Source of the DNA: an uncultured Planctomycetia bacterium | Lineage (GTDB): Bacteria; Omnitrophota; Gorgyraeia; JABMRG01 | DNA: 64,000 bases | Assembly (NCBI GenBank): GCA_964493115.1 | Contig: CAZBNF010000001.1 | Location: 1,786-65,785, forward strand | Reading direction: 5' to 3' | Part shown: positions 1 to 64,000 of the stretch, one piece after another | How positions within the stretch are numbered: position 1 is the first letter of the stretch | Layout: every line of letters starts with the position of its first letter | Program-made: the position numbers and the translations under genes | The notes under the pieces: model-generated | Seen by the model: the letters and a program-made list of their open reading frames with translations, nothing else | Told to the model about the DNA's origin: nothing | Database searches by the model: none

Positions 1-2043
1 AACCGTTCCACTACCTACTTTGCTTTCTACCTTTATGCTGCCGTTATTCCGTTGAACAAGTTCCTTGACAACAGCCAAGCCATAACCACTGCCTTTAGCT
101 CCGCCTTTTGTAGTATAAAATGGCTTGAAAACCTTATCAAGATTATCTTTAGGTATGCCGCAGCCCGTGTCTTTTATCTCAACCCTTATTGCTTTGACAT
201 CCTCTTTTGCGATAACCGTAATTGTACCGTTTTCTCCTATGGCCTCAATAGCATTTCTTATGAGATTGAAAAATATCTGCTGCAGCTGATGCTCGTCTGC
301 TATTATCTTTGATAATTCCTTTGCTATTGACTTCGTAACTGTTATTTTTGTCTCTTCAAGTTTATGCCTAAGCAGGGCGAGAGATTCATCTAAAACCTTC
401 TCAATATCAACAGGCTTTGAAGCAACTATGTTTGAGGGCTTCGCAAACCCGGAAAGCTTGCTTGTTATATCCGTTACTTTTTTTATCTCTTCCATGGTAT
501 TTGACATTATCTGTTCTGCCTTATCGGAACCGGCCTTTGAAGATTTTTCATCTTTATCATTAAGATACATCTGCATTTGCATGCTTATCCTGCTTAGCGG
601 GCCGCAGATTTCATGGTTTATAGCAGAGGTAATAGTGCCTATCGTAGCTAGCTTTTCATTCTGAGCAGCCTGCATGAAAAGCCTGGCATTGCTTATAGCT
701 ATGGACAAGGCTTTGGTCAGGGTTGTCAATATGTCAATGTCTTCTGCGCTGTACTCCTGGTCTGATTTTTTAGGGCCTAAGCTTAATATACCTACAAGCT
801 CACTATGGATAATTAAAGGTATGCATAAATGAGAGCATATTTTATCCATATCTTTTTTAACAGCATCAGAGGCCTGAAGTACCTTATCATAGCTTTGATA
901 CAGTAACGGTATGCTATTAGACCGTAATGATTTCATAAGCTCACTTTCAGTATCAAGATATATTCCCTTATCCTCTATGCCGATGGAATCATATATTTCA
1001 TAACCTATTTCCTCCCTGCTTAACAATAGTATCGCACAATTAGCAAGATATAGATTGTTAACCAGCGTCTCCGCTGTAACTTTACAAAGCCTGTCAAGAT
1101 TTAGAATGGTCAATACCTCATCCGCGAAATCCCTTAGAATCTTTCCGGGGCTGTATTTTTTCTGAAAGAGGTACCTGTTTGTTATATTCACAAGGAAATT
1201 CTTAAAAGGATCATGCAGTAATATAATAAGAAAAATGCTTATTGCAATGGATGAATAGAGATTTACTCGTCCGGCAGGCAGCAGGAAAAACGAAACAAAA
1301 CTTACAACCCCGGCAAAAACACCAAACATCAGGCCGAACAAACCGGCAAATACCAGTGTCTTTTTGATTATAACTTCTATATTAAGGAGCTTATGGCGTA
1401 TTATCGCATATGCCACTAATACCACGTATCCGACTATCAAGATATTCGGATATGGTGGAAATTTTATGTTATACCACATAGGCCAATTAGATGCTCCTCC
1501 TATAAATCCAAAAACAGCTGCTACCAAACAATACTTGATCTGCTCATGCTTCAAACCGCTGCTATCTTTTAATCCTAACACAAAATACCTAAAACCATAT
1601 AATGCCTGGGCAAACCAAAAAACTAAATACACACTAAAAAGCGTGCTCGGGACAGGCCACAATCCAAAATTATATTTCGTTATAAAGTTTTCATAAAAAA
1701 AGCCTGAAAAATTACAATAACCGAAAACAATACTAATCACATATATGATAGCCAACGGTTTCTTTTTTTCTGATATTTTATCAGTAAAAACAAAAACAAA
1801 ATGTAGAAAAGCGGCATTTATCAATATAAATCCTAAAACCAGAACTTTAAACCAAAATATTTTGCTCGCCAAATCAGCAGTTACTTGCCACAAGAAATAA
1901 CCTACACTATAAAGCGTTATAGATAAATTAACATTTAAATATGCTTTGCTTGTGGATGTATTAGGGTTTTTTAGGTACCCATATAAGCCAAGCACAAGGC
2001 TGGTTGCTGCATTTAATAAACCGGTAAAAGCTAAAAAAGTCAT
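1..2043 (-). CDS. Sensor histidine kinase: N-terminal multi-TM domain, GAF-like domain, HisKA and HATPase_c. The C-terminal ~20-30 aa run off the left window edge (partial).
   Basis: Reverse-strand translation from ATG at 2043..2041 gives MTFLAFTGLLNAATSLVLGLYGY... with ~7 hydrophobic segments. It is followed by a GAF-like region, an H-box (AINHEICGPLSRISMQMQ) and N/G boxes (IRNAIEAIGENG, GSGYGLAVVKELV) reaching position 1. It is absent from the ORF track because its stop lies outside the window. Confidence 0.7.
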   Translation of the reverse strand, partial: MTFLAFTGLLNAATSLVLGLYGYLKNPNTSTSKAYLNVNLSITLYSVGYFLWQVTADLASKIFWFKVLVLGFILINAAFLHFVFVFTDKISEKKKPLAIIYVISIVFGYCNFSGFFYENFITKYNFGLWPVPSTLFSVYLVFWFAQALYGFRYFVLGLKDSSGLKHEQIKYCLVAAVFGFIGGASNWPMWYNIKFPPYPNILIVGYVVLVAYAIIRHKLLNIEVIIKKTLVFAGLFGLMFGVFAGVVSFVSFFLLPAGRVNLYSSIAISIFLIILLHDPFKNFLVNITNRYLFQKKYSPGKILRDFADEVLTILNLDRLCKVTAETLVNNLYLANCAILLLSREEIGYEIYDSIGIEDKGIYLDTESELMKSLRSNSIPLLYQSYDKVLQASDAVKKDMDKICSHLCIPLIIHSELVGILSLGPKKSDQEYSAEDIDILTTLTKALSIAISNARLFMQAAQNEKLATIGTITSAINHEICGPLSRISMQMQMYLNDKDEKSSKAGSDKAEQIMSNTMEEIKKVTDITSKLSGFAKPSNIVASKPVDIEKVLDESLALLRHKLEETKITVTKSIAKELSKIIADEHQLQQIFFNLIRNAIEAIGENGTITVIAKEDVKAIRVEIKDTGCGIPKDNLDKVFKPFYTTKGGAKGSGYGLAVVKELVQRNNGSIKVESKVGSGTV

Positions 2044-2047
2044 TGTT

Positions 2048-3388
2048 TTATTTCTTGGTTATATTGAAAAATAAAATTATATTGGATTTATCTCTTTCAA
2101 TTTTTAAATCAAAGCTCTCTGCTATGCTGTTATGTACTATATCCAGTATATTCTTTTCGTTTCTTGGATAAAATGTCCAATTAGCCCACCAATCAATGGG
2201 AATGGGGTCATATTGTGTCATATCTTTGTGGGCCAAAACTAAGGAACCCCATGGTTGCAGGATACTAAACCAAAAGGAAATTAGCCGTTTAAGTATTTTG
2301 TCAGGAATATAATCCGCCAATCCTATGCTATAGATAAGTGAATAATTACCTAAAATCTTTTTGTATTCCTGGTCATTTTTTATATAATCTAATACATTAT
2401 GATTCAAATAATTGAATTTTAAATCTTTGGATTCGTAAGAAGCCAGGGCATTTCTGGAAAAATCCAAAGCCTCCTGATCATGATCTACCAATGTAAAAAT
2501 CATTTCTTTTTTTGGTACAGAACCTGTGCACAATACATCTACTATTTCCCTGCAAGATCCACAAGCAATGTTTAATATCTTTATAGCACCGGGTTGTCCG
2601 CTAATCAAATGCTTATTAAGTATGTCCTTCATCTTGTCTTTTCTGTTTCTCACAGCAACAGCATACTTATTATTTAGAAAATACGTGTCCGAGCAATATC
2701 CAATACCTTCCGAAATTGCTTTATTGTCATATATGAATTCTATGGTTAAGTAGTCTCCTGGATATCCACGCGGCTTTTCAAAAGCTCGCTTAAGAATTTT
2801 ACCTTTATACCCCCATGGCCCTAAAAGTGTCCTGAAACACTCTTTCAATTTTTTAGCAAGCGGTTTACTATTAAGCAGATTTTCAATTTCATGACCCTTT
2901 TTTACAATATCATCATTTAAATTTTCAGATTTCTTGCACGCATGGTCTAATAAGATATTATTATCTCGAATACTGCATGCAAGGGAATCCAATTGTGACA
3001 TAAACTTCTTACAATAAACAACAAAAAAATCTATCACTCTTTGTTTTGTTTCAAAAACTGGTATGTTGCCAACTACGCGCTCTATTGCCTTACGTATATA
3101 TATCTCACGTAAAAGATCTCGTTCTTTTTCTTTTAACCGTATAAAACAGGCACCATACCTGAACTTGCCTTTCTGCACAAGCTGCTTGTTCCAGATAACC
3201 TTAAACTCTGTTTTTATTGACTCTTTTGGTGATAACTCTATTTCTGCGGTTACTTTTGACAGCGATAGAGGTTTTTCAAAAACCAGACCAAGGCCTGTCT
3301 GGCTAATATCCACAACCTCGCCAAGAATATTAGAATCAATTTTTATAGGAAAAGACGCGTTGACTCTTGGATATGCCCGATTCTCCAT
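2048..3388 (-). CDS. PilZ-domain protein fused to a class I SAM-dependent methyltransferase (446 aa).
   Basis: The N-terminus has PilZ-like motifs (RAYPRV...DISQTGLGL). The C-terminal half has methyltransferase motif I (ILNIACGSCREIVDV) and downstream motifs (LVDHDQEALDFSRN, IYSIGLADYIPD). Its start overlaps the upstream gene (ATGA at 3388) and its stop lies 4 nt before the kinase start. Confidence 0.6.
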   Translation of the reverse strand: MENRAYPRVNASFPIKIDSNILGEVVDISQTGLGLVFEKPLSLSKVTAEIELSPKESIKTEFKVIWNKQLVQKGKFRYGACFIRLKEKERDLLREIYIRKAIERVVGNIPVFETKQRVIDFFVVYCKKFMSQLDSLACSIRDNNILLDHACKKSENLNDDIVKKGHEIENLLNSKPLAKKLKECFRTLLGPWGYKGKILKRAFEKPRGYPGDYLTIEFIYDNKAISEGIGYCSDTYFLNNKYAVAVRNRKDKMKDILNKHLISGQPGAIKILNIACGSCREIVDVLCTGSVPKKEMIFTLVDHDQEALDFSRNALASYESKDLKFNYLNHNVLDYIKNDQEYKKILGNYSLIYSIGLADYIPDKILKRLISFWFSILQPWGSLVLAHKDMTQYDPIPIDWWANWTFYPRNEKNILDIVHNSIAESFDLKIERDKSNIILFFNITKK

Positions 3389-4302
3389 TACTTAACCTTT
3401 TTTACTAAATCATGCTTAAAACATATTGACCAGAGCATCTTATTAAGGCGCTCTGCGTTTTCCTTGTTCTTTTCTTCGTCATATTTGAACATATCTTCAC
3501 CCTCAACCCAGATACCAGTGCTTTGAATAGTGCCTTTTAAACCGTGGGAATTTATATCCTGTTGTGTGCCGTGTACGATTATCGCCTTGGGGGCATATTT
3601 CGATTTCATAATATCAGCTAGCAGGCCGGCTGTTGGTTCAGATTTTCTGCCATGAGGTTCATCCATAGGCACATCTGTAGCGCATATTACTATATCGGGC
3701 CTGAATGCTGATAATGCTGACAGCACTTCCTTTTGACAATATACAGATATATACTCGTATTCGCCGTAAGGCTCTATAAGCGGGGGTGGGTATTCATTTT
3801 CACCATCCTGAATCGGCAAAAGATACGGCATCCAGAACTCTCTTTCCACAAAAAGTATCTTTGCCACAGGGATAACATCATCGCGTTTTTTGATTTCATC
3901 AAGTGTAACAGGAATAACTGTTGTATCTTTATCTTTCTGAGCCTTTAATACCTCATCAAGCCTTTCTTTTATTTCATTTAATACAGGGGGCTTTGGGAAA
4001 AAGCCGTCAACTCCAAGCTTTGCCACCACATCTTTCACCTGGGAATCATAGCTTGTTATCACTAATACTTTTGTTGAGGCGTATTTCTCGCGTATTATTT
4101 TTAGTATTTGCGTACCTTTTATGCCGGGAAGCTGCATATCAAGCAGAACCGCATCAGGCCTTTGCGTTTCAAGTATTTTCAAGGCCTCTTCACCTGTTAA
4201 GGCAACGTATAATTCATAATCAGAGGCCTTTAAAAAGTAACTTTCAAACAGGTTTACCAGGCTTTGATCATCTTCTACCATGAGAACTTTCATATTAGGC
4301 AT
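3388..4302 (-). CDS. Response regulator: N-terminal REC domain plus an uncharacterised ~180-aa C-terminal output domain.
   Basis: MKVLMVEDDQ...DAVLLDMQLPGIKG...VLVITSY...GVDGFFPKP is a typical CheY-like receiver with the phospho-acceptor Asp in LLDMQLPG. The C-terminal half (DVPMDEPHG...AIIVHGTQQD) matches no family I can name from memory. A GAGGAGG Shine-Dalgarno sequence lies 5 nt upstream. Confidence 0.75.
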   Translation of the reverse strand: MPNMKVLMVEDDQSLVNLFESYFLKASDYELYVALTGEEALKILETQRPDAVLLDMQLPGIKGTQILKIIREKYASTKVLVITSYDSQVKDVVAKLGVDGFFPKPPVLNEIKERLDEVLKAQKDKDTTVIPVTLDEIKKRDDVIPVAKILFVEREFWMPYLLPIQDGENEYPPPLIEPYGEYEYISVYCQKEVLSALSAFRPDIVICATDVPMDEPHGRKSEPTAGLLADIMKSKYAPKAIIVHGTQQDINSHGLKGTIQSTGIWVEGEDMFKYDEEKNKENAERLNKMLWSICFKHDLVKKVK

Positions 4303-4451
4303 ACCATCCTCCTCTTAAAGCTTAGCTTTTTTTAGTTTAGTATTATTATAACAAATAGAAATACCTTATGGTAGGGGAAAGTGAGAGAAGCGGTGTTTTT
4401 TTAATATGATAGTTTTGCTGGGGGTATGAGATATGCGAACAGACTATATAA

Positions 4452-7400
4452 TTACGCGGCTTTTTGTATTGCGCTGTTTCTATTTTTAAGGTTTCTAAGA
4501 TTTGCAGGGTCAATTCTGTTGCTTCTTATATCAACAGCAGGCGTTGTGACCGTGGTTTCTTGTGGAGTCATTAATGTATCGGATGTAATGCTTCTTTGGG
4601 CATTAGCAGATGATAATAATCTCATAACAGCTTTTTCAAGGATCAGGCTTGAGCGATGTTTTTGCTGCAGCCTCTGCAAAACAGGAAGTGCCCTTATATC
4701 TTCTATTTTACCTAATACTTCGGCAAGGCCTTCCATTTGACTTATACTATTAGTTTTTTCTATCGTATTTAGCAAAACAGGCACTATTTCTTTGCCTTTT
4801 TGTGTTAATACCTCTATGGCTTGTTCTCTTTTTTCTAAGGCAAGATGTTCTTCATTATAAGAACCAGCGCTTGAAGATTTCACCTGCATTTCAGCAGTTT
4901 TTGAAAGACTATTAACCCCAACTTCGGAAGCGGGTTTTTGATGCACTATAATATCTATTAAAACTTTGGCCAACACTTTTGGTAAATCATCAATCTCATT
5001 AACTAAAATAAATGGTTTATAAACATCTTTTACGTATTCCATAGCATATCCAATACCTATGCCAATTACTTCTATGTGTTTTCTATGGGCTTCAGCTAAA
5101 TATTTAGTTACACTCTCTCTCCCATTGCCCTGCCCATCTGTAATTACAATAGCTATCTTTGAATCTCCATCTTGACTTTCTAATTCCTTGATTGCCAACT
5201 CTACAGCCTCTGCATCGTTAGTGCCTTGTCCGCGTGCCATATAACTTAGCACTTCACTAATCAGGCTATCCTTGTTTTCATACCGGAATTTCTTGCCAAA
5301 CTCTTTATGAATCCAAGCTCTTTCGCTAAAACCTATTACGCTAAAATCAATATCCAGCCGCGATAGTACTTCTTGCAATAATACCAGGCTATGCATAGCG
5401 TTTATTACCTTATCAGAAGATCCCATTGAACCGCTTTCATCTAAAACAAGTGCAAATTTGAAGCTGCGCTTAGTAGGCTTTACTCTTCTTAACCATATGT
5501 CCATATCTGCGGTTTGTTCCATTTGCATGGCTTTTCTCAAATTTAGTTTTGGCCCGGTAGAATAATCACCTTTATATTTAGGCTTAATGTCTTTATGTAA
5601 TTCATTATCCAAAACACCGAATAACTGTTCAATCAAGCGGGTCATAGGAAGATAGTACTCATCATAACGTGTTAATTTTCTTTTACTATCTTGGTCGAGC
5701 TTCTCTCTAAGCTCTATTTGCTCTAATGCTGAAAGAGATTTTTCGCTTTTAGAAGCTGGGATACTTCGATCCATTAAGCCCTGAGGCTGCCCTACTCCTT
5801 CAGAAATTTTAGATTTACTATCTTTTCGTTCCCGACTTTCTTCTTTAGTAAGTGCGTCTGATGCTGTTTTTTTCTCATCAGTCTTATCTGCGCTACCCTT
5901 TATTACTTGGTTTTTAGTATCTGCTCTGCCGGCATCTTTCTTTACCCTGCTGCTTCCCGCAGTTTTATCTTCGGAAACAGTTTTTTCCAATTCTTCGTCA
6001 ATGGGAAATTTTCGCCCTAAAGCGTCTGCTGCTTCTTTAGATTTTTGTTCAACTTCTTGATTAGCTTTTTCCTGTTGTTGCTGAGAAGAAGCACCCTTAC
6101 CACTAGTTCGACTATTATTTTGCTTAGCTATACTTTTAGAGTCCTCTACGAGCTCATTATACGCGGGCAATATGTTGTGCTTGATAATCCATGCTGCATT
6201 TTGTGCAGCGCTTATTTTTTCTTCTGCGCTAGGGCTGAGATTGATAACAATATGGTGGGTTTCCCCTTCGGATAAACTAATGATTTCTTTATGACCCCTT
6301 GCTGTTGTCAGTACAATTTTATTCTCATCGATGCGCTGTATAGCACTTATATCAGGCTGTCCCAAATATTGCCTTTGCCCTATATGAGGAAGGTCAATAG
6401 ACATTGGTTTAAATACAGGAGAAGAAATTGTTATTCTATTTCCGCGTTCTTTTGTTACTGAAATAGTTCCCGGTAATGTTTCATAGGCCCTAATAGCGTC
6501 TTCCCTGGTTCTTTGCAGGACATCTAAAACGCGCTTATTCTTAATTGCAGGATGCTCTTTACCGTAAAACCAGTGGTGGATCAATCCTAATCCATATTGA
6601 ATATGCGGTAAAACAGTTGAATCATGAAAGGGCTCTTTTTGATCTATGGGGAATGTTTCTTTGTATAGATCTCTAAAGTAAGAAGAAGCCCCCTTATATT
6701 TTGCCATAATCCAATTATTGACCCGTGGATCTTCTACAGCATTAAATAAAAATCTATTTGATTCTGATTCGTGGAATTCGGGGTCAACCCATGTAATGTC
6801 ACGATGGCTGCCCTCATGCATAGCAGTTGCTACGTTGCACCGCCAGTTCTTCTTCATTAAATCCTTCTCAGGAAATACAATCGTGGGCGGGTCGGTATCA
6901 TATGTAATGCCCCATTCGTTTCCTGGATGGGGCTGAACTTTAACATTAAAATCTCCGCCAAAAAATTTCGCGGTTAATTCAATTTTACGCATAGCACTGT
7001 TTACCCGCTGCAGCTTTTGCCAGCGGTTTAACCTGCTAAACCAGCTTAATTCCTGCTGAGCCTCAGTTATATGCAATCCTGCAGAAGATGATTTTTGCGA
7101 AGTCAAATTTTCTGGATTTTTTCCTAGCTGTTCCTGCAAATTCGCTATTTCTTTATACATGCCATCTATTTTCTTGCTTAACTGGGCTAGGGCATCGCTT
7201 GTTGATTTAAGACTTTCTAATTTCTTCTGCATTGTTTCCAGATCATCTTCTGGATCTTTAGCAATTTGGCCTAAGGTTCCTTGCTGTTTTACATTTTTCT
7301 TTAAAATTAAATCTAGCTGTTCTTGAATATCATCAAGTTTGCTTTCAGTGCTTTTGGTTTCAACCGTTTTAGTTTCCAGCTCTTGTTGCGGAGCTCTGGC

Positions 7401-10400
7401 GGACTCCTCTAATCTTGCCTCTTTTTCCTGTCTTTCTTTTTCAGCTTGTGCTTTGTGCGCGGTTTCTGCTTCGGTTGCTTGAATACGGGATTCTGCTTCT
7501 TTAAATTTCTGCTCAAAACGGTCTTTTAATTCTTGCGTTCTTTGTGGATCATGCCTTTCCACAATAACTATCTTTTCTTCAAACAACTTTCTTTCTCTCT
7601 CTAAACCCTCTCTGCTGCCTGCTGAGGATGTCTTAGTAGCCGCGATATTGTCTAGGGACTGCATAATCGACTCTATATCAGACACAGCATTTCCCACGCT
7701 GATTGCAATAGCGCGCTCTGTATCAATCTTTTGCCTTCTGGCATTTATCTCTTTTTCAATATCGGCAAACTCGGCGTACAAGTCCTCTCCATATCCTTGC
7801 TTAAATTCCACGGAATATTTACCCGCATGCTCTTCGGACGCAGCTATCAGGACTATATCATTAACTATATCTTCATTTTTATCTATTATTGACTCTATTT
7901 GTTTAGACTGCTGCCTGCTTAGCTCTTCTAATCTTGCCTCTTTTACAAATAAAGTTCTGGGTTGTGAAATAGTTTTAAAAAACTCATTTGGAATTTCAGT
8001 TTCTTTTGTCTCTCTTTCAGGAGCAGCCAAGTAATGTTTGACTATTGAAATTTGTTCTTCTTCAGGCTGTTCACCAGAAACCCACAGTAAGCTAAATTTG
8101 TTAAGCATGGCCAAAGACAACCTCATTCTGCCTGCATAACTTTCAGGATTCATCGCAGCAAATAACCTAAAGGTGGGGTGTATACGATAAAAACCTTGTT
8201 TCCTCAACTGCGCATGAGCAATACTATCTGCTGTAGCAGGGTCTCGCGTAATGTTACCGCTTTTTAGTATCTCTTCTTTAAGTTTGTTGAATTTAGTATC
8301 ATATAATTTTGCGGGTAAATAAACTTCGTTCTCATGCTCTGTAACCACAAGAATTCCATCATCATCTAAGAGACTATTTATGCGCTCAAGCACTTCAGGC
8401 TCAGCTAAATTTAACTCATCAATGAGAATCCAACTGCCAGTTTCTAATGCTTGGAGCAATGCCCCTGGGTACCATTTATATCGGTTGGTCTTTTCCTCGG
8501 GAATAAACTGACCTATGAGTTCAGCTACATCCGTTTGGCCATCAAGATCTAAACTTATAAAATTTATATTGACAAGATCCGATAGATGTCTTACAAAAGC
8601 AGTTTTTCCGCCTCCTGTTGGCCCGACAAGAAGCATGGGTTCGTTTCTTAGTACCGCCTTGGCTAATTTTTTAAGATACTTAGAGGTAGAAGGTGTTAAA
8701 TCTAAAGGATGAGCAGGAACATAAATATCCCTACGGCCATTTGTTTCAAGATATATATCTCCGAAATATATTTTATTACCCTTACTAGAAATCTGATAAT
8801 CAGTATCATAAAAATCACTGCCAAATTTTTCAGCTAGCGTATCATAAAGATATTTTCTAAGTTCCTCTTGATGCATTTCTTCAGATAATCCATCACCATA
8901 AACTTCTTTGCCCTCTAAAACAGCCGCTCTTCTTAACGTATTTTCATCTTTAACCGTAGTGTCTTTTATGCGGTTCAGCCACCGCATTAAATGTCTAATA
9001 GTATAATATATCTTGCCATCTGCCAACTTTCTCCCTTTCTCTTTTATCTGGAAATGTACATCTAAAAACTTATCTAGAAGCTGGGCAGGGAGCTCCCTTC
9101 CGTAAAGTTCCTTGATGATGTCCATTGTATCGGGGTCTCTACGTAGTTCATCTATCCACTTAACCCTGAATCTATTCATTAAAGCTGGTGAAAATCTTTT
9201 TCTACCAGCATATTCTGCATCAGCGGGATTCATTGTCGCTAACAAACGGAAGTCTGGATGTATGCGGTATAGTTTTGTATCTTTAACCACAAGATACTCT
9301 GCGCCGTTTGAGTCCTTTTTAATCGCATCTGTATTGGATTTAAGTAAAATCTTTTTTTGATCATCATACCTCTCTGCCTGTATCCATTTCTCATTCTCAT
9401 GTTCGGTCACTACTAAAAATCCATCATCGTCTAATAAGGAATTTAATCTCTCAATGATCTGAGACGGGGCAAGATTGATCTCATCTAAAACAAGCCAATG
9501 CCCTTCTCGCATTGCTTCGATTAATATGCCATTGCGCCAAACAAAAACGCCATTTTCATCGGGCTTAAAGCCACCAATAAATTCTAATTTTTCTGTTTGG
9601 CCGCTTAGATTAAATCTTCGGAAATTATTTCGTGATTTATTAGCAAGATATCTTATAAAAGAAGTCTTACCTACGCCTGTTTCTCCTACCAATAAAAGAG
9701 GTTCTTTTAAAATTATACTCAAGGCAATATTGCTGAGATTTAATTTTGTTTGAGGCGTTAAAATAAGTCTTGCAACTTCTTCACTGGGGACATAATCCAA
9801 TGTATTATTTTTATTAACAAGCACTTGGGCACCTTCAATGTCAATTGATTTACTATCAAAATTAATTTCAACAGGCACACGTCCAATCGCATACAATTTT
9901 AAATAATCCAAGTCCAACAACGGGACCGCCATTTGCTTTCCCTTCAAAACATCCTCAATAATCTCTATAAACAGTTTCCTGTCGTTTGTTTTTGAATCCT
10001 CTCCTTTTTCATTTTTATATCTGAATTCTTTGGCATGCAGCCTGTCAATATAGATATAAGCCAGTCCTTTATTAAATGCCTTATTCATGCCAACTTTAGG
10101 GCTCATCATGGAAATATAACGTGATAGAGCCCGCAATTCTCTTATGCTAAACTCATATTCTGCAGTAAAAACTGAAAGTTTTTTAAAAATATCCTGGAGT
10201 TCTGTGTGGAATAAAACCATGGCTTTAGCTGCTGAGTCCAAGGCGTGGCCTTTAATAGTACCTTTTGAATACTCCGATAAATATCCTTTAGTTATTTCCG
10301 TTAATTCTTCAAAAGACATATCGCCAGAAATCCAGATTTCGGTAAATTTATTACGCATTGCTATAGACAGCCTGTTTCTGCCTGCATAATGCTCTGGGTT

Positions 10401-13400
10401 CATTGCTGAAAAAAGTCTAAAATCAGGATGAATTCTAAATATCTTTTCTTTTGTCAGCTTTTCGATTGCCCTTTGCCTCGCTTCTTCTTTGGATACTCCC
10501 GAAGTAATATATTCCTTTATAAATACATCTAATTTCTTTTCGTATTCAACACTTGATATAAGTTTTTCGTTCTCATGTTCGGTTATCACCAAACAAGAGT
10601 CATCATCTAGAAGTGAATTTATGCGCTCTAAAATTTCAGCTTCAGCTAAATTAATTTCATCAAATAGTACCCACCATCCTTCTTTAAGCGCTCTCACTAG
10701 CATACCGTCCTGCCAGAAAAATTCGTTCTTCTTTCCCTCAACAGGAACATATTGCCCAATGAGTTCGGAAGTATCTGTTTGAGCATCTAAATTCATCCTG
10801 GCAAAATTATTTTGCGTAAGATGTGCTATATAACGAATAAATGAGGTTTTCGCACTTCCTGTCGGGCCTACCAGCAGAACTTTTTCATTCATCATAACAG
10901 CCTTGGCAATTCTTCTTAGATAATGTAAAGTACTCTGTGTGTGGGTTAAGATTGCTTCGCGTCCCGGTATGTATGGGCCTCCTCTTTGATTTTTGGGTAC
11001 AACTATATCTCCAAAAATAGAGTCAGATTGCACAATTTGCGGACTTTGGCCTAAAACAGATTGTTTCTCAAACGCTATCCTTATAAGTTCATTGGCCAGG
11101 AAGTCCTGTTCATCTTCATCACGAATTCTATCGCTATAAACCTCCCAAAGCTCTCGCATAAGGATATCATCCCTTTGGTAACCATCTAGAGGCATGCTTG
11201 TATTGTTTTCTTCTAAATCTATTATACGTGCTACTCGTTTTCCTAATTTTAAAAGATCGCGAATTGAATAGTGATACGGATCAACTGCATCTTTTCCAAT
11301 TTCCCGTAGCTTAGCTGCTGTTGATATGCGCTCATGAACAATACCAAGCCTGTCTAATGACCCGTCTCCTGAAATAAAATGCTTTTCAATGTCGTCTTTA
11401 AGGGCACCTGTTTCTTTAGCATAATACTTTTCTAAAAGTACGAGTTTTTTTTCTGTGGTGGTAAGCTCATCTATCCACTTGACCCTAAATCTATTCATAA
11501 GAGCGGGGGAAAGAATTTTACGCCCTGCATATTCAGCAGGATTCATTGTTGCAAATAAACGGAAATCGGGATGAACACAATAAATCCTTCTTCCGTCACT
11601 ATCTACAAGATAGTTAACTTTTCTAAACTCATCGAAGAACTCTTCAGCTCCCTGTCTTTTTTTCTCTTCATATACTCCGATAGACTTAAAATGCTCTCCT
11701 AAGTGTTCTGCCAAAACCAATGTGCGATCATCGTCTAAAAGCGAGTTTAGTCTTTCAAGAACCTGTGATTCTGCAAGATTTAACTCATCCAAAACCAGCC
11801 AATGCCCATAAAGCATTGCCTCTAACAGTATTCCGTCTTTCCACTTAAATACTCCTGATAGATCCGGCTTATATCCTCCTATAAATTCTGTTTTATCGGT
11901 TTGGCCGCTTAGGTTAAATCTCCTAAAACTGTGCCTGGTCAAATTAGCTAAATATCGCACCAAAGATGTTTTGCCTACGCCTGTTTCTCCTATTAATAAA
12001 ACAGGGTCATCTAATAATACAGAAAGAGATATTTGTTTTAGGGCCTTGACAGTATCTATAACAGGGATTAATTCAGAATTTTCTGATTCAGGAATAAAAA
12101 CTTGCGTATTTCCTGAATCCTGTAATGGCGCGGGTACAAAGATTTTATATATAAGAGCGCCGTTGTCCAACCGCTTGATTGCGTCTGGCCGCAATGTTTT
12201 TAGCATATCATCTTTGCTTGTAGCTTCTTTTTTTATACTTGCCACTATATTATTACTTTCAAGTAACGCATTACGATATTTTTTAAAGGTCTCTATTATC
12301 AAAGGTCCATAGCTTGATAAAATTTCCCTAAATCCAATCCATTCTCTCTTTTTAATTTCATCACCATATATTGCTTTTATAGGTTTATATACGATTTCTC
12401 TAAATGTAGTTGCGGCTAAAATAGTAAAACTGGAAATAAAATAACCAAAAGCTCCTCCGGTAATCGCGCCAAATGCAATCTGTGTCCACTGCGGAACCCA
12501 CCCAATAATAGGAATTACGGGCAGGCTGTCTATTTTTGCAGTATGGAATAGCGAAATATTGAAAATTATACCCAATATAAAGCCTGATAAAAGCGTAAGC
12601 TTGCCATACCACGTATTAAAATAATTAAGTTTTTCTTCTGATTCAAATGGGAAGTGAATAAATTTGCCTTCTTTCGTTTTTTCAAGCAATGAATAAAAGT
12701 CCTCTAAATCCAATGCCAATTTTTTATATCGTGCAGAAAGTATTTGTAGCTGCGGTAAATAAATAAGATAATATGATTGCCCGAGTAAATCTAACAGGCC
12801 AAAACTAATTCCAAATACCCCCGAAAATATACTTAAATAAGCAGAAAATACAAGTATACTGCTAGTTGTGTATAAAGCTAAAATTACGGGCAAAGTAAGC
12901 AGGCCTGCTACAATAGTGCCTGTGACTAAATAGGTAGCGGCGTTTTCTTTATTGAATCTCCAAATCCTGCTTCCAAATAGGTATCCCAAAAAAGCAATTA
13001 AAGCTGTGCTTAAGCTAAAAGACGAAGCTTGCAATATAAAAGGTGTAGCAAAAATCATTACTGCTGAACTAATAAGAAGTAAAGAAATTATTGTTGATTT
13101 TTTCTTTAAAAACCCAAATATACCCAAATAATCTCCTGAACTGTCTTTTAATCTAATAAGTCTTTGCAAAGTCTTATCCCATGGCAATTTATCGGGGCGC
13201 TTGCCAGGGTTTTGCGAAAGACGCGGTATAGCTTTCTGTTCCCATTCCACCCATTCTAATTTTTCTAAAACCAAAGCTGAAGTTAATCTTAAATCTTGAT
13301 TATCATCGCTTAGAAATACCGCCAGCTTAGCCGCAAATGGTGTAAATTCATTAACAAAATTCTTATCCCTTGGGTCAAATACCTGACTTAACGTTTCCAT

Positions 13401-16400
13401 TGCTGCTTGTTTTATTTTTGAATTAGGGTGTTCTAAAGCTGCATCAATTAATTCAAGGGCAATGCCTTTTGGTAAAAGAGCAAAACCATATATACCATGG
13501 ATCTGCTTATCTGGATTAGTAAGATTAGAAAAAATATGGATTAAATATTTTTCCCGAAGTTCTTTGGGAAAGCCTAAGGTTAAATCAACAAACTTAGCGG
13601 CTAACTTCTGTGAGGCTATATCCATGCCTTCGCTTTTTCCCTGGCTAATTAGCTCATTAAAACTTACGCCTTCCCCTAAAAGCTCTCTTTCCTCTTCAAC
13701 GCTAATCGCCTCAAGCCCCCCAATACCAGACTGGACTGCCTGGGTAAAAATTGGCCCTAGTATTTCTTTATAAAATATATCCTTATCCCCTGAAATATGT
13801 TCTTTTGTTCTGGCAGCTGACCCATATAATCTGTCACAATATATATATATAGCGCCATCAAAAATAGCTCTATTTATTCCCCAATACCAAATATTATGAG
13901 GATCTGTCTTGATTTGTTCAAAAAATGCTATGGATTGCATGGTTTTTTCTATACCAGACTGTAATTCCTTCTTATATTCTTCTATCTTCTGAGGATCGCT
14001 TATCTTTGTTATCTCTTCTTTTATCTTAATTATCCGGGATGCTAGCTTTTGCTTATTGTCAGCATTTTTTTCTCTTTGTAGCAGACCTTCTAACGGGTTT
14101 AATTTTACTTCTTTGAGTTTTTCTATATATTCTTGTTTTTTTACAGGATCGGATATCATGGTTAATATTTCTCGTTTTTCATTTAATTGCTGCCTGTTAT
14201 CCTCAACTGATTTCGCAATAACTCCTTCACCAATCTGCATAACTAGATTTCTAATAAACTCAGCCCAATCCTTTAGGTCTCTAAGGCTAAAGTTATAATC
14301 TTCAGCATTTCCAGATAAAGCAAGCCTATTAAATCTATTCTCTCTGATCTTATTCAAAATAGACATATGGACTGAAGCCATAACTTCTATTATAGTATCC
14401 AAAGATTTGCCTTGAATAGGCGGTCCTTTAAATAAACCTTCTTTGGCCAAATAAAAACGTATAATTTCTTTTAATTCTTCGGGGGAAAAATCCCCGCTAA
14501 ACCATTTTTCAATAAATTTATTTTTCATTGCTAAAGACAGCCTATTTCTACCAGCATAATGCTCTGGATTCATAGCAGCAAATAGCCTGAAATTTTCATG
14601 AATACGGCGTAAATTAGCCATATTTTCACCATTAGCTTTTTTTTCATCATAAACATAACCAGGAATCCAGACTTCCCCTTTATGCTCAGTCACTACTAAT
14701 GAACCATCATCATCTAAAAGTGAATTTATGCGCTCTAAAATCTCAGGTTCTGCTAAATTAAACTCATCAAGAAGAAGCCAGTACCCTTCTTTCATTGCCC
14801 TAATCAGATCTCCATCCTGCCACAGAAACTCGGAAGTCCCCTCTTTGGGGATATTTTTACCGATTAAATCTCCAATATCGGTTTGACTATCAAGGTTAAG
14901 ACGAATAAAATTATTCTTTGTTAAATAAGCAATGTTTGTAAGCGAAGCTGTTTTTGCACTTCCTGTCGGGCCCACCAGAAGAAGGTTTTCTTTCATTTCA
15001 ATCGACCTGGCTAAATTTCTTAAATTTTTCTTCGTAGCAGGAATGGGGGCCAACTCTGCTTTGCTGGTAGGGATAAACAAGCCACCCTTCTTATTAATAG
15101 GTAAAGCAACGTCTCCAAAATACACTTTATTTTTAGGCTCATCTATTTTTATCTCTGTGTCAACCTGCGGAGGTTCGCATCCAAATACTTGTTCTTTTCT
15201 AAGCAGGCCCTTAAACAATCTTTGATCTGCTTCTGATTTCAGGCTATCGCCATAAACTTCCTGCGCCTCAAGAGCAAGCTGTTTGTTGATAATTTCAGGG
15301 GAAGGGATATTGCTAAGCCTAGATAGCCATTGCTGGATACGTAAAGCAAGCCTAAAGAATTGCCTAATTGTAAAATAATAAGGCTGGCCAATTTCCTTGC
15401 CTAATTCTCCTTCCTTACCAGAAATACCGGCTAGCTCAGCGTAGAAATTGGAAAGCCTGTTAATTATATCATCGTTTAAATGATATTTTTTTCTTAAAAT
15501 TTCGCATATTTCATCTTGAGTAAAGTTTCGTATCCATTTAACCCTGAATTTATTCATTAAAGCAGGCGAAAGCTGTTTTCTACCCTCATATTCGGGAGGA
15601 TTCATTGTAGCAAAAATCCTGAAATTAGGATGTATTCTAAAAATACCCCTCGCAGACAGCTGAGTAATAGCCTGTTTAATCAGATTTTCTCTTGTGCCGG
15701 TATGGCTACCTGCATATTCGTTAACCAATTTATCATAATCTTTAGCTTGCAGCCATTGCTCTCCTTTATGTTCATTGATCTTTAAGTAGCCCTTTGGTTC
15801 AAGAAGATAACGAATACGTTCGATTACTTCTGGTTCAGCTAAATTAATCTCATCTAGAACGAGCCAGTGTCCTTTCTGCATTGACTCAATTAGAATGCCA
15901 TTGTACCATTCAAACTTAACCCCTTTCTGTTTATCAAGGCCCTTTTTATGAGCAATTGCCTCTGCAACATTGGCAACCAATTCCCATCTACGGGCGCTTA
16001 AGGCATCTTGTATTAGTTTTTTGGCTTTTGGAAAAGATATCTTGCCTCCAGTAATTAATCCTACTGATTCGGCCAATATCCGCTGCTCCTGTCTTGTCGA
16101 TGCTGCCACAGCTTGATTAATAATATCAATTGCGTCTTCCCGCGTTAAATATGTATGCGAAGGCTTAAAGCCTCCGATAAACTCCAGCTTATCAGTTTGA
16201 CCATTAAGGTTAAAGCGTCTAAAAGCATTTTTAGTTAAAAAAGCCAAATCTCTAACCAGGGATGTCTTGCCAACACCTGTTTCACCTATTAAAAGAACTG
16301 GGTCATTTAAATCTACTGCCAAGGCCACTTTTTCAAGATCCTCTATTGTCCTGGGTATAAGAACAAGTTCTGCCGACTGCCTGCTAGGTATATATTCGGA

Positions 16401-19400
16401 ATCAGTAGAAACATTTATTTTTATTTTCAGATCACCAATTGTTATATCTCTATCGTTTTTAACAATATTGTTTATAGCTTGTTCTTTAGACAAAAGCGCT
16501 AATAAATCAATTTTTCTACCCTCTTTATAATCTGCCAATTCAAGAACTTCTAAATCTAGACTCAAAGCATTTATATTATAATAAAATCTATCTTTATCTT
16601 TTTGGTTTTCCATGCGGTCAGCATAAACATAAACAGCACCTTTTATAAATGATGTGGCAGCCCCCCATTGGGTGTGAAAACGTTGATAAAATTTAGCCCA
16701 TTTATAGAGTTCCCTTAAAGTGAATTCATAAGGTTCGAGCTTGTTTTCTCCTATATTCCTTTTGTGAATATCTGCTACCATTTTTCTGTGAAACCTTACC
16801 ATAAGATTAGCTATTTTAGGCTCTATATCATATTTTGTTCCAAGATAAGAAGCTATTCTTTTCGAATGCAAATCTTGCCATAGAGATATTACTTTATCTC
16901 TTAACACAACCATTATTGCAGCGGATAAACCGTGCTGCAAATCCTTAGGGTAAAACTGCCTAATGTACTTAATCAGTAAATCTGGAATTTTCTCTATTCC
17001 ATAATTCTGGGCGTACGTTAAGATCTCATGGAATTTTCTATCATCGAGATCATTATCTGCTTTGAGCACAGAAAGAACTTCTTCTTGTTGGCTGGGTACG
17101 AAAGAAAGGAAACGCATTATTTCATGACGGAGAACGGTAAGCTCCTCTATCACAGGAGGGGCCCTCCGATTTAAGGATTCAACTAAAATATGCTGTAATT
17201 CATGCTCTATTTCCATAAATAACAAATAGTAAGATTTAAAAGCATCTTTATCAATTATAATTTCGTGAGTATTCTTGTCCAAATGCATAAGGCGGTCATT
17301 GCCTGTAACAATTTTGATTTTGGTTATTTTTTGAATTGCCTGTAAATTTCCCGACGCGGCTAATTCAGATAAAACTTTTTCCAGCATTCCCTTTTCTTTA
17401 GAGGTAATTAAGTCCTTGTAGTTGGAATTTATTCGTAATTCTATATTCAATCCGCTTCTAATAAATGCTTCTGCAATAATCATAGGTTTTTGGTTTAAGC
17501 CAACATGCCTTAATATGGATGACGCTTTCCTTTTAGTTTTCTGTTCTCTTATATATTTAATAAATCCAAATAAGCCCCCAATACCCACCAAGATTATAAG
17601 ATATGACGGGGCTAATACTCTCGCCCATTTTTTTATTTCAGGCCATGTAACATAATTGAAGTGGAGGTTTTGATGAGTCTTTTGCGCTTCCAGATAATCT
17701 ATTTTCCATAAAACTGCTTTAGCCAAGCCGCTTAATTCTAGATCGGACTTATCCCAAATAGAATTAGTAAGCGCTCTTTTTGAAGGAGCGCCTATTCTAA
17801 CAAGAACATTAAGAAGAGCCTGCCTTGTTAAGGGGTTTTCATTACGTAAATTTGCAACCAATTCATCACAAGCAGGCTTACCTATACTTACTAAGGCCTC
17901 TGCTGATAGTTGTCTTGTCAGGACATCTTTGCTTTCCAAACCAACAATAAGGGCTCTAACTCCTTGCGTATCCAGCATCTTTATAGCGTTTAAAGCATGG
18001 GCCCGTTCAGTTTCCGGAGATTCTTGAGAAGCTAACACTCTTACTAATCTATAGACAATTTGCGAGTTGGACTTTTCTTTTAACTCTGCAATCGCGGTTT
18101 TTCTAATATTTTCACCATGATGTAGAATTCTCTGCAAAAATCTGTCTATGTACACATTATCAAGAGCAATTATCTCTTCAATTGCCTTGGCAGTAGTTAA
18201 CCTAACATATTCATCAGGATCATTTAGAGCCTTATTTAAAAATATTTGTATGTTTGGAGGTGAAAGCCTGCCCAAAGAAAAAACCGTTTGCCTGCGTACA
18301 TAAGGATTCGGATCATCTAAATAAGGCGTTAGCGAATTAATAATCTCCTGAGAATAGCTAAAATTACCTAAAATATTTGCAGCAACCGCCCTAACCCGCC
18401 AATCAGAATCTCTTAAACTTGCGGCTATCCTATGAGCAACTAAATTTCGAAATTGATAATTAAGAGAGGCTCTTTCCAAGCTAACTATTGCTGCTTTGCG
18501 CACAAATAGATCATCATCCTGCAGGCGTTCCATCAACGGGCCAATGGATTGCGCAGTATCAAAGCCTCCATTAGAGCCCAAAGCCTGAACCGCAGCCTTA
18601 CGCACTCGTACTGATTTATCATTGGTAATGCCGATAAGCGGGCCCACGGCTTGCTTGTCCGTCATTTGAGCTAATGCAATAGCTGCTCTCCAGCGAACAT
18701 CTTCGTTTTGGTTCTGTAAAGCCGGAATAAGCAAATTAATTGATGCGTCAGGGTTGTTGATATCCAACAAGGCGTTTAAAGCGCCTTCTCTTACCGTGTA
18801 AGCATCAGAGCCAAAAGCTTGAATTAAAGAAGGAATTGCAGGAACGCCTATCCTGGTAAGCAATTCTACCGATTGTTTTCTTGCAGAAGGATTCCAATGG
18901 TTTAACCTCTCCACAAGAGGGCTCACTGCTTCGGGGCCGATTTTCGCTAAAATATTTTGCGCTTCTTCTCCAGTTTTTTCATGATCAGAAATCCGAAGAA
19001 GCGGCATAGCAGCAGGCCGGCCTATTTGGACAAGCGCTTCTTCGACAATGCTTCTTTTTATCTCGAGATTACGAGAACCATAATAAGGACGATTATGTTC
19101 AGCTTTTAAAGGATAGATTAGATGCTCGCCTGATATAGTGCTGTTTTTTAAAATTCTAATAATGGGCCTTACCGCTTTTTCTGCCCGTAATCTGCCCAAA
19201 GTTTGTATTGAGATATTTACTATATCGCTCTCTCTGTCATCCAGCCTTTCTATAAACGGTTTGATTATATCAGGGCTATTACTTCTTGCTAAAACCATTG
19301 CTGCTGTGCGGCACACCTCATCGTCGTTGTCTTGCAGTGCTTTAAGCAGTATGGGTGTAGGATCAGCCCCGCTTATATGTATTATCGCCTCAACAACTAC

Positions 19401-22400
19401 TTGAATGTCAAAATCTTTATCATAACGACCTTTTGCCATTAATAGCAATGGCTCTACAGCCCTGCTGTCATTCAGTTGAGTTAGTGCGTCAATGGCTATT
19501 TTCCAATTTATGCGCCTATTTTGCATGGCATTTATAATCGGTTCAACCGCTGCTTTATCACCTATTATTCCTAGAATTTTAGCTGCAAAGTCAGCCCTGT
19601 TAAGCCCATCCCTTCTATAAGTATGGTGTCGGCTCGGGCCATCTAATGCACTGATCAGAAAACTTACCGCTGGTTTTCCCATATTTACCAGTGCGTTTTC
19701 ATCATAGTTATCTATAGATCTTAATATGCTGGCTTCTTGAGAATCTGTCTTGACACGCGCTAGAGCCTTTACAGCGTGCTCCCTTATTTCCCAATCGCTA
19801 TCGCTGGATGCCCTCATTAAAAAATCTACTGCTTGAGGGTTATTTAATTCAGAAACAATCTCCACAGCCCTTCGCCTAACACTTGGATTATCATTAGAAA
19901 GAACCTTGGATGCTGCTTGCATTACCTGCTGAGGATGATCTTTGCCAATTCTAACTAAAGCTGCCTTTGCAGTATCTTGATATTGAGAGTTATTAATATC
20001 ACGTAACATATCCGCCAAACTAGATAACGCAGGTCTTCCTATTCGCACAAACGCATCTGTAACTTTGCTTTGAAGTTCTGAATTCAGGCCTAGTATTTTC
20101 TTTAACAATTCAGTATCTGTAGTATTTTCTATAACACCTAACCTGTTCAATGAAGCAACGGCTGCGCGTCTTACCTCATAAGAACTATCGTTTAATGCTT
20201 CGATTAAAGGCTTAATAGCCTGGCTGTCGCCGCAAATGCCCAAAGCCTCAGCAGCAGCTTCTCTTATAGATGTTTCTCTGTCCGATAAGGCCTCAATAAG
20301 TGAAATGATTATTTTCTGATCCCGCGAACCCCGCTGTTTATGCTCCGTCAACCCTTTTATGGCTGTAATTCTATTCGCTGATTCTTTACTAGAAAAATAA
20401 ACAGCGGTTTTATAGCCTATGAAACCAGAAATGCCCGAAAATGCTATAACTAAAAATAAGGCTACACCACTTACGGGGCGTGATAATTTCTTTTTTATAA
20501 TATATCTCACTGTAGCAAAAAGTGACAAGAAGCCAAGGAACCCAAATGTTACCCACATGGTTGTTATAGATATGTTGTTCAGTAACTTTGCAAGTTCGTT
20601 TACAGATGGGCTGGATTTTTTTAATAGTTCTTCATGCATACCAATGCTATAGAGTAAATAAAAGCAGTAAACCATGAAAAAAACACTAGCAGCTGTTATT
20701 TCTTTACCTACTCTTTTCTCTTCTATTTGTCCTTTAATAAATTCTTCTGTTTTTTCAACCCCCTTTATAAATCCGCTTATAGGATAATAAATTAGGTATT
20801 TGCCAAAATAATAAGGCAGCAATACTGTATGCTTGATAGCTTTACCTATGCCCTTGCCTACGGCTTTAGAATTCTCAACACTTGCCTTAATAAGATAACC
20901 TGCTCCCACAATAGAGCCTAAACCAAGAATGCTAAGGCCTATCCATTTAAAAACCATGCCTGCCAACCGGCGCCGTTCGGCTTCCACGCGTTTACGTTCT
21001 GCCTGCTCCTGCTCTCGTTTAATTCTCTCTTCTTGGCGTTTACGCTCTTGCTCTATTCGGGCTGCTTCTGCTCGTTTTTGACGCTCTATTCGAGCTTTTT
21101 CTTCTTCGAGTCTTTGTTGCTCTGTTTTTTCAGGTGTTTCAACCGTCTGTTGGGGGATTGCCTGAGGCCTCTGCCTCACAGTAGGCAACTCTATCTTGGT
21201 TTCCTCCTCACTTGGCTGGGTGGTTCGCATAATATGTTCTTCTGGAACAGGCTGTTGTGCATGTATTTGCGGCGTAAATCCTAACCAGGAAGAAACTATA
21301 ACTAACCCCATCAAAAACATTTTGGGGCCCTTAAACCAGCGTTTGGCCCTATCTAACATTCCTGATTTTGGTAATTTAGATTTACTGATAGCCTGATTTA
21401 TGTTTTGCTCTTCCTGGTTTACTCTTTCAAGGAGATTTTTTAATTCTTTGATAATTTCACTCTCCGGGCGCCTCGCTGTCTTGCTAATTCTATCAATCTC
21501 ATATGATGAATTTAATACATCTTTAATTATTGCTCTTGTATCTTCAAAAGGCTGTGTAAGAATATAAACATCAACTTCTCCAACTAAAGAAATCCACCTC
21601 TCCCAGCTTGCTTTTGTCACAAGAAATCTTATCGCATCCCGCCCACCAGCCTCAGCGAGAGCGATTGTAATTGCTCTCATCAATTCTATCTTCAATCTTT
21701 CGTTCCCAATAATGCTAAGTGGATATTTATCAATTAATGTTTGAACAATGTAAGAACGCTTCTCCGTCTGCGTAGGGGTTGCTAACCCAGCCCCGATTTT
21801 GCCTAATGCTAAAATTGCTTCTAAACCAGTCTTACCTCCACTGATAGAATTTGTGAGAGGCGCAATAGCTTCTTCTGCACCGACAAATCCTAATGCGCGA
21901 ATTGCATTAACCTTTATGCTATCATCTGGGTCAAGACTGGTTAAAGATTTTAACAATATCGAAATTAGTTCGGGGTCTATTTGAATTTCCTTTATTCTAT
22001 CTATAAATTCAACCGGTGGTTGAGTTAATGCGCGTGACTCTGGAAACTTTTTATCAAACATATCAGTTCTATCTTTAAACTCGCATAAAAGCGAAATTAT
22101 TTCTACCTTAGGATTTCTTATCTTAAATTTAGCCAATTCCAGGGCAGATAGTCTCAGAAGATCCCAGTTAGATTCTTTGTCGTTTAAAATATCCAGCAAA
22201 GGTTGTTTAATAATCAGCTCTCTTGATATCTTAACTAACCTCTTTAATCTCTCGTTTTTGCTGGCAACGGCAAGCGTTGTGTCATTTTTGGTTTCTTCAA
22301 TTTTCTTATTTAATGCTTCTTTAACAATGTTTTCATCCATATCTTCTATACATTCAATTATAAAATTTATAATCTCTTTATCGGATTCTTCAAAAAAAGC

Positions 22401-25400
22401 AAGAATAAGCAGCTTAATTATGTCATTTGAACGCTCAAGGACTTTTGTTTTATTTTTATCTAAAATATATAGAATTAGTTCCGAGGCCTTAAGCCCTGCA
22501 GGGTCATTTATTTTCCTTAGGCTGCGGGCAATATGCTTTTTGACTATCCATAACGGATTTTCTAAGCAACGCATTAATTCTAAACCCCCAGCATTACCAA
22601 GTGCAGCCAAACTATCTTCAGCCTGTGTTTTTTTGGTGTCTACCTGGGTTTCTATTACATTGATTAATGGATCGATTGCTCGTAAATCTTTTGCTTTAGC
22701 CAAAGCGTGACCTACTATAAGAGGGTTTACATTTTTTCCTTCTCTCCAGCTATTTAAGAGATACTCTAAGGCCGGTTTTCCTAAAGCAACAAAAATATCT
22801 AACACTTCTGATTCAAAACGGTCGTAATCATGCCAAGGAATACTGCGCTCCTTTTCAATTAACAACCTAACTATGGGAAGACCAATTGCAATCAAGCTGT
22901 TTCTCGCAGCCAAACGTTTTTGCTCATTCTCGCTTACTAAACTATTAACAAACTCTTCTATTTCCTTCTGAGAAAACTTTATTTTAGTCTCTGTTCTTTC
23001 GTCCCTGGGAACTTCAGGCGCTTTCTCGATTTTTGCTTTTGAAATGGGCGGAGTAACTGCAGGCGGAGCCTTTTCTACTACTGGCGCTGTTTCAGCTTTT
23101 ACTTCAGAAACAGGCGGCTTAACTTGAAGAGCTGGGGACTTTACTTCAACTTCTGCCTTCTTTTCAATAACAGAAAGCACTTGCTGAGCCTTACTCGCCT
23201 GCGGCTCTTTGCCTAAGCGGGCAGCGTTTTGAAGGTATTTTATAGAGCCCCTGTCTTTCTTCCCTTTTTGATATGAATCTATTGCTTTAAGTACTCTATC
23301 TATAAAATCCTTATCTTCAGGGATACCATCTTTAATTGGCTGGACATAACTCATCCTGACAGCATTGCTTTTATGGTAAATTCTATCTAAAGTAAGTATA
23401 TCTGGTAACAGCCGAAGCGCATTGGGGTTATGGACACTATAGAATGCGTACTTAGCCCACTCCTGAACCTCTTCTGATTTGCTATATAAAGCATCTTTTA
23501 AAAATAGGAATCCTTCTTTATCTCCCAGTTGCATAAGAGCCCCCGCAAGAAGTATACATGCTTCGCTGGGACCATACCCCTCAAGGAGCTTATCTTTGCC
23601 TGCACTTTTTAGATATTCGCTGCTTTCTCTCGTAGCATATTTATCAAATACTTCTCTTATGCCCATTATCGCAGGGTCACCGATTGTATCGACAATATGC
23701 TGAAGAAGGCTTTTTAATGTTTTCGTACTATTTTCACGCACGCGACGCCACCCTGCGGGATCTTGCTGATATTGATGCTCAATTAGCGACGCAAATATTA
23801 ACCTCATCAAAGAATTTAAAGTACGGCTTATGCCTATAGGGCTGCCAAGAACACATAATAGGTGGGCAATTGAATTTAAAAAATCATCGCTATAGCTTAC
23901 TTTTCGGTTAATTGGTTTACCTTGAACATCATTATCTTTAATATAATAATAAGGATGGGCATATATTTCTTCAAGATATCGTATTGCAGAAAGCCTTATG
24001 TTTTCCAATTTTAATATATTTTCAATTACATCTCCACCAACACCATCTACATATAGTTGCATTAGCTCTCTTAAAACTGCACTATCGATTTCTTCTAACG
24101 ATTCCCAAATCTCTAAAACTTTTTGCATTTCTTCCGTGTTATAAAAACGCACCGCAGGATCTTCTAATCCGAGATCTTTAAGAGCTTTTTCTATAATAAC
24201 ACGTACATTTTTCGCACTAATAAGTTTTGGTTTTTCTTCAACAGGGGCTGTTGATTCTGGCTTAACTATTGGTTTGGTCGGAGCTTCTTCTACTACTGGC
24301 TCTGTTTCAGCTTTTACTTCAGGAACAGGCGGCTTAATTTTTTCAATAGGCCAGATTCTGGCAAAACCGCGCCAGGTCCAAGGATCTTTTCTTGGAAAAG
24401 AATCTAAAATTTCTTTATCCACGCCTATAGGCGCTAAACCCAGGCCTGCAAGCCTGCTTTGATAGGCAGTTTCTGAATCTGTCGGCACGATTTCAGATGC
24501 CTTATTCTCACGGCTAAGCGGTGGAAGTGTTGCGGTATATTCCCTTGCGTATTTTTTCTGAAAATACCCAACAAGCCCGCCATTAGGTGCATAAAAATTA
24601 GAAACAAAACCTAACCAGACTTGCTTAAATCCTGTATCTTGAGCGTATTTTGTTAAAGTCCCTATTATCTGTTCGCCAACGCCTGTAGATTCCTGAAGAT
24701 TATTAAAGGGGGGATTTTTCTCTCTCGGTTTAGGCATCGTATGAAATGGGCCTGCATCCTTAGAGGGCAGCTGCAAGGCATCGATAAGTAAAACAGCTTG
24801 ATTGTCTTTGTTTCTGGCAGCTGCTGTATAGACATTTCCTGCCCACTCCCACTGTCCTTGCGTAAGTTGTTTATACAATCTAAATTTTAAGAAACCCGGG
24901 CTGCGAATGTGGCCAAGAACATACTTTAAAAAAGGAGAACCATTGGCAAAGCCTGGGTCAGTACAATCCGCGCTGATATAACCCCCAATTAAATCTAAGA
25001 TATCACGCGGCGCTAAAACAAGCTTGTATTGACGGCCATTATAAGTAAAACCTAATCCGTTTTCTATAGAAGAGGGTGTTGCATCAAAAGATTCCTTTAA
25101 TCCGGCCTGCCTTTTAAACTGGTCGTAATCCTGCACAGAAAGCATATCCTCTTTTTTTATTCTTCCTCCTTGGGAAATGCTGCTGTAAAGGCTCTCTATT
25201 ATTCGGCTTAAAGAAGCGTCTTTTTTTGCCAGGTCAATTAACATTGCCTTAATTTCTGCTTTTGAGTCTTTAAAAGGATACAAGTTATTAAGCACAGCCC
25301 AAATATTCTGATCATGCTGGGGGATATTATCAAAGAGCTGGCTTATCATATATTCGGGAGTTCTTCTTCTGGCCTGTTCTTTCGCCTCTTCTTCTGTCAT

Positions 25401-28400
25401 GATTTTTGTTTCATAGATTTTCAATATATTCTGCTGAAACTCCCTGATATATTTAAGGATCTCGTATGTAGCAGGCCATCCCTTCTTACTTACCAAGTCT
25501 TCTGAAAATCTTATTCCGTCTTTTCCTAAACTTGCAAGCAAGCTGCCTTCTGGCTTTCCGCCTACAGAAACAATGTGTGCTTTGTATAAGGCATTCTTAA
25601 AATCCAAGTCCAGGCCGCCGGGATAGAAAGAATCCCCCATAATAAGCAATGCCTCGCCAGGGGTTTTTTGCTGGTATTTTTCATCAACTACATCCCTGAT
25701 GAAATGCTCTGCCGCAACAGCTTTGTTTGCGCCTGTTGTTAATATATGTATCGTGCGCCCGCCTGCTACGCGGGGAACAAGCGGCCAGCCGTTAGCTTTA
25801 AATAAATCTATCAATTCCCCAAAGGCCTTTTTCCTATCCTTAAGGCCGGATACTGTAAGAAGTCCCTGCCTGTAATGCAATTTGGCTTTAGAGTCTATTT
25901 TTTCTCTTATAGCTTTGGCTATTGTTTTTTCGCATTCTTTATTTGTAGCAAGAGGTGTATTTTCAGAGGCATCATAAACAGGCGTATCTATTAAATTGCC
26001 ATTTTCGTCAAACCTATTGCATCTTGCGCCTGCTGCGGTATAAATAGTAAGATTATTCAGTAGCTTTTTATCTTTTGCTGCTGCCTTATCTATAATATAT
26101 CTTTTAACTTCATCTAGTCCCTGCGTGGTAATTAACGCGATTTGAACCCCTTGCCCTAATAAAGAGAGCAGTTCATTTAGCATCTTCATATCAATTTCTT
26201 TTGTAACATCGGTAAGGGTGTTGTCTATATCAAATATCATTGCACGATAAGGTTGAGGCGGGGTAGCCTTAGGCAATATTACCTTGGGCTTTTCTATCTC
26301 TTCTTTTTCTTTTCTAAGCCGGGAAAGCTCTTGCTCTAAAGACTCTTTTTGCCCTGCCAGCTTTTCAACATCTAAAGCAAGAGTTTGCCTTTGAGACTTA
26401 AGCTGAGTTATTTCGGAGTTTAGTTTTTCGTGTATTTTCTCTGATTGAGATATCTCACTTCTAATACCGTCTAATCGTGCGCTTAAGATTTCTTTTTCTT
26501 TGGTCAGCATGGCTAATGCCGACTGCTGTGCTTGCGTTACAGACTTTAAGGACTGCAGTTGTTGCGTAATACCACGTAAGTCCTGCTCAAGCTGGGATGT
26601 TTTTTCTAAAAGCGAGTCCTTTTGTTTGGTAAGCCGGCTCACTTCCTCTTCAAGCGTGTCTTTTTGTTTCTGCGCTGACTGGAGTTCCTCATTTTTCTGA
26701 GTAATCTGAGCGAGCAGATCCTGTATTTTGGAGTTTAAATTATCTATCTGCGAGACCTTATCGCTTGCCTTGTCTTTTTCAGCAGTTTCTTTTTCACCTT
26801 TTTCACCAATAATTTCAGCTGCTTGGGCACGTAAATTAGTCAATTTTTCTGTAAGCGCAGACAGCTCGTTTTGCTCTGAAGATAATTTATCTTCAACAGC
26901 TTTTTTACGCTTAGCAAGCTCTGCGATGTCTGATTCATACTGGGTTTTTTCAGCGCTTAGCCTGCTAAGACCCGAGTTTATACTGTCAAGTCTATTCTTG
27001 GCTTCTTTAATATGCTGGTCGGATTTTTCTTCTTCAGCCTTAAGCGTTGCTATCCTATCTTCAAGTGCCTTCTCTTGCTGCTGCTTCTTTTTAATCTCAG
27101 AAACAAGGATTGAAAGAGTATCGCGGGCCTGCGGTATCTGTTTTTGGATATTGTTTAATTCTTCCTGAAGGGAAGTTCTGTTATCTGATAGGGTGGATAT
27201 TTCTTTTTCAATAGATGCTCTTGCTATATTAAGATTTTGAACATCTTGCTCAAGAGCGGACTTTGTATTTTCAAGGCTCTGTATCTGCTGTTGCGGGCCT
27301 GCAGCTTCTGGTGCGCTTGCTTGGAGTTTTTCTTTTTCCTTTTTATCTATTGCTGATTGTATGTTTATAAGGCGCTGTTCTAAGTCGGCTATTTCTTTTG
27401 TTAGGTTGTTTTTTTCCTGTCTTAATCGGGCTATTTCATTTGATAGAGCCGTATTCTCTGATTGCAGTTCTTTTTCTCTTGTGGCAAGAGCCTGTATTTT
27501 TTCTTTAAGACTATCCTGGTCTTTTAATAGTTGATCTATGTCTTCTTGAGGAGCTTTAGGCTTTTCCTGTACAATGGCTGCGACTGCCTCTTGTCTCTTA
27601 GAGGCCCTGGCCATTAATCGTGCCTCTCCCATTTTAAATAAATAAGGCTTAACAGGGAGATTAAGTTCGTCTAAGAGGGCTTTCTTTTTCTTTAATGTCT
27701 CTTCGCTTACAGTAAGAAGTCCTATGTATTTCCCTTCCCCAACATCTATTCCTAACTCATTTTTTATAAAATCTGCTCTTTTGGCTAAGTCTACTTTTGT
27801 GTATCTTGCAAGCCGCTGAACATATTTTGCCTGCATATTTGCCCCTAGAGACTCGAGTAGAGCTTTTTGTTTTTCAGGTGTTGTTTGTGCAGGCGGGGCC
27901 CTTGGCTCAGTTTTTTCTAAAACATCTGGGGCAACCGGTTTTTCGCTTATATCCCCTTTTAAACCTTCCACTTGCTTATATAAAGCATCTACTGCCTTAC
28001 CCATTTGGGCAAGGGCATCTCTTGCTGCTTCAAGCTCTTTTAATTGTTCTCTTGCGGATTTTAACCATTCTGTTAAATCTTCATTTTCAGCAGGCGGCTC
28101 TGTAATCTTATGTTGTTTTGTCATACCATCCAGAAATACACCTAGTTGCTTTTCAACATCATCGGTTTTTTTCTCAAGTTCTGTAATTCTTTTTGCATTA
28201 TGTTCGAGATCCTCGGCAGGGTCTGCATCTATTTTTTTAACTTCTCTAACAGGTGGTATTGCAGCGGCGGCCACTGGCTTTTCTGTTGGTTCTGCGGGTT
28301 TTGCAGGTACTGCTTGCGCTACTGGTACTGCAGGTGCTAATGGTTTTGCAACCGCAGGAGCCTCTTGAGGTTGTTGATGTGCTTCAGTATCCGGTTTTTG

Positions 28401-30212
28401 TTGTTCTCTAAAAAGCCTTTCAAGTTCTACGGCTTTATCTTTATTTTCTGCGGCACTTCTTTTGGCGTCTTCTTTATCCTGTTTTGCTTTAGCTAAGAGC
28501 CTTTTTGCCTCTTTAAGCTCATCTTCTTTCTGCTTTAAAGACGCTTCAAGTGCTTTTGACTCTGCTATTTTCGATTTAAGGGCTTTATTTCGTGCTAATA
28601 AAGCTATAATTGAAACTATAGGAATACCTATAAGTAATAAGAGTGATAAAATGGCTAGCGTTTTTTGAAGGGCAGAGCTGTCTTGCCAGAATCTGATTAA
28701 TGTGTGGGGGGCTTCTGTCTCTTGTTTAAGTTTTTGTTCATATACTTTTTGCTGAGCAGAGAGCTCTTTTTCAAGGCTGGCTACCTTTTCTTCCTGCTCT
28801 GTTATTTTATCCTGCTGTTGGCTGACTTTATCTTCATAGGCCTTTGCTTGCCTCTGAGAATCTTCCAGGCTTTGGGCAAGAGTTTCTGCCTTTTGCCTTT
28901 GCCCACCAAGCTTATCTTCTAAATCCCGGGCCATTACTTCTGCCTGATCTGCCTGGCTTTGTAGTAAGTCCTTAACTTCTGTTATTTTTTCTACAAATTC
29001 GTCCTGAGCGCCTGTAACCTTATCTTGCAATTCAGAAAATCTTTCTAAAACCTCTGCTTTTTCTTCCTGTAAAGACTCTACATCACTTTCTAAAACCTGA
29101 GTTCTGTCTTGAAGCTCAGCAATCCTTTGTCTATCCTGTAATCTTTCGCGAGCTTCTCTTAATTGCCCTAATGGTTGGCGTCTTAAGCCCTGTTCTTCTA
29201 AATCTTGGGCCAAGCGCCCCATATCAGGCGACCAATACAAGTAATTGTTTACCTGCTCAAGGCTGCCTTTACCTTTTCTTAAGGAATTTAAAGCCATTCT
29301 TAACCGTAATAGATCAGCACGAGAAAGTGAGTCGTCTTTTTCAGCGCCACGTAAGGCCTCTACTGTCTGTCGGCCAATTCTTACGCCCTCCCAGAAGGTA
29401 TGGCTGTCCCTGTCCGCAAGCTGGCATATCAGTGAGGCTATTTCAGAATACCTTACTGCTTCAATTCTTTGTATATCAACCTGCTCTTGTTGCGTTAATG
29501 GTATTATAACTTCCGCGGGTTGAGTTTGCGCATTAGACATGCTGGCCAGGCCCATTGTGAAAATAAATGCTGAGATAAGCAGTATGTTTCGAAGTATTTT
29601 AGTGGGGTTTAAATTTTTAAAGAATGTGGGTTTTGCAGATGAGATACCTGATGAAGATGACTTAACATCCTGCTGCTTGATTTTAGGAAGCGGCATACTC
29701 TCTCTGCCTGTTCCCGCAGCTATATCTATTTTACTTTTAAGATAATCTATGTCTAATGCCCTGATAAGTTCAATTGTTTCAGGGTCTATACTGCCTAAAT
29801 CAACGCCCTTATATCCTAATGCCCCCTCTATTTCTAAACTAATAGGATTTGACTTTACAGATTGTGCTCTTAAAGCAGAGTCTTTATTGAATGAAAAGTC
29901 CCAATTACATGCCCACGAGATATCGTGGAGTAAAAAGGCAAGGATTATAACTATAGAAATGATTTTAAAGATAAAACGGCTGGTCTTATTACGTTGCCAC
30001 ACCATGAATAAACCTCTATTTGAGACGTTTATATAATCTTTGAAAAAAGACTTATAAAGATAATAGCATAATTCTAGTTTTCTGTCAATAAAAATTTGTA
30101 CTTTTTTGAAGTTTTTTTTGTAAGTGTTTGGGTGATCTTTTATATACCCCAATTGCTGCTTAGCAACATGGTTTATTATATCGCCAAACATTTGCATTGT
30201 AAAGCGGTTCAT
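4452..30212 (-). CDS. Giant multidomain membrane protein (8586 aa), midasin-like. From N to C it carries N-terminal TM and signal-like segments, a long coiled coil, a HAD-like domain, HEAT/PBS-lyase repeat arrays, internal multi-TM blocks, six AAA+ (AAA_5/MoxR/dynein-midasin type) ATPase domains, an HExxH motif region, and a C-terminal vWA/MIDAS domain.
   Basis: A single uninterrupted ORF of 25,761 nt. It contains six Walker A motifs (GETGVGKT or GPTGSAKT/GPTGGGKT types), a DxSxS MIDAS motif (VLDESGSMGSS) with a downstream VITDGQGNG, a HAD DxD motif (MIFDIDNTLTD), and a long array of AAEALGxxGDxxAIxPLIxAL-type HEAT repeats. Its start codon overlaps the stop of the upstream small ORF (ATGA). 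Confidence 0.85.
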   Translation of the reverse strand: MNRFTMQMFGDIINHVAKQQLGYIKDHPNTYKKNFKKVQIFIDRKLELCYYLYKSFFKDYINVSNRGLFMVWQRNKTSRFIFKIISIVIILAFLLHDISWACNWDFSFNKDSALRAQSVKSNPISLEIEGALGYKGVDLGSIDPETIELIRALDIDYLKSKIDIAAGTGRESMPLPKIKQQDVKSSSSGISSAKPTFFKNLNPTKILRNILLISAFIFTMGLASMSNAQTQPAEVIIPLTQQEQVDIQRIEAVRYSEIASLICQLADRDSHTFWEGVRIGRQTVEALRGAEKDDSLSRADLLRLRMALNSLRKGKGSLEQVNNYLYWSPDMGRLAQDLEEQGLRRQPLGQLREARERLQDRQRIAELQDRTQVLESDVESLQEEKAEVLERFSELQDKVTGAQDEFVEKITEVKDLLQSQADQAEVMARDLEDKLGGQRQKAETLAQSLEDSQRQAKAYEDKVSQQQDKITEQEEKVASLEKELSAQQKVYEQKLKQETEAPHTLIRFWQDSSALQKTLAILSLLLLIGIPIVSIIALLARNKALKSKIAESKALEASLKQKEDELKEAKRLLAKAKQDKEDAKRSAAENKDKAVELERLFREQQKPDTEAHQQPQEAPAVAKPLAPAVPVAQAVPAKPAEPTEKPVAAAAIPPVREVKKIDADPAEDLEHNAKRITELEKKTDDVEKQLGVFLDGMTKQHKITEPPAENEDLTEWLKSAREQLKELEAARDALAQMGKAVDALYKQVEGLKGDISEKPVAPDVLEKTEPRAPPAQTTPEKQKALLESLGANMQAKYVQRLARYTKVDLAKRADFIKNELGIDVGEGKYIGLLTVSEETLKKKKALLDELNLPVKPYLFKMGEARLMARASKRQEAVAAIVQEKPKAPQEDIDQLLKDQDSLKEKIQALATREKELQSENTALSNEIARLRQEKNNLTKEIADLEQRLINIQSAIDKKEKEKLQASAPEAAGPQQQIQSLENTKSALEQDVQNLNIARASIEKEISTLSDNRTSLQEELNNIQKQIPQARDTLSILVSEIKKKQQQEKALEDRIATLKAEEEKSDQHIKEAKNRLDSINSGLSRLSAEKTQYESDIAELAKRKKAVEDKLSSEQNELSALTEKLTNLRAQAAEIIGEKGEKETAEKDKASDKVSQIDNLNSKIQDLLAQITQKNEELQSAQKQKDTLEEEVSRLTKQKDSLLEKTSQLEQDLRGITQQLQSLKSVTQAQQSALAMLTKEKEILSARLDGIRSEISQSEKIHEKLNSEITQLKSQRQTLALDVEKLAGQKESLEQELSRLRKEKEEIEKPKVILPKATPPQPYRAMIFDIDNTLTDVTKEIDMKMLNELLSLLGQGVQIALITTQGLDEVKRYIIDKAAAKDKKLLNNLTIYTAAGARCNRFDENGNLIDTPVYDASENTPLATNKECEKTIAKAIREKIDSKAKLHYRQGLLTVSGLKDRKKAFGELIDLFKANGWPLVPRVAGGRTIHILTTGANKAVAAEHFIRDVVDEKYQQKTPGEALLIMGDSFYPGGLDLDFKNALYKAHIVSVGGKPEGSLLASLGKDGIRFSEDLVSKKGWPATYEILKYIREFQQNILKIYETKIMTEEEAKEQARRRTPEYMISQLFDNIPQHDQNIWAVLNNLYPFKDSKAEIKAMLIDLAKKDASLSRIIESLYSSISQGGRIKKEDMLSVQDYDQFKRQAGLKESFDATPSSIENGLGFTYNGRQYKLVLAPRDILDLIGGYISADCTDPGFANGSPFLKYVLGHIRSPGFLKFRLYKQLTQGQWEWAGNVYTAAARNKDNQAVLLIDALQLPSKDAGPFHTMPKPREKNPPFNNLQESTGVGEQIIGTLTKYAQDTGFKQVWLGFVSNFYAPNGGLVGYFQKKYAREYTATLPPLSRENKASEIVPTDSETAYQSRLAGLGLAPIGVDKEILDSFPRKDPWTWRGFARIWPIEKIKPPVPEVKAETEPVVEEAPTKPIVKPESTAPVEEKPKLISAKNVRVIIEKALKDLGLEDPAVRFYNTEEMQKVLEIWESLEEIDSAVLRELMQLYVDGVGGDVIENILKLENIRLSAIRYLEEIYAHPYYYIKDNDVQGKPINRKVSYSDDFLNSIAHLLCVLGSPIGISRTLNSLMRLIFASLIEHQYQQDPAGWRRVRENSTKTLKSLLQHIVDTIGDPAIMGIREVFDKYATRESSEYLKSAGKDKLLEGYGPSEACILLAGALMQLGDKEGFLFLKDALYSKSEEVQEWAKYAFYSVHNPNALRLLPDILTLDRIYHKSNAVRMSYVQPIKDGIPEDKDFIDRVLKAIDSYQKGKKDRGSIKYLQNAARLGKEPQASKAQQVLSVIEKKAEVEVKSPALQVKPPVSEVKAETAPVVEKAPPAVTPPISKAKIEKAPEVPRDERTETKIKFSQKEIEEFVNSLVSENEQKRLAARNSLIAIGLPIVRLLIEKERSIPWHDYDRFESEVLDIFVALGKPALEYLLNSWREGKNVNPLIVGHALAKAKDLRAIDPLINVIETQVDTKKTQAEDSLAALGNAGGLELMRCLENPLWIVKKHIARSLRKINDPAGLKASELILYILDKNKTKVLERSNDIIKLLILAFFEESDKEIINFIIECIEDMDENIVKEALNKKIEETKNDTTLAVASKNERLKRLVKISRELIIKQPLLDILNDKESNWDLLRLSALELAKFKIRNPKVEIISLLCEFKDRTDMFDKKFPESRALTQPPVEFIDRIKEIQIDPELISILLKSLTSLDPDDSIKVNAIRALGFVGAEEAIAPLTNSISGGKTGLEAILALGKIGAGLATPTQTEKRSYIVQTLIDKYPLSIIGNERLKIELMRAITIALAEAGGRDAIRFLVTKASWERWISLVGEVDVYILTQPFEDTRAIIKDVLNSSYEIDRISKTARRPESEIIKELKNLLERVNQEEQNINQAISKSKLPKSGMLDRAKRWFKGPKMFLMGLVIVSSWLGFTPQIHAQQPVPEEHIMRTTQPSEEETKIELPTVRQRPQAIPQQTVETPEKTEQQRLEEEKARIERQKRAEAARIEQERKRQEERIKREQEQAERKRVEAERRRLAGMVFKWIGLSILGLGSIVGAGYLIKASVENSKAVGKGIGKAIKHTVLLPYYFGKYLIYYPISGFIKGVEKTEEFIKGQIEEKRVGKEITAASVFFMVYCFYLLYSIGMHEELLKKSSPSVNELAKLLNNISITTMWVTFGFLGFLSLFATVRYIIKKKLSRPVSGVALFLVIAFSGISGFIGYKTAVYFSSKESANRITAIKGLTEHKQRGSRDQKIIISLIEALSDRETSIREAAAEALGICGDSQAIKPLIEALNDSSYEVRRAAVASLNRLGVIENTTDTELLKKILGLNSELQSKVTDAFVRIGRPALSSLADMLRDINNSQYQDTAKAALVRIGKDHPQQVMQAASKVLSNDNPSVRRRAVEIVSELNNPQAVDFLMRASSDSDWEIREHAVKALARVKTDSQEASILRSIDNYDENALVNMGKPAVSFLISALDGPSRHHTYRRDGLNRADFAAKILGIIGDKAAVEPIINAMQNRRINWKIAIDALTQLNDSRAVEPLLLMAKGRYDKDFDIQVVVEAIIHISGADPTPILLKALQDNDDEVCRTAAMVLARSNSPDIIKPFIERLDDRESDIVNISIQTLGRLRAEKAVRPIIRILKNSTISGEHLIYPLKAEHNRPYYGSRNLEIKRSIVEEALVQIGRPAAMPLLRISDHEKTGEEAQNILAKIGPEAVSPLVERLNHWNPSARKQSVELLTRIGVPAIPSLIQAFGSDAYTVREGALNALLDINNPDASINLLIPALQNQNEDVRWRAAIALAQMTDKQAVGPLIGITNDKSVRVRKAAVQALGSNGGFDTAQSIGPLMERLQDDDLFVRKAAIVSLERASLNYQFRNLVAHRIAASLRDSDWRVRAVAANILGNFSYSQEIINSLTPYLDDPNPYVRRQTVFSLGRLSPPNIQIFLNKALNDPDEYVRLTTAKAIEEIIALDNVYIDRFLQRILHHGENIRKTAIAELKEKSNSQIVYRLVRVLASQESPETERAHALNAIKMLDTQGVRALIVGLESKDVLTRQLSAEALVSIGKPACDELVANLRNENPLTRQALLNVLVRIGAPSKRALTNSIWDKSDLELSGLAKAVLWKIDYLEAQKTHQNLHFNYVTWPEIKKWARVLAPSYLIILVGIGGLFGFIKYIREQKTKRKASSILRHVGLNQKPMIIAEAFIRSGLNIELRINSNYKDLITSKEKGMLEKVLSELAASGNLQAIQKITKIKIVTGNDRLMHLDKNTHEIIIDKDAFKSYYLLFMEIEHELQHILVESLNRRAPPVIEELTVLRHEIMRFLSFVPSQQEEVLSVLKADNDLDDRKFHEILTYAQNYGIEKIPDLLIKYIRQFYPKDLQHGLSAAIMVVLRDKVISLWQDLHSKRIASYLGTKYDIEPKIANLMVRFHRKMVADIHKRNIGENKLEPYEFTLRELYKWAKFYQRFHTQWGAATSFIKGAVYVYADRMENQKDKDRFYYNINALSLDLEVLELADYKEGRKIDLLALLSKEQAINNIVKNDRDITIGDLKIKINVSTDSEYIPSRQSAELVLIPRTIEDLEKVALAVDLNDPVLLIGETGVGKTSLVRDLAFLTKNAFRRFNLNGQTDKLEFIGGFKPSHTYLTREDAIDIINQAVAASTRQEQRILAESVGLITGGKISFPKAKKLIQDALSARRWELVANVAEAIAHKKGLDKQKGVKFEWYNGILIESMQKGHWLVLDEINLAEPEVIERIRYLLEPKGYLKINEHKGEQWLQAKDYDKLVNEYAGSHTGTRENLIKQAITQLSARGIFRIHPNFRIFATMNPPEYEGRKQLSPALMNKFRVKWIRNFTQDEICEILRKKYHLNDDIINRLSNFYAELAGISGKEGELGKEIGQPYYFTIRQFFRLALRIQQWLSRLSNIPSPEIINKQLALEAQEVYGDSLKSEADQRLFKGLLRKEQVFGCEPPQVDTEIKIDEPKNKVYFGDVALPINKKGGLFIPTSKAELAPIPATKKNLRNLARSIEMKENLLLVGPTGSAKTASLTNIAYLTKNNFIRLNLDSQTDIGDLIGKNIPKEGTSEFLWQDGDLIRAMKEGYWLLLDEFNLAEPEILERINSLLDDDGSLVVTEHKGEVWIPGYVYDEKKANGENMANLRRIHENFRLFAAMNPEHYAGRNRLSLAMKNKFIEKWFSGDFSPEELKEIIRFYLAKEGLFKGPPIQGKSLDTIIEVMASVHMSILNKIRENRFNRLALSGNAEDYNFSLRDLKDWAEFIRNLVMQIGEGVIAKSVEDNRQQLNEKREILTMISDPVKKQEYIEKLKEVKLNPLEGLLQREKNADNKQKLASRIIKIKEEITKISDPQKIEEYKKELQSGIEKTMQSIAFFEQIKTDPHNIWYWGINRAIFDGAIYIYCDRLYGSAARTKEHISGDKDIFYKEILGPIFTQAVQSGIGGLEAISVEEERELLGEGVSFNELISQGKSEGMDIASQKLAAKFVDLTLGFPKELREKYLIHIFSNLTNPDKQIHGIYGFALLPKGIALELIDAALEHPNSKIKQAAMETLSQVFDPRDKNFVNEFTPFAAKLAVFLSDDNQDLRLTSALVLEKLEWVEWEQKAIPRLSQNPGKRPDKLPWDKTLQRLIRLKDSSGDYLGIFGFLKKKSTIISLLLISSAVMIFATPFILQASSFSLSTALIAFLGYLFGSRIWRFNKENAATYLVTGTIVAGLLTLPVILALYTTSSILVFSAYLSIFSGVFGISFGLLDLLGQSYYLIYLPQLQILSARYKKLALDLEDFYSLLEKTKEGKFIHFPFESEEKLNYFNTWYGKLTLLSGFILGIIFNISLFHTAKIDSLPVIPIIGWVPQWTQIAFGAITGGAFGYFISSFTILAATTFREIVYKPIKAIYGDEIKKREWIGFREILSSYGPLIIETFKKYRNALLESNNIVASIKKEATSKDDMLKTLRPDAIKRLDNGALIYKIFVPAPLQDSGNTQVFIPESENSELIPVIDTVKALKQISLSVLLDDPVLLIGETGVGKTSLVRYLANLTRHSFRRFNLSGQTDKTEFIGGYKPDLSGVFKWKDGILLEAMLYGHWLVLDELNLAESQVLERLNSLLDDDRTLVLAEHLGEHFKSIGVYEEKKRQGAEEFFDEFRKVNYLVDSDGRRIYCVHPDFRLFATMNPAEYAGRKILSPALMNRFRVKWIDELTTTEKKLVLLEKYYAKETGALKDDIEKHFISGDGSLDRLGIVHERISTAAKLREIGKDAVDPYHYSIRDLLKLGKRVARIIDLEENNTSMPLDGYQRDDILMRELWEVYSDRIRDEDEQDFLANELIRIAFEKQSVLGQSPQIVQSDSIFGDIVVPKNQRGGPYIPGREAILTHTQSTLHYLRRIAKAVMMNEKVLLVGPTGSAKTSFIRYIAHLTQNNFARMNLDAQTDTSELIGQYVPVEGKKNEFFWQDGMLVRALKEGWWVLFDEINLAEAEILERINSLLDDDSCLVITEHENEKLISSVEYEKKLDVFIKEYITSGVSKEEARQRAIEKLTKEKIFRIHPDFRLFSAMNPEHYAGRNRLSIAMRNKFTEIWISGDMSFEELTEITKGYLSEYSKGTIKGHALDSAAKAMVLFHTELQDIFKKLSVFTAEYEFSIRELRALSRYISMMSPKVGMNKAFNKGLAYIYIDRLHAKEFRYKNEKGEDSKTNDRKLFIEIIEDVLKGKQMAVPLLDLDYLKLYAIGRVPVEINFDSKSIDIEGAQVLVNKNNTLDYVPSEEVARLILTPQTKLNLSNIALSIILKEPLLLVGETGVGKTSFIRYLANKSRNNFRRFNLSGQTEKLEFIGGFKPDENGVFVWRNGILIEAMREGHWLVLDEINLAPSQIIERLNSLLDDDGFLVVTEHENEKWIQAERYDDQKKILLKSNTDAIKKDSNGAEYLVVKDTKLYRIHPDFRLLATMNPADAEYAGRKRFSPALMNRFRVKWIDELRRDPDTMDIIKELYGRELPAQLLDKFLDVHFQIKEKGRKLADGKIYYTIRHLMRWLNRIKDTTVKDENTLRRAAVLEGKEVYGDGLSEEMHQEELRKYLYDTLAEKFGSDFYDTDYQISSKGNKIYFGDIYLETNGRRDIYVPAHPLDLTPSTSKYLKKLAKAVLRNEPMLLVGPTGGGKTAFVRHLSDLVNINFISLDLDGQTDVAELIGQFIPEEKTNRYKWYPGALLQALETGSWILIDELNLAEPEVLERINSLLDDDGILVVTEHENEVYLPAKLYDTKFNKLKEEILKSGNITRDPATADSIAHAQLRKQGFYRIHPTFRLFAAMNPESYAGRMRLSLAMLNKFSLLWVSGEQPEEEQISIVKHYLAAPERETKETEIPNEFFKTISQPRTLFVKEARLEELSRQQSKQIESIIDKNEDIVNDIVLIAASEEHAGKYSVEFKQGYGEDLYAEFADIEKEINARRQKIDTERAIAISVGNAVSDIESIMQSLDNIAATKTSSAGSREGLERERKLFEEKIVIVERHDPQRTQELKDRFEQKFKEAESRIQATEAETAHKAQAEKERQEKEARLEESARAPQQELETKTVETKSTESKLDDIQEQLDLILKKNVKQQGTLGQIAKDPEDDLETMQKKLESLKSTSDALAQLSKKIDGMYKEIANLQEQLGKNPENLTSQKSSSAGLHITEAQQELSWFSRLNRWQKLQRVNSAMRKIELTAKFFGGDFNVKVQPHPGNEWGITYDTDPPTIVFPEKDLMKKNWRCNVATAMHEGSHRDITWVDPEFHESESNRFLFNAVEDPRVNNWIMAKYKGASSYFRDLYKETFPIDQKEPFHDSTVLPHIQYGLGLIHHWFYGKEHPAIKNKRVLDVLQRTREDAIRAYETLPGTISVTKERGNRITISSPVFKPMSIDLPHIGQRQYLGQPDISAIQRIDENKIVLTTARGHKEIISLSEGETHHIVINLSPSAEEKISAAQNAAWIIKHNILPAYNELVEDSKSIAKQNNSRTSGKGASSQQQQEKANQEVEQKSKEAADALGRKFPIDEELEKTVSEDKTAGSSRVKKDAGRADTKNQVIKGSADKTDEKKTASDALTKEESRERKDSKSKISEGVGQPQGLMDRSIPASKSEKSLSALEQIELREKLDQDSKRKLTRYDEYYLPMTRLIEQLFGVLDNELHKDIKPKYKGDYSTGPKLNLRKAMQMEQTADMDIWLRRVKPTKRSFKFALVLDESGSMGSSDKVINAMHSLVLLQEVLSRLDIDFSVIGFSERAWIHKEFGKKFRYENKDSLISEVLSYMARGQGTNDAEAVELAIKELESQDGDSKIAIVITDGQGNGRESVTKYLAEAHRKHIEVIGIGIGYAMEYVKDVYKPFILVNEIDDLPKVLAKVLIDIIVHQKPASEVGVNSLSKTAEMQVKSSSAGSYNEEHLALEKREQAIEVLTQKGKEIVPVLLNTIEKTNSISQMEGLAEVLGKIEDIRALPVLQRLQQKHRSSLILEKAVMRLLSSANAQRSITSDTLMTPQETTVTTPAVDIRSNRIDPANLRNLKNRNSAIQKAA
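4950..5480 (-). other. C-terminal von Willebrand A (vWA) domain with a MIDAS motif, part of the giant protein.
   Basis: The minus strand encodes RSFKFALVLDESGSMGSSDKVIN at ~5405-5460 (DxSxS) and KIAIVITDGQGNG at ~5120-5160. Confidence 0.75.
6650..6950 (-). other. HExxH motif region of the giant protein (zinc-metallopeptidase-like, possibly DUF2201_N-like). It is followed by a K/E/S-rich low-complexity linker leading to the vWA domain.
   Basis: CNVATAMHEGSHRDITWVDPEF is encoded at ~6790-6840, with HEGSH at 6804..6818. The Ser/Lys/Glu-rich linker is encoded at ~5600-6300. Confidence 0.4.
8000..16600 (-). other. Six AAA+ ATPase domains of the giant protein arranged as three tandem two-domain modules. 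A multi-TM block (~12400-13250) lies between module 1 and module 2.
   Basis: Walker A motifs are encoded at ~16262-16285 (LLIGETGVGKTS), ~14941-14989 (LLLVGPTGSAKTA), ~11967-11990 (LLIGETGVGKTS), ~10843-10890 (LLVGPTGSAKTS), ~9661-9710 (LLLVGETGVGKTS) and ~8583-8640 (LLVGPTGGGKTA). Each is followed by NFxRxNLxGQTD and Walker B (WLVLDEINLA or LLLDEFNLA) motifs typical of MoxR/midasin AAA_5 domains. Confidence 0.8.
17750..20330 (-). other. PBS-lyase/HEAT-like repeat array of the giant protein (~860 aa). It is flanked by TM segments at ~17560-17650 and ~20400-20960.
   Basis: Tandem ~31-aa repeats of the form xxVRxxAAxALGxIGxxxAVxPLIxxLxDxD, e.g. REAAAEALGICGDSQAIKPLIEALNDSSYEVRRAAVASL, encoded ~20130-20270. 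Confidence 0.7.
25600..26245 (-). other. HAD-superfamily hydrolase-like domain embedded in the giant protein.
   Basis: Motif I MIFDIDNTLTD is encoded ~26218-26240, and a downstream LLIMGDSFYPGG (motif IV-like GD) at ~25625-25670. Confidence 0.55.
26250..29320 (-). other. Long coiled-coil (SMC/apolipoprotein-like heptad) region of the giant protein, interrupted by a Pro/Ala-rich spacer and a TM helix.
   Basis: Roughly 1000 aa of E/K/Q/L-rich heptad sequence, e.g. LEQELSRLRKEKEEIEK and LQEEKAEVLERFSELQDKV. A P/A-rich spacer (KPLAPAVPVAQAVPAKPAEPTEKP) is encoded ~28260-28340, and a TM helix (AILSLLLLIGIPIVSIIALLA) at ~28600-28680. Confidence 0.6.
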
Positions 30213-30451
30213 AAAAACTTTTTGCTACAATTGTATAAAGATATTTTGATAGAGATCGCCTCTGGTGATTGGGGGTTCTTTACCGACTTACTTCTCGTAA
30301 AATCAACAATCCATGCCTTCGGCAGCCATGCTTTCCGGTTGTCAAATTCTATCAAGATAGCTTTGCGGGTTTCATGCACAAGCAGAACATCTACCCATAT
30401 ATAGTCATAGTAAGCGTATGGAGCTTTAAGCAACCGCCATATATTAAACAT
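30209..30451 (-). CDS. Small hypothetical protein (~80 aa), translationally coupled to the giant gene.
   Basis: The ORF ends in a TGA overlapping the giant gene ATG (ATGA at 30212..30209). The likely start is ATG at 30451, with AGAGG 5 nt upstream; the ORF track uses GTG at 30457. Its function is unknown. Confidence 0.5.
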   Translation of the reverse strand: MFNIWRLLKAPYAYYDYIWVDVLLVHETRKAILIEFDNRKAWLPKAWIVDFTRSKSVKNPQSPEAISIKISLYNCSKKFL

Positions 30452-30893
30452 GGCCACCTCTCTTTCTTCTTAGGCGCTCTGCGCCGAGTTGCATCCATGG
30501 TGGCATTTCGTATCTTTGCTGAGGTTGGCATACCCGCTTGCGCTCACTCGCACGGACAAGCAGCTTGCGGTATTTAATCTGTAAAGTATTAACTGGTAAA
30601 TCCTGTAATTCTACCCACACCTTTGGCTTTTTGTTCTTATATCCGCGAACCATCTCTTTCTGCGTTGTTACAAGGCCCATATTGATAAGCTCCTGCCTTG
30701 CCTTATAAATGGTGGCATTTGCAAGGCTTGTTGCCTCTCTCAGCGCCTTAGCGCTGTAACAGCTCTTCCCTTCTACCCCGCCTGCTAAGACATAAAGAAT
30801 ATATAGCTTTGATGCTGAAGAGGACATGTCTCTTAAAAAACCTAATTCTTTTAAGTCTCTGTCTATCCAGCCAAATGGGTATAATTTTCTCAT
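30444..30893 (-). CDS. Winged helix-turn-helix DNA-binding protein (149 aa), a putative regulator of the giant-gene operon.
   Basis: SKLYILYVLAGGVEGKSCYSAKALREATSLANATIYKARQELINMGLVT resembles a wHTH DNA-binding region, and the C-terminus is basic. Its stop overlaps the downstream small ORF by 8 nt. Confidence 0.5.
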   Translation of the reverse strand: MRKLYPFGWIDRDLKELGFLRDMSSSASKLYILYVLAGGVEGKSCYSAKALREATSLANATIYKARQELINMGLVTTQKEMVRGYKNKKPKVWVELQDLPVNTLQIKYRKLLVRASERKRVCQPQQRYEMPPWMQLGAERLRRKRGGHV

Positions 30894-30924
30894 GCAACCC
30901 CGCTATGCTTAATTTTGGTCTTGA

Positions 30925-30958
30925 GATTGCTTCGTCGCTTCGCTCCTCGCAAAGACGA
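30925..30958. repeat. Copy A of a 34-bp direct repeat (gattgcttcgtcgcttcgctcctcgcaaagacga), ~30 nt upstream of the wHTH gene start.
   Basis: It differs from the copy at 31128..31161 by 1 mismatch in 34 bp. It also has an internal 5-bp inverted end (tcgtc...gacga). Confidence 0.7.
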
Positions 30959-31075
30959 AACATTCAAATACTCTTTATTTCTCTTTACTCTATTTAATAT
31001 GTATAGAGAGTTCAAAATCTGAAACATGCTATACTTAAAGCTGGTTTCAAAAATTGAAATATGCTTTTGGGATTG

Positions 31076-31116
31076 GGGAAAAAGAAAAAGGGAAGTTAGA
31101 ATGTTTCTAACTTCCC
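31076..31116 (-). terminator. Rho-independent terminator downstream of tRNA-Glu and the gyrA operon.
   Basis: An 11-bp perfect stem (gggaagttaga / tctaacttccc, loop atgt) at 31090..31116. On the minus strand it is followed by CTTTTTCTTTTTCC. Confidence 0.65.
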
Positions 31117-31127
31117 TAATGCCTTGG

Positions 31128-31161
31128 GATTGCTTCGTCGCTTCGCTCCTCGCAATGACGA
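31128..31161. repeat. Copy B of the 34-bp direct repeat (gattgcttcgtcgcttcgctcctcgcaatgacga), between the terminator and tRNA-Glu.
   Basis: Near-identical to the copy at 30925..30958 and 203 bp away from it. Confidence 0.7.
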
Positions 31162-31214
31162 GCGCAATCCGTAACTCGTTACAACTCTTTAAGTTACAAG
31201 AGTGTCTGAATCGA

Positions 31215-31292
31215 TGGTGACCCCAGCGGGACTCGAACCCGCGTAAACGGCTCGAAAAGCCGTTGTCCTAGACCGCTAGACGATGGGGCCAC
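31215..31292 (-). tRNA. tRNA-Glu (anticodon TTC), with CCA encoded.
   Basis: The reverse complement GTGGCCCCATCGTCTAGCGGTCTAGGACAACGGCTTTTCGAGCCGTTTACGCGGGTTCGAGTCCCGCTGGGGTCACCA folds as a cloverleaf. The anticodon loop is TTTTCGA (anticodon TTC), similar to bacterial tRNA-Glu. Confidence 0.8.
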
Positions 31293-31315
31293 TAATAAAT
31301 CGTGCCTTGTATTAA

Positions 31316-34300
31316 CTAACCTACTGTCTCTGCGACAACAGAGGCCACTGCCGATACCTTATCTTTTGTGCCTTTAAGCGTAATAACGCATACCCCCTGC
31401 GTAGAGCGGCCGCTTTCCCTGATACCTTTTACGGATGTGCGAACAATTGAACCGCTTTCCGTGATAAGCATTATCTCATCATTTTCGGATACTACGCGCA
31501 GGGCTACAGCAAAACCGGTTTTGTCTGTTGTCTTTATGTTGATTATACCCTTCCCGCCTCGTGATTGTATTCTATATTCGCCAATAGGGGTTCTTTTGCC
31601 AAATCCTTTCTCGGATATTGTCAGCAAAGTCGAGTCAGCACGCGCTATCACCATACCTATCACAAGGTCTTTTTTGCCTAAAGATATCCCCCGTACGCCC
31701 CGGGCGGCACGGCCCATGTTCCTGATGGCACTGGACTTAAATCGAATTGCCTTGCCCTCTTTTGTGGCCAAGATAATGTCATCCTTGTCATCTGTGCATG
31801 CCGCCTCGATAAGCTTGTCCCCTTTTTCGATAGTAATGCCTATGATGCCGCCTTTACGCGTATTGGCATAGGCGGCAAGCTCGGTTTTTTTGACAACACC
31901 TTGTTCTGTTGCCATAAAAATATAACCGCCTTTTTCAAAATCCTTGACCCTTACAAAAGCACTTATGGCTTCTCCAGTAGACAGTTGGAGAAGATTAACA
32001 ATCGCCTTGCCTTTTGATGCTCTTCCAGCCTGCGGGATTTCGTGCACCTTGACCATATACGCCTTGCCTGTGTTGCTAAAAAATAGTATGTGCTCGTGCG
32101 TTGTCGCGATAAATAAATGCTCGGCAAAGTCCTCTTCTTTAAGCTCGGCCCCCACCATGCCTTTGCCGCCTCTTTTTTGGCGGCGGTAAGCACTTACAGG
32201 CAATCTTTTAATATACCCTCCGTGGCTTATAGTAATCACCACATCTTCTTCCGCTATAAAATCTTCTATCCGCAGGTCCTCTACTTCACCTACAATATCC
32301 GTGCGCCTGTCATCACCGTATTTTTTTTGCATCTCAAGCAACTCTTCTTTTATGATGCCCAGGACGCGAACCTCGCTTGCCAGGATTGCCTCATATCCTT
32401 GTATTTTTTTGATCAATTCTAAATATTCCGCGTCTATCTTGGTGCGCTCAAGCGCTGTCAGCCGCTGAAGCTGCATCTCGAGAATAGCCTGAGCCTGACG
32501 CGTGCTCAGGTCAAAGTTTTTTTCAAGCGCATTTTTTGCCGACTGCGTATCCTTTGCGGACTTTATAGTCTTAATAATTTTATCGATATACTTAAGCGCT
32601 ATTTTTAAACCTTCCAAAATATGGGCGCGTTCCTGGGCCTTGCGTAACAGAAAATCTGTACGCCGCCTTACAATCTCTTTACGATGGTCAACATGCAGAT
32701 CAAGCATCTGGCGCAGGTTCAAGACCCGGGGCTGGTTGTTAACCAGCGCAAGCATAATAATACCAAATGTCGAGGCAAGTTGTGTGTGTTTGTAGAGTTG
32801 GTTTAAAATAACCTGCGCGGGCCTATCACGCCTAAGCTCCACAACAATCCGGATCCCGTCTTTGTCGGATTCATCTCGTATATCGGAAATGCCGTCTATT
32901 TTTTTATCCGTCACAAGCCTTGCGATAGACTCGATAAGGTTTGTCTTGTTTACCTGATACGGCAGCTCTGTTATGATAATGGCGCTCTTGCCGGCTTTTT
33001 GTTCCTCCACGCTGGCGCGCGCATGCAGTTTTATAATGCCGCGCCCTGTGGTATAAGCGCTCTTTATACCGCTTTTACCACAGATAGTCGCCCCTGTCGG
33101 GAAATCAGGGCCCCTTACAATCTTCATAAGGCCGCTCATATCTGTCTGCGGCTCATCTATCACTTTAATAATCGCGTTGATCGTCTCGCGTAAATTATGA
33201 GGCGGAATATTAGTTGCCATACCTACCGCGATACCGCTGCAGCCATTTACAAGAAGGGTAGGAAGCGCTGATGGCAGCAGCACCGGCTCTTTAAGCGAGC
33301 CATCAAAGTTTGGCGTGAAATCCACGGTCTCTTTATCAATATCCGCAAGAAGCTCATCCGCTATAGAGGCCATGCGCGCCTCCGTGTATCTCATAGCCGC
33401 CGCGGGGTCACCGTCGACCGATCCCCAGTTGCCCTGCCCGTCAACAAGCGGATACCGCAGAGAAAAATTCTGCACCATGCGCACCAGGGCATCATACACT
33501 GACGAATCGCCGTGCGGGTGATATTTTCCGAGGCAATTGTGAGAAAGTATGCCGTTTGCAATAAATTCGTGGTCCCCTTCGACTTGTATATCGTAGGTTT
33601 TTTCTGCAGGCGCTCGTTCGGTTGATGCCACGTTCATGAAATATATATCATCCCTGATAACATCTCTTAAAAAAGTGTAGAGCGGCGAGTTAACCTTGTG
33701 CAGCTTATCCAGTATGCCCCATTCGATAATCTGGGATTTCCTGAGCGCTTTTTCTTTAAGATCTGCCGCATATCTTATCTTGCAGCCCCCTGGATATTTT
33801 ATGCCCGCCCTGAACTTGTTGCCTTCTCCGCCTTGATACCATCCTGCCCCTATGTGTTTTTCGCTTAATTCGCTAAAAACCATCGCGCCGCTATATGGTA
33901 TAATGTCGCAATTTGATTTTTTTAAATTTCTGTTATTTAGTTCCGCGATCCTTTCTTGTTTCTTTTTATCAACCAGGTTTAGTTTGCCCGCTAAGAGTTT
34001 CGCGTTTATGCCTTTTAACTCCAGGGAATAAAATGCTTGCCTGGTATTGACGCGCCTGCCATTTATAACATCCCCCCCCCTTTTGTCTTTGTTTTTGTAT
34101 TTCGCGCCGAACATACCGTAGTGTTGCAGCAAGACAAGAAGCTTATCAATTAAACATTCTGAAGTTGAGCCGTAGTGTATAACGCATCTCTCTTTATGAA
34201 TACTGCCGTCTCCATCGACCAGCCCCGAAACAAAGGAAAAAACAACAGATTCAGGTGAATTAAATATTTGCTGTGGTATTGTTTTTGTGGCCGCCTTTGC

Positions 34301-35149
34301 CCCTTCTATCCCAAAATTTTCCCTTAAAAAATCCACCACATTTTTTCTGCAGGTTCTTGTCGTGTATTGACGGTGTGCGCTGATTACGTACTTGCCATGC
34401 GATACATAGATTTTTTCTTTGATACACGGCACATAGTTGAAATTGGCCATCAATATGTCTGCTATCTTTTCTATTGTTTCGCGCGAATTACAAGAAAAGC
34501 CTATTCTATAAGTGTCTTTTCTGCTCTTTTCCTTTGTTATCCATCCTTCGGCTATAAAAAATCCTAAAAGATAAGCCATATCTTCGTTTAGTTGCGCTGG
34601 GCACTGCCCGCCACAGCATTGACTCAATGCCGTTTTATGTTTGATATCCGGGTATGCGGCCCTTAAAACTACGTAGTCGTTGCTTGTTAGGTTTTTTGCT
34701 TCCTTCCACTCAAGCCCAAATTCTTTGTTTAGCACCTTAAATTTCTGTGAAGGGGTTGCTGTGGCTGTGTTTCCGTTGGCAAGGATAATTTTTACCAGTT
34801 CCTTGGGCGGCATTTCATACAACTCTGATACCGCGCAAATGCCCTTCTGCGTGTAAACACACTCTCCTCGTTTTACATCCTGAATAGGCACAAGCCCTCT
34901 GCTTGTCAAAACAAGTGTGTCTTTTACGAAACAATCCCCTACTATACGAGCGCTTTTTTTGTATGGCTTGGAGTACTGTAAGCTGAGCCCGTGCATAGTG
35001 TAAAGTATTCTGCGCTGAACAGGCTTTAGGCCGTCGCGCGCATCCGGCAGGGCGCGCCCGACAATTACACTCATAGCGTAATTAATATACGAGTCTTTTA
35101 TCTCGTCTTCAACATAGCGCTTCGCTATCTTTTCACCTTGTGTGTACAT
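31316..35149 (-). CDS. gyrA: DNA gyrase subunit A, interrupted by a 466-aa intein with a LAGLIDADG homing-endonuclease domain.
   Basis: The N-terminus has ...[30 protein letters not shown]. The extein reads KSARIVGD|C...SHN|[20 protein letters not shown]. Removing residues 73-538 leaves an ~811-aa GyrA with a C-terminal beta-pinwheel. Confidence 0.9.
33536..34933 (-). mobile_element. GyrA intein (466 aa), inserted in the GD/KYHPHGD region next to the active site, with a LAGLIDADG homing-endonuclease core.
   Basis: It starts with Cys (CFVKDTLVL) and ends with HN followed by a +1 Cys. Two LAGLIDADG-like blocks are present ([11 protein letters not shown] and [11 protein letters not shown]). Coordinates were checked against codon frame. 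Confidence 0.8.
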
Positions 35150-35168
35150 TTATATTTCCTTTAGTCTG

Positions 35169-39330
<4,162 letters not shown>

Positions 39331-39333
39331 GTT

Positions 39334-40428
39334 TTATGTTATCTGCATGGGCAGGACAATATATACATATTCGTCACGTATCCTTAGCACCCCGGGCTTC
39401 TCCGGGCCCGTAAATTCTATTTCCACCGTTTCTTCTTCTATGCTTTTCAAGACATCTAAAAGATATGTTGGATTAAACCCTATCTGCAGTTCCGCGCCCG
39501 AATAAACCACCTCAAGCTCTTCTGTGGTCTCCCCTACCTCCGGTGTTGTTTTACTAATTATGAGTTTATTTTTTGTCAGGTGAAGCTTTATTGCCTGCGA
39601 TTCTACTGTTGTTAGCAGGCTTGCCCGTTTTATGGCTGGTATCAACTGTTCCTTGTTGATCGTTAGCGCGGTTTCTGTTTTGCATGGTATGGCCTGCTGG
39701 TAGTTGGGGAATTCACCCTCAATAAGCCTTGATATGATGGTGGTGTTGTCTATTTGGAAAACAATTTGATTGGTTGTAAATTTTATTAGCACACTGCCGT
39801 CTTCTTTTAGGGTTTTGAATAACTCTTGTACTGTTTTTGCTGGTATTATTATAGTTTGCCCCTCCCGCACCTCTGATTTATGTGGTTTCTTTATAATAGC
39901 CAGGCGCCTGCCGTCCGTTGCTATAATTTGCAGATGTTTCAGTTGGATCTCCATGCAAACCCCATTCAGCACATACCTGGTCTCTTCCTTGCTCATCGCG
40001 AACGCTGTATAGGTAAGCATTTGCTTTAGTGTGTTTTGTTGCATAGTAAGTGTTTGTGTGTTTTGATTGGTAGGTATATTGGGAAATTCTTCTTTTGGTA
40101 TGGTTAGTATTTTAAAAACGGTGTTTTTGGTTGTAATTAATAAGATGTTGTTTTTTTTGGTTGTTATTTGTATATCTTCATTCGGAAACTCTTTAATGAT
40201 ATCCAGAAACCTTTTTGCGGGTATTGTGGTAGAGCCTTGCTCAAATACACCCGCTTCTTGTGTATGTGTTATGCCTATATTTAAATCTGTCGCGGTTATT
40301 TTAATTGCGGTTGGTTCTGTTTCAAGTAATATGTTCGCCAATATAGGGAGTGTATTTTTTTGGGCCACCGCCCCCATTACTATTTGTAAAGATTCTAGCA
40401 GTGCTTGTTTTGGTATAGTTATCCTCAT
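39334..40428 (-). CDS. dnaN: DNA polymerase III beta sliding clamp.
   Basis: A 364-aa protein with a three-domain beta-clamp-like sequence (MRITIPKQALLESLQIVMGAV...) in the conserved dnaA-dnaN synteny. Confidence 0.9.
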   Translation of the reverse strand: MRITIPKQALLESLQIVMGAVAQKNTLPILANILLETEPTAIKITATDLNIGITHTQEAGVFEQGSTTIPAKRFLDIIKEFPNEDIQITTKKNNILLITTKNTVFKILTIPKEEFPNIPTNQNTQTLTMQQNTLKQMLTYTAFAMSKEETRYVLNGVCMEIQLKHLQIIATDGRRLAIIKKPHKSEVREGQTIIIPAKTVQELFKTLKEDGSVLIKFTTNQIVFQIDNTTIISRLIEGEFPNYQQAIPCKTETALTINKEQLIPAIKRASLLTTVESQAIKLHLTKNKLIISKTTPEVGETTEELEVVYSGAELQIGFNPTYLLDVLKSIEEETVEIEFTGPEKPGVLRIRDEYVYIVLPMQIT

Positions 40429-40509
40429 ATTAACACCCTCTATTTTATCTATTTATTTATTAAATATAATAGTATTAATAGTAATTGGTGTGGAAAGGTG
40501 TATAAACAC
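40429..40509. promoter_or_regulatory. Candidate oriC / DNA-unwinding element in the dnaA-dnaN intergenic spacer.
   Basis: A very AT-rich tract (tctattttatctatttatttattaaatataatagtattaatag) is followed by degenerate DnaA-box-like sequences (tgtggaaag) and a palindrome (aggtgtataaacacct). Confidence 0.35.
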
Positions 40510-41883
40510 CTAACCCCCACACCTAATTTGTTTTATAAGATTATCTACAATTTGTGTTAGTTGTGTGTTATTTACCATAGCCGACTCTATCTTGTTACAG
40601 GCATGCAATACGGTTGTGTGATCACGCCCCCCAAAAAAACCACCAATTTCTGTCAAGGGGGATTTGGTAAGTTCACGCGCTAAATACATAGCAATCTGCC
40701 GCGGGAAAGCCAACAACCTGGTTCTTTTTTTAATACGCATAGTGTTGGCGCCAACACTAAAATAATCCGCTACAATGCGCTGTATTTTATCAACAGTAAT
40801 ATCAAGCCCCCGCTTGGCCTCAACCTCTTGCAGCACATCTTTAACCGATCCCATACTCACAGGCTGGCCCATAAGAGATGAGTACGCGATTACGCGAATA
40901 AGCGCGCCCTCTAACTCCCTTATGTTTGTTTTAATATTTTCGGCGATATATAACAAAACCCCATCTTCAACCGAGGCGTTTGAAAACTCAAGTTTTTTTC
41001 TTAAGATCGCTACCCGGGTTTCTATATCTGGCGGCTGTATGTCTGTGACAAGCCCCCACTCAAACCGCGAAACCAGACGATTTTCCAGGGCAGGTATTTC
41101 TTTGGGGGGCCTGTCGCTAGAGACAATAATTTGCTTGTGGGCGTCGTATAGGGTGTTGAATGTGTGAAAGAATTCTTCCTGTGTCGATTCTTTACCGGAG
41201 AGAAACTGTATGTCATCAACCATTAAAACATCCAGTTGCCGGTAGTGGTCTTTGAATTTTTGCGTTGTACGGTTTTGTATGGCGCTGATTAGTTGGTTGG
41301 TGAATTTTTCGCTCGACATATACAACACCTTAAGCCTGGGGTGTTTTGTTAGGGTGTGCTGTCCAATCGCCTGCATTAAATGAGTTTTACCAAGCCCGAC
41401 ACCGCCGTAAATAAACAGCGGATTATAGGATTTAGCGGGTGATTCCGCAACAGCAGTGGCGGCAGCGTGTGAAAAACGATTACACCCGCCAATTACGAAA
41501 CTGTCAAAGGTGTATCTGGGGTTGAAATTACTTTCTTTCGCGGCCGGAGCGCGTTCAAATGGATTCTGGAAAAGACGAAAACCGCCACGCTTATCCTGTG
41601 CGTGCGTATCGTCCTGCGGGCCCGCTTCTACCCTGGCCGGTGTTTGGTAGTCTATTGTTAGCTGCTCTTTCTCGATACTTTTTAGGGCGAGGCTTATCTG
41701 GCCTGAATAATGTTCTATAAGCCAGTCTTTAAAAAAAGTGTTTGGCACCTCGACGGAAATTGAATCCATTCCTGAGGACAGCTGCCTGGTGGGGGCGAAC
41801 CACGTTTCATAACTTTGCGGGCTTACTTGTTTGCGTACGTGCTGCAAAACAGCGCCCCACGTACCATCAAGTGCTTGAGACAT
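40510..41883 (-). CDS. dnaA: Chromosomal replication initiator DnaA.
   Basis: A 457-aa protein with the Walker A motif GGVGLGKTHLMQAIG and a C-terminal DnaA DNA-binding helix (VLHACNKIESAM). Confidence 0.95.
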   Translation of the reverse strand: MSQALDGTWGAVLQHVRKQVSPQSYETWFAPTRQLSSGMDSISVEVPNTFFKDWLIEHYSGQISLALKSIEKEQLTIDYQTPARVEAGPQDDTHAQDKRGGFRLFQNPFERAPAAKESNFNPRYTFDSFVIGGCNRFSHAAATAVAESPAKSYNPLFIYGGVGLGKTHLMQAIGQHTLTKHPRLKVLYMSSEKFTNQLISAIQNRTTQKFKDHYRQLDVLMVDDIQFLSGKESTQEEFFHTFNTLYDAHKQIIVSSDRPPKEIPALENRLVSRFEWGLVTDIQPPDIETRVAILRKKLEFSNASVEDGVLLYIAENIKTNIRELEGALIRVIAYSSLMGQPVSMGSVKDVLQEVEAKRGLDITVDKIQRIVADYFSVGANTMRIKKRTRLLAFPRQIAMYLARELTKSPLTEIGGFFGGRDHTTVLHACNKIESAMVNNTQLTQIVDNLIKQIRCGG

Positions 41884-41967
41884 AAAACAAACCTCACTTT
41901 AATGTGTAATGGAAAAATAAGAATGCAATCATTATAACAAAAACTTGCCCTTTTGCAAGAGAAAAGT

Positions 41968-41997
41968 TTTTGCCTTGACTTAAAACCTTTTTATGCT
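41968..41997 (+). promoter_or_regulatory. Sigma70-like promoter for rpmH-rnpA-yidD-yidC.
   Basis: TTGACT, a 16-17-nt spacer, then TATACT, ~15 nt upstream of the rpmH ATG. Confidence 0.5.
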
Positions 41998-42011
41998 ATA
42001 CTCGTTTTACT

Positions 42012-42149
42012 ATGAAAAAACACTTAACAAATAAGTCTAATTTAAAGCGTAAGCGCAAACATGGCTTTAAAAAGCGCATGAGCACAGCAGGCGGCAGAAA
42101 AGTGCTTAAGCGGCGCAGGCGCAAGGGAAGAAAAACCCTGTCTGTATGA
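42012..42149 (+). CDS. rpmH: 50S ribosomal protein L34 (45 aa). It is not in the ORF track because it is shorter than 60 aa.
   Basis: Translates to [45 protein letters not shown]. Its stop overlaps the rnpA ATG (ATGA). Confidence 0.9.
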
Positions 42150-42526
42150 GGCGGGAATCGTCCGTGCGTATACCTGTGCGCCTAGCAGCTTACCGGCTAA
42201 AACGAATCTCTAAGACACGGGATTATCGGCACGCTTACACAGCAGGCACAAAGCTTTCGACGCAACTGCTTAAAATATACATTGTGGGTAGCCTGTTAGG
42301 CTGTACAAGATTGGGTATTGTGGTTGGCAGGCGTGTCAGCCTAAAAGCGGTTGTGCGCAACAGGATAAAGCGTGTAATAAGGCACTGGTTTAGTCAACAC
42401 CTCCCAGCCGCGCTGCGCAATTCATATGATATCGCGGTTGTGGTGCGCCCGGGAGCTGCGCGCGAGAACTGCTCCGCGTCTCTACACATCGACTTAGAAA
42501 CAGTACTAAAAAAATGGCCTTTGTAA
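42146..42526 (+). CDS. rnpA: Ribonuclease P protein component.
   Basis: A 126-aa basic protein (...[15 protein letters not shown]...[12 protein letters not shown]) in the conserved position after rpmH. Confidence 0.85.
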
Positions 42527-42744
42527 ATAAATTGCTCTGCCTGTGCGCTGTGTCTATGATTAAGCTGTATCAGCAGTGTTTTTTTGCCTACCGGCAATAC
42601 GCGCGTTGCAAATACTTCCCCAATTGTTCTGACTATATGATTATGGCTTTGCAAAAATATGGTTTTTGGACAGGCGTAACGCGGGGCGTATGGCGTATAA
42701 TGCGTTGCCACCCGCTGGCAAAAGGCGGGCTTGATTTACCATAA
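42514..42744 (+). CDS. yidD: Membrane protein insertion efficiency factor YidD.
   Basis: A 76-aa protein with the motif YQQCFFAYRQYARCKYFPNCSDYMIMALQKYGF, in conserved synteny. Confidence 0.85.
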   Translation: MAFVNKLLCLCAVSMIKLYQQCFFAYRQYARCKYFPNCSDYMIMALQKYGFWTGVTRGVWRIMRCHPLAKGGLDLP

Positions 42745-42795
42745 TCAATATACAACCGTATCATAACATAACCCACCTTATTTAAAGGACTTATA

Positions 42796-44421
42796 ATGAA
42801 TACAGAAAAACGCTTAATGTTAGCAGTAGCCGCGTCAGTTGTTATTATTGTTTTATACCAAGCTTATATGAAGCAATTTGTGAAACCGTATCAGGCAGGA
42901 AATGTAAATGATACGGTTGCAACAGAGCGGGTTGTAGAACAATCGCCTGTGCCAAGCGTGGCGCAACAGGGGACAACAGCCGTTAGCCCAACCGTATCAT
43001 ATGATACGGTTACCATAAGTAACGATATAATGCAAATAGACACAACCGATTCTGGGGCAACGATTAATGAATTATTATTACGAGATTATTATAATAAAGA
43101 AGGTCAGCCTTACCCCTTGCTTGTGTACCAGGAGGGGCAACCCATGCTGTTTGAAACAGTTTTTCTCTCAGGCAACGTGCCCGGCAAGTGGCAATTAGAC
43201 TACAGCCAGGGGCAAGTGGCCCGATATAAAATTGCAAGTGACGGTTTGGCCATATCAAAGACTATTACATTAGATAAGGCGAACCACTTTATTACGCTGG
43301 ATCTTACAATAACAAACACGAGCCCAAAGCAGCAGCTAATACAGTATCGCGTGTATAACGGTTATATAGAAACAGTGCGTGGCCACATGGACAGTAGGTA
43401 TCTGGGTGCTGATATCTTTGTGGATGGTAAGGCCCTCAGAAGACGCGCGTCAAGGGAAACCATGCAAGATGGCGAATTGATACCAGGTACACCAACATGG
43501 ATTTCCACGCGCGGTAGGTATTTTTCGTTTCTTATGAAGCCCGGGCAAGATGCCGAGTCAGCGTTTGTGCAGAGCAGAGGTAAAAACGACCTTTGCACTG
43601 GTTTAGTCTCTTATCCTATTACCCTGATGCCACACAGCGTAGTTAAGCACACTTTTTGGGTGTATGCCGGCCCAAATGATCTTGATGCTATGATGGCTCT
43701 TGACCCAACCGCAACAGAGGTAATTAATTACGGCATTTTTCACATTATAGGTAGATTATTGTTTAAGGGCTTAGGTATGTTTTATCACTGGACCAACAAC
43801 TATGGCGTAGCCATTATTTTGTTGGCGCTGGTGATAAGTTTAATTATGTTGCCGCTTACTCGTAAAAGCCTGCATTCCATGAAAGAGATGCAAAAGATAC
43901 AGCCAGAGACAGAGCTCATACGCAAACAGTATAGTGATAACCCGCAAAAGATGAATAAAGAGATAATGGGGCTTTATAAAAAACATAAAATTAACCCTAT
44001 TGGTGGTTGCCTGCCAATGCTTCTACAGATCCCGATCTTTTTCTCTTTATACCAAGTGTTGTTACGTAGCGTAGAGCTCAAGGGGGCTACTTTTTTATGG
44101 ATAAAGGATTTGGCAGAACCAGATGCGGCATTTGCATTGCCATCTGCCATGCAAAACCTGCCTTTTCTAGGTGGGCACATCAATATACTGCCCATACTAA
44201 TGGCTATTGCAATGGCATTCCAGCAAAGGTTATCGCAGGGCGGTAGCCAGAAAATGTCTGAGCAGCAACGCCTGATGGCAGGGATAATGCCGATTATGTT
44301 TGGTATGATATTTTATAATATGCCCTCAGGGCTCGTGCTATATTGGTTTACCAACACGCTCTTCATGCTTGTTATACAGGAAGTGGTGTTAAAGTCACGT
44401 TTTTTTGCAAAGGCAGTATAG
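42796..44421 (+). CDS. yidC: Membrane protein insertase YidC.
   Basis: A 541-aa protein with an N-terminal TM segment, a periplasmic domain, and the conserved C-terminal core (GGCLPMLLQIPIFFSLYQVL). Confidence 0.9.
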   Translation: MNTEKRLMLAVAASVVIIVLYQAYMKQFVKPYQAGNVNDTVATERVVEQSPVPSVAQQGTTAVSPTVSYDTVTISNDIMQIDTTDSGATINELLLRDYYNKEGQPYPLLVYQEGQPMLFETVFLSGNVPGKWQLDYSQGQVARYKIASDGLAISKTITLDKANHFITLDLTITNTSPKQQLIQYRVYNGYIETVRGHMDSRYLGADIFVDGKALRRRASRETMQDGELIPGTPTWISTRGRYFSFLMKPGQDAESAFVQSRGKNDLCTGLVSYPITLMPHSVVKHTFWVYAGPNDLDAMMALDPTATEVINYGIFHIIGRLLFKGLGMFYHWTNNYGVAIILLALVISLIMLPLTRKSLHSMKEMQKIQPETELIRKQYSDNPQKMNKEIMGLYKKHKINPIGGCLPMLLQIPIFFSLYQVLLRSVELKGATFLWIKDLAEPDAAFALPSAMQNLPFLGGHINILPILMAIAMAFQQRLSQGGSQKMSEQQRLMAGIMPIMFGMIFYNMPSGLVLYWFTNTLFMLVIQEVVLKSRFFAKAV

Positions 44422-44445
44422 TAGCAATTTTTATATCTTTTATGG

Positions 44446-44474
44446 TTGACAAAGCAGTCGTAATGGTATAAAAT
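44446..44474 (+). promoter_or_regulatory. Sigma70-like promoter upstream of parAB.
   Basis: TTGACA at 44446..44451, then TATAAAAT about 15-17 nt downstream. Confidence 0.45.
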
Positions 44475-44526
44475 TTCTATAGTAAGTAGCATAAGTTGTG
44501 ACCAAAGTGTTATGGCGAGTGGGGCA

Positions 44527-44542
44527 TGTTCCACGTGAAACT
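44527..44542. promoter_or_regulatory. parS centromere-like site.
   Basis: tGTTcCACGTGAAACt has 1 mismatch to the consensus tGTTTCACGTGAAACa. It lies 18 nt upstream of the parA start. Confidence 0.6.
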
Positions 44543-44559
44543 TATGCGGAGAGGACTCA

Positions 44560-45507
44560 GTGGGCAAGACAATAGCAATATGTAATCAAAAAGGTGGTGT
44601 AGGCAAAACAACCACTTCTATTAATCTTGCAGCATCCCTTGCTCTTTTGGGCGCAAATACCCTGTTGGTTGATCTGGACCCGCAAGCGAATACTACAAGC
44701 GGCGTGGGCATAGATAAGAAAACTATTGCACACAGCATATACCACGTGCTTATTGGTGCGCAACCGTTAAAAAGTGTTGTTGTGAATACGGCTATTGATA
44801 AGATGTCTTTAGCCCCAGCAGATATGCATCTTAACGGCGCGCAAATAGAGCTGGTTAGCGCATTCAACAGGGAAAAGCGGTTAAAAGCTAGCTTAGAAGC
44901 AATAAAGCAAGAATACGATTTTATATTAATAGACTGTCCGCCAAGCTTGGGCCTGCTTACCATTAATGCCCTCACTGCTGCTGATACCACGCTTATACCA
45001 TTGCAATGCGAATATTATGCCATGGAAGGCTTAAGCCAGTTGCTTCATACGATTAAACTCGTGCAGGACCACCTTAACCCAGCCTTGGCCATAGAGGGGG
45101 TTGTTCTTACAATGGCAGATTATAGGACGAACCTGACTAATGAAGTTATAAGCGAAGCAAGGGCATTTTTTAAAGACAAGGTATATAATGCTATTATCCC
45201 CCGCTCTATTCGGCTGAGCGAAGCGCCTGGTCACGGGCAACCTGTTATTTTGTATGACAAACATTCAAACGGTGCTGTGGCTTATCAACAACTTGCTGTA
45301 GAGATACTTAATCATAACAACCTTATTAGCAGTACTTTACAAAGCATATCAAGCCTAACTAACAAACAACCCACAGAAACCATACATAGCGCAAATAATA
45401 ATGTTGAGCCAGCATGTGTGGACACAGCCAACACTCAAAACCCAACACTTAACCCCCAAAACTTAACACCTAATACCGAGCCCATAAGCGGAGGAGAGCA
45501 TGGATAA
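44560..45507 (+). CDS. parA: Chromosome partitioning ATPase ParA/Soj (GTG start), with a ~60-aa Thr/Asn/Pro-rich C-terminal extension.
   Basis: Contains the deviant Walker A KGGVGKTT and the ParA box LVDLDPQAN. The C-terminal tail reads NKQPTETIHSANNNVEPACVDTANTQNPTLNPQNLTPNTEPISGGEHG. Confidence 0.9.
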   Translation: MGKTIAICNQKGGVGKTTTSINLAASLALLGANTLLVDLDPQANTTSGVGIDKKTIAHSIYHVLIGAQPLKSVVVNTAIDKMSLAPADMHLNGAQIELVSAFNREKRLKASLEAIKQEYDFILIDCPPSLGLLTINALTAADTTLIPLQCEYYAMEGLSQLLHTIKLVQDHLNPALAIEGVVLTMADYRTNLTNEVISEARAFFKDKVYNAIIPRSIRLSEAPGHGQPVILYDKHSNGAVAYQQLAVEILNHNNLISSTLQSISSLTNKQPTETIHSANNNVEPACVDTANTQNPTLNPQNLTPNTEPISGGEHG

Positions 45508-46372
45508 ACGTAAGGCCCTAGGGAGAGGTTTCCAGGCATTAATGCCTGATATGGATAGTGATAGCAATACTGCGAACATCTTAACAGCTCAAACAAGCGC
45601 CAGTGTGCATATGCTGAGCGTAGATGAAATTATACCAGGCAGATATCAACCGAGATCAGCTTTTAAGCAGGAAAAACTTGACGAGCTAATCTCATCGATT
45701 AAAGAAAAAGGTGTTGTCCAGCCGGTCCTTGTCAGGCGGACAGATGCCGGCTATGAGCTCATAGCCGGAGAGCGCCGCCTGCGCGCAGTAAAGACATTAG
45801 GCCTTAAAACCATGCCCGCGATTATCAAGGACGTGGATGATCTTAATGCTATGGAGATGGCGCTTATTGAAAACCTCCAGCGCGAAGACCTAAACCCAAT
45901 AGAAGAAGCTCATGCGTATCAGCGTCTCAACCAGGAATTCCACTTCACACAAGAACAGATTGCCCAAGCTATAGGCAGAGACAGGGCATCTGTGGCTAAC
46001 ACACTGCGCTTGCTTAACTTGCCGGATAAAATACAGCTCTTAGTGTCAGATGACATAATACAAATGGGTCACGCGCGGGCATTGCTTGCTGTGCCCGATG
46101 CGCAAAGGCAGATGCGCCTATGCGAAAAGATAATAAACAAAGGCCTGTCTGTGCGCGAGGTTGAGCATATGGTGCGGCCGCACGCGCAGCAACGCAGACA
46201 AAAGCCATATGGCGTTACGCAGGATCCACACACCCAGGCGGTAGAGGAAGAACTTGAAAAAATATTAGGGACAAAAATCAGCATACACCACAGAAAAAAA
46301 CGCGGAAAAATAATAATAGATTATTTTTCGCTGGATGACCTTAACCGCATAATCGAGATAATTAAAAAATGA
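45500..46372 (+). CDS. parB: Chromosome partitioning protein ParB/Spo0J.
   Basis: A 290-aa protein with ParB box motifs (VRRTDAGYELIAGERRLRA, LQREDLNPIEEA). It overlaps parA by 8 nt. Confidence 0.9.
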   Translation: MDKRKALGRGFQALMPDMDSDSNTANILTAQTSASVHMLSVDEIIPGRYQPRSAFKQEKLDELISSIKEKGVVQPVLVRRTDAGYELIAGERRLRAVKTLGLKTMPAIIKDVDDLNAMEMALIENLQREDLNPIEEAHAYQRLNQEFHFTQEQIAQAIGRDRASVANTLRLLNLPDKIQLLVSDDIIQMGHARALLAVPDAQRQMRLCEKIINKGLSVREVEHMVRPHAQQRRQKPYGVTQDPHTQAVEEELEKILGTKISIHHRKKRGKIIIDYFSLDDLNRIIEIIKK

Positions 46373-46455
46373 CAGCGTGTGTCATTTAAAATAGCAATTG
46401 ACATTTCTCTATCTCTATATATAATATATCAATACACAAACAAGAGACAATTTTT

Positions 46456-46956
46456 ATGAAAGAAGCTACATTAGTTCTTATCAAGCCGGACGGGCTTAAA
46501 AAATCCCTTACAGGAAATATCCTTACGCGGCTTTCCGAAACTAAGCTTGACATAGTCGCGACGCGCATAGCCCATGTTAGCGTTGAGTTAGCTAAAGAGC
46601 ATTACAGGGCGTTGGCAGGTAAACCGTTTTTTGCCGAACTCATCAAATATATACAAGGCGAGCTGCATGAAAAACGCAAAGTTATGGCAATGGTGTATTG
46701 TGGAGAAGGCGCTATAGAAAAGGTGCGCAAGATAGCAGGCGCCACCAACCCGGAAGAGGCTGACTCGGTAAGTATACGCGGCCAATATGGGCGGATTACC
46801 ACAAAGGGCGTCTATGAAAATGTTATACATGCCTCTGCCAATACTGAAGACGCGGAGCGTGAAATCAAGCTGTGGTTTAACCCTTCGGAAATTATCGTCG
46901 ATCTATACCCCACAAAAGAAGCGGAATTGGCCATACGCGGTAAGGTATGGGCTTAA
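46456..46956 (+). CDS. ndk: Nucleoside diphosphate kinase (divergent).
   Basis: Has an NDK fold signature (TLVLIKPDG, YxxLxGKPFFxxL, NVIHAS). It is preceded by a TTGACA...TATAAT-like promoter at ~46398-46430. Confidence 0.75.
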   Translation: MKEATLVLIKPDGLKKSLTGNILTRLSETKLDIVATRIAHVSVELAKEHYRALAGKPFFAELIKYIQGELHEKRKVMAMVYCGEGAIEKVRKIAGATNPEEADSVSIRGQYGRITTKGVYENVIHASANTEDAEREIKLWFNPSEIIVDLYPTKEAELAIRGKVWA

Positions 46957-47004
46957 TCGTTAGCCCCGGTTATTTGCAAACCACTCAAAACAAAGGTAAA
47001 ATAT

Positions 47005-47886
47005 ATGTTGCTTAGCATGACAGGTTTTGGCAAGGGCGAGGCCTCAGGAAAGCCAGGTGTAGTGAAGATAGAGATCAAGAGCTTAAATTATAAATTTTTT
47101 GAAGTGATAAGCAAGCTTCCGCCCAATCTGGCAGTATTTGAGGACAGAGTAAGAGAGTTGCTTCAAAAAAGGGTGGCAAGAGGTAGGTTGAATCTTTTTC
47201 TGGCATATGATACTAATGCTAAAAAAACAGACGAGGTGCACCTTAATAAGGATATAGCAAAGCAATATTATAACAGAATAATCGCCCTAAAACGCTTTTT
47301 AGGCGCCAAAGGCGATATCAGTATAAGCCAGATTATAAATCTGCCGGGGGTTGTAGAATATAAGCCGCAGGAAGAGAAGACGAATAATCTGTGGCCTCTT
47401 ATACGGCAAGCCCTGGTGCTCGCGATTGATGATCTGCAAAAGGCCAAAGCCCGCGAAGGCCTGATGCTTAAAAAGAATGTCCGCAATATCGTCAAGGAGA
47501 TAGAGACCTCATTGCGCAAAATACAGATTCGTTCACCGCAGGTTACCAATGATTACAGAAAGAGGCTGTTAAAAAATGTCAAGGATTTAGCGGGTACCAA
47601 GCGTGCGTTAAACGGACAGCGCATCGCGGAAGAGGCCGCGGTGTTTGCTAGAAACTGTGATATAACAGAAGAAACACACAGGATAGCCGCGCATATAACA
47701 GGTTTTAAAAAGGTGCTTCTTAACAGCGGCGAGGCCGGCAGGCGGCTGGATTTTATAGCACAGGAAATGCATAGAGAGGTAAATACGATAGGGGCGAAAG
47801 CAAATGATTTTCCCATAGCAAAGGAAGTTATAAAGATAAAGAGCCAGATAGACAAGATAAGAGAGCAGGTGCAGAATGTCGAATAA
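47005..47886 (+). CDS. yicC: YicC/YloC family stress-induced protein.
   Basis: [12 protein letters not shown]... has the YicC N-terminal signature, and the C-terminus has a DUF1732-like region. It shares synteny with remA and gmk. Confidence 0.8.
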
Positions 47887-48127
47887 GAAAAACTTCGCCA
47901 CCCTTATCAACCTGGGCTTTAACAACGTGGTTGTAAAGGAAAAAATAGTGGCAATAGTATCTCCTGATGCGGCACCTATAAAGCGCTTAAAGGAAGAGGC
48001 GCGGCAAAGCAAAAAACTTATTGACGCTACAAGCGGTAGGCGCGCGCGCGCGGTTATTATAACAGAAAGCGACCACGTGATTTTAGCAAGCGTTCAGCCC
48101 GAGACCATAGCCCAAAGGTTTAAGTGA
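47876..48127 (+). CDS. DUF370 / RemA-like small regulator.
   Basis: Contains [70 protein letters not shown]. It sits in the conserved position between yicC and gmk. Confidence 0.75.
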
Positions 48128-48738
48128 TGGTAATGCCTGCCTTACCTCCGATAGTATTAAAAAAGATAAAAACAAAAGGCAGGCTTTTTGTTGTATCAGG
48201 GCCTTCAGGCTGCGGCAAAACCACGCTGTGTGAAAAACTGCTGAAACAGAACTTAGGCCTTGTCCGGTCAGTGTCAGTTACCACACGCGAAGCCCGCGGG
48301 ACGGAGCAGCATAAAAAAGATTACATCTATACAAGTACGGCGGATTTTAAACACCAGCTGGGTAAAGGGTTGTTTTTAGAGTATGCTCAGGTTTTTGGTA
48401 ATTATTATGGCACCCCGAAACGTTTTATAGAAAATAAACTGGAACGAGGCAAGGATGTTTTACTGAACATAGACGTTCAGGGGGCCGCGCAGATAAAGCG
48501 AAAATCAAAAGATGCTGTTCTGGTATTTATCCTGCCGCCATCTATACAAGAACTCAAAAGGCGCCTTTTGGGGCGCTTAACCGATACAAAAGCACAGATA
48601 CGCAAGCGGCTTACTATCGCGCGGACAGAGTTAACGGCAATTAATAGTTATGACTATTATGTGATTAATGGGAACCTGAAGGCCGCGGCTGAAGAATTAA
48701 AACATATTATAATGGCCTCGCGGCGCAGAATATTATAG
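48124..48738 (+). CDS. gmk: Guanylate kinase.
   Basis: Has the P-loop [12 protein letters not shown] and guanylate kinase motifs. Its start overlaps the upstream gene. Confidence 0.9.
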
Positions 48739-48747
48739 GAGGACGAT

Positions 48748-48951
48748 TTGGATAAAATAAACATAGACTTAGAAACACTTTATAATAAGACAGGCAGTAT
48801 CTATAAGCTGGTTGTAATGGCAGCCAAGCGCGCGATAGAGATAAACGCGGGTGCCGCGCAGTTAACGCAGCACCAGAAAGGTAATGTTATCGCGACAGCC
48901 CTGCAGGAAATATCAGAAGGCAAGGTATCTTTCAAGGCGCGTAAAGCATAA
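48748..48951 (+). CDS. rpoZ: DNA-directed RNA polymerase subunit omega (TTG start).
   Basis: A 67-aa protein (...YKLVVMAAKRAIEINAG) with AGGAGG upstream, in conserved gmk-rpoZ synteny. Confidence 0.8.
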   Translation: MDKINIDLETLYNKTGSIYKLVVMAAKRAIEINAGAAQLTQHQKGNVIATALQEISEGKVSFKARKA

Positions 48952-48959
48952 TAAGACAG

Positions 48960-49514
48960 ATGCGAAAAACAAACGGAAAGAAACATACAGTTCTTCTTGG
49001 CGTATGTGCCGGGATAGCGGCCTACAAAGCGTGCGACGTTATAAGCTGTTTGCGCAAAGATAATATAGATGTCGTGGTATGCATGAGCAAAGACGCGCAC
49101 CATTTTATAACACCTCTTACATTACAGACATTATCCGCCAACAAGGTTTTTGAAGGCATGTTTGCGCGTCAGCAGGATTATAGCCCGGTTCACATATCGC
49201 TTGCCGAGAAAGCGGACCTTGTGCTTATTGTTCCGGCAACAGCGGATATTATAGCAAAAACAGCGCACGGAATCTGCGATGAACTGCTTACCTGTACCAT
49301 TGCCTCCACTGCCGCGCCTGTCTTATTTGCCCCCGCGATGAATAGCCTGATGTATAAGAATAAAACACTGCAGGCAAATATCAGCACATTAAAAAAACTC
49401 CATTATCATTTCGTAGGCCCTGTAACAGGCCGTCTTGCCTGCGGCACAACAGGTATCGGGCATATCGCGGATACAGATGATATCCTGCGTAAGGCCAAGA
49501 CCCTCCTTAAATGA
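48960..49514 (+). CDS. coaC: Phosphopantothenoylcysteine decarboxylase (flavoprotein, CoaC half), encoded as a separate gene.
   Basis: A 184-aa protein with the flavoprotein fold signature (VLLGVCAGIAAYKA...PAMN). Its stop overlaps the coaB start (ATGA). Confidence 0.8.
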   Translation: MRKTNGKKHTVLLGVCAGIAAYKACDVISCLRKDNIDVVVCMSKDAHHFITPLTLQTLSANKVFEGMFARQQDYSPVHISLAEKADLVLIVPATADIIAKTAHGICDELLTCTIASTAAPVLFAPAMNSLMYKNKTLQANISTLKKLHYHFVGPVTGRLACGTTGIGHIADTDDILRKAKTLLK

Positions 49515-50167
49515 TCCCGCTTAATATATTAATTACAGCAGGTCCGACACACGAAGCGATAGACCCTGTGCGGTTTATTACCAACCACTCCACAGGCCAG
49601 ATGGGCTATATAATAGCGCGCAAAGCCCAACGCGCAGGCCACAAGGTAACGCTTATAAGCGGGCCAGCGGGCCTTAATCCCCCGTCACATGTGCGGATGA
49701 TCAGTGTGCGCACCGCGCGGGAGATGTTCGGCAAGGTAAAAACTTATATCAAAGGTAAAGATTGTCTTATTATGTCTGCGGCAGTGTCAGATTTTCGCCC
49801 TATTGTGTGTTTAGCAGGTAAAATGAAAAGAAAGAATAGCCCGGGGGTGATTCGTCTTCAACAAAATCCTGACATACTCTCCTGGGTGGGCAAGCATAAA
49901 GGGAGGCTTATTGTAGCGGGTTTTTGCATGGAGACGAAAAATCTTTTAAAGCACGCTAAAGAAAAACAGAAAACAAAAAATGCCGACTTTATGATAGCAA
50001 ACAGGATAACGAAACTCAACACGCCATTTGGGGCAGGCCCAACAAGCGTCGCTATCCTGTGCCCTGGCAATAAAACATTACGCTTACACAACGTAAGCAA
50101 GGATAAAGTAGCCGGAATTCTGCTTGATAAAATACAGAAATTGTGGTATAAAAAACATCCTCAATAA
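49511..50167 (+). CDS. coaB: Phosphopantothenate-cysteine ligase (CoaB half), encoded as a separate gene.
   Basis: A 218-aa protein with ILITAGPTHEAIDPVRFITNHSTGQMGY, a DFP-family signature. Confidence 0.8.
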   Translation: MIPLNILITAGPTHEAIDPVRFITNHSTGQMGYIIARKAQRAGHKVTLISGPAGLNPPSHVRMISVRTAREMFGKVKTYIKGKDCLIMSAAVSDFRPIVCLAGKMKRKNSPGVIRLQQNPDILSWVGKHKGRLIVAGFCMETKNLLKHAKEKQKTKNADFMIANRITKLNTPFGAGPTSVAILCPGNKTLRLHNVSKDKVAGILLDKIQKLWYKKHPQ

Positions 50168-50178
50168 GATTTACCCAG

Positions 50179-50253
50179 GGCGTGGTACCCAAGCGGTAAG
50201 GGAGCGGTTTGCAAAACCGTTATTCACCGGTTCGAATCCGGTCCACGCCTCCA
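50179..50253 (+). tRNA. tRNA-Cys (anticodon GCA), with CCA encoded.
   Basis: GGCGTGGTACCCAAGCGGTAAGGGAGCGGTTTGCAAAACCGTTATTCACCGGTTCGAATCCGGTCCACGCCTCCA has a perfect 7-bp acceptor stem and the anticodon loop TGCAAAA. Confidence 0.8.
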
Positions 50254-50363
50254 TTCTTAATTATTCTATAATTCTAATAATCCTATCTCTCGCGATAACT
50301 GTATTTGCACAGCAATTAAAGCTATATGAAGTATCTCCTACAGATTGGGCCTCACTCTCAGAG

Positions 50364-50570
50364 ATGGAAAAAGAAATATTTGTTGCCCAGTCCTGTCAGG
50401 AGATTATGGAAATCGGCAAAGAAAAGTTTGCTATCATCCCTGATGTGAAGATGATTGTCAGGGCTCTGGATGCAGGTGTTAAAGAAGTTAAAAAAGAAAA
50501 CCCAAAAATCACCATGTTTAAACTTCTATACCATTCCCTGAAAGATACTGGATATTTTGTACAACACTAA
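50364..50570 (+). CDS. Hypothetical small protein, start uncertain.
   Basis: The ORF-track start at 50124 overlaps tRNA-Cys and is rejected. The first in-frame ATG after the tRNA is 50364 (MEKEIFVAQSCQEIMEIG...). An in-frame hydrophobic stretch upstream (IILIILSLAITVFAQQ) hints at a non-canonical start with a signal peptide. Confidence 0.25.
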   Translation: MEKEIFVAQSCQEIMEIGKEKFAIIPDVKMIVRALDAGVKEVKKENPKITMFKLLYHSLKDTGYFVQH

Positions 50571-50584
50571 AAGCGAGGTTAGAT

Positions 50585-50722
50585 ATGACTTGCCCCCTAT
50601 TAGATTTATGCAAATGTGACGGAGCGCAAATATGTTTATTCTGTAAAGTACTCACAGGTATAGCTATTGCTGTGGCAGCTGGTGCAGTGGGGTATGTTGT
50701 AGGTAAAAGGAAAAGAGGTTAA
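50585..50722 (+). CDS. Hypothetical 45-aa Cys-rich membrane peptide. It is not in the ORF track because it is shorter than 60 aa.
   Basis: Translates to MTCPLLDLCKCDGAQICLFCKVLTGIAIAVAAGAVGYVVGKRKRG. A Cys cluster is followed by one TM helix and a basic tail. Confidence 0.25.
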   Translation: MTCPLLDLCKCDGAQICLFCKVLTGIAIAVAAGAVGYVVGKRKRG

Positions 50723-50789
50723 GCATAAAATAGCAGAAATGGGTTGACTTATCATTAAAGGTATGGTAAATTTATTATGCAAGGTTTAC

Positions 50790-50850
50790 ATATGTAAATG
50801 ATGATAATGTGGTTTACAAAAGTAAATAGAATTTAGCTAGTTTACAAGGT
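50790..50850. promoter_or_regulatory. Palindromic operator-like repeats upstream of the toxin-antitoxin pair.
   Basis: A perfect 14-bp palindrome (TTTACATATGTAAA) is followed by tttacaaaagtaaa and agtttacaa. A TTGACT -35-like element lies upstream at ~50743. Confidence 0.4.
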
Positions 50851-50857
50851 GGAATAA

Positions 50858-51115
50858 ATGGAAAACAAAGAGTTTATGTCAATACCTGAGGCTGCAAAAG
50901 TGCTTGGTTTGAGCCGACAAGCAGTGCATAAGAGGGTTAAAAATGGGAAAATCGAGGCAATTAGGATAGGCAGAAACTACGCTATTCCTATAAAGAATTT
51001 AATCGGCGTGGTGAACAAAAGTCTTCAAGATGAAGATAAGGACAAAATACGTGATATAGTGAAAAGGGTCGTTGAGGAGTATGGAGAAGTGCTTAAATTG
51101 CTGGGTGATGGATAA
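50858..51115 (+). CDS. Excisionase-type HTH DNA-binding protein, the likely antitoxin partner of Doc.
   Basis: MSIPEAAKVLGLSRQAVHKRVKNGKIEAIRIGRNYAIP matches the HTH_17/excisionase pattern. Its stop overlaps the Doc start by 1 nt (TAATG). Confidence 0.65.
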   Translation: MENKEFMSIPEAAKVLGLSRQAVHKRVKNGKIEAIRIGRNYAIPIKNLIGVVNKSLQDEDKDKIRDIVKRVVEEYGEVLKLLGDG

Positions 51116-51531
51116 TGGCAAGTATTTCATTAGAAGAAGTTCAGTTTATAGCGCATGAATTAGCCCAGCAAAAACTAGGCTTCAATGAGCCAATACCGAG
51201 TTTTACTACACGTTATCCAAAAATATTGGAAAGCTGTTTAGCGGCCCCATTTCAAACATTTTCTAGAAAGGAACTATATCCAGGATTAGTTAACAAAGCA
51301 AGTATGCTGTTTTACCTTATGATTAAAAACCATCCTTTTCAGAATGGCAATAAAAGAGTAGCTGTAACAACCTTATTATTTTTTCTTGCCAAACATAAAA
51401 AGTGGATAAAGGCTAATTTTAGAACGCTATACCACTTTGCTGTCGACGTTGCTCAAAGCGATGCCAAGAAAACGAAGCAAATGCTGTTATATATAAAAAA
51501 TTTCATAGAAACTTTTATGGTGGATATCTAG
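51115..51531 (+). CDS. Doc (death-on-curing) / Fic-family toxin.
   Basis: A 138-aa protein with the Doc signature HPFQNGNKRVAVTTLLFFL (HxFx[D/N]GNKR). Confidence 0.7.
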   Translation: MASISLEEVQFIAHELAQQKLGFNEPIPSFTTRYPKILESCLAAPFQTFSRKELYPGLVNKASMLFYLMIKNHPFQNGNKRVAVTTLLFFLAKHKKWIKANFRTLYHFAVDVAQSDAKKTKQMLLYIKNFIETFMVDI

Positions 51532-51532
51532 A

Positions 51533-51820
51533 ATGGCTATATACAAGAAAAAAACAGATTACTACATAGACTACTACGCTAACGGTAGGCGTATACGAGA
51601 GAAGGTAGGTTCATCTAAGACTCTTGCTGAGAATGTTCTGCGTAAGCGCAAGCTTGCCATAGCAGAGAATAGATTCCTTGATGTTAGGAAGCAGAATAAG
51701 ATTAAGTTTGAAGAGGTTAAGGATATACGAAAATCCTTCTGGACAGCCTGTAAGGAATCTGTTATATTAAATGTCCGTTTCCATGGGCTAAAGTACACTT
51801 TTACATTTATAAGCAGTTAG
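51533..51820 (+). pseudogene. Tyrosine integrase N-terminal (Arm DNA-binding domain) fragment. The catalytic domain is missing.
   Basis: MAIYKKKTDYYIDYYANGRRIREKVGSSKTLAENVLRKRKLAIAENRFLDVRK matches the common integrase N-terminus (MAxYKRxxxWYIDYYxNGKRIRE...). The ORF ends after 95 aa, 7 nt before tRNA-Val. Confidence 0.6.
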
Positions 51821-51827
51821 GTTCTTC

Positions 51828-51904
51828 GGGCGCATAGCTCAGTTGGTTAGAGCGCCACGTTGACATCGTGGAGGTCAGAGGTTCAACTCCTCTTGTGCCC
51901 ACCA
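51828..51904 (+). tRNA. tRNA-Val (anticodon GAC), with CCA encoded.
   Basis: GGGCGCATAGCTCAGTTGGTTAGAGCGCCACGTTGACATCGTGGAGGTCAGAGGTTCAACTCCTCTTGTGCCCACCA has the anticodon loop TTGACAT. Confidence 0.8.
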
Positions 51905-51922
51905 TTTAGTTGACAGATAAGT

Positions 51923-51962
51923 AAAAAAACGCGTCCTGCTTAAAACAGGACGCGTTTTTTTT
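51923..51962. terminator. Bidirectional rho-independent terminator shared by tRNA-Val (+) and the GGDEF gene (-).
   Basis: A 10-bp stem (acgcgtcctg / caggacgcgt, loop cttaaaa) is flanked by A7 upstream and T8 downstream. Confidence 0.75.
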
Positions 51963-51976
51963 GCAAAGACTATTTT

Positions 51977-53320
51977 TTAAACCGGGCGCGGGGTATGCGG
52001 AGGCCAGGGCTCTTTACGTTGGTCAATGACAAAACAGCTGCCAGGCATATTTTTCGCTTTTTTCTTCACCTCAGCGGCTATATTGGTTACCTCGCCGTAA
52101 GAAGCAATAGGCCTTATCATATTGCTTATGCCCGCAAGAGATATAGTCATTATAGGGAACTTTATTATCTCATCACCATGGCGCGCTTTTGCCTCTATGT
52201 AGCCTTTGCCAAGATCCTCATTATCATATAATGGCCTTATGCGCTTATCGAATTCAGTAGTTATGCAGCTGCTGATATTGTCCGCTCTTTCAGGCGCAGT
52301 AAGTAATATAAAATCATCCCCACCCTCATGGCCTATAAAATCATCCGCGGAACCGTTTTTTCCCACAGCCTCTTTGAAGATCTCAGCGGTAAGCTTTATG
52401 GCGTCATCGCCCTTATGTATGCCGTATTTGTCGTTGAATGCCTTGAAATTATCCAGGTCGCAGTAAATCACAGTGAACTTCTCATTTTTTGATATACGCT
52501 CCTCCACCCGTTCCTGTATTACTATATTACCGGGCAGCTTAGTCAGCGGGTTGGCATTCTCTGCCCTCTGGCGCATTTTTTTAAGGTCTATTGCCATCAA
52601 ATTAAATGTGTCGGAAAGTTCTTCAAGCTCATCATTTGTATTAATATGAATCCTTAGATTTAAATCACCGCCAGCGATTTCTTTTGTAGCGGTGTTAAGC
52701 AATGATATAGGCCTTGTTACCCGCTTTGACAGCATGATGCCAAAAAATGTTGATGAAATAATAACTATTATTACAGTAAGTATCAGAGGCGCGTAAACCT
52801 GCTTAAGCGCGTCCTGCATATTGCCAAGAGAGATATCAAGACGCCCGACATAAGATGTACCGTCCTCCTTGGGCCTTATTGGTATATATAATGCAATAGT
52901 CCTTGTATGCTTGTCTACATAGGTATTGATACCCCTTGCGGACGAGCCGCCTTGCAGTGCCTGGCTGATCTGCGCTAATTCTGCGGTTGAGGCTTTTTTG
53001 CCAGTATATAGGTTATGGGTAGATGCCTTTATAGCCCCATCGTCTGAATATATATAGGCAGTATCAAAAAGCCCGGACTGGGTCAGCTGGTTTAGAGAGT
53101 TATGAAGAGTTTTGCTGATATTATCCTGCGCGCCAGGCTCGTTTAAAGATTTTTGTACTGCATCTTTTAATATCTGAGCGGCTAATCGCGCCTGCAAAGA
53201 GTTGAAAAGGGTGATTACGTGCAGCTGATTCTGAACCTGTATTGCCGCAAAAGCGCTTATGAGGACTACGGCAAATATAATTATAGCAGTCGTAATTCTA
53301 TTTTTTAAAGTAACGCGCAT
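51977..53320 (-). CDS. Membrane-bound diguanylate cyclase with a periplasmic sensor, HAMP domain and GGDEF domain, carrying a GGDDF variant motif.
   Basis: Has an N-terminal TM helix, a ~150-aa periplasmic region, a second TM helix, a HAMP domain (ISLLNTATKEIAGGDLNLRI), and a GGDEF domain (FIGHEGGDDFILL, RYG-like elements). Confidence 0.75.
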   Translation of the reverse strand: MRVTLKNRITTAIIIFAVVLISAFAAIQVQNQLHVITLFNSLQARLAAQILKDAVQKSLNEPGAQDNISKTLHNSLNQLTQSGLFDTAYIYSDDGAIKASTHNLYTGKKASTAELAQISQALQGGSSARGINTYVDKHTRTIALYIPIRPKEDGTSYVGRLDISLGNMQDALKQVYAPLILTVIIVIISSTFFGIMLSKRVTRPISLLNTATKEIAGGDLNLRIHINTNDELEELSDTFNLMAIDLKKMRQRAENANPLTKLPGNIVIQERVEERISKNEKFTVIYCDLDNFKAFNDKYGIHKGDDAIKLTAEIFKEAVGKNGSADDFIGHEGGDDFILLTAPERADNISSCITTEFDKRIRPLYDNEDLGKGYIEAKARHGDEIIKFPIMTISLAGISNMIRPIASYGEVTNIAAEVKKKAKNMPGSCFVIDQRKEPWPPHTPRPV

Positions 53321-53476
53321 ATAGTTTCCCTGTTTAAATTACACTTATTTTACTATAAAGTATATGCAATGTCAATACTCATGGGCAAATGGCCTCGGTA
53401 TTTATTGACAAAGCACGGGTTTTTTGGTATATTACGCTAAACAAGTTGCCCGTTAATCATATAAATACAACAAGGC

Positions 53477-53565
53477 GCCGGGATGGCGGAATTGGCAGAC
53501 GCCTTGGACTTAAAATCCAATGGGTAGTAATACCCGTGCCGGTTCAAATCCGGCTCCCGGCACCA
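53477..53565 (+). tRNA. tRNA-Leu (anticodon TAA), with a long variable arm and CCA encoded.
   Basis: GCCGGGATGGCGGAATTGGCAGACGCCTTGGACTTAAAATCCAATGGGTAGTAATACCCGTGCCGGTTCAAATCCGGCTCCCGGCACCA has the anticodon loop CTTAAAA. Confidence 0.8.
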
Positions 53566-53581
53566 TAACATAGAAAAGAAT

Positions 53582-55288
53582 ATGGACATAGAGATATTAA
53601 GGCATAGCACAGCGCACGTTATGGCGCATGCAGTAAAAAGTTTATGGCCGGATATCAAGATAGCGATAGGCCCTGCTATATCCGAAGGGTTCTACTATGA
53701 TTTTGATAAAAAAACCCCGTTTTTGCCCGAGGATCTTGACCTTATTGAAAAAAAGATGAAAGAGATCATAGGGCAGGACCATAAGTTTATAGAAAAGAAA
53801 GTGAGCAAGGATCAGGCACGCGAACTTTTTAAAAACCAACCATACAAACTCGAGCTGATAGACGGGATACCTGAAGGCGAGATAACCGTTTATTCTGGCG
53901 GCGATTTTTATGACCTGTGCAAAGGCCCACACATATCTTCAACAGGCGCAATAAAGGTGTTCAAGTTATTAAGCATAGCAGGCGCTTATTGGCGGGGCAG
54001 TGAAAAAAATCCAATGCTTCAAAGGATATACGGCACAGCTTTTTTTGCAGACAATGAACTTAAGCAGTATTTACATTTAATTGAAGAGGCCAAGAAGCGA
54101 GATCACAGGAAGATTGGACGTGAACTCGGGATTTACCTGACAGATGATTCTGTGGGCGCAGGTCTTATAATCTATCAGCCCAAGGGTGCTCTCCTGAGAA
54201 CGATTATAGAAGACTGGGAAAAGAAGGAGCACTTAAGAAGAGGTTACGATCTTATAATCAGCCCGCATATATATAAATCAGATATATGGATTCGTTCAGG
54301 CCATTACGAATTCTATAAAGAGAATATGTATATGTTCAAGGTTGAGGATGAGGAATATGCTGTAAAGCCCATGAACTGTCCAGGGCATATGCTTGTTTAT
54401 GGGTCAAAGACGAGAAGCTACCGTGAGCTTCCACTTAGGCTTTTTGAATTAGGCACGGTGTATCGAAACGAAAAAAGCGGTGTATTGCACGGCCTGCTGA
54501 GAGTAAGAGGTTTTACGCAGGATGACGCGCATATATTTTGCCTGCCCGAACAGCTTAAAGTAGAGATAAAGGATGTTTTGGATTTTGTAGTTTACGCGCT
54601 CGGGGTATTTGGTTTTTCCGATTATGCTGTTGAGATAAGTACGCGCCCTGAAAAATCCATAGGAAGCGACAAAGACTGGCAGGAGGCAACATCCGCCCTG
54701 ACAGAGTCTTTAAATGAAAAGGGCATATCTTATATAATAAATGAAGCTGATGGCGCGTTTTATGGGCCTAAGATAGATATCAAATTAAAAGATTCACTTA
54801 ACAGGGCATGGCAGTGCGCTACAATACAATGTGACTTTGCTCTTCCGGAGAGATTTAACCTGGAATATATAGCACCGGATGGGACGGGAAAGAGGCCTGT
54901 GATGATACACAGGGTTATACTGGGTTCCATGGAGCGCTTTATAGGGGCACTTATAGAGCATTATGCTGGTGCTTTCCCATTGTGGCTTTCACCCGAACAG
55001 ATAAGGGTTGCCCCTATTACGGACAATCAGCATGCTTACGCTAATAAGGTTTTAGAAGCCCTGTCAGAGTGCGGCTTCAGGGCAAAGCTTGATCCAAGAA
55101 ACGAGACCATAGGATATAAGATACGTGAAGCCCGCTCAGAAAAGATACCATACATGCTTATTATTGGACAAAAAGAAGAGCAGGCAGAAACGGTTGCCGT
55201 AAGAAGCAGGCAAAAAGGCGATGAGGGCCCTGTCAGGATTGAACAGTTTATAGAGAGAGTGAAAAAGGAAATCAACAACAAGAGCTAG
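53582..55288 (+). CDS. thrS: Threonyl-tRNA synthetase lacking the N-terminal TGS domain.
   Basis: A 568-aa protein that starts directly in the editing/SAD domain (RHSTAHVMAHAVKSLWP...CKGPH). It has class II catalytic motifs and a C-terminal anticodon-binding domain. There is no room upstream for a TGS domain, because tRNA-Leu ends 17 nt before the start. Confidence 0.85.
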   Translation: MDIEILRHSTAHVMAHAVKSLWPDIKIAIGPAISEGFYYDFDKKTPFLPEDLDLIEKKMKEIIGQDHKFIEKKVSKDQARELFKNQPYKLELIDGIPEGEITVYSGGDFYDLCKGPHISSTGAIKVFKLLSIAGAYWRGSEKNPMLQRIYGTAFFADNELKQYLHLIEEAKKRDHRKIGRELGIYLTDDSVGAGLIIYQPKGALLRTIIEDWEKKEHLRRGYDLIISPHIYKSDIWIRSGHYEFYKENMYMFKVEDEEYAVKPMNCPGHMLVYGSKTRSYRELPLRLFELGTVYRNEKSGVLHGLLRVRGFTQDDAHIFCLPEQLKVEIKDVLDFVVYALGVFGFSDYAVEISTRPEKSIGSDKDWQEATSALTESLNEKGISYIINEADGAFYGPKIDIKLKDSLNRAWQCATIQCDFALPERFNLEYIAPDGTGKRPVMIHRVILGSMERFIGALIEHYAGAFPLWLSPEQIRVAPITDNQHAYANKVLEALSECGFRAKLDPRNETIGYKIREARSEKIPYMLIIGQKEEQAETVAVRSRQKGDEGPVRIEQFIERVKKEINNKS

Positions 55289-55307
55289 CATTAGGAAGGA
55301 GGGGGTT

Positions 55308-55817
55308 ATTATACAAAATCGTTTAAGAGTAAATGAGCAGATCAGAATAAGTGAAATAAGGGTGATAGGAGCAGAAGGTGAACAGCTTGGTGTTATGACT
55401 CCGCAGGCTGCTTTGGCTAAGGCGCGTGAGACAGATCTCGATTTGGTTGAGGTTGCCCCGACGTCAAGGCCCCCTGTTTGCAGGATAATGGATTACAGCA
55501 AGTTTAAATATGATCAGGAAAAAAAAGAAAAAGAGGCAAGAAAACGCCAGCATATAATAAAGATAAAAGAAGTGAGATACAAGGCCACCATAGAAGAGCA
55601 TGATTACTGTACCAAGCTTACCCATATAAAAGATTTTCTTCAAAAGGGCAATAAGGTCAAGGTCAGCCTGCGGTTTAGAGGCAGAGAGATGGCTCATCAG
55701 GAAACAGGCAGGGCTCTGATGCAGAGGGTAATTAATGATATAATCGGTGTGGGTGAAGCAGAAAAGCCGCCATCAAAAGAAGGCCATTTTCTGAATATGG
55801 TGCTTAACCCTAAGTAA
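55308..55817 (+). CDS. infC: Translation initiation factor IF-3, with a probable AUU (ATT) start codon.
   Basis: The ORF track starts at GTG 55362. The in-frame upstream sequence encodes the conserved IF3 N-terminus (NRLRVNEQIRISEIRVIGAEGEQLGVM). ATT at 55308 is preceded by GGAGG at a 6-nt spacing. An AUU start is a known conserved autoregulatory feature of infC. Confidence 0.7.
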   Translation: MIQNRLRVNEQIRISEIRVIGAEGEQLGVMTPQAALAKARETDLDLVEVAPTSRPPVCRIMDYSKFKYDQEKKEKEARKRQHIIKIKEVRYKATIEEHDYCTKLTHIKDFLQKGNKVKVSLRFRGREMAHQETGRALMQRVINDIIGVGEAEKPPSKEGHFLNMVLNPK

Positions 55818-55866
55818 ATGAGGCCACCCCCATTCTTGCTTTCGCAAGAAAGCATGGGGGGAAGGA
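55818..55866 (+). ncRNA. Structured RNA element between infC and rpmI (operon leader/attenuator or terminator).
   Basis: A nested hairpin: outer stem cccccat/atggggg and inner stem ttcttgc/gcaagaa with loop tttc. Confidence 0.3.
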
Positions 55867-55944
55867 TCTACAGAGCTAGATTCTTCGTCGCGCTTTATGA
55901 CAAAAGCACATAAATTACGCATAAATTTACAATAGGAGCTCATT

Positions 55945-56136
55945 ATGCCAAAACTAAAGACAAGAAAATCTGTTAAGAAACGTATAAAAGTTACTAAGAG
56001 GGGCAAGGTAAAAGTGAAAAGGTCCTTCTCGGGGCACCTTTTAACCTGCAAAAACAGAAAACGAAAGCGCCATATGAAGAAAAAGACGGTTTTAACAAAA
56101 GCAGAATCCGCTAAACTGCGCGCGATGATTCAATGA
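55945..56136 (+). CDS. rpmI: 50S ribosomal protein L35.
   Basis: MPKLKTRKSVKKRIKVTKRGKVKVKRSFSGHLL, in conserved infC-rpmI-rplT synteny. Confidence 0.9.
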   Translation: MPKLKTRKSVKKRIKVTKRGKVKVKRSFSGHLLTCKNRKRKRHMKKKTVLTKAESAKLRAMIQ

Positions 56137-56226
56137 GGCTAGATTCTCCGCCCTCCGGATTCTGAATAACAGTAATTATAAGCATGTAATTGACAAAGCA
56201 GTTATACACAAAATAAGGAGTGATAT

Positions 56227-56583
56227 ATGGCAAGAGTAACACACGGTGTTTCATCAAGGAAGAGAAGAAAGCGGACACTAAAGGCCGCCAAAGGTTACAG
56301 AGGGGGCCGCGGCAAGCTATACAGAACAGCCAAAGAAACCGTTGCCAGGGCCAGGGCCTATTCGTATAGAGATAGGAAGGTAAAAAAGCGTGATTTCCGT
56401 TCTTTATGGATAACAAGAATAAACGCGGCATGTAAGATAAACGGCATAAAGTATTCAGAGTTTATCGACGGGTTGGCTAAGGCGAAGGTGCTTATAAACA
56501 GAAAAGTATTGGCAGAGCTGGCTGTATCGCATAAAACCGCTTTTAAAAAAATAGTCGATATCGCTAAACATAAAAAACAATAA
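56227..56583 (+). CDS. rplT: 50S ribosomal protein L20.
   Basis: MARVTHGVSSRKRRKRTLKAAKGYRGGRGKLYRTAKE... is a canonical L20 sequence. Confidence 0.95.
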   Translation: MARVTHGVSSRKRRKRTLKAAKGYRGGRGKLYRTAKETVARARAYSYRDRKVKKRDFRSLWITRINAACKINGIKYSEFIDGLAKAKVLINRKVLAELAVSHKTAFKKIVDIAKHKKQ

Positions 56584-56603
56584 AGTGTTCACACACTAAG
56601 CGC

Positions 56604-57968
56604 ATGCGCAAACACAAACTACAGCCTCCACAGGTCATAGTATTAAGTTTTCTTGCCGTTATAATATTAGGGGCAATACTATTAAGCCTGCCCATTGCCA
56701 CAGTTGCGGGGCAACGGATAAGTCTTGTTGACAGCCTCTTTACCGCTACAAGCGCGGTATGCGTCACAGGCCTTGTTGTTAATGATATAAGTACTTTTTT
56801 TTCTCCTTTTGGGAAGCTTGTCATGCTTTGCCTGATACAAACAGGCGGGTTGGGTATTATGACATTTTCTACGATGTTTGCCATACTATTAGGGCGCAGG
56901 CTTTCCATATCTGAGAACATAACAATTAAAAGTGCTTTAAGCCATACAAGGATAGAAGGCCTAAGCAAGCTCGTTCTTTATATTATTTTATTTACATTCA
57001 CTATCGAAATAATTGGCGCGGCGCTGTTATATATCAGGTGGTCGCGGATTTTTAACTGGGGCATGCTTGTAACAGCAGAACAGGCGATATTCCATTCTGT
57101 GTCAGCTTTTTGCAACGCGGGATTCTCCCTTTTCCCGCATAGCCTGGAGACTTTTTCAAAAGATGTTGTTGTTGTATCCGTATTTTCCCTGCTTGTTATA
57201 ATTGGAGGCTTAGGGTTTGTTGTTTTTATGGATATACCAAAGCTTAAATTCTGGAGAAAAGACAGAAGACTTATATTATCTCGTATCAGCCTGCAGACAA
57301 AAGTAGTATTCTTAGTTTCATTTTTTCTTATCATAGCGGGTGCGTTAGCAGTTTGGTTTTTTGAAAATGATTTTGCCCTGCGTGGTATGGGCATAAAAGA
57401 AAAAATATTGTCATGTTTTTTTACATCTGTTACAACGCGCACAGCGGGGTTTAATGTTCTTGGCACGGCGTCGCTGCGGCCCGTTACGCTGTTTATGATG
57501 ATAATGCTTATGTTTGTAGGGGCATCCCCGGGTTCAACCGGAGGAGGTATTAAAACAGTTACGCTCGGTATTATTATAGCTGCATTTTATTCAATGTTTC
57601 GAAACAGGGACAGGATAACTATTTTTAAAAGAACAATACCAAAGGAGACCTATCGACGCGCCGCCGTTATAGCCTTTCTCGCTTTAGCTGTTGTATTGTT
57701 ATCAACTTTTTTGCTTTCTGCTACAGAGAGCGTTCCGGCGCATAGCAGTCATTATTTTCTAAGCATGCTGTTTGAATCAACATCGGCCTTCGGCACAGTA
57801 GGCCTGTCAATGGGCATTACGCCAACTCTTACGGGCTGGGGAAAGATTATTATAATATTAACAATGTTAATAGGCAGAGTAGGCCCGCTTACTCTCGCGC
57901 TTGCTATAGCGATGAGAAGCGAGAAGGTGGAGTATCGTTATCCGGAAGAGAAATTAATGGTCGGGTAA
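56604..57968 (+). CDS. trkH: TrkH/KtrB-family potassium transporter membrane subunit.
   Basis: A 454-aa polytopic membrane protein with repeated selectivity-filter-like motifs (TGGLGIM, FNAGFSL, TRTAGFNV, GLSMGIT). Confidence 0.85.
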   Translation: MRKHKLQPPQVIVLSFLAVIILGAILLSLPIATVAGQRISLVDSLFTATSAVCVTGLVVNDISTFFSPFGKLVMLCLIQTGGLGIMTFSTMFAILLGRRLSISENITIKSALSHTRIEGLSKLVLYIILFTFTIEIIGAALLYIRWSRIFNWGMLVTAEQAIFHSVSAFCNAGFSLFPHSLETFSKDVVVVSVFSLLVIIGGLGFVVFMDIPKLKFWRKDRRLILSRISLQTKVVFLVSFFLIIAGALAVWFFENDFALRGMGIKEKILSCFFTSVTTRTAGFNVLGTASLRPVTLFMMIMLMFVGASPGSTGGGIKTVTLGIIIAAFYSMFRNRDRITIFKRTIPKETYRRAAVIAFLALAVVLLSTFLLSATESVPAHSSHYFLSMLFESTSAFGTVGLSMGITPTLTGWGKIIIILTMLIGRVGPLTLALAIAMRSEKVEYRYPEEKLMVG

Positions 57969-57986
57969 TTTAGTTCGTAGTTCATG

Positions 57987-58006
57987 CCTGCCTGTCGGCA
58001 GGCAGG
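57987..58006. terminator. GC-rich hairpin downstream of trkH, a probable terminator or regulatory hairpin.
   Basis: An 8-bp perfect stem (cctgcctg / caggcagg, loop tcgg). The 3' side has only a weak U-tract. It is flanked by ATGAACT/AGTTCAT heptamer copies. Confidence 0.4.
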
Positions 58007-58085
58007 GTTCATAGTTTGTAGATTAAAACATTTAGGCTATGAACTATGAACTCATAACTATGAACAATGAAACCAGGAGAAGAAA

Positions 58086-58751
58086 ATGAGACAGTTCGCC
58101 GTGATAGGATTAGGAAGATTTGGTTCAAGCGTGGCTAAGACCTTAAGTGAAAAAGGTTATCAGGTCCTGGCAATAGATATAGCCGACGATAAGGTGCAGG
58201 ATTTTTCAGAGATTGCATCGCAAGCAGTCTGTGTTGATGCCACTGATGAAAAGGCCCTAAAGGCAGTTGGGGTGGATTCTGTAGACGTAGCCGTAGTAAG
58301 TGTCGGCAACAACATAGAGGCATCTGTGTTGATAACGCTTGTGCTTAAAGAGATTGGCATCAAAGAGATTGTTGCCAAGGCGGTTTCAGAGGAGCAGGGC
58401 AAGGTGCTGGAGAAGGTAGGGGCTGACAGGGTGGTATTTCCTGAAAGAGATATGGGTATTCGCGTAGCTAACTCTCTTACATCACCAAAGGTAAGCGAAC
58501 ACATAGACCTTTCCTCCGCCTGTAGTATTATAGAGATAAAAGCGCCAAAAGACTTTATAGACAAAAGCCTTAAGCAGTTGAGCGTAAGAGTGAAATACGG
58601 GCTTAACATTGTTGCCATAAAAAGTATTGATGAAACAGGGGCTGAGTCAATCAACCCTACGCCTGAAGCGGATTACAAGATAAAGGCCCTTGATAAGCTT
58701 ATGGTGGTAGGCCCTAATGAGAAAATAGAAAAGCTTAAGCAGAAAGAATAA
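58086..58751 (+). CDS. trkA: TrkA/KtrA-family potassium uptake regulatory subunit (RCK_N + RCK_C).
   Basis: MRQFAVIGLGRFGSSVAKTLSEKGYQVLAIDIADDKV has a Rossmann GxGxxG motif, and the C-terminus has a TrkA-C region. Confidence 0.85.
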   Translation: MRQFAVIGLGRFGSSVAKTLSEKGYQVLAIDIADDKVQDFSEIASQAVCVDATDEKALKAVGVDSVDVAVVSVGNNIEASVLITLVLKEIGIKEIVAKAVSEEQGKVLEKVGADRVVFPERDMGIRVANSLTSPKVSEHIDLSSACSIIEIKAPKDFIDKSLKQLSVRVKYGLNIVAIKSIDETGAESINPTPEADYKIKALDKLMVVGPNEKIEKLKQKE

Positions 58752-58755
58752 ATAA

Positions 58756-59796
58756 GTGAAAGAGCGTTTAAAAGAAATAGAAATACAGGCCTTATCTGAA
58801 ATAGACGCGGCCTCTACGCGGCAGGCCCTTGAAGTGATACGCGCGAAATATTTAAGCAGAAAAGGTGTTCTATCCCGGCTTTATAAAGAACTCGGTTCGG
58901 TTGATGAACAGGACAGGCCCGCAATCGGGCAGGGAATAAACAGGCTCAAAGCGATCTTTGAGCAGGATATAGCGCAAAGGCTGCATGAGCTTTCCGCCAA
59001 AACAGGCCCGGCAGAAAGTGAAGCATTTGATATCACTATGCCAGGCATTTACCCTGATATCGGTAAAAAGCACCCAATAACAAAAACAATTGATGATATA
59101 TGCGGGGTTTTTTCCCGCATGGGTTTTGCTATCATAGAAGGCCCTGAGATAGAGACCGAATTTAATAATTTCGAAGCACTTAATATACCGCTTGATCATC
59201 CCTCGCGGGACACATTCGATACTTTTTATCTTGATACAGAAAATTTTGAAACAGACCCGCAGAAAAGACGCCTCTTAAGAAGCCACACATCCCCGGTACA
59301 GATTCGGTATATGCAAAAGCACAAGCCGCCTTTTTCAATTGCTGTGCCCGGCAAGGTTTTCAGGCCCGACGCTACAGACGCGAGCCACTCTTTTATGTTC
59401 CATCAGATTGAGGGGCTGGTTGTCGGAGACGGGATAAATTTCGCTAATCTTAAATGGGCTTTGTTTGAATTCGCGAGGCAATATTTTGGTGAATCGACGA
59501 AGGCCAGGTTCAGGCCGCATTTTTTTCCCTTTACAGAGCCGAGCGCTGAAGTGGATGTATCCTGTATAATTTGCCAAGGCCAGGGTTGCAGGGTGTGTTC
59601 TCAGAGCGGCTGGCTTGAAATACTTGGCGCGGGCATGGTAGACCCCAATGTTTTTAAAGAGGTCAATATAGACGCTGAAAAGTACAGCGGGTTTGCCTTT
59701 GGCATGGGGGTTGAAAGAATTGCCATGCTGAAATACGGCATTGATGATATACGTCTTTTTTATGAAAATGATTTAAGATTTTTAAGGCAGTTTTAA
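58756..59796 (+). CDS. pheS: Phenylalanyl-tRNA synthetase alpha subunit.
   Basis: A 346-aa protein with class II motifs (FRPDATDASHSFMFHQIEG, GFAFGMGVERIAML). Confidence 0.95.
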   Translation: MKERLKEIEIQALSEIDAASTRQALEVIRAKYLSRKGVLSRLYKELGSVDEQDRPAIGQGINRLKAIFEQDIAQRLHELSAKTGPAESEAFDITMPGIYPDIGKKHPITKTIDDICGVFSRMGFAIIEGPEIETEFNNFEALNIPLDHPSRDTFDTFYLDTENFETDPQKRRLLRSHTSPVQIRYMQKHKPPFSIAVPGKVFRPDATDASHSFMFHQIEGLVVGDGINFANLKWALFEFARQYFGESTKARFRPHFFPFTEPSAEVDVSCIICQGQGCRVCSQSGWLEILGAGMVDPNVFKEVNIDAEKYSGFAFGMGVERIAMLKYGIDDIRLFYENDLRFLRQF

Positions 59797-59798
59797 TT

Positions 59799-61835
59799 AT
59801 GAAAATATCATACGAATGGCTTAGGGAGTATATAAATACCAAGGTAAGCCCGGGGACCCTTGCGGGCTGGCTTACCATGGCAGGGCACGAGGCCTCTTTA
59901 ATAAAACAAAATAAAGGCGACGTTGTTTTTGACATAGAAGTCACTCCAAACAGGCCGGACTGCCTTTCTCATATAGGTATAGCGCGCGAGATATCCGCGG
60001 CGACAGGAAAGCCTTTTAGGCTTGGGCATATCAAGCTTTTAAAGACGCCGCGGGAAAAGAAAGGTTTTAAGATTGTCAGAGACGATAAGGCAATGTGCCC
60101 TTTCTATGCTATGCGGATTTTAAGAAATGTCAAGGTAGCCCCTTCCCCGAAATGGCTTGCCAAAAAGATAAGCTCCATAGGCCTTAGCCCGATAAACAAT
60201 ATCGTAGATATCGCAAATTTTGTGCTTTTTGAAACGGGCCATCCTCTGCACGCCTTTGATTTAGATAAACTTTCAGGAAACGAAATAATCATAAGAAAGG
60301 CACGCGCAGGCGAGTCTATCATTACAATAGACGATGTTGAAAGAAGGCTCAAACCCCACATGCTGGTTATCGCCGATCAATCAGGCCCTGTTGCCATAGC
60401 GGGTGTTATGGGGGGTAGAGACTCAGCCATAACAAGCCAGACAAAAAATATTCTTTTAGAAAGCGCGTATTTTGATCCAATAAGCATAAGAAGGACATCC
60501 CATGCGCTTGGGCTTTCCACTGATTCAAGCTATCGCTTTGAAAGGGGCGCTGATTTGGAAAGCGTTGTGCCTTCATCAAACAGAGCAGCGTCCCTTATAT
60601 GCGATATTGCAAAAGCAGGTATCGGCGGATTTTTAGAGTCAAGGGATAAGGCGCAGTCTCCTGCACGCATAATCTTGCGCGTGCCATATCTTAACAAAAT
60701 ACTCGGAACCTCTCTTAAGCGGGCAGAGATAAGGCAGATACTCGTAAGGCTTGGATATAGAGTAAAAGGGTCTTCTGTCCTGGAAGTTATACCGCCTTCA
60801 TATCGCGGCGATACCGCAAGGGAGGTGGATCTTATAGAAGAAGTCGCGAGGATATATGGGTATGATCGCATTAATTCTATCCCGGCTTCGATAATCGCAA
60901 CATGCCAGGATGATAACACCAAGGACTTTATCGCAAAGCGCAATATGGCAAAGGAAGCGCTTGTGTCGTCAGGTTTCAACGAAGTTGTCTCTTACAGCCT
61001 TATCAGCAAAGATCTGCTAAAAGACGCGCTATGGGCCGATGAAGGTTTTATTGAAATTAAAAACCCATTAAGCAAAGAGCAGGAAATTATGAGGCCCTCC
61101 CTCCTGCCGGGCATAATCAAGGCAGCAGCTTACAATATGAGCAGGCAGGTGTATGATATTAAGCTGTTTGAATTATCCAATATATATTTCAAGGATGCCA
61201 GAGAATACAGAGAAGAGCCGTATCTCGCGCTGGCATTGTATTCAAAAGCAAAGACTTTAAATCAAAAAGGTGTTTCAGGACAGGGCCTTTTACGGTTAAA
61301 GGGCGCTATCCTGAATCTGGCAGAAACACTTGGTGTAAAAAATCTTAAGCTTGAGAAGGCAACATCCAACATGCTGGATGAAGGCAGGTCAATAGCCGTT
61401 CTTTCAGGCAGCGGCATGCTTGGCTCAATGGGTAGATTAAAAGATAATATAGCTGCCGCTTTCGGCATCACAGGCTCTTTATTTGTTGCTGAAATCAACT
61501 TCAGGCAGCTTGCCTTATCAGCGCACCCGGAACGATATTATAAATCTCTGCCGCGTTTTCCATACGCGTACCGTGATATTTCCTTTGCGATAGGGGCTTT
61601 AGTTGAGTATAAGGAAATAGAGGCACTGATAAAACGTATTGGCAGCCGCCTCGTAGAAGAAATAGAATTGTTAAGCGAATATCGCGGCGAGCAGATAGAA
61701 AAGGGCAAAAGAAGCCTGGCTATACGCGTAATCTTTCGTTCTAAAGACAAGACATTGACAGAAGAAGAAATCAGTTCAGCTGATGCCGCGATACGAAGCG
61801 GGATAGAGAAAACTTTTAACGCTGTTTTACGCTAA
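59799..61835 (+). CDS. pheT: Phenylalanyl-tRNA synthetase beta subunit. It is short (678 aa) and appears to lack the N-terminal OB-fold tRNA-binding domain.
   Basis: The N-terminal B1 domain (MKISYEWLREYIN...MAGHEAS) runs directly into B3/4 (FDIEVTPNRPDCLSHIGIAREI). B5, the catalytic-like core and the C-terminal FDX-ACB domain are present. Confidence 0.85.
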   Translation: MKISYEWLREYINTKVSPGTLAGWLTMAGHEASLIKQNKGDVVFDIEVTPNRPDCLSHIGIAREISAATGKPFRLGHIKLLKTPREKKGFKIVRDDKAMCPFYAMRILRNVKVAPSPKWLAKKISSIGLSPINNIVDIANFVLFETGHPLHAFDLDKLSGNEIIIRKARAGESIITIDDVERRLKPHMLVIADQSGPVAIAGVMGGRDSAITSQTKNILLESAYFDPISIRRTSHALGLSTDSSYRFERGADLESVVPSSNRAASLICDIAKAGIGGFLESRDKAQSPARIILRVPYLNKILGTSLKRAEIRQILVRLGYRVKGSSVLEVIPPSYRGDTAREVDLIEEVARIYGYDRINSIPASIIATCQDDNTKDFIAKRNMAKEALVSSGFNEVVSYSLISKDLLKDALWADEGFIEIKNPLSKEQEIMRPSLLPGIIKAAAYNMSRQVYDIKLFELSNIYFKDAREYREEPYLALALYSKAKTLNQKGVSGQGLLRLKGAILNLAETLGVKNLKLEKATSNMLDEGRSIAVLSGSGMLGSMGRLKDNIAAAFGITGSLFVAEINFRQLALSAHPERYYKSLPRFPYAYRDISFAIGALVEYKEIEALIKRIGSRLVEEIELLSEYRGEQIEKGKRSLAIRVIFRSKDKTLTEEEISSADAAIRSGIEKTFNAVLR

Positions 61836-61874
61836 GGCCTTGATTTATATCGCGCGGCGTGATATATTGAATGT

Positions 61875-62045
61875 AGCCCTGCTGTGTGCGTGGCTTTTCG
61901 GTGAAACTTTGAGCCAACACCTTTATATCGGGAGCTTAACTTCATGAGCGGATGGCACGCTCTCTTAACAGAGAGAAGCCTGTGAAACTTGTGAGAGAGC
62001 ACCCACTTTACTATAAGGGTTCAAAGTGCATCATTTGCCCGGCAC
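61875..62045 (+). ncRNA. Candidate small structured RNA between pheT and rarA.
   Basis: A TTGATT...TATATT promoter-like element lies at ~61848-61876. A ~165-nt region follows with internal repeats (gtgaaactttgag / gtgaaacttgtgag) and hairpins (ctctcttaacagagag). It ends in a GC-rich hairpin (gcccggcacgtgcggggc) followed by TTTT at ~62028-62050. Confidence 0.3.
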
Positions 62046-62096
62046 GTGCGGGGCGTTTTAGTTGACAGTCCACAGAGAGGGTTAGAATTTAACACC

Positions 62097-63434
62097 ATGG
62101 ATCTATTCCAACAAACCGGCCAACCACCTAAAAAAGACTCCCCGCTCGCTGTTCGTATGCGGCCAAGAAACCTTGATGAATTTATAGGCCAACAACATAT
62201 CGCGGGCCCCGGTAAACTTTTGAACCGTACAATTGAGGCAGACAGGGTCGCGTCTTTTATTTTTTATGGCCCAAGCGGGGTTGGAAAAAACTGCCTTGCT
62301 CATATAATAAGCAATATAACAAAAAGCTATTTCGCGCGGATAAACGCGGTATCGTCTAATGTTTCAGAGATGCGTAAGCTTATAGAATCGGCAAAGAACA
62401 GGCGCGCGGTATCCGGCAAAAAAACAATACTATTTGTTGATGAAATACACCGCTTCAACAAGGCGCAGCAGGATATACTCATGCCCTACGTTGAAGAAGC
62501 AGACATCACCCTTATAGGCGCGACAACGCATAACCCCTTTTTTTATATTGTCCCGGCCCTTATCTCGCGCTCACTTATATTTGAATTAAAACTCTTAAGT
62601 GAAAATGAAATCAGGGTAATACTCCTTAATGCCTTACAAGACAAGGACAGGGGGCTTGGCGATAAGAATATAAAGATAGACGATAAGGCGCTAACTTTTC
62701 TTGCCAAGGTTTCTGATGGTGACGCACGCAGGGCCCTAAACGCCCTGGAAATCGGGGCATTGACCACGCCAGCCGATCAAGGCGGATACGTACATTACAC
62801 ACTAGAGGTAGCGCAGGAATCTGTACAGAAAAAGGCCGTCCTATATGATAAAGATGAGGATAGCCATTACGATACCATATCAGCGTTTATAAAATCCATG
62901 CGCGGTTCAGACCCTGATGCCGCGTTATATTGGCTTGCCAAGATGCTATATGCCGGCGAAGACCCGCGTTTCATAGTTAGGCGTATTGTGATATGCGCGT
63001 CAGAAGATGTTGGAAACGCGGATCCGCAGGCCTTGGTAGTTGCTAATGCCGCTTTGAATATCGCGGAATTTGTAGGCATGCCCGAGGCGCGCATACCATT
63101 AGCCCAGGCAACGGTTTATATAGCCACAGCGCCAAAATCAAACGCCTCTTATCTGGGTATTGAAAAAGCGCTCTCAGATGTAAAAGAAGGCCGCACGCTT
63201 GAAGTACCAGCACACCTTAAAGACGCAAGCTATAAAGGCGCCAAACAACTTGGACGCGGCCAAGGCTATAAATATGCTCATGAGTATGAGCACCATTATG
63301 TGGAACAGGACTATCTTCCCTATTCCTGTAGATACTATGAGCCGACAGAGATAGGCTATGAAAAGAGGATAAAAGATTATCTGTATAAGTTAAAGAAAGA
63401 TATTAGATACAAACCCCAGGATCTCTTGACTTAA
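62097..63434 (+). CDS. rarA: Replication-associated recombination protein A (RarA/MgsA), with an atypical Walker A GVGKN.
   Basis: Contains FYGPSGVGKNCLAHI, Walker B ILFVDEIHRFNKAQQD, sensor LIGATTHNPFFYIVPALISR, and a C-terminal MgsA helical domain. ATG 62097 is preferred over the ORF-track GTG 62046, which lies inside the upstream terminator hairpin. Confidence 0.85.
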   Translation: MDLFQQTGQPPKKDSPLAVRMRPRNLDEFIGQQHIAGPGKLLNRTIEADRVASFIFYGPSGVGKNCLAHIISNITKSYFARINAVSSNVSEMRKLIESAKNRRAVSGKKTILFVDEIHRFNKAQQDILMPYVEEADITLIGATTHNPFFYIVPALISRSLIFELKLLSENEIRVILLNALQDKDRGLGDKNIKIDDKALTFLAKVSDGDARRALNALEIGALTTPADQGGYVHYTLEVAQESVQKKAVLYDKDEDSHYDTISAFIKSMRGSDPDAALYWLAKMLYAGEDPRFIVRRIVICASEDVGNADPQALVVANAALNIAEFVGMPEARIPLAQATVYIATAPKSNASYLGIEKALSDVKEGRTLEVPAHLKDASYKGAKQLGRGQGYKYAHEYEHHYVEQDYLPYSCRYYEPTEIGYEKRIKDYLYKLKKDIRYKPQDLLT

Positions 63435-63539
63435 CCCCTTGTTTGGTGTATACTTAGTATATAAATGACCCATATGGGTTTTATTTTAGCATAAATAATA
63501 CATACTTTTAATAAGATAATAATATCATTAAGGGCATAT

Positions 63540-64000
63540 ATGTTTAAATATACAAAAAAGATACTATCACTTGTTTTAATTGTAAGTTTTATACTTACCA
63601 GCGCTATCCCATCATATGGGTTTAATGGCAGGACCCTGTTTACCCATAAATCCCATGCCCAAAGATACCTGAAAGATAAAGAGGCGTTGACCAATATAAT
63701 AGAGGCCCCATTCCTGTTAGATATTCCTCAATCAATGGGCAGAATCGTAGAAACTTACAAGGGTAAATCTGATTCCCTTATTATCCACATCCAGGACCGC
63801 CATATAGACCCGACCACGCAAAGTAACATATCTTCAATAATCGAACAGCTTAATACAAAATATAATGTTAATCTTATGTGTCTTGAAGGTGCCTCAGAAG
63901 AGCTCGATACATCTTTTTATGATAAGTATGAAGCAGGCCCAGCAAAGGAAAAGGTAGCAGGCCTTTTCATGCAGCAAGGGCTTTTTACAGGCGCGGAACT
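63540..64000 (+). CDS. Hypothetical secreted protein, partial (it continues beyond the right window edge).
   Basis: Starts at ATG 63540 and translates to MFKYTKKILSLVLIVSFILTSAIPSYGFNGRTLF..., a signal-peptide-like N-terminus. No stop codon occurs before the window end. Confidence 0.5.
   Translation, partial: MFKYTKKILSLVLIVSFILTSAIPSYGFNGRTLFTHKSHAQRYLKDKEALTNIIEAPFLLDIPQSMGRIVETYKGKSDSLIIHIQDRHIDPTTQSNISSIIEQLNTKYNVNLMCLEGASEELDTSFYDKYEAGPAKEKVAGLFMQQGLFTGAE

Follow-up and report, generated by a model that had tools for sequence, protein, structure and literature searches.

A PilZ-methyltransferase fusion encoded beside a 7TM histidine kinase in Omnitrophota, a possible c-di-GMP-gated signal synthase with its sensor

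Organisation of the cassette

At one end of the window (the whole stretch of Omnitrophota DNA analysed, 64,000 nucleotides) a PilZ domain fused to a methyltransferase is encoded between a response regulator and a sensor histidine kinase, which raises the question of what this enzyme methylates and which inputs control it. The original prediction was methylation of an open substrate, gated by both c-di-GMP binding and a phosphorelay. All three predicted genes were present on the minus strand in the order regulator (4302..3388), PilZ-methyltransferase (3388..2048) and HisKA_7TM-GAF histidine kinase (2043..1), with their domains assigned by Pfam. The features are:

4303..4451, minus strand, intergenic region from the stop of a giant gene to the regulator start (sequence read)
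3388..4302, minus strand, response regulator, 304 aa, REC plus a probable degenerate receiver-like domain (ORF, Pfam)
3958..4287, minus strand, receiver (REC) domain, residues 6-115 (Pfam PF00072, E 2.5e-22)
3391..3891, minus strand, regulator C-terminal domain, residues 138-304 (AlphaFold2 [AF2], Foldseek, hhalign)
2048..3388, minus strand, PilZ-methyltransferase fusion, 446 aa (ORF, Pfam, AF2)
3101..3385, minus strand, canonical PilZ beta-barrel, residues 2-96 (PF07238, 35.8 bits against a cut-off of 22.5)
2603..3091, minus strand, all-helical region, residues 100-262 (AF2 helices 87-262)
2051..2602, minus strand, class I (Rossmann-fold) SAM-dependent methyltransferase domain, residues 263-446 (AF2, Foldseek)
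1..2043, minus strand, sensor histidine kinase, cut by the window edge, 681 of 689 residues in the window (Pfam)
1189..2043, minus strand, polytopic membrane sensor region, residues 1-285 (HisKA_7TM at 12-222, PF16927, E 3e-13; hydropathy scan)
694..1101, minus strand, cytoplasmic GAF domain, residues 315-450 (PF01590, PF13185)
1..681, minus strand, dimerisation/phospho-acceptor region and HATPase_c (H477 in H-box HEICGP; AtoS/ZraS type)

Reading of the sequence placed 4 nt between the fusion stop and the kinase ATG, as predicted, whereas an ATGA at 3388 with the regulator start overlapping the fusion gene was absent. It is the regulator stop that shares 1 nt with the fusion start, in the junction TAATG. 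An AGGAGG ribosome-binding site is located 5 nt before the regulator ATG inside the intergenic region 4303..4451. That this region also holds the operon promoter is only presumed, since a promoter scan of it performed no better than chance.

PilZ domain and c-di-GMP input

In the AF2 model of the fusion protein (pLDDT 91.5, pTM 0.87) the PilZ strands spanned residues 8-84, and the family profile matched the PilZ structures of YpfA and Alg44. Both c-di-GMP-binding motifs expected of the domain were found, RxxxR as R4-A-Y-P-R8 and D/NxSxxG as D27-I-S-Q-T-G32. Among 98 homologues R4 and R8 were conserved in 98/98, D/N27 and G32 each in 97/98, and S29 in 88/98. The PilZ domain, with a Pfam score above cut-off, is canonical, and because its motifs are near-invariant a c-di-GMP input to the methyltransferase is plausible.

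MapZ (PA4608) controls CheR1 in Pseudomonas aeruginosa, with PilZ acting in trans on the methyltransferase, and a Xanthomonas PilZ adaptor controls an N5-glutamine methyltransferase in trans (PMC11250160). In these systems, as proposed here, c-di-GMP acts via PilZ on a SAM-dependent methyltransferase; they consist, however, of separate proteins and involve protein methyltransferases, whereas the window encodes a cis fusion with a methyltransferase of small-molecule type.

Relation of the methyltransferase to PhcB and FmtB

Gating of the methylation by c-di-GMP thus remained plausible, but the substrate need not be left as open as originally stated, since its class can be narrowed by homology to PhcB and by similarity to structure 3OCJ. 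BLASTP against a PhcB-like protein of Paraburkholderia graminis gave 26% identity over 245 aa (E 2e-22). With hhalign the family matched this protein at 99.6% and the PhcB-family alignment at 99.7% (E 2.9e-26, residues 190-420, including KP(R/L)GY(P/A)GDY). The family signature at residues 203-213, F-E-K-P-R-G-Y-P-G-D-Y, in which K205, G211 and D212 are invariant in family alignments, corresponds to KPLGYAGDY of PhcB. The Paraburkholderia gene is the first in an operon of the phcBSRQ type (methyltransferase, kinase, regulator, regulator), its 90% cluster contains members named PhcB in JGI/IMG and in some NCBI and UniRef records, and its product is 64-92% identical to homologues from Cupriavidus, Massilia and Paraburkholderia, which agrees with the identity range reported for PhcB homologues (PMC6989110). 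A relative 52% identical to the window protein (P0009) was also named PhcB by JGI. Homology was restricted to residues 190-420, with no detectable similarity to PhcB in the N-terminal 200 residues, and at 26% identity the substrate specificity of PhcB is not transferable.

Residues 215-291 matched Methyltransf_20 (23.1 bits against a cut-off of 21), for which PhcB showed no match, and weaker generic class I methyltransferase matches were found by Pfam. Motif I reads LNIACGSCRE, and D302, D304 and D359-Y360 are conserved. Other relatives included Rhizobium plasmid methyltransferases and a polyketide-synthase methyltransferase domain; we found no experiments in the literature on any member of the PilZ-methyltransferase family.

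Foldseek returned 3OCJ as top PDB match to the AF2 model (E 3.2e-10; 18% identity in the structural alignment; TM-score 0.53 normalised by target), a likeness that is structural only, without a sequence match. The remaining top matches were small-molecule C- and O-methyltransferases; among the top 50 there was no CheR, and the exceptions were a peptide-bound N-terminal protein methyltransferase and the tRNA-modification enzyme CmoA. 3OCJ (BPP1064) is an ortholog of Bordetella FmtB (BP2936) and contains palmitate in the helical substrate domain of the crystal; FmtB raises methyl-palmitate levels in vivo and was without activity in vitro (PMC5426589). The modelled PilZ-methyltransferase is thus structurally similar to a palmitate-bound fatty-acid methyltransferase, both having a helical substrate-binding domain ahead of a Rossmann SAM domain, and residues 100-262 are probably the substrate-binding lid. 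FmtB differs in that it lacks a PilZ domain, is under transcriptional control by BvgAS and is not encoded beside a sensor kinase.

Response regulator

The REC domain showed in alignment the acidic pocket E10-D11-D12, the phospho-acceptor D55, T83 and K104. Residues ~130-304 had no Pfam match, and Pfam detected no DNA-binding domain in the regulator, in line with the expectation that its output domain is not an obvious DNA binder. In the AF2 model the C-terminal domain has an alternating strand-helix pattern, the top Foldseek matches were the REC-REC' region of PleD with >320 aligned columns, and hhalign aligned the domain in register with the regulator's own REC from strand 1 to strand 4 (P 0.008). 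It lacks a phospho-acceptor Asp and ends in a highly conserved helix, ENAERLNKMLWSICFKH. The C-terminal half is therefore probably a pseudo-receiver (flavodoxin-like), judging from model and alignment. Like PleD-type tandem receivers the protein would carry a degenerate receiver-like domain behind a REC that can be phosphorylated, but it ends without GGDEF or another enzymatic output, and the second domain is very divergent, with a disordered insert at residues 247-271 in addition to its conserved terminal helix.

Sensor kinase and gene neighbourhood

The kinase is 689 aa long in contigs of the same genome. Its membrane region contains two further hydrophobic segments beyond HisKA_7TM (hydropathy scan), and no methyl-accepting (MCP-type) domain was detected by Pfam. 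No ligand of HisKA_7TM was named in the available parts of the literature mentioning the domain. Downstream of the kinase gene, this genome encodes an acyl carrier protein and a PLD/cardiolipin-synthase-like protein.

The exact three-gene cassette was found elsewhere with other flanking genes, at 65% and 49% identity, so it recurs as predicted. The conserved unit, however, is the methyltransferase and the 7TM sensor; the regulator belongs to a narrow clade, its 41 full-length homologues (56-100% identity) being found only in close Omnitrophota relatives. At least 484 stretches of a species-representative genome collection encoded a relative. Of 76 non-redundant loci from several phyla, 51 had a HisKA_7TM gene as the next one after the methyltransferase gene, same-stranded and no more than 250 nt away; another kinase was the next gene in 6 more, and in several of the remaining loci a 7TM kinase was encoded upstream. 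At locus L010 a gene that still lies beside these methyltransferases joins the 7TM domain to HD-GYP in place of a kinase; the association is therefore with the sensor domain and not with kinase chemistry. A PEMT phospholipid methyltransferase is encoded close by at this locus. In two relatives (L038 and P0100) REC is fused directly to the PilZ-methyltransferase, which supports the predicted phosphorelay input to the enzyme; REC-methyltransferase fusions also exist.

Comparison with synthase/sensor pairs

In phcBSRQ of Ralstonia solanacearum the methyltransferase PhcB makes 3-OH MAME/PAME, PhcS is the sensor kinase, and PhcR and PhcQ are regulators. The window cassette shares with it a homologous methyltransferase core (KPxGYxGDY and GLxDYLxD motifs), a synthase of similar size (446 aa against about 468 aa), a gene for a polytopic membrane histidine kinase immediately after that of the methyltransferase, and regulation without DNA-binding outputs. 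It differs in its N-terminal 200 residues, which contain PilZ where PhcB has a conserved region without PilZ match, in the REC/pseudo-REC regulator gene coming first, in a regulator C-terminal domain unrelated to that of PhcQ, and in its distribution (Omnitrophota and other phyla, not Burkholderiales). The sensors are analogous and not homologous, since the PhcS-like sensor is weakly MASE8-like without a 7TM-family or GAF match, unlike the HisKA_7TM and GAF sensor here.

In CqsA-CqsS, LqsA-LqsS and AgrBD-AgrC a signal-synthase gene likewise adjoins a multi-pass membrane histidine kinase gene. CqsS and LqsS sense the product of the neighbouring synthase gene, and the product in such systems is hydrophobic or a peptide and bound within the membrane. 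Enzymes and sensor domains of these systems are unrelated to those described here, and we know of no c-di-GMP gate on synthases of the CqsA, LqsA or AgrBD type.

Possible function of the cassette

Gene order, tight coupling, the conserved PilZ, the PhcB-homologous core, the structural likeness to a fatty-acid methyltransferase with bound palmitate and the cross-phylum adjacency of methyltransferase and 7TM sensor are directly supported. We tentatively interpret the cassette as a Phc-like signal-synthase/sensor pair with the synthase gated by c-di-GMP, a reading that we consider quite possible. Because enzyme and 7TM sensor form the conserved unit, the synthase half of such a pair is the better reading of the enzyme. 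As to substrate, direction of the c-di-GMP effect, product sensing by the kinase and target of the regulator, we infer the following. The 446-aa protein would be a small-molecule SAM-dependent O-methyltransferase of the PhcB/fatty-acid-methyltransferase kind, whose most likely product is a hydrophobic and diffusible methyl ester, made from a free or 3-hydroxy fatty acid. PilZ would bind c-di-GMP and switch the enzyme on or off through the helix linking it to the substrate lid. The co-translated kinase would be the module's dedicated membrane sensor, most likely detecting the methyl ester or a lipid precursor in the membrane, by analogy to PhcS and the PhcB product, and would phosphorylate the REC/pseudo-REC regulator. 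Because the latter has no DNA-binding domain, it would work through contact with other proteins, of which the methyltransferase itself is quite possibly one. A point against a Phc-like function is that Omnitrophota, regarded as tiny and often host-associated cells, have no obvious need for classical quorum sensing.

The methyltransferase might instead be the pathway output only, which appears somewhat unlikely. The 7TM-GAF kinase would then respond to some stimulus in the membrane or envelope that has nothing to do with what the enzyme makes, REC and c-di-GMP would regulate the enzyme post-translationally, and the methylated fatty acid or lipid would be no signal but contribute to membrane homeostasis, detoxification or surface modification. 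Such an output fits a regulator restricted to protein-protein contact, and the REC fusions place a phosphorylation input on the enzyme itself. It is also favoured by the acyl carrier protein and PLD/cardiolipin-synthase-like genes after the kinase, by the PEMT gene at L010 and by FmtB, for which membrane association and action on free fatty acids have been proposed but no part in signalling shown (PMC5426589). It leaves unexplained, however, the consistent HisKA_7TM partner even when fused to HD-GYP, and PhcB, the closest characterised sequence relative, makes a signal and is encoded in the same order beside its sensor; control of the enzyme as an output is also compatible with the Phc-like model, as feedback on the synthase.

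Methylation of the kinase or regulator, i.e. CheR-like adaptation with c-di-GMP control of the MapZ-CheR1 type in cis, seems very improbable. CheR has a helical region N-terminal to its Rossmann fold. Such a region is also present in the window protein, its gene is tightly linked to a sensor kinase, and PilZ proteins do control methyltransferases in trans (MapZ-CheR1; Xanthomonas, PMC11250160), but there was no CheR Pfam match, the top 50 structural matches were nearly all small-molecule methyltransferases, the core is clearly homologous to PhcB, and the kinase lacks an MCP-type methyl-accepting domain. The original prediction taken literally, an open-substrate enzyme that lies by chance inside a two-component pair and receives c-di-GMP from the GGDEF cyclase at 51977..53320, is improbable. 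PilZ is intact and a HAMP-GGDEF protein was confirmed at 53320..51977, but its gene lies 48 kb from the cassette beyond the giant gene and a dnaA-gyrA cluster, it did not accompany the cassette in the related loci, and we found no link to the operon; further, the enzyme-sensor pair and not the two-component pair is conserved, and the substrate class can be narrowed.

Given its recurrence across many phyla, the enzyme-sensor pair may represent a widespread, undescribed signalling system of the Ralstonia methyl-ester type. Genes for GAF-HD-GYP c-di-GMP phosphodiesterases end the operon in at least 7 loci, and in some relatives the relay might also run via single-domain REC proteins to such a phosphodiesterase, closing a loop onto PilZ. 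At locus L008 a FadL/Toluene_X outer-membrane channel for hydrophobic compounds is encoded directly upstream.

Organization of the gene cassette

At the edge of the window we found three minus-strand genes in close succession, encoding a response regulator, a fusion of a PilZ domain with a methyltransferase, and a membrane-bound sensor kinase (residue numbers below are those of the fusion unless the regulator or kinase is named):

4302..3388, minus strand, response regulator, 304 aa
3388..2048, minus strand, PilZ-methyltransferase fusion protein, 446 aa
2043..1, minus strand, sensor histidine kinase, running past the window edge

The ATGA overlap that the original prediction had placed between the first two genes is not present; the junction reads TAATG, with one base common to the TAA of the regulator and the ATG of the fusion. 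The 4-nt gap between the stop of the fusion and the ATG of the kinase was as predicted. Contigs of the same genome give the kinase a length of 689 aa, so that just 8 of its residues lie outside the window. Upstream, a 149-nt spacer separates the regulator from the end of a giant ORF (4452) and holds a strong AGGAGG ribosome-binding site. Scanning of positions 1..4700 for promoters and terminators yielded counts equal to the shuffled expectation.

In the same genome, beyond window position 1 (L094, a fetched locus, 13473..15331), a 76-aa acyl carrier protein gene lies 58 nt past the kinase stop, with a PLD-like (PLDc_2) gene of 504 aa next. These two lipid-related neighbours were not conserved in the other loci.

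A canonical PilZ domain fused to a methyltransferase

Pfam assigned residues 2-96 of the fusion to PilZ (PF07238) with 35.8 bits against a curated cut-off of 22.5, and the solved PilZ domains of YpfA and Alg44 matched the family profile in a search of PDB sequences. Both motifs expected for a c-di-GMP receptor, as had been predicted for this domain, were found. RxxxR is present as R4-A-Y-P-R8, with R4 and R8 each in 98/98 full-length homologues, and (D/N)xSxxG as D27-I-S29-Q-T-G32, with D/N in 97, S in 88 and G in 97 of the 98. This conservation is the pattern expected from selection for c-di-GMP binding, and judged by its sequence the domain is of the canonical c-di-GMP-receptor type and a predicted binder. 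An AF2 model of the whole fusion, built on the alignment of 98 homologues (pLDDT 91.5, pTM 0.87), begins with a beta-barrel (8-84), continues through a long stretch of helices (87-262) and ends in a Rossmann fold (269-445). Its PilZ part, with strands over 8-84 and a helix at 87-107 (pLDDT 83-91), fits a six-stranded beta-barrel with C-terminal helix.

The known cases in which c-di-GMP controls a methyltransferase via PilZ, MapZ-CheR1 and a Xanthomonas adaptor, all act in trans and all concern protein methyltransferases, whereas here the PilZ domain is fused in cis. A full-text literature search returned no description of a PilZ-methyltransferase fusion and no link between PhcB and PilZ. Database labels of these proteins were only "PilZ domain-containing" or "methyltransferase domain-containing", and an NCBIfam search gave no family matching the fusion.

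Fold and structural matches of the methyltransferase domain

In the AF2 model strands and helices alternate over residues 269-445 in the Rossmann-like fold of class I SAM methyltransferases. Foldseek returned 736 PDB matches at E<=0.001, the top 50 listed all being methyltransferases, and the motif I glycine G277, E281 and the acidic residue D302 at the end of strand 2 were invariant in the alignment. The C-terminal domain of the fusion is thus a class I SAM-dependent methyltransferase; matches to the generic class I Pfam families were below their cut-offs. Methyltransf_20 (PF12147) matched residues 215-291 with 23.1 bits against a cut-off of 21, a partial match to profile positions 78-157 of 309, and scored up to 33.9 bits in relatives.

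The top PDB match was 3OCJ (E 3.2e-10, 329 aligned columns, target-normalised TM-score 0.53, rmsd 8.3), followed by small-molecule C- and O-methyltransferases. 3OCJ is the structure of BPP1064, which is orthologous to Bordetella pertussis FmtB, and its crystal holds palmitate in the helical substrate domain (PMC5426589). FmtB increases methyl-palmitate in vivo, and in vitro activity could not be demonstrated (PMC5426589). The likeness of the modelled fusion to 3OCJ, which may take in both the helical substrate part and the SAM domain, is suggestive though not close. A sequence link to solved structures was also sought. In the comparison with 3OCJ there was no sequence match to a PDB chain at E<=10; PilZ domains and a single generic methyltransferase at marginal E-values were all that profile and single-sequence PDB searches returned, with 3OCJ absent.

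Relation to PhcB

A lead independent of 3OCJ came from JGI, where a homologous protein 52% identical to the fusion (P0009) carries a PhcB product name. PhcB is the synthase of the phcBSRQ quorum-sensing operon of Ralstonia; the PhcB reference used here is not Ralstonia PhcB but a Paraburkholderia graminis protein, whose gene was found by tblastn of plasmids and which was identified by operon structure, cluster names and identity to homologues. Its operon follows the phcBSRQ pattern: the 468-aa methyltransferase comes first, a 445-aa kinase second, and two regulators of 134 aa and 344 aa come after. JGI/IMG and some NCBI and UniRef records give the PhcB product name to members of its 90% cluster, and it is 64-92% identical to homologues from Cupriavidus, Massilia and Paraburkholderia, a range that fits the PhcB homologues of those genera as given in PMC6989110.

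The fusion is 26% identical to this protein over 245 residues (BLASTP, E 2e-22), and hhalign aligned residues 190-420 of the fusion family with the PhcB reference and the PhcB family at probabilities of 99.6% and 99.7%, respectively (E 8.5e-24 and 2.9e-26). That the likeness exceeds generic SAM-binding motifs follows from a signature that precedes the Rossmann fold within the aligned region and reads FEKPRGYPGDY in the fusion and TKPLGYAGDY in PhcB. The N-terminal ~200 residues of the two proteins do not align (hhalign probability <1%, single-sequence and family profiles), and the fusion is therefore related to PhcB but carries another regulatory head and stands outside the PhcB orthologous group. 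It may be a producer of a methyl ester of the 3-OH MAME / 3-OH PAME type.

The conserved N-terminal ~200 residues of PhcB had no Pfam match; a published adaptive PhcB mutation, R22C, falls in this region. A cryptic PilZ domain there, suggested by a gapless by-eye alignment (SF 12-13, G23, N27), found no support and was dropped: when the PilZ and N-terminal sub-alignments were compared with the N-terminus of PhcB, taken as single sequence and as 37-sequence profile, hhalign probabilities stayed <1%.

The complete phcBSRQ-like operon of P. graminis lies on the 494-kb conjugative plasmid pPHS1_P (432595..436970), with a gene of the cyclopropane-fatty-acyl-phospholipid synthase family just upstream. 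Among the plasmid matches (H1-H85), distant core relatives (23-28% identity) occurred frequently on plasmids and chromids of Rhizobium (122 records). Enterobacter ludwigii plasmids encode a related domain within a type I polyketide synthase, and a copy on a Pseudanabaena plasmid adjoins a convergent HAMP kinase and regulator.

Sensor kinase and response regulator

Pfam domains of the kinase are HisKA_7TM (PF16927, residues 12-222, 50.6 bits against 28.6), GAF (315-450) and HATPase_c (E 2.6e-25). Its hydrophobic region comprises residues 1-285, the H-box histidine is H477 in HEICGP, and the kinase core is AtoS/ZraS-like (E 2e-54). From these matches we classify it as a HisKA_7TM sensor histidine kinase. 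The PhcS-like sensor of P. graminis, tried as a further HisKA_7TM protein, gave just a weak MASE8 match in Pfam, and the two sensors are analogous, not homologous. Those parts of the literature covered by our search reported no HisKA_7TM ligand.

The regulator carries a receiver domain (REC, PF00072, residues 6-115, E 2.5e-22) with all catalytic residues present. D11, the phospho-acceptor D55, T83 and K104 were conserved at >=90% in the regulator alignment, as expected of a two-component response regulator with intact receiver. Neither Pfam nor NCBIfam matched the regulator beyond residue ~130, in line with the prediction that its output domain is not obviously DNA-binding; AF2, Foldseek and hhalign instead point to a degenerate receiver-like fold. 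The AF2 model (pLDDT 83 for the whole protein, loop 247-271 disordered) alternates strands and helices in the C-terminal half. The best Foldseek matches were PleD chains with both halves aligned over >320 columns, at TM-scores no higher than those of single-REC matches. The C-terminal sub-alignment could be placed on the regulator's own REC by hhalign with strands 1-4 in register (28% identity, P 0.008), and Ala stands at the position of the phospho-acceptor Asp. With moderate confidence we consider this domain a degenerate pseudo-receiver. It is no DNA-binding domain, and kinship with the C-terminal domain of PhcQ was considered and rejected, the alignment being confined to the REC domains.

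Conservation of the gene neighbourhood

Relatives of the fusion are widespread. A scan of species-representative genomes gave at least 484 stretches encoding one, the best 80 of which belonged to Omnitrophota, Spirochaetota/Leptospirales, Planctomycetota, Nitrospirota, Thermodesulfobacteriota, Margulisiibacteriota and others. When 1.84 billion representatives were searched exhaustively, 277 clusters reached E<=1e-30 and 1710 reached E<=1e-10.

Domains were mapped in all fetched loci with phmmer and with HMMs built from the window proteins. The three-gene cassette recurs in identical order, at 65% and 49% protein identity, on other Omnitrophota contigs with unrelated flanks. The regulator of the window has only some 40 full-length homologues, none below 56% identity, and was found only in the closest loci. 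Among 76 non-redundant loci with enough downstream sequence, a HisKA_7TM protein was encoded by the next gene, on the same strand and within 250 nt, in 51 and another histidine kinase in 6, while several of the remaining 19 had the 7TM kinase upstream instead. Because this pair recurs so often, the conserved unit is the methyltransferase together with the 7TM sensor. A single-domain REC often follows the kinase.

PilZ was present on 45 of 82 methyltransferases, the others being ~350-aa cores without N-terminal domain. REC-PilZ-methyltransferase (L038, 587 aa) and REC-methyltransferase (P0100) fusions also exist, an arrangement that puts phosphorylation input directly on the enzyme, as do HTH_17-PilZ-methyltransferase and double-PilZ forms. 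In one locus (L010, 5631..11221) the 7TM domain is fused to HD-GYP rather than to a kinase and still stands beside two of these methyltransferases; a second methyltransferase, of Methyltransf_20 type, and a PEMT gene are also present there. At least seven operons finish with a gene for a c-di-GMP phosphodiesterase of GAF-HD-GYP type, preceded by one or two genes for single-domain REC proteins; such phosphodiesterases were seen in L006 (9525..11625), L025, L028, L029, L045, L053 and L068. In a relative with 40% identity (L008/L009, 298..5969) the gene directly upstream of the PilZ-methyltransferase encodes a FadL/Toluene_X outer-membrane channel for hydrophobic compounds. Further upstream lie genes for an acyl-AMP ligase, a carrier protein and GDSL-lipase/TPR proteins.

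Possible function of the cassette

The best-supported reading of the cassette is a Phc-like pair of synthase and sensor. As in phcBS, the methyltransferase gene stands directly upstream of a membrane sensor kinase in an operon with receiver proteins, and the cassette differs from phcBS in N-terminal domain, sensor family and regulators. The architecture and its conservation are solid, and motif conservation, homology, structural resemblance and synteny were all observed directly; the substrate, the sign of regulation, the ligand-receptor pairing and the regulator target are what we infer. A PhcB/FmtB-like carboxyl methyltransferase would produce a hydrophobic methyl ester, with the fused PilZ domain tying its activity to c-di-GMP. 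The adjacent 7TM kinase would sense this product, or the lipid pool feeding it, within the membrane, and receiver proteins without DNA-binding domains would relay the signal by protein contacts. To judge by the REC fusions, these contacts may return to the enzyme; alternatively they may reach HD-GYP phosphodiesterases that reset c-di-GMP.

In the main rival to this reading, the enzyme serves lipid homeostasis and is nothing but an output, and the kinase senses something else. The REC fusions fit this rival, as do the acyl carrier protein and PLD-like genes past the kinase in this genome, yet it leaves unexplained why the partner sensor is so consistently HisKA_7TM, whatever its own output. A CheR-like enzyme that methylates protein is disfavoured, since fold and homology speak against it; the CheR domains PF03705 and PF01739 had no Pfam match in the fusion at E<=1, and CheR structures were absent from the top 50 Foldseek matches.

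Taken furthest, a Phc-like pair could represent an undescribed autoinducer system, with a PhcB-like synthase and a HisKA_7TM receptor, in Omnitrophota, Spirochaetota/Leptospirales, Planctomycetota, Nitrospirota, Thermodesulfobacteriota and Margulisiibacteriota. It would be Phc-type signalling beyond Burkholderiales, its synthase switched by c-di-GMP via PilZ in many lineages; we regard this extension as tentative and rather improbable. If true, second-messenger state would be wired into extracellular signal production, and the widespread orphan sensor domain HisKA_7TM would gain a first ligand class, with fatty-acid methyl esters as candidate. A quorum-sensing chemistry that is so far not known outside Ralstonia and relatives would extend to many poorly studied phyla including the ultra-small Omnitrophota. 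According to our literature search, the fusion would then be the first case of a PilZ domain joined in cis to a methyltransferase for small molecules, which would put the making of a diffusible signal under the direct control of c-di-GMP. Even read conservatively, as a fatty-acid methyltransferase controlled by c-di-GMP and phosphorelay, the enzyme would be a new output class for c-di-GMP signalling. The hypothesis is testable by routine means such as heterologous expression, GC-MS and assays of c-di-GMP binding.

Genomic surroundings

The giant ORF directly upstream of the operon (4452..30212, minus strand) encodes 8586 aa. Its N-terminal half is filled by HEAT repeats and its C-terminal half contains six dynein-type AAA_5 modules with Midasin AAA-lid domains, ending in a VWA/MIDAS-like motif (VLDESGSMGSS) recognized by eye alone; the architecture resembles that of midasin, here in a bacterium. 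Small pilZ genes are reported by a preprint to lie usually downstream of giant genes in Omnitrophota (10.1101/2023.11.21.568195). Such a link was rejected for the cassette because its homologues elsewhere do not adjoin giant genes, and the adjacency is thus not a conserved feature. The predicted GGDEF cyclase is encoded in the window as a HAMP-GGDEF protein of 447 aa (51977..53320, minus strand), 48 kb distant, and no specific link to the operon was found.

The window further contains a dnaA-dnaN-gyrB-gyrA cluster (31316..41883, minus strand). Inteins interrupt both gyrB (35169..39032) and gyrA (31316..35149), the latter with a LAGLIDADG homing-endonuclease domain. The replication origin is probably located between 41883 and 42796, since the orientation of the genes changes in that interval.

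Follow-up and report, generated by a model that had tools for sequence, protein, structure and literature searches.

The window, meaning the whole 64,000-nucleotide stretch of DNA analyzed here, carries on its minus strand a single giant open reading frame (ORF) of 8586 codons, which begins with an ATG and contains a lone terminal stop (Table 1). M70 is a possible alternative start. At the local base composition, the probability of 8586 codons without a stop is ~1e-256, which bears out an earlier sequence-only reading that an ORF of this length is not due to chance. The window derives from metagenome data, and contigs end near the 5′ junction of the giant gene, both of which would fit an assembly artefact, a chimera, or a pseudogene, but we regard this explanation as extremely improbable. 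Positions 1 to 14302 of the window match seven independent contigs (from three JGI samples, 3300028156/62/68, and four ENA assemblies, ERZ272488xx-489xx) with 99.99-100% identity. The match covers the last 10 kb of the giant ORF, and on one of the seven, JGI contig Ga0268278_1000366, the gene call is exactly 8586 aa long. The 5′ junction is crossed by an eighth assembly, L032, which spans gyrA, tRNA-Glu, and the giant gene, and whose gene call starts at the same ATG. Furthermore, a collapse of repeats is unlikely because the internal DNA repeats of the giant gene share just 60-80% identity, with the exception of one 62-nt pair at 92%. Unbroken homologous ORFs are present in other MAGs as well. 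The giant ORF is one genuine gene of an Omnitrophota-type bacterium.

Table 1 Features of the giant gene and its upstream edge, with coordinates in the window.
Feature	Residues (aa)	Coordinates	Strand	Basis
Entire giant ORF		4452..30212	-	8586 aa, stop codon counted; equal-sized gene call on JGI contig Ga0268278_1000366
TM1-TM3 and ~290-aa predicted periplasmic coiled-coil segment	80-541	28590..29975	-	Hydropathy, flank charges
Long coiled coil, predicted cytoplasmic	542-1305	26298..28589	-	Sub-threshold SMC/Rad50/TMF-type Pfam and NCBIfam matches
HAD-like region	1320-1600	25413..26255	-	DIDNT, T, GANK, GDS..D motifs visible; profile matches sub-threshold
Region without recognized fold	1601-1960	24333..25412	-	No Pfam, PDB, or homologue match
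HEAT/ARM-like helical region with P/E/K/V-rich spacers at flanks	2000-2950	21363..24215	-	HEAT_2 match
Five-TM cluster	2964-3268	20409..21323	-	Hydropathy
~930-aa PBS-lyase-type HEAT array, predicted periplasmic	3269-4199	17616..20408	-	HEAT_2, NblB/CpcE-like
TM9, joining HEAT array to cytoplasmic motor	4200-4221	17550..17615	-	Position kept in L008, L013, and others
First HExxH motif (MEIEHELQH)	4290-4400	17013..17345	-	Alignment; no Pfam match
lid0, B-type AAA lid fragment standing alone ahead of AAA1	4440-4560	16533..16895	-	AAA_lid_7 E 1.3e-8
AAA1, A-type, GETGVGKT, plus lid	4608-5045	15078..16391	-	Pfam, motifs
AAA2, B-type, GPTGSAKT	5046-5500	13713..15077	-	Pfam, motifs
Six-TM cluster between AAA2 and AAA3	5706-5937	12402..13097	-	Three hairpins, both ends cytoplasmic
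AAA3-AAA4-AAA5-AAA6, A-B-A-B order	6040-7400	8013..12095	-	Pfam, motifs, module comparison
Charged segment after AAA6, probably coiled coil	7401-7734	7011..8012	-	Composition; no domain matches
Minigluzincin-fold domain, beta subdomain, helical hairpin	7735-8064	6021..7010	-	HEGSH ... NAVED
Disordered mixed-charge linker	8066-8178	5679..6017	-	pLDDT <50; K16 S13 E12 D10 percent
Midasin-type MIDAS/vWA domain	8190-8440	4893..5645	-	VWA_2, CobT_C; Mdn1 E 2.9e-11
Short HEAT-like C-terminal tail	8460-8586	4455..4835	-	HEAT_2 E 9e-4
tRNA-Glu (31215-31290) and divergence point (31172)		31172..31290	-	Other strains diverge 43 nt past tRNA 3′ end

Relatives were searched with segments of at most 1421 aa, and full-length relatives were obtained from genome loci and an exhaustive search. 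All 12 prokaryotic genome loci belong to Omnitrophota MAGs, some of them auto-labelled Planctomycetia. As the relatives are Omnitrophota, the window was assigned to an Omnitrophota-type lineage, in line with the earlier guess. Uninterrupted homologous ORFs (lengths of >5000-8700 aa seen, 39-68% identity) occur in about 10 Omnitrophota MAGs, and the nine family loci examined (about eight MAGs) retain unbroken ORFs. The order of modules in the family is TM, AAA1-2, TM cluster, AAA3-6, HExxH, and MIDAS, and a complete member of 7557 aa (P0136) displays the identical order. Judged by sequence, the giant protein is a member of a small family found in Omnitrophota MAGs alone.

Hydropathy predicts ~15 TM segments in five clusters. 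The protein thus appears membrane-embedded, as had been proposed, but polytopic rather than held only by an N-terminal TM anchor. These topology calls combine hydropathy with the positive-inside rule, the orientations of TM1 and TM2 conflict, and TM predictions for Omnitrophota giant proteins have been described as unreliable (West-Roberts et al. 2023 preprint). The N-terminal coiled coil of the earlier reading was recovered by Pfam as tropomyosin- and SMC-like. More specifically, a Tropomyosin match covers aa 353-499, and the composition of the long coiled coil reveals a Pro/Ala-rich hinge at aa 605-665. For the putative HAD-like domain that follows, the four motifs are visible, but every library match is sub-threshold, including Pfam Hydrolase (E 0.033), NCBIfam HAD-IIB (E 0.004, 17 bits versus a cut-off of 41.8), and, among PDB entries, alpha-phosphoglucomutase (E 0.15). 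No homologues of aa 1310-2000, comprising the HAD-like and the following region, were found.

The HEAT arrays that had been named earlier were confirmed. In the first helical region, HEAT_2 reaches E 5.7e-11 at ~aa 2752-2807, and the spacers at its flanks are encoded by a 62-nt DNA repeat. In the ~930-aa array, HEAT_2 is matched in eight stretches with E 1.6e-85 (Pfam), and the positive-inside flanks of TM8 and TM9 place this array outside. The predicted periplasmic position of the array agrees with the report that HEAT repeats of Omnitrophota giant proteins are limited to regions predicted to be extracellular (West-Roberts et al. 2023 preprint).

The AAA block lies within the C-terminal ~4400 residues of the protein. 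Here Pfam matched AAA_5 six times (per-chunk E 1e-38 to 1e-50), the number claimed from the letters alone, and also found AAA_lid_7, the midasin lid domain. All six modules retain the Walker A K[TS], Walker B DE, MNP, and YxGR motifs, and together they form an A-B pair repeated three times. AAA1 contains a ~75-aa insert, predicted to be helical, at the helix-2 insert position, and the AAA2 lid carries a ~100-aa charged insert. In both AAA2 and AAA4, the Walker A sequence is GPTGSAKT, with Ala replacing the last Gly. The block is interrupted by the six-TM cluster, both ends of which lie on the positive, predicted cytoplasmic side, and a TM cluster occupies the same AAA2/AAA3 position in L008, L009, L011, L012, L013, L014, L016, and P0136.

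AAA6 retains only the first helix of its lid. The orphan fragment lid0, present in 10 of the 11 aligned sequences (P0022 is cut short upstream), has as its best internal match the AAA4 lid without the first helix (E 7e-9), and by this sequence comparison seems to complete the truncated AAA6 lid. A comparison of lid0 with the midasin N-terminal region found no counterpart.

At the C-terminus, the HExxH enzymatic module proposed earlier held for the second of two motifs. This one lies in a conserved domain with a zincin fold, where the active-site helix carries HExxH and a Glu ligand follows downstream, while the first motif has no Pfam match, is kept in the closest subclade only, and is absent from half of the family. 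The zincin domain might be non-proteolytic. The charged low-complexity linker before the MIDAS was likewise charged and disordered, but of mixed charge and not D/E-rich (D+E 21%, K+R 23%, net +2). The C-terminal vWA/MIDAS domain itself was confirmed by VWA_2 and CobT_C in Pfam and by a full MIDAS motif comprising D8258, S8260, and S8262 (DESGS), T8331, and D8359, with a GDxxTGxxLN..IWxRRxxPxKR element upstream within the domain region. In Foldseek, its top four matches are the Rea1/MDN1 MIDAS, followed by NorD as the next-best fold match.

Stand-alone proteins made up of the zincin-tether-MIDAS unit exist as well. The only one whose context was read, P0013, adjoins a single AAA_5 gene of 467 aa, and this pair is a direct small relative of the giant protein, which fits the earlier description of a fused, expanded MoxR-vWA system. 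The C-terminal ~770 aa thus equal a protein that exists alone, and this is also what might be expected of a polyprotein, in which the ORF product would be cut by its own zincins or other proteases into a HEAT protein of the envelope, pairs of AAA modules, and a zincin-vWA adaptor resembling CobT, which then assemble as ordinary MoxR/vWA systems. The two HExxH motifs mark module boundaries, one ahead of lid0/AAA1 and the other ahead of MIDAS, which would suit this explanation, as would one locus (L006) that carries the same module set spread over five consecutive ORFs, and self-cleavage has been raised for Omnitrophota giant proteins (West-Roberts et al. 2023 preprint). We nevertheless consider it unlikely. 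Because the stand-alone vWA proteins have the same zincin, the zincin did not arise to cut a polyprotein, and the first HExxH motif is missing from half of the family. The splits in L006 may be sequencing errors, as the ORF ends overlap in this long-read assembly and its sister contig L007 has a coverage of 1.54x. The unbroken ORFs of the nine family loci also argue against a polyprotein.

The earlier reading compared the domain order with that of midasin (Rea1/Mdn1), the ribosome-assembly motor of eukaryotes. The likeness holds in part: both are one chain with six tandem AAA_5 modules, AAA_lid_7 lids, and a tethered C-terminal MIDAS, and both share the GDxxTGxxLN..IWxRR element. By sequence, the AAA block matches midasin best, and the MIDAS domain does so in both sequence and fold. 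Against solved midasins, the block scores E 1e-136 to 1e-130, compared with 4e-7 for NorQ, the best prokaryotic AAA_5 structure, and just 26-31 bits against NorQ, CbbQ, and CobS. Individual modules reach up to 132 bits with midasin M3 versus 59-81 bits with a stand-alone AAA_5, and every module matches midasin M2 or M3 best. Midasin modules alternate as well (M2~M4, M3~M5).

Other parts of the parallel did not stand. There is no one-to-one orthology between the six modules and midasin AAA1-6, and the block is split by membrane segments. The ~1700-aa midasin linker (stem, middle, top) is absent, the gap from AAA6 to MIDAS being only ~790 aa, and aa 7400-8586 align to Mdn1 only at the MIDAS end (residues 4351-4643). 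The D/E-rich segment of midasin is also absent. Conversely, the giant protein has a zincin domain ahead of the MIDAS and all six sites intact, whereas the Walker B pattern used here recovered just 3-4 sites in midasins. Unlike midasin, it is bacterial and membrane-embedded, with a TM cluster within the AAA block and 4200 extra N-terminal residues. A literature search for a bacterial or prokaryotic midasin yielded nothing relevant.

Beyond the Omnitrophota family, the best matches are ~1000 eukaryotic midasins, which, together with the nearness of the MIDAS domain to Rea1/MDN1 among solved structures, raises the question of a midasin gene that moved horizontally from a eukaryote into Omnitrophota and was then remodelled. 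We find such a transfer very unlikely. The odd and even modules of the giant protein form separate clades (bootstrap 78% and 76%, computed with fast distances), and cross-pairing receives a bootstrap support of <=2%. As the modules form odd and even classes of their own, the hexa-AAA concatenation looks independent of midasin. Neither a match to the midasin linker nor a D/E tract was found in the giant protein, lid0 lacks a midasin counterpart, and the zincin core is unmatched in midasin by profile comparison. Furthermore, the C-terminal unit scores far better against the stand-alone zincin-vWA proteins of prokaryotes (E 1e-36 to 1e-17) than against midasin (3e-11).

The giant protein was also compared with the two-component systems CobS/CobT, NorQ/NorD, and CbbQ/CbbO, which belong to the same AAA_5 clade and share a vWA/MIDAS adaptor. 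In these systems, a small ATPase of ~270-470 aa forms a homo-hexamer and the vWA protein is encoded separately, whereas here six diverged modules and the adaptor are combined in one membrane-anchored chain. By analogy with CobST, NorQD, CbbQO, and RavA-ViaA, the protein could be a chaperone for cofactor insertion or complex maturation that matures or metallates one specific enzyme of the membrane or complex of the envelope, and would then be neither a general puller nor a protease. In a profile search, the C-terminal module matches CobT best (E 1.3e-19) and NorD as well (1e-3), the nearest named NCBIfam families are GvpN and CobS, and the MoxR class is described as generally of this kind (PMC13036017). 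However, all named-family scores are far below the cut-offs, the surroundings of the giant gene contain neither a gene for a chelatase large subunit nor any nor, cbb, cox, or gvp gene, the family loci show no conserved synteny or conserved neighbor genes, and the zincin domain would be left unexplained, so that we hold this role to be improbable. Midasin binds the UBL domains of Ytm1 and Rsa4 on pre-60S particles, a process of the eukaryotic nucleus; near the giant gene, no UBL-like partner or ligand was found.

The genomic setting invites yet another explanation. The giant gene lies at the edge of a strain-variable region adjoining tRNA-Glu, this place is taken in sister strains by hipBA and other genes, and its GC is lower than that of the neighboring core genes; no att-like repeat of the tRNA-Glu end was found in the available sequence. 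Such a location, the missing synteny, and a transposase adjoining L006 would suit a mobile island that carries a weapon for predation or an NTP-dependent conflict system of the MoxR-vWA type. MoxR-vWA conflict systems are known (Kaur et al. 2020), and a link of Omnitrophota giant proteins to predation has been reported. This explanation still appears quite improbable. PADLOC returned only generic coiled-coil, HEAT, and P-loop matches on the giant protein and no specific defence-system match, no effector or toxin domain was found with Pfam and NCBIfam, no relatives were found on viral contigs, and the MIDAS and motor parts are predicted to be cytoplasmic.

At slightly better than even odds, we favor a polytopic inner-membrane, ATP-driven remodeller with a tethered MIDAS hand that grips its substrate. 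Since every catalytic residue and the whole MIDAS motif are intact, the mechanochemical role proposed in the earlier reading is a reasonable inference. The six AAA modules would close into one pseudo-hexameric ring at the cytoplasmic membrane face, anchored by TM9 together with the six-TM cluster that separates AAA2 from AAA3, with lid0 completing AAA6 and thereby closing the ring. Pairs separated by 550-800 aa, as in the giant protein and P0157, could also assemble between molecules. Like its counterparts in Rea1, NorQD, and CbbQO, the tethered MIDAS would take hold of an acidic residue on a substrate protein, and ATP hydrolysis in the ring may pull or twist the gripped substrate, which the neighboring zincin could cut. 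A grip-and-pull mechanism of this type is described for AAA_5/vWA machines in the Rea1, Mdn1, and NorQD literature. The N-terminal half would contribute the long coiled coil and perhaps also a phosphatase of the HAD type. TM9 would connect the ring directly to the ~930-aa HEAT solenoid, predicted to be periplasmic, and through this junction the motor may couple cytoplasmic ATP hydrolysis to envelope events.

The proposed remodeller resembles FtsH by analogy, with no homology claimed, in that a single chain combines a TM anchor, an AAA+ ring in the cytoplasm, and a zincin with HExxH. FtsH differs in its classic AAA clade, its M41 protease, and its substrate-threading homo-hexamer, and it has no vWA/MIDAS. 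Closer to home, the giant protein resembles the Archaeovorins (West-Roberts et al. 2023 preprint), which likewise come from Omnitrophota, have numerous TM segments and a mosaic build, and carry HEAT_2 arrays with a predicted location outside the cell. The same preprint lists AAA_5 and HAD_2 as frequent domains in Omnitrophota giant proteins and divergent SecA_DEAD domains in most full-length giant genes, and midasin, vWA/MIDAS, and dynein go unmentioned there. At 8586 aa, the giant protein stays below the Archaeovorin length of >30,000 aa, and Pfam detected no SecA_DEAD, glycosyltransferase, NUDIX, or methyltransferase domains in it. We rate it as a MoxR/midasin-type machine within a mosaic Omnitrophota giant protein, so that part of one such little-understood protein can be read as a definite machine open to testing.

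Single-chain six-AAA+ rings (dynein, midasin) have been described as a eukaryotic invention from bacterial MoxR (Zhang & Aravind 2012; Kollmar 2016). In the giant protein, a bacterial lineage combines six midasin-class modules and a midasin-type MIDAS in a single chain, which apparently arose through a separate triplication of a unit of two modules. It thus offers a natural comparison for the origin of single-chain AAA+ rings, and its membrane cluster inserted in an AAA+ block is an unusual case. As a more far-reaching scenario, which we put forward tentatively and with considerable doubt, the family and the two-gene AAA_5/zincin-vWA relatives would be the closest living prokaryotic kin of the lineage that donated midasin to eukaryotes. 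The A-B pair with its midasin-type lid and MIDAS adaptor would then be pre-eukaryotic, the concatenation of three pairs would have occurred at least two times, and the bacterial ring would be membrane-built, with force acting between the cytoplasm and the periplasmic HEAT solenoid. The small prokaryotic relatives could root the midasin tree.

The giant open reading frame runs along the minus strand from an ATG at the upper end of 4452..30212, with an in-frame stop directly upstream, and comprises 8586 codons. At the local base composition (~38% G+C), the stop probability per random codon is ~0.066, so the chance of 8586 codons without a stop is ~1e-256, which bears out the sequence-only reading that such an uninterrupted frame is not a product of chance. 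The collapsed or chimeric assembly raised there as a danger was examined as well. Window positions 1..14302 recur at 99.99-100% identity in seven contigs, drawn from three JGI samples and four ENA assemblies, and one of these, Ga0268278_1000366 (33 kb), carries a gene call of exactly 8586 aa. The 5' end is crossed by a further assembly (L032), which covers gyrB, gyrA, tRNA-Glu, and the initial 650 nt of the ORF; its gene call uses the same ATG. Internal DNA repeats of the gene show only 60-80% identity, with the exception of one 62-nt pair at 92%. Due to the matching contigs, the crossed 5' junction, the low repeat identity, and the open frames in relatives described below, an assembly error behind the ORF is unlikely, and an outright artefact can be regarded as extremely improbable.

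The 62-nt direct repeat (23064-23125 and 24279-24340) codes for P/E/K/V-rich spacers (PVxEVKAETxPVVE) on both sides of aa 1960-2370. The annotated ATG at 30212 overlaps (ATGA) the stop of an 82-aa ORF. A candidate alternative start, M70 (ATG at 30005; window 29940-30212), has an AGAGG Shine-Dalgarno-like motif 7 nt on its 5' side and a promoter-like TTGACA-17-TATTAT nearby (30088-30060); with this start, the protein would open directly on signal-anchor-like sequence.

The domain layout was derived from Pfam, motif and hydropathy scans, and two structure models. The six AAA modules, the HEAT arrays, the coiled coil, and the C-terminal MIDAS/vWA domain, all proposed earlier, were recovered by Pfam and motif scans. 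The proposed membrane anchoring holds for the TM segments near the N-terminus but did not include the further TM clusters, one of them inside the AAA block. Each of the six AAA modules retains its Walker A lysine and Walker B DE, along with the MNP and YxGR motifs. The MIDAS site is complete and carried on a disordered tether, and the metal ligands of the zincin domain are intact. The HAD-like region has visible motifs with sub-threshold scores (Pfam E 0.033; PDB E 0.15; 17 bits to NCBIfam HAD-IIB against a cut-off of 41.8 bits), and a search for homologues of this region returned none.

Domain layout of the giant protein (8586 aa)
Feature	Position (aa)	Score or residues
Three TM segments and short coiled coil	80-541	
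Long SMC/tropomyosin-like coiled coil	542-1305	
HAD-like stretch	1320-1600	
Region without assigned fold	1601-1960	
HEAT/ARM-like helices	2000-2950	
Five TM segments	2964-3268	
PBS-lyase-type HEAT array	3269-4199	HEAT_2 E 1.6e-85
TM9	4200-4221	
First HExxH motif	~4337	
Lid fragment lid0	4440-4560	
AAA1 and AAA2	4608-5500	
Six TM segments	5706-5937	
AAA3 to AAA6	6040-7400	
Charged segment, probably coiled coil	7401-7734	
Zincin-fold domain (HEGSH...NAVED)	7735-8064	
Disordered mixed-charge tether	8066-8178	
MIDAS/vWA domain	8190-8440	D8258, S8260, S8262, T8331, D8359
Short HEAT-like tail	8460-8586	

Among solved structures, the AAA block matches midasins best (E 1e-136 to 1e-130), followed by NorQ (4e-7). 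Individual modules reach up to 132 bits to midasin module M3, compared with 59-81 bits to a stand-alone bacterial AAA_5 protein and 26-31 bits to NorQ, CbbQ, and CobS. The vWA domain matches the Mdn1 MIDAS domain (E 2.9e-11), including a GDxxTGxxLN...IWxRRxxPxKR element just ahead of DxSxS, and the best four Foldseek hits of its model are Rea1/MDN1 MIDAS crystal structures, followed by NorD. The motor and its MIDAS hand thus fall within the midasin-like corner of the MoxR class.

The six modules resemble one another (139-260 bits) far more than any midasin module, and split into an odd-numbered A-type and an even-numbered B-type class. The best midasin partner of each is M2 or M3, with no diagonal. 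In a neighbour-joining tree of the six modules from five family members together with midasin modules, each module forms its own group across the five members as a point estimate, with bootstrap values of 72-87% for modules 1, 5, and 6 and only 16-47% for the remaining three (2, 3, and 4). Support is 78% for the odd class and 76% for the even class, pairing with midasin odd or even modules stays at or below 2%, and monophyly of all Omnitrophota modules receives only 35%, the deep branches being poorly supported. Midasin's own modules pair by score as M2~M4 and M3~M5. Most simply read, the AAA block would have arisen by triplicating a two-module unit independently, in parallel with what this pairing suggests for midasin; set beside this tree, a transfer of the gene from a eukaryote seems very improbable.

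The parallel with midasin drawn earlier thus stands for the six AAA modules and the MIDAS domain, and falls for the linker, the D/E-rich tract, and the module-by-module match. The ~1700-aa midasin linker has no equivalent here, and the tether of the giant protein is not D/E-rich. A counterpart of lid0, the orphan lid fragment ahead of AAA1, was sought in the midasin N-terminal region and not found. Membership in the midasin family proper was considered and rejected on module orthology, linker, D/E tract, and lid0.

Two features of the AAA block had escaped the sequence-only reading, which correctly counted six modules: the TM cluster between AAA2 and AAA3 and a lid in two parts. By sequence, lid0 corresponds to the B-type AAA4 lid minus that lid's first helix (E 7e-9), and AAA6 retains only the first helix of its lid. 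Lid0 is present in 10 of 11 aligned sequences, the exception (P0022) being cut short upstream. The arrangement suggests a circular permutation, whereby lid0 would complete AAA6 and close the ring. The six-TM cluster is conserved in the family, and its flank charges fit a prediction of three hairpins with both ends cytoplasmic; therefore, all six AAA modules can share one side. The TM8 and TM9 flanks place the 930-aa HEAT array, by prediction, outside the cytoplasm, in agreement with West-Roberts et al., who place the HEAT repeats of Omnitrophota giant proteins solely in parts predicted to be extracellular. For TM1 and TM2, the predicted orientations are at odds, and West-Roberts et al. caution about such topology predictions.

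Stand-alone proteins 650-800 aa in length are much stronger matches to the C-terminal ~770 aa than midasin is, with E values of 1e-36 to 1e-17 and 52% identity in one case. These relatives share the HEGxH ~90 aa from their N-terminus and the DxSGS MIDAS motif, and HEGxHR and NxxEDPxVN are invariant in a 14-sequence alignment of the giant protein with these stand-alone ones. One stand-alone zincin-vWA gene directly follows a 467-aa single AAA_5 gene, whose helix-2-position insert aligns with that of AAA1. Because of these relatives, the giant protein appears to derive from a two-gene AAA_5 and zincin-vWA system by duplication, fusion, and incorporation into a mosaic membrane protein. A related protein of 1836 aa (P0002), with a lid, one AAA_5, HEGSH, and MIDAS, may represent an intermediate.

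When one genome per prokaryotic species was scanned with the AAA3-6 alignment, 12 loci emerged (39-68% identity), all in Omnitrophota MAGs, a few of which bear an automatic Planctomycetia label. The earlier guess at an Omnitrophota lineage is supported by these relatives. In nine of the 12, the match lies within a single open frame that runs past the fetched 10-kb flank (3203-8720 aa visible). Most loci share the order TM, AAA1-AAA2, a 2-5-TM cluster, AAA3-AAA6, HExxH, and MIDAS, with HExxH ~450 aa ahead of the MIDAS motif and HE..HR kept throughout; exceptions to this order are the truncated loci and the L015 variant. One relative, P0136, is complete (7557 aa) with the module order of the giant protein. 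In NCBI, the fragments carry no label beyond 'AAA family ATPase'. An exhaustive search of 1.84 billion representative proteins gave ~15-20 close members, P0136 and P0157 among them, then roughly 1000 eukaryotic midasins. P0157 (4471 aa) has three AAA pairs set apart by ~800-aa spacers. In the variants P0157, P0139 (4005 aa), and L015, such spacers lack the TM cluster or TM segments are placed differently; these variants show the A-B pair to be the stable building block. At L006 (2882-13342, long-read assembly), directly behind a DDE transposase, a relative has this module set spread over five consecutive, partly overlapping ORFs (1099, 662, 387, 562, and 771 aa), which reflects either frameshift errors or a true operon version with separate genes.

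In the working proposed as most likely, the six modules would form a pseudo-hexameric ring on the inner face of the membrane, which TM9 would join to the predicted periplasmic HEAT solenoid. By analogy, the MIDAS domain would grip an acidic residue of a substrate, and ATP hydrolysis would pull or twist it, as described for Rea1/Mdn1, NorQD, and CbbQO. Cleavage of the gripped substrate may fall to the zincin; that it instead makes the giant a self-cleaving polyprotein is unlikely, and a dedicated cofactor or complex maturation chaperone is an equally doubtful reading.

Omnitrophota are already known to encode giant mosaic membrane proteins, with AAA_5, HAD_2, and HEAT_2 among their frequent domains (West-Roberts et al.); that preprint makes no mention of midasin, vWA/MIDAS, or dynein. 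A literature search for a bacterial or prokaryotic midasin found nothing, and the six-AAA chain is regarded as eukaryotic (Zhang & Aravind 2012; Kollmar 2016). We rate the giant protein not as categorically new, but as an AAA_5-MIDAS remodeller of the MoxR/midasin class whose concatenated modules are interrupted by a membrane cluster, which bears a zincin, and whose lid is apparently permuted.

The distance from the replication origin to the gene is ~11 kb, and the genes run dnaA, dnaN, gyrB, gyrA, tRNA-Glu, giant gene. The GC skew flips near 41-42 kb (~41900-42800), between dnaA (minus) and rnpA/yidC (plus), and this sign change marks the origin; the giant gene points in the direction of replication. 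Where the GyrA protein is identical, contigs either continue as the window does or diverge at 31172, 43 nt beyond the 3' end of tRNA-Glu (31172-31290; L029-L034), where HTH/hipBA, C1 peptidase, PEP-utilising enzyme, and glmS/housekeeping genes replace the giant gene. Given these two continuations, the gene sits at the edge of a strain-variable region. An att-like repeat was sought there by tRNA-Glu, and a conserved neighbour gene across the family loci; neither was found. That the protein serves in conflict or predation from a mobile island is considered quite improbable.

The local neighbours, downstream of the giant gene (2048-4302 and, on L020, beyond the window start), encode a response regulator, a protein of PilZ/methyltransferase-like type, a histidine kinase (HisKA_7TM-GAF), a small PP-binding protein called only on JGI contigs, and a PLD-like protein; as a set they are not conserved beside family members elsewhere. 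Between tRNA-Glu and the giant gene lies a 149-aa ORF (30444-30893, minus strand) with weak winged-helix matches (TrmB, F-93), separated from the tRNA by a strong terminator-like hairpin (31117-31089). Both gyrA and gyrB (31316-35149 and 35169-39032, minus strand) contain inteins, that of gyrA with a LAGLIDADG endonuclease domain. The window further holds tRNA-Cys (50179), tRNA-Val (51828), tRNA-Leu (53477), and a 6S RNA gene (61873-62058, plus strand, 87.6 bits).

Follow-up and report, generated by a model that had tools for sequence, protein, structure and literature searches.

A zincin-like domain and a MIDAS-containing VWA domain in a CobT-like arrangement behind six midasin-type AAA modules of a giant prokaryotic protein

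To our knowledge, the AAA+ ATPases of the MoxR class (viz. CobS, NorQ, CbbQ and midasin) all act via a partner that carries a VWA domain, and, so far as we are aware, structural resolution of the role of the N-terminal domain of this partner has only just begun. Midasin (Rea1/MDN1) binds the UBL domains of Rsa4 and Ytm1 and has a role in pre-60S maturation. For NorD/NorQ and CbbO/CbbQ, the ATPase partner is a single AAA and the known role is the insertion of metal cofactors and not proteolysis. CobT (PF06213 and PF11775; PDB 9uka, 21vt and 21vu) is made up of an N-domain, ~90 disordered residues, the alpha0'-alpha0 shaft helices and a VWA domain with a MIDAS. The CobT N-domain, which consists of a helix, a three-stranded sheet and further helices, has been called peptidase-M48C-like, and it binds the small domain of CobS as a non-catalytic, lid-binding anchor (10.64898/2026.07.21.739949). 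The N-domain of NorD is likewise a non-catalytic lid-binding anchor, which binds the small subdomain of NorQ (PMC13036017). For the fusion of six AAA modules to a tail with a MIDAS, an early eukaryotic origin has been proposed (PMC3495828).

The window analysed here is a stretch of 64,000 nucleotides, and in it a single uninterrupted open reading frame on the minus strand (4452..30212) encodes a protein of 8,586 aa with the following features, listed from its N-terminus:

N-terminal 4,200 aa of the 8,586-aa protein: HEAT repeats, TM segments and coiled coils
7893..16415, minus strand: six midasin-type AAA modules, aa ~4600-7440 (Pfam, motif scan, PDB search)
7041..7892, minus strand: spacer from AAA6 to the zincin-like domain, ~285 aa, charged and coiled-coil-like, aa 7441-7724
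6012..7040, minus strand: zincin-like domain, aa 7725-8067 (AF2, 340 relatives, conservation, hhalign, PDB minigluzincin matches)
6804..6818, minus strand: HEGSH, putative zinc-binding and catalytic motif (H7799, E7800, H7803)
6714..6743, minus strand: NAVEDPRVNN helix, aa 7824-7833, with E7827/D7828 as candidate third zinc ligand
6243..6470, minus strand: beta-rich insert of ~76 aa inside the zincin-like domain, aa 7915-7990
5742..6011, minus strand: disordered K/S/E/D-rich linker, aa 8068-8157
5601..5729, minus strand: two long helices ahead of the VWA fold, aa 8162-8204 (AF2 model, CobT alignment)
4941..5579, minus strand: VWA/MIDAS domain, aa 8212-8424
4455..4892, minus strand: C-terminal tail (weakly similar to HEAT repeats), aa 8441-8586

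The preliminary description of this DNA had placed six ATPase domains on the same polypeptide as the HExxH motif, and six complete AAA modules do precede the HExxH tail. The motif scan located a Walker A in every one of them (at aa 4643, 5081, 6075, 6449, 6843 and 7197), as well as Walker B, sensor-1 and an arginine finger. These modules form three A-B pairs, with a TM-rich insert between modules 2 and 3. The Pfam model AAA_5 matches seven stretches (E 1e-132) and AAA_lid_7 four, and in a search of aa 6001-6999 against the PDB, Midasin was matched at E 6e-136, NorQ at 6e-7 and CobS at 7e-6. The spacer (aa 7441-7724) is without a Pfam match, and the match of the C-terminal tail to HEAT_2 (E 0.0018) is under the Pfam cutoff.

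The HEGSH motif lies at the position reported for it earlier (6804..6818, corresponding to aa 7799-7803), upstream of the MIDAS by a measured 459 aa, where ~460 aa had been estimated. The zincin-like domain as now delimited extends ~90 bases past the upper end of the region given earlier (4950-6950). From the composition of the whole protein, 0.17 HExxH motifs are expected by chance. An exhaustive profile search, as opposed to a word-indexed homologue search that gave only 2 relatives, identified 340 representatives with a cutoff of E<=1e-3 and 110 with E<=1e-10. In nearly all relatives, 400-500 aa of linker and VWA come after the zincin-like domain, and DxS[GA]S is present in 95 of 114. When 151 relatives were aligned to the profile of the zincin-like domain, the motif residues were found to be kept in almost every case (H7799 142/144, E7800 143/144, H7803 142/144). 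Further, downstream of HExxH there is a near-invariant LxNxxEDPRVN helix (N7824 133/150, E7827 135/150, D7828 146/150, N7832 133/150), in which E7827 and D7828, 24 and 25 residues past the second His, are candidates for the third zinc ligand that had been envisaged in this direction.

Structure prediction of this region, also foreseen in the preliminary description, gave an AF2 model with a zincin topology and a pLDDT of >90 over the zincin-like domain. The order of elements is a backing helix, a three-stranded sheet, an active-site helix, the helix carrying E/D, further helices, a beta insert and long C-terminal helices; in the numbering of the model, helix 2-28, strands 34-37, 44-46 and 53-56 and helix 66-82, which contains HEGSH, are in the gluzincin arrangement, and E7827 and D7828 sit on helix 93-114. 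The beta-rich insert (aa 7915-7990) is limited to the closest relatives. The whole model, comprising the zincin topology, the disordered linker, the shaft helices and the VWA, has a pLDDT of 85. This model was obtained with a 64-sequence alignment, whereas with a 3-sequence alignment the pLDDT of the HExxH core was 55.

Comparison of aa 7700-8060 as a single sequence with Pfam and NCBIfam (E<=10) gave no matches, no PADLOC model matches the HExxH domain, and PF13203, PF09967 and PF06213 are matched neither in the protein nor in 62 relatives (E<=0.01 for PF13203). The PHROGs matched were VWA/CobT families only, apart from a weak match of one relative (P0065) to the 'peptidase' family phrog_459 at E 2.6e-4. 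As Pfam, NCBIfam and PADLOC are without a match, the peptidase homology is based on profile-profile scores and on profile-sequence scores that are weak. Thus, the similarity to DUF2201 that a profile comparison had been expected to reveal is not seen as a direct Pfam match, but it is recovered when the family profile is aligned by hhalign with 22 verified PF13203+PF09967 proteins (91.6%, E 8e-7, 80 columns). In this alignment with DUF2201_N, which spans the catalytic core, HExxH falls on HExxH and NaiEDPRVNN on NiACDiwINN, and its score of 47.2 may be compared with scores of <=22.1 (<=3.7%) in 60 column-shuffle controls. The HExxH columns alone account for about half of the hhalign score, and with HExxH mutated in the query the same alignment was recovered at E 0.0033. 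With CobT_N, hhalign gave a collinear alignment of 141 columns (E 2e-4, 46% probability), and the matches to CobT_N chains in the PDB are weak. Compared directly, DUF2201_N and CobT_N show no similarity (0.5%), and the two appear to be linked here only through the zincin-VWA family. The domain-only profile matched, in the PDB, projannalysin (4jix, E 4.2e-4), selecase (4qhf, 0.013), Ste24p (4il3, 0.22) and CobT_N (1.1), and gave no match to NorD. Fold searches yielded no direct structural match to the zincin-like domain because VWA matches swamped them. The results of these profile comparisons indicate that the zincin-like domain is homologous to DUF2201_N and to the minigluzincins.

The VWA domain passes the Pfam cutoff for PF00092 (E 1.7e-14, 54.9 bits vs a cutoff of 23.8), and it also matches PF13519, PF05762 and CobT_C, PF11775 (30.4 bits vs a cutoff of 21), and never PF09967. 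Its MIDAS had been described as intact, and all five positions are indeed complete (D8258, S8260, S8262, T8331 and D8359), with DESGS (aa 8258-8262) at 5427..5441, T8331 (GQGTND) at 5220..5222 and D8359 (VITDGQG) at 5136..5138. In searches of the PDB with a profile of the entire module, the best match is CobT, which aligns across the linker, the shaft and the VWA at E 1.4e-36, with Midasin MIDAS at 8e-27 and NorD at 4e-16, and the C-terminal MIDAS domain is of the Rea1 type. The shaft helices (AF2 model residues 438-480) are equivalent to the alpha0'-alpha0 'shaft' of CobT. The K/E/S-rich low-complexity linker noticed earlier is recovered as a K/S/E/D-rich stretch that is disordered in the AF2 model (pLDDT <50 at aa 8068-8157). 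However, of the analogy drawn between this linker and the D/E-rich linker of midasin, only the position and the disorder match, as the wider low-complexity stretch of 125 aa (aa 8036-8160) is charge-neutral, with a net charge of +2, and not acidic.

The genomic loci of relatives were gathered with a 3-sequence alignment (n=48). The zincin-VWA unit is fused to AAA_5 in 11 of these loci and adjoins tandem AAA_5 genes as a separate gene in 26, so that fused or adjacent tandem AAA_5 partners are present in 37/48 (examples are L001, L004, L005 and L006); this bears out the view that the module is here fused to its ATPase partner. In most genomes the module is a separate protein of 600-800 aa next to a two-AAA gene, while in related giant proteins it is likewise fused to AAA modules. 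The family is found in CPR bacteria and DPANN archaea, and most of its members are small stand-alone proteins. A conserved third component, cleavage site or substrate was not found; WD40 propeller genes, considered as such a component due to their presence at L004, occur in 1/48 loci only. In the ternary MoxR-vWA-beta-propeller systems, a propeller is fused C-terminal to the vWA component and there is in addition a third, variable component (Kaur et al. 2020, PMC7159879), whereas in the present protein only a tail of ~145 aa follows the VWA and there are no conserved propeller neighbours.

A CobT-like architecture, midasin-type AAA modules together with a MIDAS, and gene linkage or fusion are thus all observed. 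We consider it likely that the C-terminal ~720 residues are a CobT-like adaptor module, the usual partner of tandem midasin-type AAA+ proteins, which in this case is part of a single-chain midasin-like machine. The module would consist of a gluzincin-type HExxH domain, the ~90-residue disordered linker, the two 'shaft' helices and the MIDAS VWA, and its fusion behind six AAA modules would create the single-chain machine. By analogy with CobST, NorQD and Rea1, the VWA would dock on the AAA ring and place its N-terminal extension inside the pore, the zincin-like domain would bind an AAA lid domain, the MIDAS would capture an acidic residue of the target, and ATP-driven rotation would stretch the linker and remodel the target. 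Since the zinc-site residues are strongly constrained here and lost in true CobT, the zincin-like domain would most likely also bind zinc and cleave the captured or unfolded polypeptide, the outcome being an ATP-driven, MIDAS-targeted protease.

If the HExxH were merely an incidental pentapeptide within a helical spacer, as the absence of curated family models for the region might suggest, then its near-invariance in 151 relatives spanning many phyla would not be expected. This conservation is the decisive point and, together with the confident globular AF2 model and the profile matches to peptidases, it makes an incidental origin exceedingly improbable; the pattern indicates instead that the HExxH marks a conserved, zinc-peptidase-like domain that is so far uncatalogued. 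However, as the N-domains of CobT and NorD are non-catalytic anchors, docking alone might explain the zincin-like domain. In this case, the domain would clamp the AAA lid domain while rotation of the ring stretches the linker, no cleavage would take place, and the conserved HExxH and E/D residues would hold a structural metal or shape a binding surface. The topology that the domain shares with CobT_N, the binding of CobT_N and of the NorD N-domain to the small domains of their ATPases, and the collinearity of the module with CobT are all in keeping with such a role, as is the failure to find a substrate or signs of cleavage. However, true CobT docks without an HExxH, and hence docking does not require this motif; further, the catalytic Glu has been retained (143/144 relatives), as have both His residues, whereas a structural zinc site alone needs no Glu. 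We therefore regard a purely anchoring role as possible but doubtful.

Another role to be weighed for the peptidase is the processing of the giant protein that contains it, with inter-domain cuts releasing the tail module or other segments, as has been proposed for peptidase domains in other Omnitrophota giant proteins (bioRxiv 10.1101/2023.11.21.568195). The sequence K-[ST]-S-S-[AS]-G occurs four times in the protein (~0.15 expected for SSAG), and two of its copies, at aa 7707 and 8445, bracket the zincin-VWA module. However, it is missing at the equivalent positions of the orthologues P0180 and P0007, due to which these KSSSAG-like motifs were rejected as conserved processing sites, and the small stand-alone proteins that form the majority of the family have nothing to process. 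Self-processing is accordingly quite unlikely. It would be still less probable, and in our judgement very much so, that the module is a true cobaltochelatase subunit (CobT), or a genuine member of the Pfam DUF2201 family, simply fused to an ATPase. The score of CobT_C over its Pfam cutoff, the rank of CobT as best PDB match and the 91.6% match to the DUF2201_N profile speak for such an identity, but PF06213, PF13203 and PF09967 match neither this protein nor the 62 relatives, the ATPase is of midasin type and not CobS, true CobT is without an HExxH, and the family, present in both CPR bacteria and DPANN archaea, has tandem AAA_5 partners.

The reading of the tail as a CobT-like adaptor module with a putative peptidase may also be taken further. 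Tentatively, and with the odds against it, the protein may be a prokaryotic single-chain midasin whose tail represents the ancestral, catalytically competent adaptor of CobT, NorD and midasin, giving an ATP-driven protease of new architecture in which the MIDAS hook would select the target, the six-AAA ring would pull and the tethered gluzincin would cut. If this were so, then CobT would be a dead-peptidase derivative and the six-fold AAA-MIDAS fusion would have arisen in prokaryotes, contrary to the proposal in PMC3495828. Irrespective of this, prokaryotic proteins with six midasin-type AAA modules and a Rea1-like MIDAS bear on the origin of the midasin architecture. The zincin-VWA family suggests that the N-domain of the VWA partner is a zincin, and its profile serves as an intermediate joining DUF2201_N, CobT_N and the minigluzincins. 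Widespread prokaryotic systems keep the zinc-site residues while being annotated merely as 'VWA domain-containing protein', and it is a testable hypothesis that the functions of some machines of MoxR/midasin type go beyond remodelling or chaperoning of metal insertion and include proteolysis. For reconstitution, there are suitable small versions with two genes (e.g. L004, L019 and L046), and at L004 these encode a zincin-VWA protein of 621 aa and an ATPase of 1,101 aa.

Among known systems, Midasin resembles the present protein in having six tandem midasin-type AAA modules on a single polypeptide. However, no zincin-like domain was recovered from midasin chains with the domain-only profile, and the ~1,700-aa helical linker and D/E-rich region of Midasin are absent here, the stretch from ring to MIDAS being formed by the ~285-aa spacer, the zincin-like domain and the near-neutral 125-aa linker. 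The protein also differs from Midasin in its three repeated module pairs, its TM-rich insert, its large N-terminal HEAT/coiled-coil/TM region and its prokaryotic origin. With the minigluzincins and M48/M56 peptidases (projannalysin, selecase and Ste24p), the family profile can be aligned over the backing helix, the sheet of three strands and the helix with the HExxH, and an acidic residue on the next helix could be the third ligand; however, the likeness is limited to the first ~85 profile positions, and these are free-standing or membrane peptidases of ~110 aa without a VWA or a tether to an AAA+ ring.

The pairing of peptidase and VWA had earlier been called DUF2201-like, which holds in respect of profile homology and motif order, but the protein falls outside Pfam DUF2201, and its VWA is of a type other than PF09967. 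The likeness to DUF2201 proteins (e.g. gp36 of the N4-like Delftia phage RG-2014, near which there is an AAA gene; PMC5735904) consists of the HExxH, an N-x3-D-x2-[IV]-N-N helix and a VWA-type domain. However, these proteins are of ~400 aa, without the long disordered linker or shaft helices, and the VWA here is, unlike theirs, of the CobT/midasin type. The zincin-VWA module has more in common with CobT and midasin than with DUF2201. In phages, tblastn with the zincin-like domain gave no matches in phage genomes, and Foldseek against BFVD gave full-length alignments to 'CobT' proteins with E down to 8e-17 (e.g. A0A6J5NJV0). One example of this kind, gp40 of Vibrio phage ICP2, keeps HECYH and LNMVVDHNIEH, and its linker is acidic and its VWA carries a MIDAS; the partners of such phage proteins are single-AAA CobS/MoxR types, and their cobalamin annotation is without evidence. 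CobT itself has the same order of parts as the module here, the N-domains are collinear, with FDAVEQARVE of CobT corresponding to FNAVEDPRVN, and both partner MoxR-clade AAA+ proteins. However, CobT of S. meliloti has no HExxH, with GDSMALRKACHD at the corresponding place, the CobT linker is strongly acidic whereas the linker here is neutral, and CobT works with single-AAA CobS and with CobN, in place of the tandem or six-fold midasin-type AAA of the zincin-VWA family.

The HEGSH motif and the MIDAS motif of the giant protein are found at the positions where the preliminary description had placed them, and both lie inside the span that it delimited, but the zincin-like domain (aa 7725-8067) containing HEGSH begins about 90 bases above the upper limit of that span. 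The principal features, in window coordinates where these are given, are as follows:

4452..30212, minus strand: giant ORF, uninterrupted, 8,586 aa
6804..6818: HEGSH, aa 7799-7803
aa 8068-8157: disordered linker of 90 residues (AlphaFold2)
aa 8162-8204: two long pre-VWA helices (AlphaFold2)
5427..5441: MIDAS motif DESGS, aa 8258-8262, 459 residues downstream of HEGSH
29625..29681, 7596..7652, 7056..7112 and 4842..4898: copies of K-[ST]-S-S-[AS]-G

The MIDAS is completed by T8331 and D8359 within a VWA domain (PF00092, E 1.7e-14), and CobT_C is also detected in the tail of the protein above the Pfam cutoff (E 3.9e-7). For an HExxH motif, the number expected from composition in the whole giant protein is 0.17; conservation is the stronger test of whether the motif arose by chance. 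A word-indexed search recovered only two relatives; an exhaustive search of 1.84 billion representative proteins, based on a profile of these three sequences, recovered 340 at E<=1e-3, of which 110 reach E<=1e-10. Among the best 151 of these 340, aligned to the profile, H7799 is retained in 142/144, E7800 in 143/144 and H7803 in 142/144 sequences. These proteins also share a second conserved block, L7822-x-N7824-x-x-E7827-D7828-P-R7830-V-N7832, where N7824 (133/150), E7827 (135/150), D7828 (146/150) and N7832 (133/150) are retained. E7827 and D7828, which are 24 and 25 residues past the second His, provide a candidate third zinc ligand within the range that had been named for it.

Over the zincin-like region no match to Pfam or NCBIfam was seen at E<=10, nor to PADLOC over the domain; none of 62 stand-alone relatives matched peptidase, DUF2201 or CobT N-domain models, and in fold searches hits to the VWA half predominated, with none that matched the domain directly. 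Three indirect lines of evidence all identify the domain as a zincin, viz. a DUF2201_N profile match, profile matches to PDB sequences and the AlphaFold2 topology. As a DUF2201 reference, 22 proteins in which PF13203 and PF09967 occur together were assembled, with gp36 of Delftia phage RG-2014 as the starting point. In hhalign, the family core aligned with their N-domains over 80 columns (91.6% probability, E 8e-7), with HExxH placed on HExxH and NaiEDPRVNN on NiACDiwINN, and the score of 47.2 compares with a maximum of 22.1 (3.7% probability at most) in 60 column-shuffled controls. The same alignment was recovered (E 0.0033) when HExxH in the query was replaced by GSGSG, and thus about half of the signal resides outside the motif. 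The proposed kinship with DUF2201 proteins is borne out for the N-domain at the level of profile-profile similarity, but not as a direct model match. When a 31-sequence profile of the domain was compared with all PDB sequences, projannalysin (4jix, E 4.2e-4) and selecase MJ1213 (E 0.013) were identified, followed more weakly by Ste24p (E 0.22) and the CobT N-domain (21vu, E 1.1); the first two are "minigluzincins", soluble models of M48 and M56 peptidases. The structure prediction called for earlier, made from a 64-sequence alignment (mean pLDDT 85, >90 across the domain), shows a confident zincin-like topology, in which a long backing helix and a three-stranded sheet are followed by the HEGSH helix and then a long helix bearing E7827/D7828. 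The preliminary description would have regarded HExxH as incidental if both a third ligand and profile similarity to peptidases were lacking; a candidate ligand and such similarity are both present. Within the domain, a confidently predicted beta-rich insert of about 76 aa (aa 7915-7990, window 6243..6470, pLDDT ~85-95) is confined to the closest relatives (P0001, P0003-P0007 and P0009) and is absent from most of the family.

The best solved relative of the family profile is CobT (9uka, E 1.4e-36, over linker, pre-VWA helices and VWA), followed by the Rea1 MIDAS domain (6qt8, E 8e-27) and NorD (E 4e-16). The N-domain of CobT, described as "resembling peptidase M48C", consists of one helix, a three-stranded sheet and eight helices; in the CobS ATPase it binds the small domain, and it is followed by ~90 disordered residues, two "shaft" helices and a VWA domain (preprint 10.64898/2026.07.21.739949). 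The order of parts in the model of the giant protein is alike: zincin-like domain, disordered linker, two helices, VWA. The two N-domains align collinearly in hhalign (141 columns, E 2e-4, probability 46%), with FDAVEQARVE of CobT corresponding to FNAVEDPRVN. True CobT from S. meliloti (L007 2210..4105) has GDSMALRKACHD in place of the family's HEGxH, and CobT is thus a relative in which the zinc motif has been lost. In contrast, a Vibrio phage ICP2 protein annotated as "aerobic cobaltochelatase CobT subunit" (L056 2445..4160) retains HECYH and LNMVVDHNIEH, i.e. HExxH and the downstream N-x3-D helix, both absent from bona fide CobT. Because of this, such phage "CobT" annotations probably mislabel zincin-VWA adaptors; in BFVD, too, the structures that match best over the full length belong to phage CobT-like proteins (E down to 8e-17). 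The linkers of CobT and midasin, which are acidic, occupy a position equivalent to that in the giant protein, and the suggested analogy with the D/E-rich linker of midasin holds for position and predicted disorder, but not for acidity, as this linker is a polyampholyte of net +2 (K 20, S 17, E 14, D 10 of 125 residues). Across the family, linkers tend to be acidic (median length ~100 aa, median net -5, 41/92 below -5).

Homology, architecture, conservation of the motifs and linkage of the genes are demonstrated; a mode of action may be proposed by analogy with CobST, NorQD (PMC13036017) and Rea1. The VWA domain would sit on the AAA ring with an N-terminal extension in the pore, while the N-domain would clamp a lid domain; stepwise ATP binding would rotate the VWA relative to the N-domain, and this rotation would stretch the linker and remodel the MIDAS-held target. 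A serious, if rather unlikely, rival is that the zincin-like domain serves to dock the unit and does not cleave. However, CobT docks without HExxH, and yet in the family both His, the catalytic Glu and the acidic residues hardly vary; due to this, zinc binding by the zincin-like domain and cleavage of the captured polypeptide are probable. That the peptidase instead cuts the giant protein itself is a minor alternative. The K-[ST]-S-S-[AS]-G motif occurs four times (aa 184, 7527, 7707 and 8445), two copies bracketing the zincin-linker-VWA module; SSAG is seen 3 times against 0.15 expected and SSSAG 2 times against 0.01. The codons differ in each copy and orthologues do not share the motif; lineage-specific processing sites are one possibility for these copies.

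Upstream of the tail there are six AAA modules (Pfam AAA_5, E 1e-132; four midasin-type lid domains), all six with Walker A, Walker B, sensor-1 and arginine finger, in which GETGVGKT and GPTG[SG][AG]KT types alternate to form three A-B pairs. In comparisons of aa 6001-6999 with PDB chains, midasin (E 6e-136) precedes NorQ (6e-7) and CobS (7e-6), and by this sequence criterion the ATPase is specifically midasin-type. The zincin-VWA unit forms a gene of its own (600-800 aa) on metagenomic contigs, where it adjoins a tandem AAA_5 gene:

L001: 1,315-aa ATPase, 337-bp spacer, zincin-VWA unit
L004: zincin-VWA unit, then 1,101-aa ATPase
L005, L006: arrangement similar to L001/L004

The ATPases of these split systems are homologous to the A-B pairs of the giant protein (identity up to 37% over 691 aa). 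With each species represented by a single genome, a scan returned 48 loci, which were annotated with locally built HMMs and come from Omnitrophota, Planctomycetota, many Patescibacteria, Elusimicrobiota, Proteobacteria, Myxococcota, Bacillota and DPANN archaea. The VWA follows the zincin-like domain within one ORF in every complete ORF, and the ATPase is fused in 11/48 loci, encoded by a neighbouring gene in 26/48 and undetected in 11/48, 10 of the latter being on truncated contigs. From these counts and the ATPase homology, the earlier reading, in which a peptidase-VWA pair and its ATPase partner have been fused, is well supported. In databases these proteins carry no more specific names than "VWA domain-containing protein" or "AAA family ATPase". 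Some split systems are followed by arrays of WD40 beta-propeller genes (L004 5545..11219; L005 10888..11280; L006 52..240), recalling the midasin substrates Rsa4 and Ytm1, which contain WD40; as a general companion WD40 genes were rejected (1/48 genome loci).

Several other features of the giant protein and its surroundings were observed. A second HExxH, HELQH (aa 4337-4341, window 17190..17204), follows beta-strand-like segments and shortly precedes the first AAA module; its region (aa ~4230-4440) is conserved with the motif intact in the orthologous giants P0180 (58% identity, HELQH), P0007 (HELQH) and P0021 (HEMVH), matches neither the zincin profile nor Pfam, and may be a second, unrelated metallopeptidase-like domain. 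Between AAA modules 2 and 3 there is a long insert with several hydrophobic TM-like segments (aa ~5400-6000, window ~12200..14000), an unusual feature for a single-chain ring of six modules and one that implies membrane anchoring of the motor. In the N-terminal half, MIFDIDNTLTD (aa ~1393-1403, window ~26000) is, at the motif level only, a DxDxT motif typical of HAD-family phosphatases; in aa 1-4200 Pfam at E<=0.01 detects only HEAT-type repeat families and no HAD match. The genes directly downstream of the giant one, both on the minus strand, encode a response-regulator receiver protein (3388..4302) and a PilZ plus methyltransferase-like protein (2048..3388), and may be co-transcribed signalling genes. 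gyrA and gyrB (31316..35149 and 35169..39032, minus strand) each carry one intein (Intein_splicing), that of gyrA with a LAGLIDADG homing endonuclease. As dnaN (39334..40428) and dnaA (40510..41883) are just upstream of them, the giant gene adjoins the dnaA-dnaN-gyrB-gyrA cluster, a gene set that typically flanks the replication origin.

The partnership of a zincin-like N-domain and VWA with MoxR-clade AAA+ ATPases is already known from DUF2201 and CobT. What appears to be new is a zincin-like family that is without a curated model and bridges DUF2201_N, CobT_N and the minigluzincins, as well as the retention of an intact zinc motif in a partner of tandem ATPases of midasin type, which in the present case form a single chain of six AAA modules with a Rea1-like MIDAS. 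The six-fold AAA fusion has been considered to have arisen early in eukaryotes (PMC3495828), and the giant protein, P0180, P0007, P0021 and the related P0033 bear on this view by their architecture.

Follow-up and report, generated by a model that had tools for sequence, protein, structure and literature searches.

Midasin (Rea1 in yeast, Mdn1/MDN1) is the AAA+ ATPase of eukaryotic pre-60S ribosome maturation. Its single chain contains six AAA_5-type domains with midasin-type lids, its domains fall into two alternating classes, and the ring is followed by a flexible charged region and then by a C-terminal MIDAS domain. MoxR-class ATPases act together with vWA/MIDAS partners (PMC7159879, PMC3495828); in such systems (NorQ/NorD, CbbQ/CbbO, RavA/ViaA, CoxD/CoxE) a protein of ~270-350 aa forms a homohexamer and the partner is separate. 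The dynein heavy chain motor, and likewise the dynein-like core of RNF213, concatenates six AAA+ modules per chain, and a lid-like helical bundle has been suggested to lie ahead of dynein AAA1 (PMC4047620). Giant proteins of Omnitrophota ('Archaeovorins') combine very long ORFs with HEAT repeats and TM segments, and AAA_5 is listed among their frequent domains; the searched part of the text on these proteins describes neither a six-AAA ring, nor a midasin relationship, nor a MIDAS tail (bioRxiv 10.1101/2023.11.21.568195).

The window, the 64,000-nt stretch of DNA that was analyzed, contains a reverse-strand ORF of 8,586 aa (nt 4452-30212) that resembles these giant proteins in its length, its HEAT repeats and its TM segments. 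With fairly high confidence, we infer that its product is a midasin-like AAA+ remodelling ATPase of a bacterium, anchored in the membrane, and that one region of it forms the motor ring, which would have originated by triplication of a module and would operate by the mechanism proposed below. All features described here are on the same strand. The chain begins with a TM hairpin of two hydrophobic helices (aa 77-99 and 516-540) flanking a ~415-aa loop (nt 28593-29984), and continues through ~4,400 aa of HEAT/helical sequence N-terminal to the ring, including a HEAT-repeat array at aa ~3300-4063 (nt 18024-20315; Pfam HEAT_2, E 2e-87, nine stretches). The six-AAA ring and a tail bearing HExxH and MIDAS motifs follow. 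The ORF has six AAA_5 domains, and Pfam also found a 'Midasin AAA lid' domain. An earlier note on this DNA had placed the ring at nt 8000-16600; it reaches slightly past both of these limits, to nt 7908-16817.

The same note had claimed a strict alternation of Walker A motifs, and this was borne out for D1 through D6, all of which lie in the one ORF: the motif reads GETGVGKT in AAA1/3/5 (odd type) and GPTG[SG][AG]KT in AAA2/4/6 (even type). The odd domains, each comprising a large domain and an odd-type lid, are D1 (nt 15159-16421; GETGVGKT at aa 4643), D3 (nt 11058-12125; GETGVGKT at aa 6075) and D5 (nt 8838-9821; GETGVGKT at aa 6843). The even domains are D2 (nt 13767-15104; GPTGSAKT at aa 5081) and D4 (nt 9933-11000; GPTGSAKT at aa 6449), each with an even-type lid, and D6 (nt 7908-8750; GPTGGGKT at aa 7197), which consists of a large domain only. 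The Walker A motifs of D1 to D6 fall at nt 16286, 14972, 11990, 10868, 9686 and 8624, respectively. The paralogous peptides reported ahead of the even domains were likewise located (KVYFGD at aa 5029, QRGGPY at aa 6409 and KIYFGD at aa 7147).

Alignment of the units with one another had been set beforehand as the refuting test, and similarity reached well past the Walker motifs, lids included. By BLASTP, D2 and D4 were 45% identical across 315 aa, and D3 and D5 were 45% identical across 360 aa (E 5e-88 for each, lids included). Summed bit scores were 214-293 for same-type pairs (D2-D4, 265+28; D1-D5, 261; D3-D5, 260; D1-D3, 259; D4-D6, 243; D2-D6, 214) compared to 166-196 for cross-type pairs. 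All 6 same-type pairs outscored all 9 cross-type pairs, a ranking with a chance of 1 in 5,005 for a single pre-specified partition if the pairs are independent. Core identity over 176 aligned columns was 57-67% within types compared to 45-51% across types, and DNA repeats of 75-300 nt (71-80% identity; spacings of 2304, 2250 and 4107 nt) tie the same-type copies together. The alternation is one of whole domains with their lids, not of P-loops alone. Duplication of a three-domain unit, which predicts pairing of D1 with D4, D2 with D5 and D3 with D6, was rejected by the pairwise score table. The proposal of an intragenic triplication, with three copies of a two-domain module, is supported, but its dating and its unit boundaries require correction.

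Each unit had been estimated at ~1100 aa, starting at the GETG domain. The units instead measure ~800, ~1,390 and ~780 aa (Walker A spacings along D1-D6 of 438, 994, 374, 394 and 354 aa), the unequal lengths being due to an insert of ~80 aa in D1 at the position of helix 2 (aa 4686-4766; nt 15915-16157) and to a membrane-spanning insert of ~540 aa that separates the D2 lid from the D3 large domain (nt 12153-13766). Furthermore, each unit begins with a lid: the chain order is even-type lid, odd large domain, odd-type lid and even large domain (S_even-L_odd-S_odd-L_even), repeated three times over aa ~4466-7435. The first of these lids (aa 4466-4545; nt 16578-16817), a small domain with a sensor-2-like YEFTLREL, scored 58.7 bits with an even-lid HMM trained on D4 lids alone, compared to 24.7 bits with the odd-lid HMM. 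It matched lid2 (E 1e-9) and lid4 (E 2e-7) by BLASTP, and aligned with the even-lid profile in hhalign (probability 99.4, E 2e-21). A pre-D1 even-type lid is kept in P0003, P0005, P0007 and P0231, as well as in the didomain protein P0258. At the other end of the ring, the HMM match of D6 stops at position 283 of 302, the lid HMMs found no match downstream, and the post-D6 segment had no BLAST match. Since D6 is without a lid of its own, we propose the pre-D1 lid as the missing one; most likely it packs on D1, which would complete the D6 site. The D2 lid is interrupted by a charged helical insert of ~115 aa.

The Walker A Lys-Thr, Walker B Asp-Glu and sensor-1 Asn are intact in all six domains, and judged by these residues the six ATP sites look competent. 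The D3-D4 pair as modelled by AlphaFold2 (pLDDT 80, pTM 0.80) superposed on consecutive dynein AAA modules (TMq 0.55-0.61, ~15% sequence identity), with the two domains predicted to lie as neighbouring modules of a ring do. Among solved structures, midasin is closest to the ring in sequence (E 3e-135), and NorQ, CbbQ and CobS come next. Taken together, the count of six large domains and six lids, the intact sites, the fit of the D3-D4 model to dynein and the identity of the best solved relative make it plausible that D1-D6 would close into a single-chain ring. The register that we propose for the duplicated unit falls short of proof: D2-D4 and D3-D5 are the closest pairs, and thus a D2D3-to-D4D5 duplication, or faster divergence of the terminal domains, fits as well.

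Following D6 are a charged, helical, coiled-coil-like connector (aa 7440-7720; nt 7053-7895), a putative metallopeptidase-like domain with HEGSH at aa 7799 and a NAVEDPRVN motif (nt 6123-6995), a low-complexity K/E/S-rich spacer (aa 8031-8190; nt 5643-6122; AF2 pLDDT <50) and a vWA domain (nt 4938-5465; Pfam VWA_2) whose MIDAS motif is complete (DESGS at aa 8258, GTND and TDG). The best solved sequence relative of this last domain is the MIDAS region of Mdn1 (6or5, E 3e-11), and by fold the tail matched the MIDAS domains of Rea1 and MDN1 best and the vWA domain of NorD next. The HExxH domain found no match in Pfam or the PDB; its AF2 pLDDT was 65-94, and H79, E80, H83, E107 and D108 are invariant across five homologs. 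That it might act as a peptidase is a guess from the motif.

The window protein therefore shares with midasin the features listed at the outset, and, in addition, a lidless last AAA domain with an N-terminal element in the place of the lid, seen by structure in Rea1 (PMC6286127) and by sequence here. However, it has no counterpart of the ~1,700-aa Rea1 linker, and we rejected its assignment as a midasin ortholog on this ground; neither the linker nor the NTD of Rea1 showed any similarity to it in sequence. It also differs from midasin in having a K/E/S-rich rather than a D/E-rich spacer, a conserved HExxH domain ahead of the MIDAS domain, a TM insert within the ring, N-terminal TM helices and the long HEAT/helical part, and in having 6 of 6 canonical ATP sites, whereas divergence in the eukaryotic proteins is greatest in AAA1 and AAA6. 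Given the bacterial host, assigned solely from the names of the nearest homologs, the substrates of midasin (on pre-60S particles, the UBL domains of Rsa4 and Ytm1) are not expected. With MoxR-class systems it has the AAA_5/MoxR domain class in common, but with six differentiated domains and the partner fused. Like dynein it carries six modules in one chain, but unlike dynein it has a vWA/MIDAS tail, and no dynein-type stalk, microtubule-binding domain or N-terminal swinging linker was found in it.

The insert between D2 and D3 comprises a HEAT-like stretch and approximately six hydrophobic helices (aa ~5697-5945). P0231 has a homologous insert (E 5e-41), and TM-like clusters occupy the same position in P0001, P0002, P0003, P0005, P0007 and P0255. 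Together with the N-terminal helices, this insert would anchor the ring to the membrane on the cytoplasmic side. In the mechanism we propose on the model of midasin and of NorQ/NorD, an acidic residue of the substrate would be bound by the MIDAS domain, which is carried on a flexible, charged tail and would dock on the ring; movements of the ring powered by ATP would pull on the substrate or remodel it, and the HExxH domain may add proteolysis.

The triplication is ancient and family-wide, eukaryotic midasin included, rather than an event peculiar to this gene. Strict alternation was observed in the six-AAA relatives P0231, P0254 and P0255, and alternation also in Omnitrophota-like homologs, in the archaeal-labelled P0008 and in midasin. 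Walker A type is reversed in P0254, and is therefore an unstable marker of domain type. Profile-profile scores of the bacterial homologs were 654-669 (odd-odd) and 547-714 (even-even) compared to 420-517 for cross-type pairs; those of P0008, where the contrast is stronger, were 346-357 and 328-419 within classes compared to 135-190 across, and those of midasin were 269-377 (AAA1/3/5) and 252-373 (AAA2/4/6) compared to 181-262 across. In neighbour-joining trees on 124-176 alignable columns, bootstrap values were 1.00 (odd) and 0.99 (even) for the two classes of P0008 and 0.83-0.97 for midasin AAA2+AAA4, but only 0.07-0.33 for the pooled odd and even clades of the deep phylogeny. The D1, D3 and D6 positions are each monophyletic among the bacterial homologs (0.82, 0.88 and 0.64, respectively), and the six-domain state is therefore older than their divergence. 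Types correspond between bacteria and P0008 (e.g., O2-A2, 332, compared to O2-A1, 260), and no positional orthology was detectable between their domains (O1 with A1/A3/A5, 282/277/262).

At least 16 two-AAA cluster representatives carry an HExxH-MIDAS tail like that of the window protein, and our literature search found no description of such proteins. In most of these representatives domain 1 leans odd and domain 2 even, relative to a baseline of +10 to +20 in most single-domain proteins; in a few (P0271, P0295, P0309 and P0374) the shift of the second domain is only weak. Bacterial examples (P0258, P0246, P0261 and P0294, and P0178 from an Elusimicrobiota MAG) resemble the window protein in tail and in odd-then-even order. 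P0258 further shares the lid-first arrangement (even lid, 175-242; L_odd, 284; odd lid, 561-647; L_even, 689; HEGSH, 1027; DESGS, 1440), which is exactly the unit predicted from the window protein. These proteins have the unit once rather than three times; to build a ring, three chains would have to come together, giving it three tails.

Our best reading is that the six-domain chain arose by triplication of an old two-domain module, that this predates the divergence of the known Omnitrophota-like relatives, and that it may have occurred on more than one occasion in the family. Its deep steps are open to an alternative that we regard as a serious contender, if the less favored one, namely that the common ancestor of the bacterial, archaeal-labelled and eukaryotic proteins was a two-AAA (odd-even) protein working as a trimer and that the six-domain chain arose separately in several lineages, such that the triplication in this gene was not the event that produced midasin. 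The undetected positional orthology between bacterial and archaeal-labelled domains, the clustering of odd domains within each lineage and the abundance of tailed two-AAA proteins today agree with this alternative. So do the insert sites: the window protein, P0231 and P0255 have theirs after D2, P0008 has its insert after D4, and P0254 has one at each of these places; the two P0254 inserts share 40% identity across 520 aa (E 1e-85), indicating that a unit was copied together with its insert. P0008 also seems to differ in phase, with a lid-like segment seemingly retained after D6 and no pre-D1 lid seen in the lid-HMM search, but that post-D6 segment had no significant BLAST or HMM match. Against separate origins, odd-first order, three copies and a single C-terminal MIDAS tail are common to all lineages, and positional signal is erasable by saturation or by gene conversion between repeats. 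A single ancient triplication, repeated triplications and homogenisation between repeats are indistinguishable by the present scores.

Convergence, in which single domains were duplicated serially and alternation was later selected by a ring with two kinds of interface, appears very improbable. Functional alternation is known in AAA+ rings, as with the H2-alpha inserts on AAA2, AAA4 and AAA6 of Rea1 (PMC6286127), but here type-specific similarity spans lids, connectors and pre-domain peptides and is seen in the DNA too, and free-standing odd-even didomain proteins with matching lid order exist. Least credible of all is uptake of a eukaryotic midasin by a bacterium followed by remodelling, which would leave the gene uninformative on the origin of such rings: although midasins are the closest solved relatives of ring and tail, their Pfam lid domain is present and the first search returned few prokaryotic six-AAA relatives, identity to midasins is only 23-29%, the bacterial domains are nearer to single-domain AAA_5 proteins of bacteria (distance 0.99-1.22) than to the eukaryotic midasin domains (0.98-1.55), which in turn are far from those single-domain proteins (1.37-1.87), the HExxH domain absent from midasin occurs in bacterial two-AAA proteins and some separate bacterial vWA partners, no similarity to the linker or NTD of Rea1 is seen, and all six ATP sites are intact, unlike the eukaryotic proteins with their strongly divergent AAA1 and AAA6.

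Under triplication of an old two-domain module, an earlier stage would have been a single-domain AAA_5 gene with the tail encoded by a separate neighbouring gene, and an intermediate stage a single unit copy fused to the HExxH-MIDAS tail and trimerising into a ring. The living single-copy relatives suggest how single-chain rings such as that of midasin arose. Among the nearest single-domain relatives found, a vWA gene directly follows the AAA_5 gene in L002, L004, L005 and L006, and an HExxH..ALED motif is present in the vWA partners of L005 and L006 and, in L001, in a non-adjacent vWA ORF.

The ring is confined to a single open reading frame of 8,586 aa on the minus strand (window 4452-30212), in which Pfam recognised HEAT repeats at aa ~3300-4060, seven stretches of AAA_5 (E 2e-134) accompanied by 'Midasin AAA lid' domains, and a C-terminal vWA domain. 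The Walker A motifs of the six ring domains (D1 to D6) lie at aa 4643, 5081, 6075, 6449, 6843 and 7197, reading GETGVGKT in D1, D3 and D5, GPTGSAKT in D2 and D4, and GPTGGGKT in D6. This is exactly the strict alternation described in the earlier note, and the paralogous peptides that it quoted upstream of the even domains were found there. Its unit length of ~1100 aa did not hold up, as successive Walker A motifs are separated by 438, 994, 374, 394 and 354 aa. The spacing is uneven because of 2 inserts, namely one of ~540 aa between D2 and D3, and a helical one of ~80 aa at the helix-2 position of D1 alone (aa 4686-4766; window 15915-16157, minus strand), the same site that is occupied by the regulatory H2-alpha inserts of Rea1 AAA2, AAA4 and AAA6. 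All six domains display the GxxGxxK[T], hhhhDE and MN signatures (Walker A, Walker B and sensor 1) by which the AAA_5/MoxR class is recognised, and in each of them the Lys-Thr of Walker A, the Asp-Glu of Walker B and the Asn of sensor 1 are intact.

Similarity between the units extends beyond the Walker motifs, over whole domains and lids, so the result that the earlier note had named as a refutation did not occur. In an all-against-all BLASTP comparison, the six same-type pairs scored 214-293 bits, compared to 166-196 bits for the nine cross-type pairs. Across 176 core columns, domains of one type were 57-67% identical to each other and domains of different types 45-51%, and type-specific residues were spread throughout the large domain and the lid. 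With this degree of identity within each type, the duplication history of the ring is still readable. A recent duplication was rejected, because copies of the same type are no closer than this and at the DNA level keep only short stretches of 71-80% identity, and because the positions are orthologous across homologs. Duplication of a three-domain unit (D1-3 giving rise to D4-6) was rejected as well, since the pairs that it joins (D1-D4, D2-D5 and D3-D6) are all cross-type and among the weakest in the BLASTP comparison. Two simple markers of domain class also failed. The Walker A type is reversed in the homolog P0254, which carries GPTGVGKS on its odd-type and GETGAGKT on its even-type domains, and eukaryotic GETG motifs occur in AAA2 and AAA4, which lean even. 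A type-specific arginine-finger switch at the end of helix 4 (NRF versus NKF) is not strict, as NKF occurs in D1.

Profiles built from lids alone separated two lid types that track the domain types, with odd lids on D1, D3 and D5 and even lids on D2 and D4; a search with the same profiles after D6 found no lid. Instead, a complete even-type lid was located ~50 aa upstream of D1 (aa 4466-4545). This lid scored 58.7 bits with an HMM built solely from D4 lids versus 24.7 bits with the odd-lid HMM, and it aligned to the even-lid profile with an hhalign probability of 99.4 (E 2e-21). An even-type lid also precedes D1 in the homologs P0003, P0005, P0007 and P0231. Since the even lid stands before D1 and none follows D6, the chain runs even lid, odd large domain, odd lid, even large domain (S_e-L_o-S_o-L_e), three times over, between aa ~4466 and ~7435. 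AAA6 of yeast Rea1 has no small domain, and the N-terminal domain fills the vacant place beside AAA1L (PMC6286127). A lid-like bundle ahead of AAA1 has been suggested for dynein, too (PMC4047620). At the sequence level the window protein shares with midasin both a sixth domain devoid of a small domain and a replacement N-terminal to the first, and in the folded ring this replacement would take up the corresponding place. The window protein's counterpart of the Rea1 N-terminal element can, from its sequence, still be identified as an AAA lid. The pre-D1 lid and the Rea1 N-terminal domain themselves share no sequence similarity (hhalign probability 0.08), and homology between the two was rejected.

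The strongest support for triplication of a two-domain module, as the earlier note had proposed, came from relatives with fewer domains and the same tail. A search with the tail against 1.84 billion cluster representatives returned 2,392 proteins at E <= 1e-3, 88 of them at E <= 1e-30. Among the long proteins were three more whose six AAA domains alternate strictly between odd and even (P0231, 7,557 aa; P0254, 4,471 aa; P0255, 6,708 aa) and at least 16 with two AAA domains. In most of the latter, domain 1 leaned odd and domain 2 even relative to a single-domain baseline, with domain 2 just weakly shifted in P0271, P0295, P0309 and P0374. One protein, P0292, carries four AAA_5 domains without clear odd/even alternation. 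The two-AAA protein P0258 is exactly the predicted unit, consisting of an even-type lid at 175-242 (51.9 bits), an odd large domain at 284, an odd lid at 561-647 and an even large domain at 689, followed by HEGSH at 1027 and DESGS at 1440. Scanning GTDB genomes by pair alignment, patterns being too degenerate, yielded single-domain relatives only, among the matches listed. The nearest single-domain AAA_5 genes in GTDB genomes have a vWA gene of 560-630 aa immediately downstream at four loci (L002, L004, L005 and L006), and an HExxH..ALED motif is present in the vWA partners of L005 and L006 as well as in a non-adjacent vWA ORF of L001. These extant INTERMEDIATES lead from a single domain with a partner gene, through a didomain fused to that partner, to a chain of three didomain units that share one partner.

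The two inserts of P0254, which follow D2 and D4 (aa 1380-1878 and 2530-3058), are 40% identical over 520 aa, indicating that the insert was duplicated together with the unit, which in that protein really measures ~1,150 aa; this copied insert hints that triplication may have occurred more than once. About 25 'midasin' proteins of ~811-879 aa with two AAA domains were rejected as free didomains, being consecutive exon fragments of a eukaryotic midasin gene. They arose from a prokaryotic gene finder applied to a eukaryotic contig, on which adjacent fragments of 625, 838 and 827 aa lie together with pieces of RRP40 and of a proteasome ATPase.

Seven proteins, 25-52% identical to the ring, are its closest homologs, and the three that bear names are all Candidatus Omnitrophica/Omnitrophota. 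Next in rank are P0008, a protein of 4,005 aa labelled 'Thermoproteota archaeon', and then eukaryotic midasins at 23-29%. We compared profiles built from position-specific alignments, with the eukaryotic midasins drawn from 9 species. In the Omnitrophota-like proteins, odd-odd scores were 654-669 and even-even scores 547-714, versus 420-517 for cross-type comparisons. The corresponding values were 346-357, 328-419 and 135-190 for P0008, and 269-377 (AAA1/3/5), 252-373 (AAA2/4/6) and 181-262 for the eukaryotic midasins. Bacterial and archaeal-labelled types agree in register, the second bacterial position (O2) for example scoring 332 against the second position of P0008 (A2) versus 260 against the first (A1). 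No positional orthology was found between bacterial and archaeal-labelled domains, the scores of O1 against A1, A3 and A5 being 282, 277 and 262. Eukaryotic positions are only weakly linked to the prokaryotic types; AAA4 leans even, and the scores of AAA3 and AAA5 resemble those of the single-domain baseline, itself odd-leaning.

In a neighbour-joining phylogeny of the AAA domains, a kind of check that the earlier note had proposed, bootstraps were 1.00 for the archaeal odd class, 0.99 for the archaeal even class and 0.83-0.97 for eukaryotic AAA2+AAA4. Among the bacterial homologs, D1 (0.82), D3 (0.88) and D6 (0.64) were each monophyletic, so the six-domain state is older than the split of these homologs, deeper nodes of the neighbour-joining trees not being resolved.

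With respect to structure, an AlphaFold2 model of D3-D4 computed from a 16-row alignment reached a pLDDT of 80 and a pTM of 0.80. Dynein motor domains supplied its top fold matches in the PDB, in each case to a pair of consecutive AAA modules (TMq 0.55-0.61, aligned over ~780-870 columns). Additional strands follow beta-2 in the model, and a long stretch of variable sequence comes ahead of the sensor-1 strand; the helix-2-insert clade, which includes the AAA_5/MoxR class, is marked by beta-hairpin inserts in helix 2 and before sensor 1. Intact ATP sites in all six domains and a modelled pair that superposes on adjacent modules make plausible the closed, pseudo-hexameric ring from one chain that the earlier note envisaged. 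Among proteins of solved structure, Rea1/Mdn1 come closest to the ring in sequence (E 3e-135), with NorQ, CbbQ and CobS distant next. The existence of two domain classes would imply two kinds of ATP site alternating round the ring.

P0001, P0002, P0006 and P0008 share the tail, a C-terminal region of ~740 aa (aa 7704-8439), with the window protein at 27-51% identity. Between the ring and the MIDAS domain lies a conserved domain (aa 7740-8030; window 6123-6995, minus strand) with an invariant HExxH...N-x-x-E-D pattern, namely HEGSH at aa 7799 and NAVEDPRVN, in which H, E, H, E and D do not vary. This domain, which may be a zinc peptidase as its motif suggests, recurs in two-AAA relatives and in some of the vWA partners encoded by separate genes. 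When the tail was compared with folds in the PDB, every match fell on the vWA part and none on the HExxH domain. A low-complexity charged spacer within the tail is K/S/E-rich rather than acidic (D+E 0.17 and K+R 0.18 at aa 8001-8200), and so differs from the Asp/Glu-rich region of midasin. The vWA domain carries a full MIDAS (DESGS at aa 8258, GTND and TDG) at the C-terminus, as in midasin. Of the solved structures, midasin MIDAS domains are nearest to it in both sequence and predicted fold, with NorD next, and phmmer of the tail against the PDB gave the MIDAS region of Mdn1 as the sole match. If the protein acts as midasin (PMC6286127) and MoxR-vWA systems (PMC7159879, PMC3495828) do, the flexibly tethered MIDAS domain would bind a carboxylate of the substrate and then dock on the ring. 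The substrate would be pulled on or remodelled as the six sites turn over ATP, and it may be cleaved by the HExxH domain.

The textbook examples of AAA+ rings encoded by one chain are midasin and dynein. Like midasin, the window protein holds six tandem AAA domains with midasin-type lids in one polypeptide. In contrast to midasin, it has neither the D/E-rich region nor the Rea1-type linker of ~1,700 aa, the distance from D6 to the vWA domain being only ~820 aa, and it adds the HExxH domain, a transmembrane insert and a very long HEAT-rich N-terminus. For these reasons we do not class it as a midasin ortholog. Midasin removes Rsa4 and Ytm1 from pre-60S particles in eukaryotic nuclei, whereas the host of the window protein is bacterial; that the protein works like midasin is what we infer by analogy. 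In MoxR-vWA chaperone pairs an ATPase is coupled to a vWA/MIDAS protein, and the two are fused in the window protein but encoded by adjacent genes at the four single-domain loci. Dynein differs in its N-terminal linker and its stalk/microtubule-binding domain at AAA4, while D4 lacks a long coiled-coil insert, and dynein Pfam models match the giant ORF over P-loop regions only. What the window protein has in common with the Omnitrophota 'Archaeovorins' (bioRxiv 10.1101/2023.11.21.568195) is of a general kind (length, HEAT repeats, TM segments and AAA_5), and in the text searched, the papers on giant Omnitrophota genes give AAA_5 as no more than a frequent domain.

The six tandem AAA+ domains have been derived from a MoxR-like precursor 'early in eukaryotic evolution' (PMC3495828, citing Iyer et al. 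2004), and the origin of single-chain AAA+ rings was left open in PMC4047620 and PMC5100056. In the literature that we searched, neither prokaryotic six-AAA proteins with a MIDAS tail nor the didomain grade were described. Garbarino and Gibbons (2002) and Iyer et al. (2004) may already have reported that AAA2/4 and AAA3/5 pair in eukaryotic midasin. We regard it as possible, albeit doubtful, that the prokaryotic proteins are a surviving sister group or an ancestral grade of eukaryotic midasin. If so, prokaryotes would have invented the single-chain ring from a lid-first two-domain module, together with its pseudo-threefold layout of odd and even domains and its permuted lid, contradicting the eukaryotic origin stated in PMC3495828, and the series from single domain through didomain to hexadomain would be still alive and open to experiment. 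For the evolution of midasin- and dynein-type concatenated rings, on which the earlier note saw a bearing, the family offers two living grades with the same tail, one with a single two-domain unit and one with no fusion at all. A unit that begins with a lid also offers an explanation, at the level of sequence, for the missing lid of AAA6 in midasin. With the readable repeats, the living grades and the lid-first unit, hypotheses on how concatenated rings arose can be tested directly.

The ~540-aa insert that separates D3 from the lid of D2 (aa 5483-6020; window 12153-13766, minus strand) comprises a HEAT-like stretch and about six strongly hydrophobic, TM-like helices. TM-like clusters occur at the same position in P0001, P0002, P0003, P0005, P0007, P0231 and P0255, the insert of P0231 being homologous to that of the window protein (E 5e-41); P0008, P0254 and the midasins lack such helices. 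Pfam and NCBIfam searches with this insert and the HExxH domain gave nothing significant, the sole match being a sub-threshold ComEC_N-term (19 bits). Two strong hydrophobic helices near the N-terminus (aa 77-99 and 516-540; window 28593-29984, minus strand) enclose a loop of ~415 aa, which suggests a membrane hairpin with an extracytoplasmic loop. On hydropathy, the giant protein is probably anchored in the membrane through the insert and these two helices, with the ring on the cytoplasmic side. The helices of the insert are predicted to be even in number, which would leave the segments on either side of it in the cytoplasm. A membrane-spanning module within a single-chain AAA+ ring is unusual, and it merits structural work, as does the conserved HExxH domain.

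A Pfam search of aa 1-3300 (window 20316-30212, minus strand) returned no match other than weak coiled-coil similarity of the SMC/Rad50 type near aa 350-500. At the P0002 locus (L018 1-22508), a separate HEAT-rich ORF of 3,448 aa lies directly upstream of an AAA/vWA ORF of 4,835 aa; either the window protein matches two adjacent genes there, or the P0002 assembly has a frameshift. Directly downstream of the giant ORF (window 2048-4302, minus strand) are genes for a response-regulator receiver protein (304 aa) and a PilZ-domain protein (446 aa) with a methyltransferase-like region, overlapping stop to start, which weakly suggests phosphorelay or c-di-GMP regulation of the giant protein.

The giant ORF has dnaA, dnaN, gyrB, gyrA, rpmH, rnpA and yidC as neighbours, and its position beside dnaA, dnaN, gyrB and gyrA indicates that the host is a bacterium and that the locus adjoins the replication origin. 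The origin region was placed at window ~41884-42011, together with 40510-44421. Here dnaA, dnaN, gyrB and gyrA on the minus strand diverge from rpmH, rnpA, yidD and yidC on the plus strand across a 128-bp gap, and the cumulative GC skew reaches its minimum at ~38-42 kb of the window, where gene orientation switches. GC content is 0.35-0.41 in the giant gene versus 0.42-0.47 in window 31000-64000, which may reflect amino-acid composition or a different history. Both gyrA (window 31316-35149, minus strand; 1,277 aa) and gyrB (window 35169-39032, minus strand; 1,287 aa) contain inteins, the former with Intein_splicing and two LAGLIDADG homing-endonuclease domains and the latter with an Intein_splicing insert at aa ~483-896.
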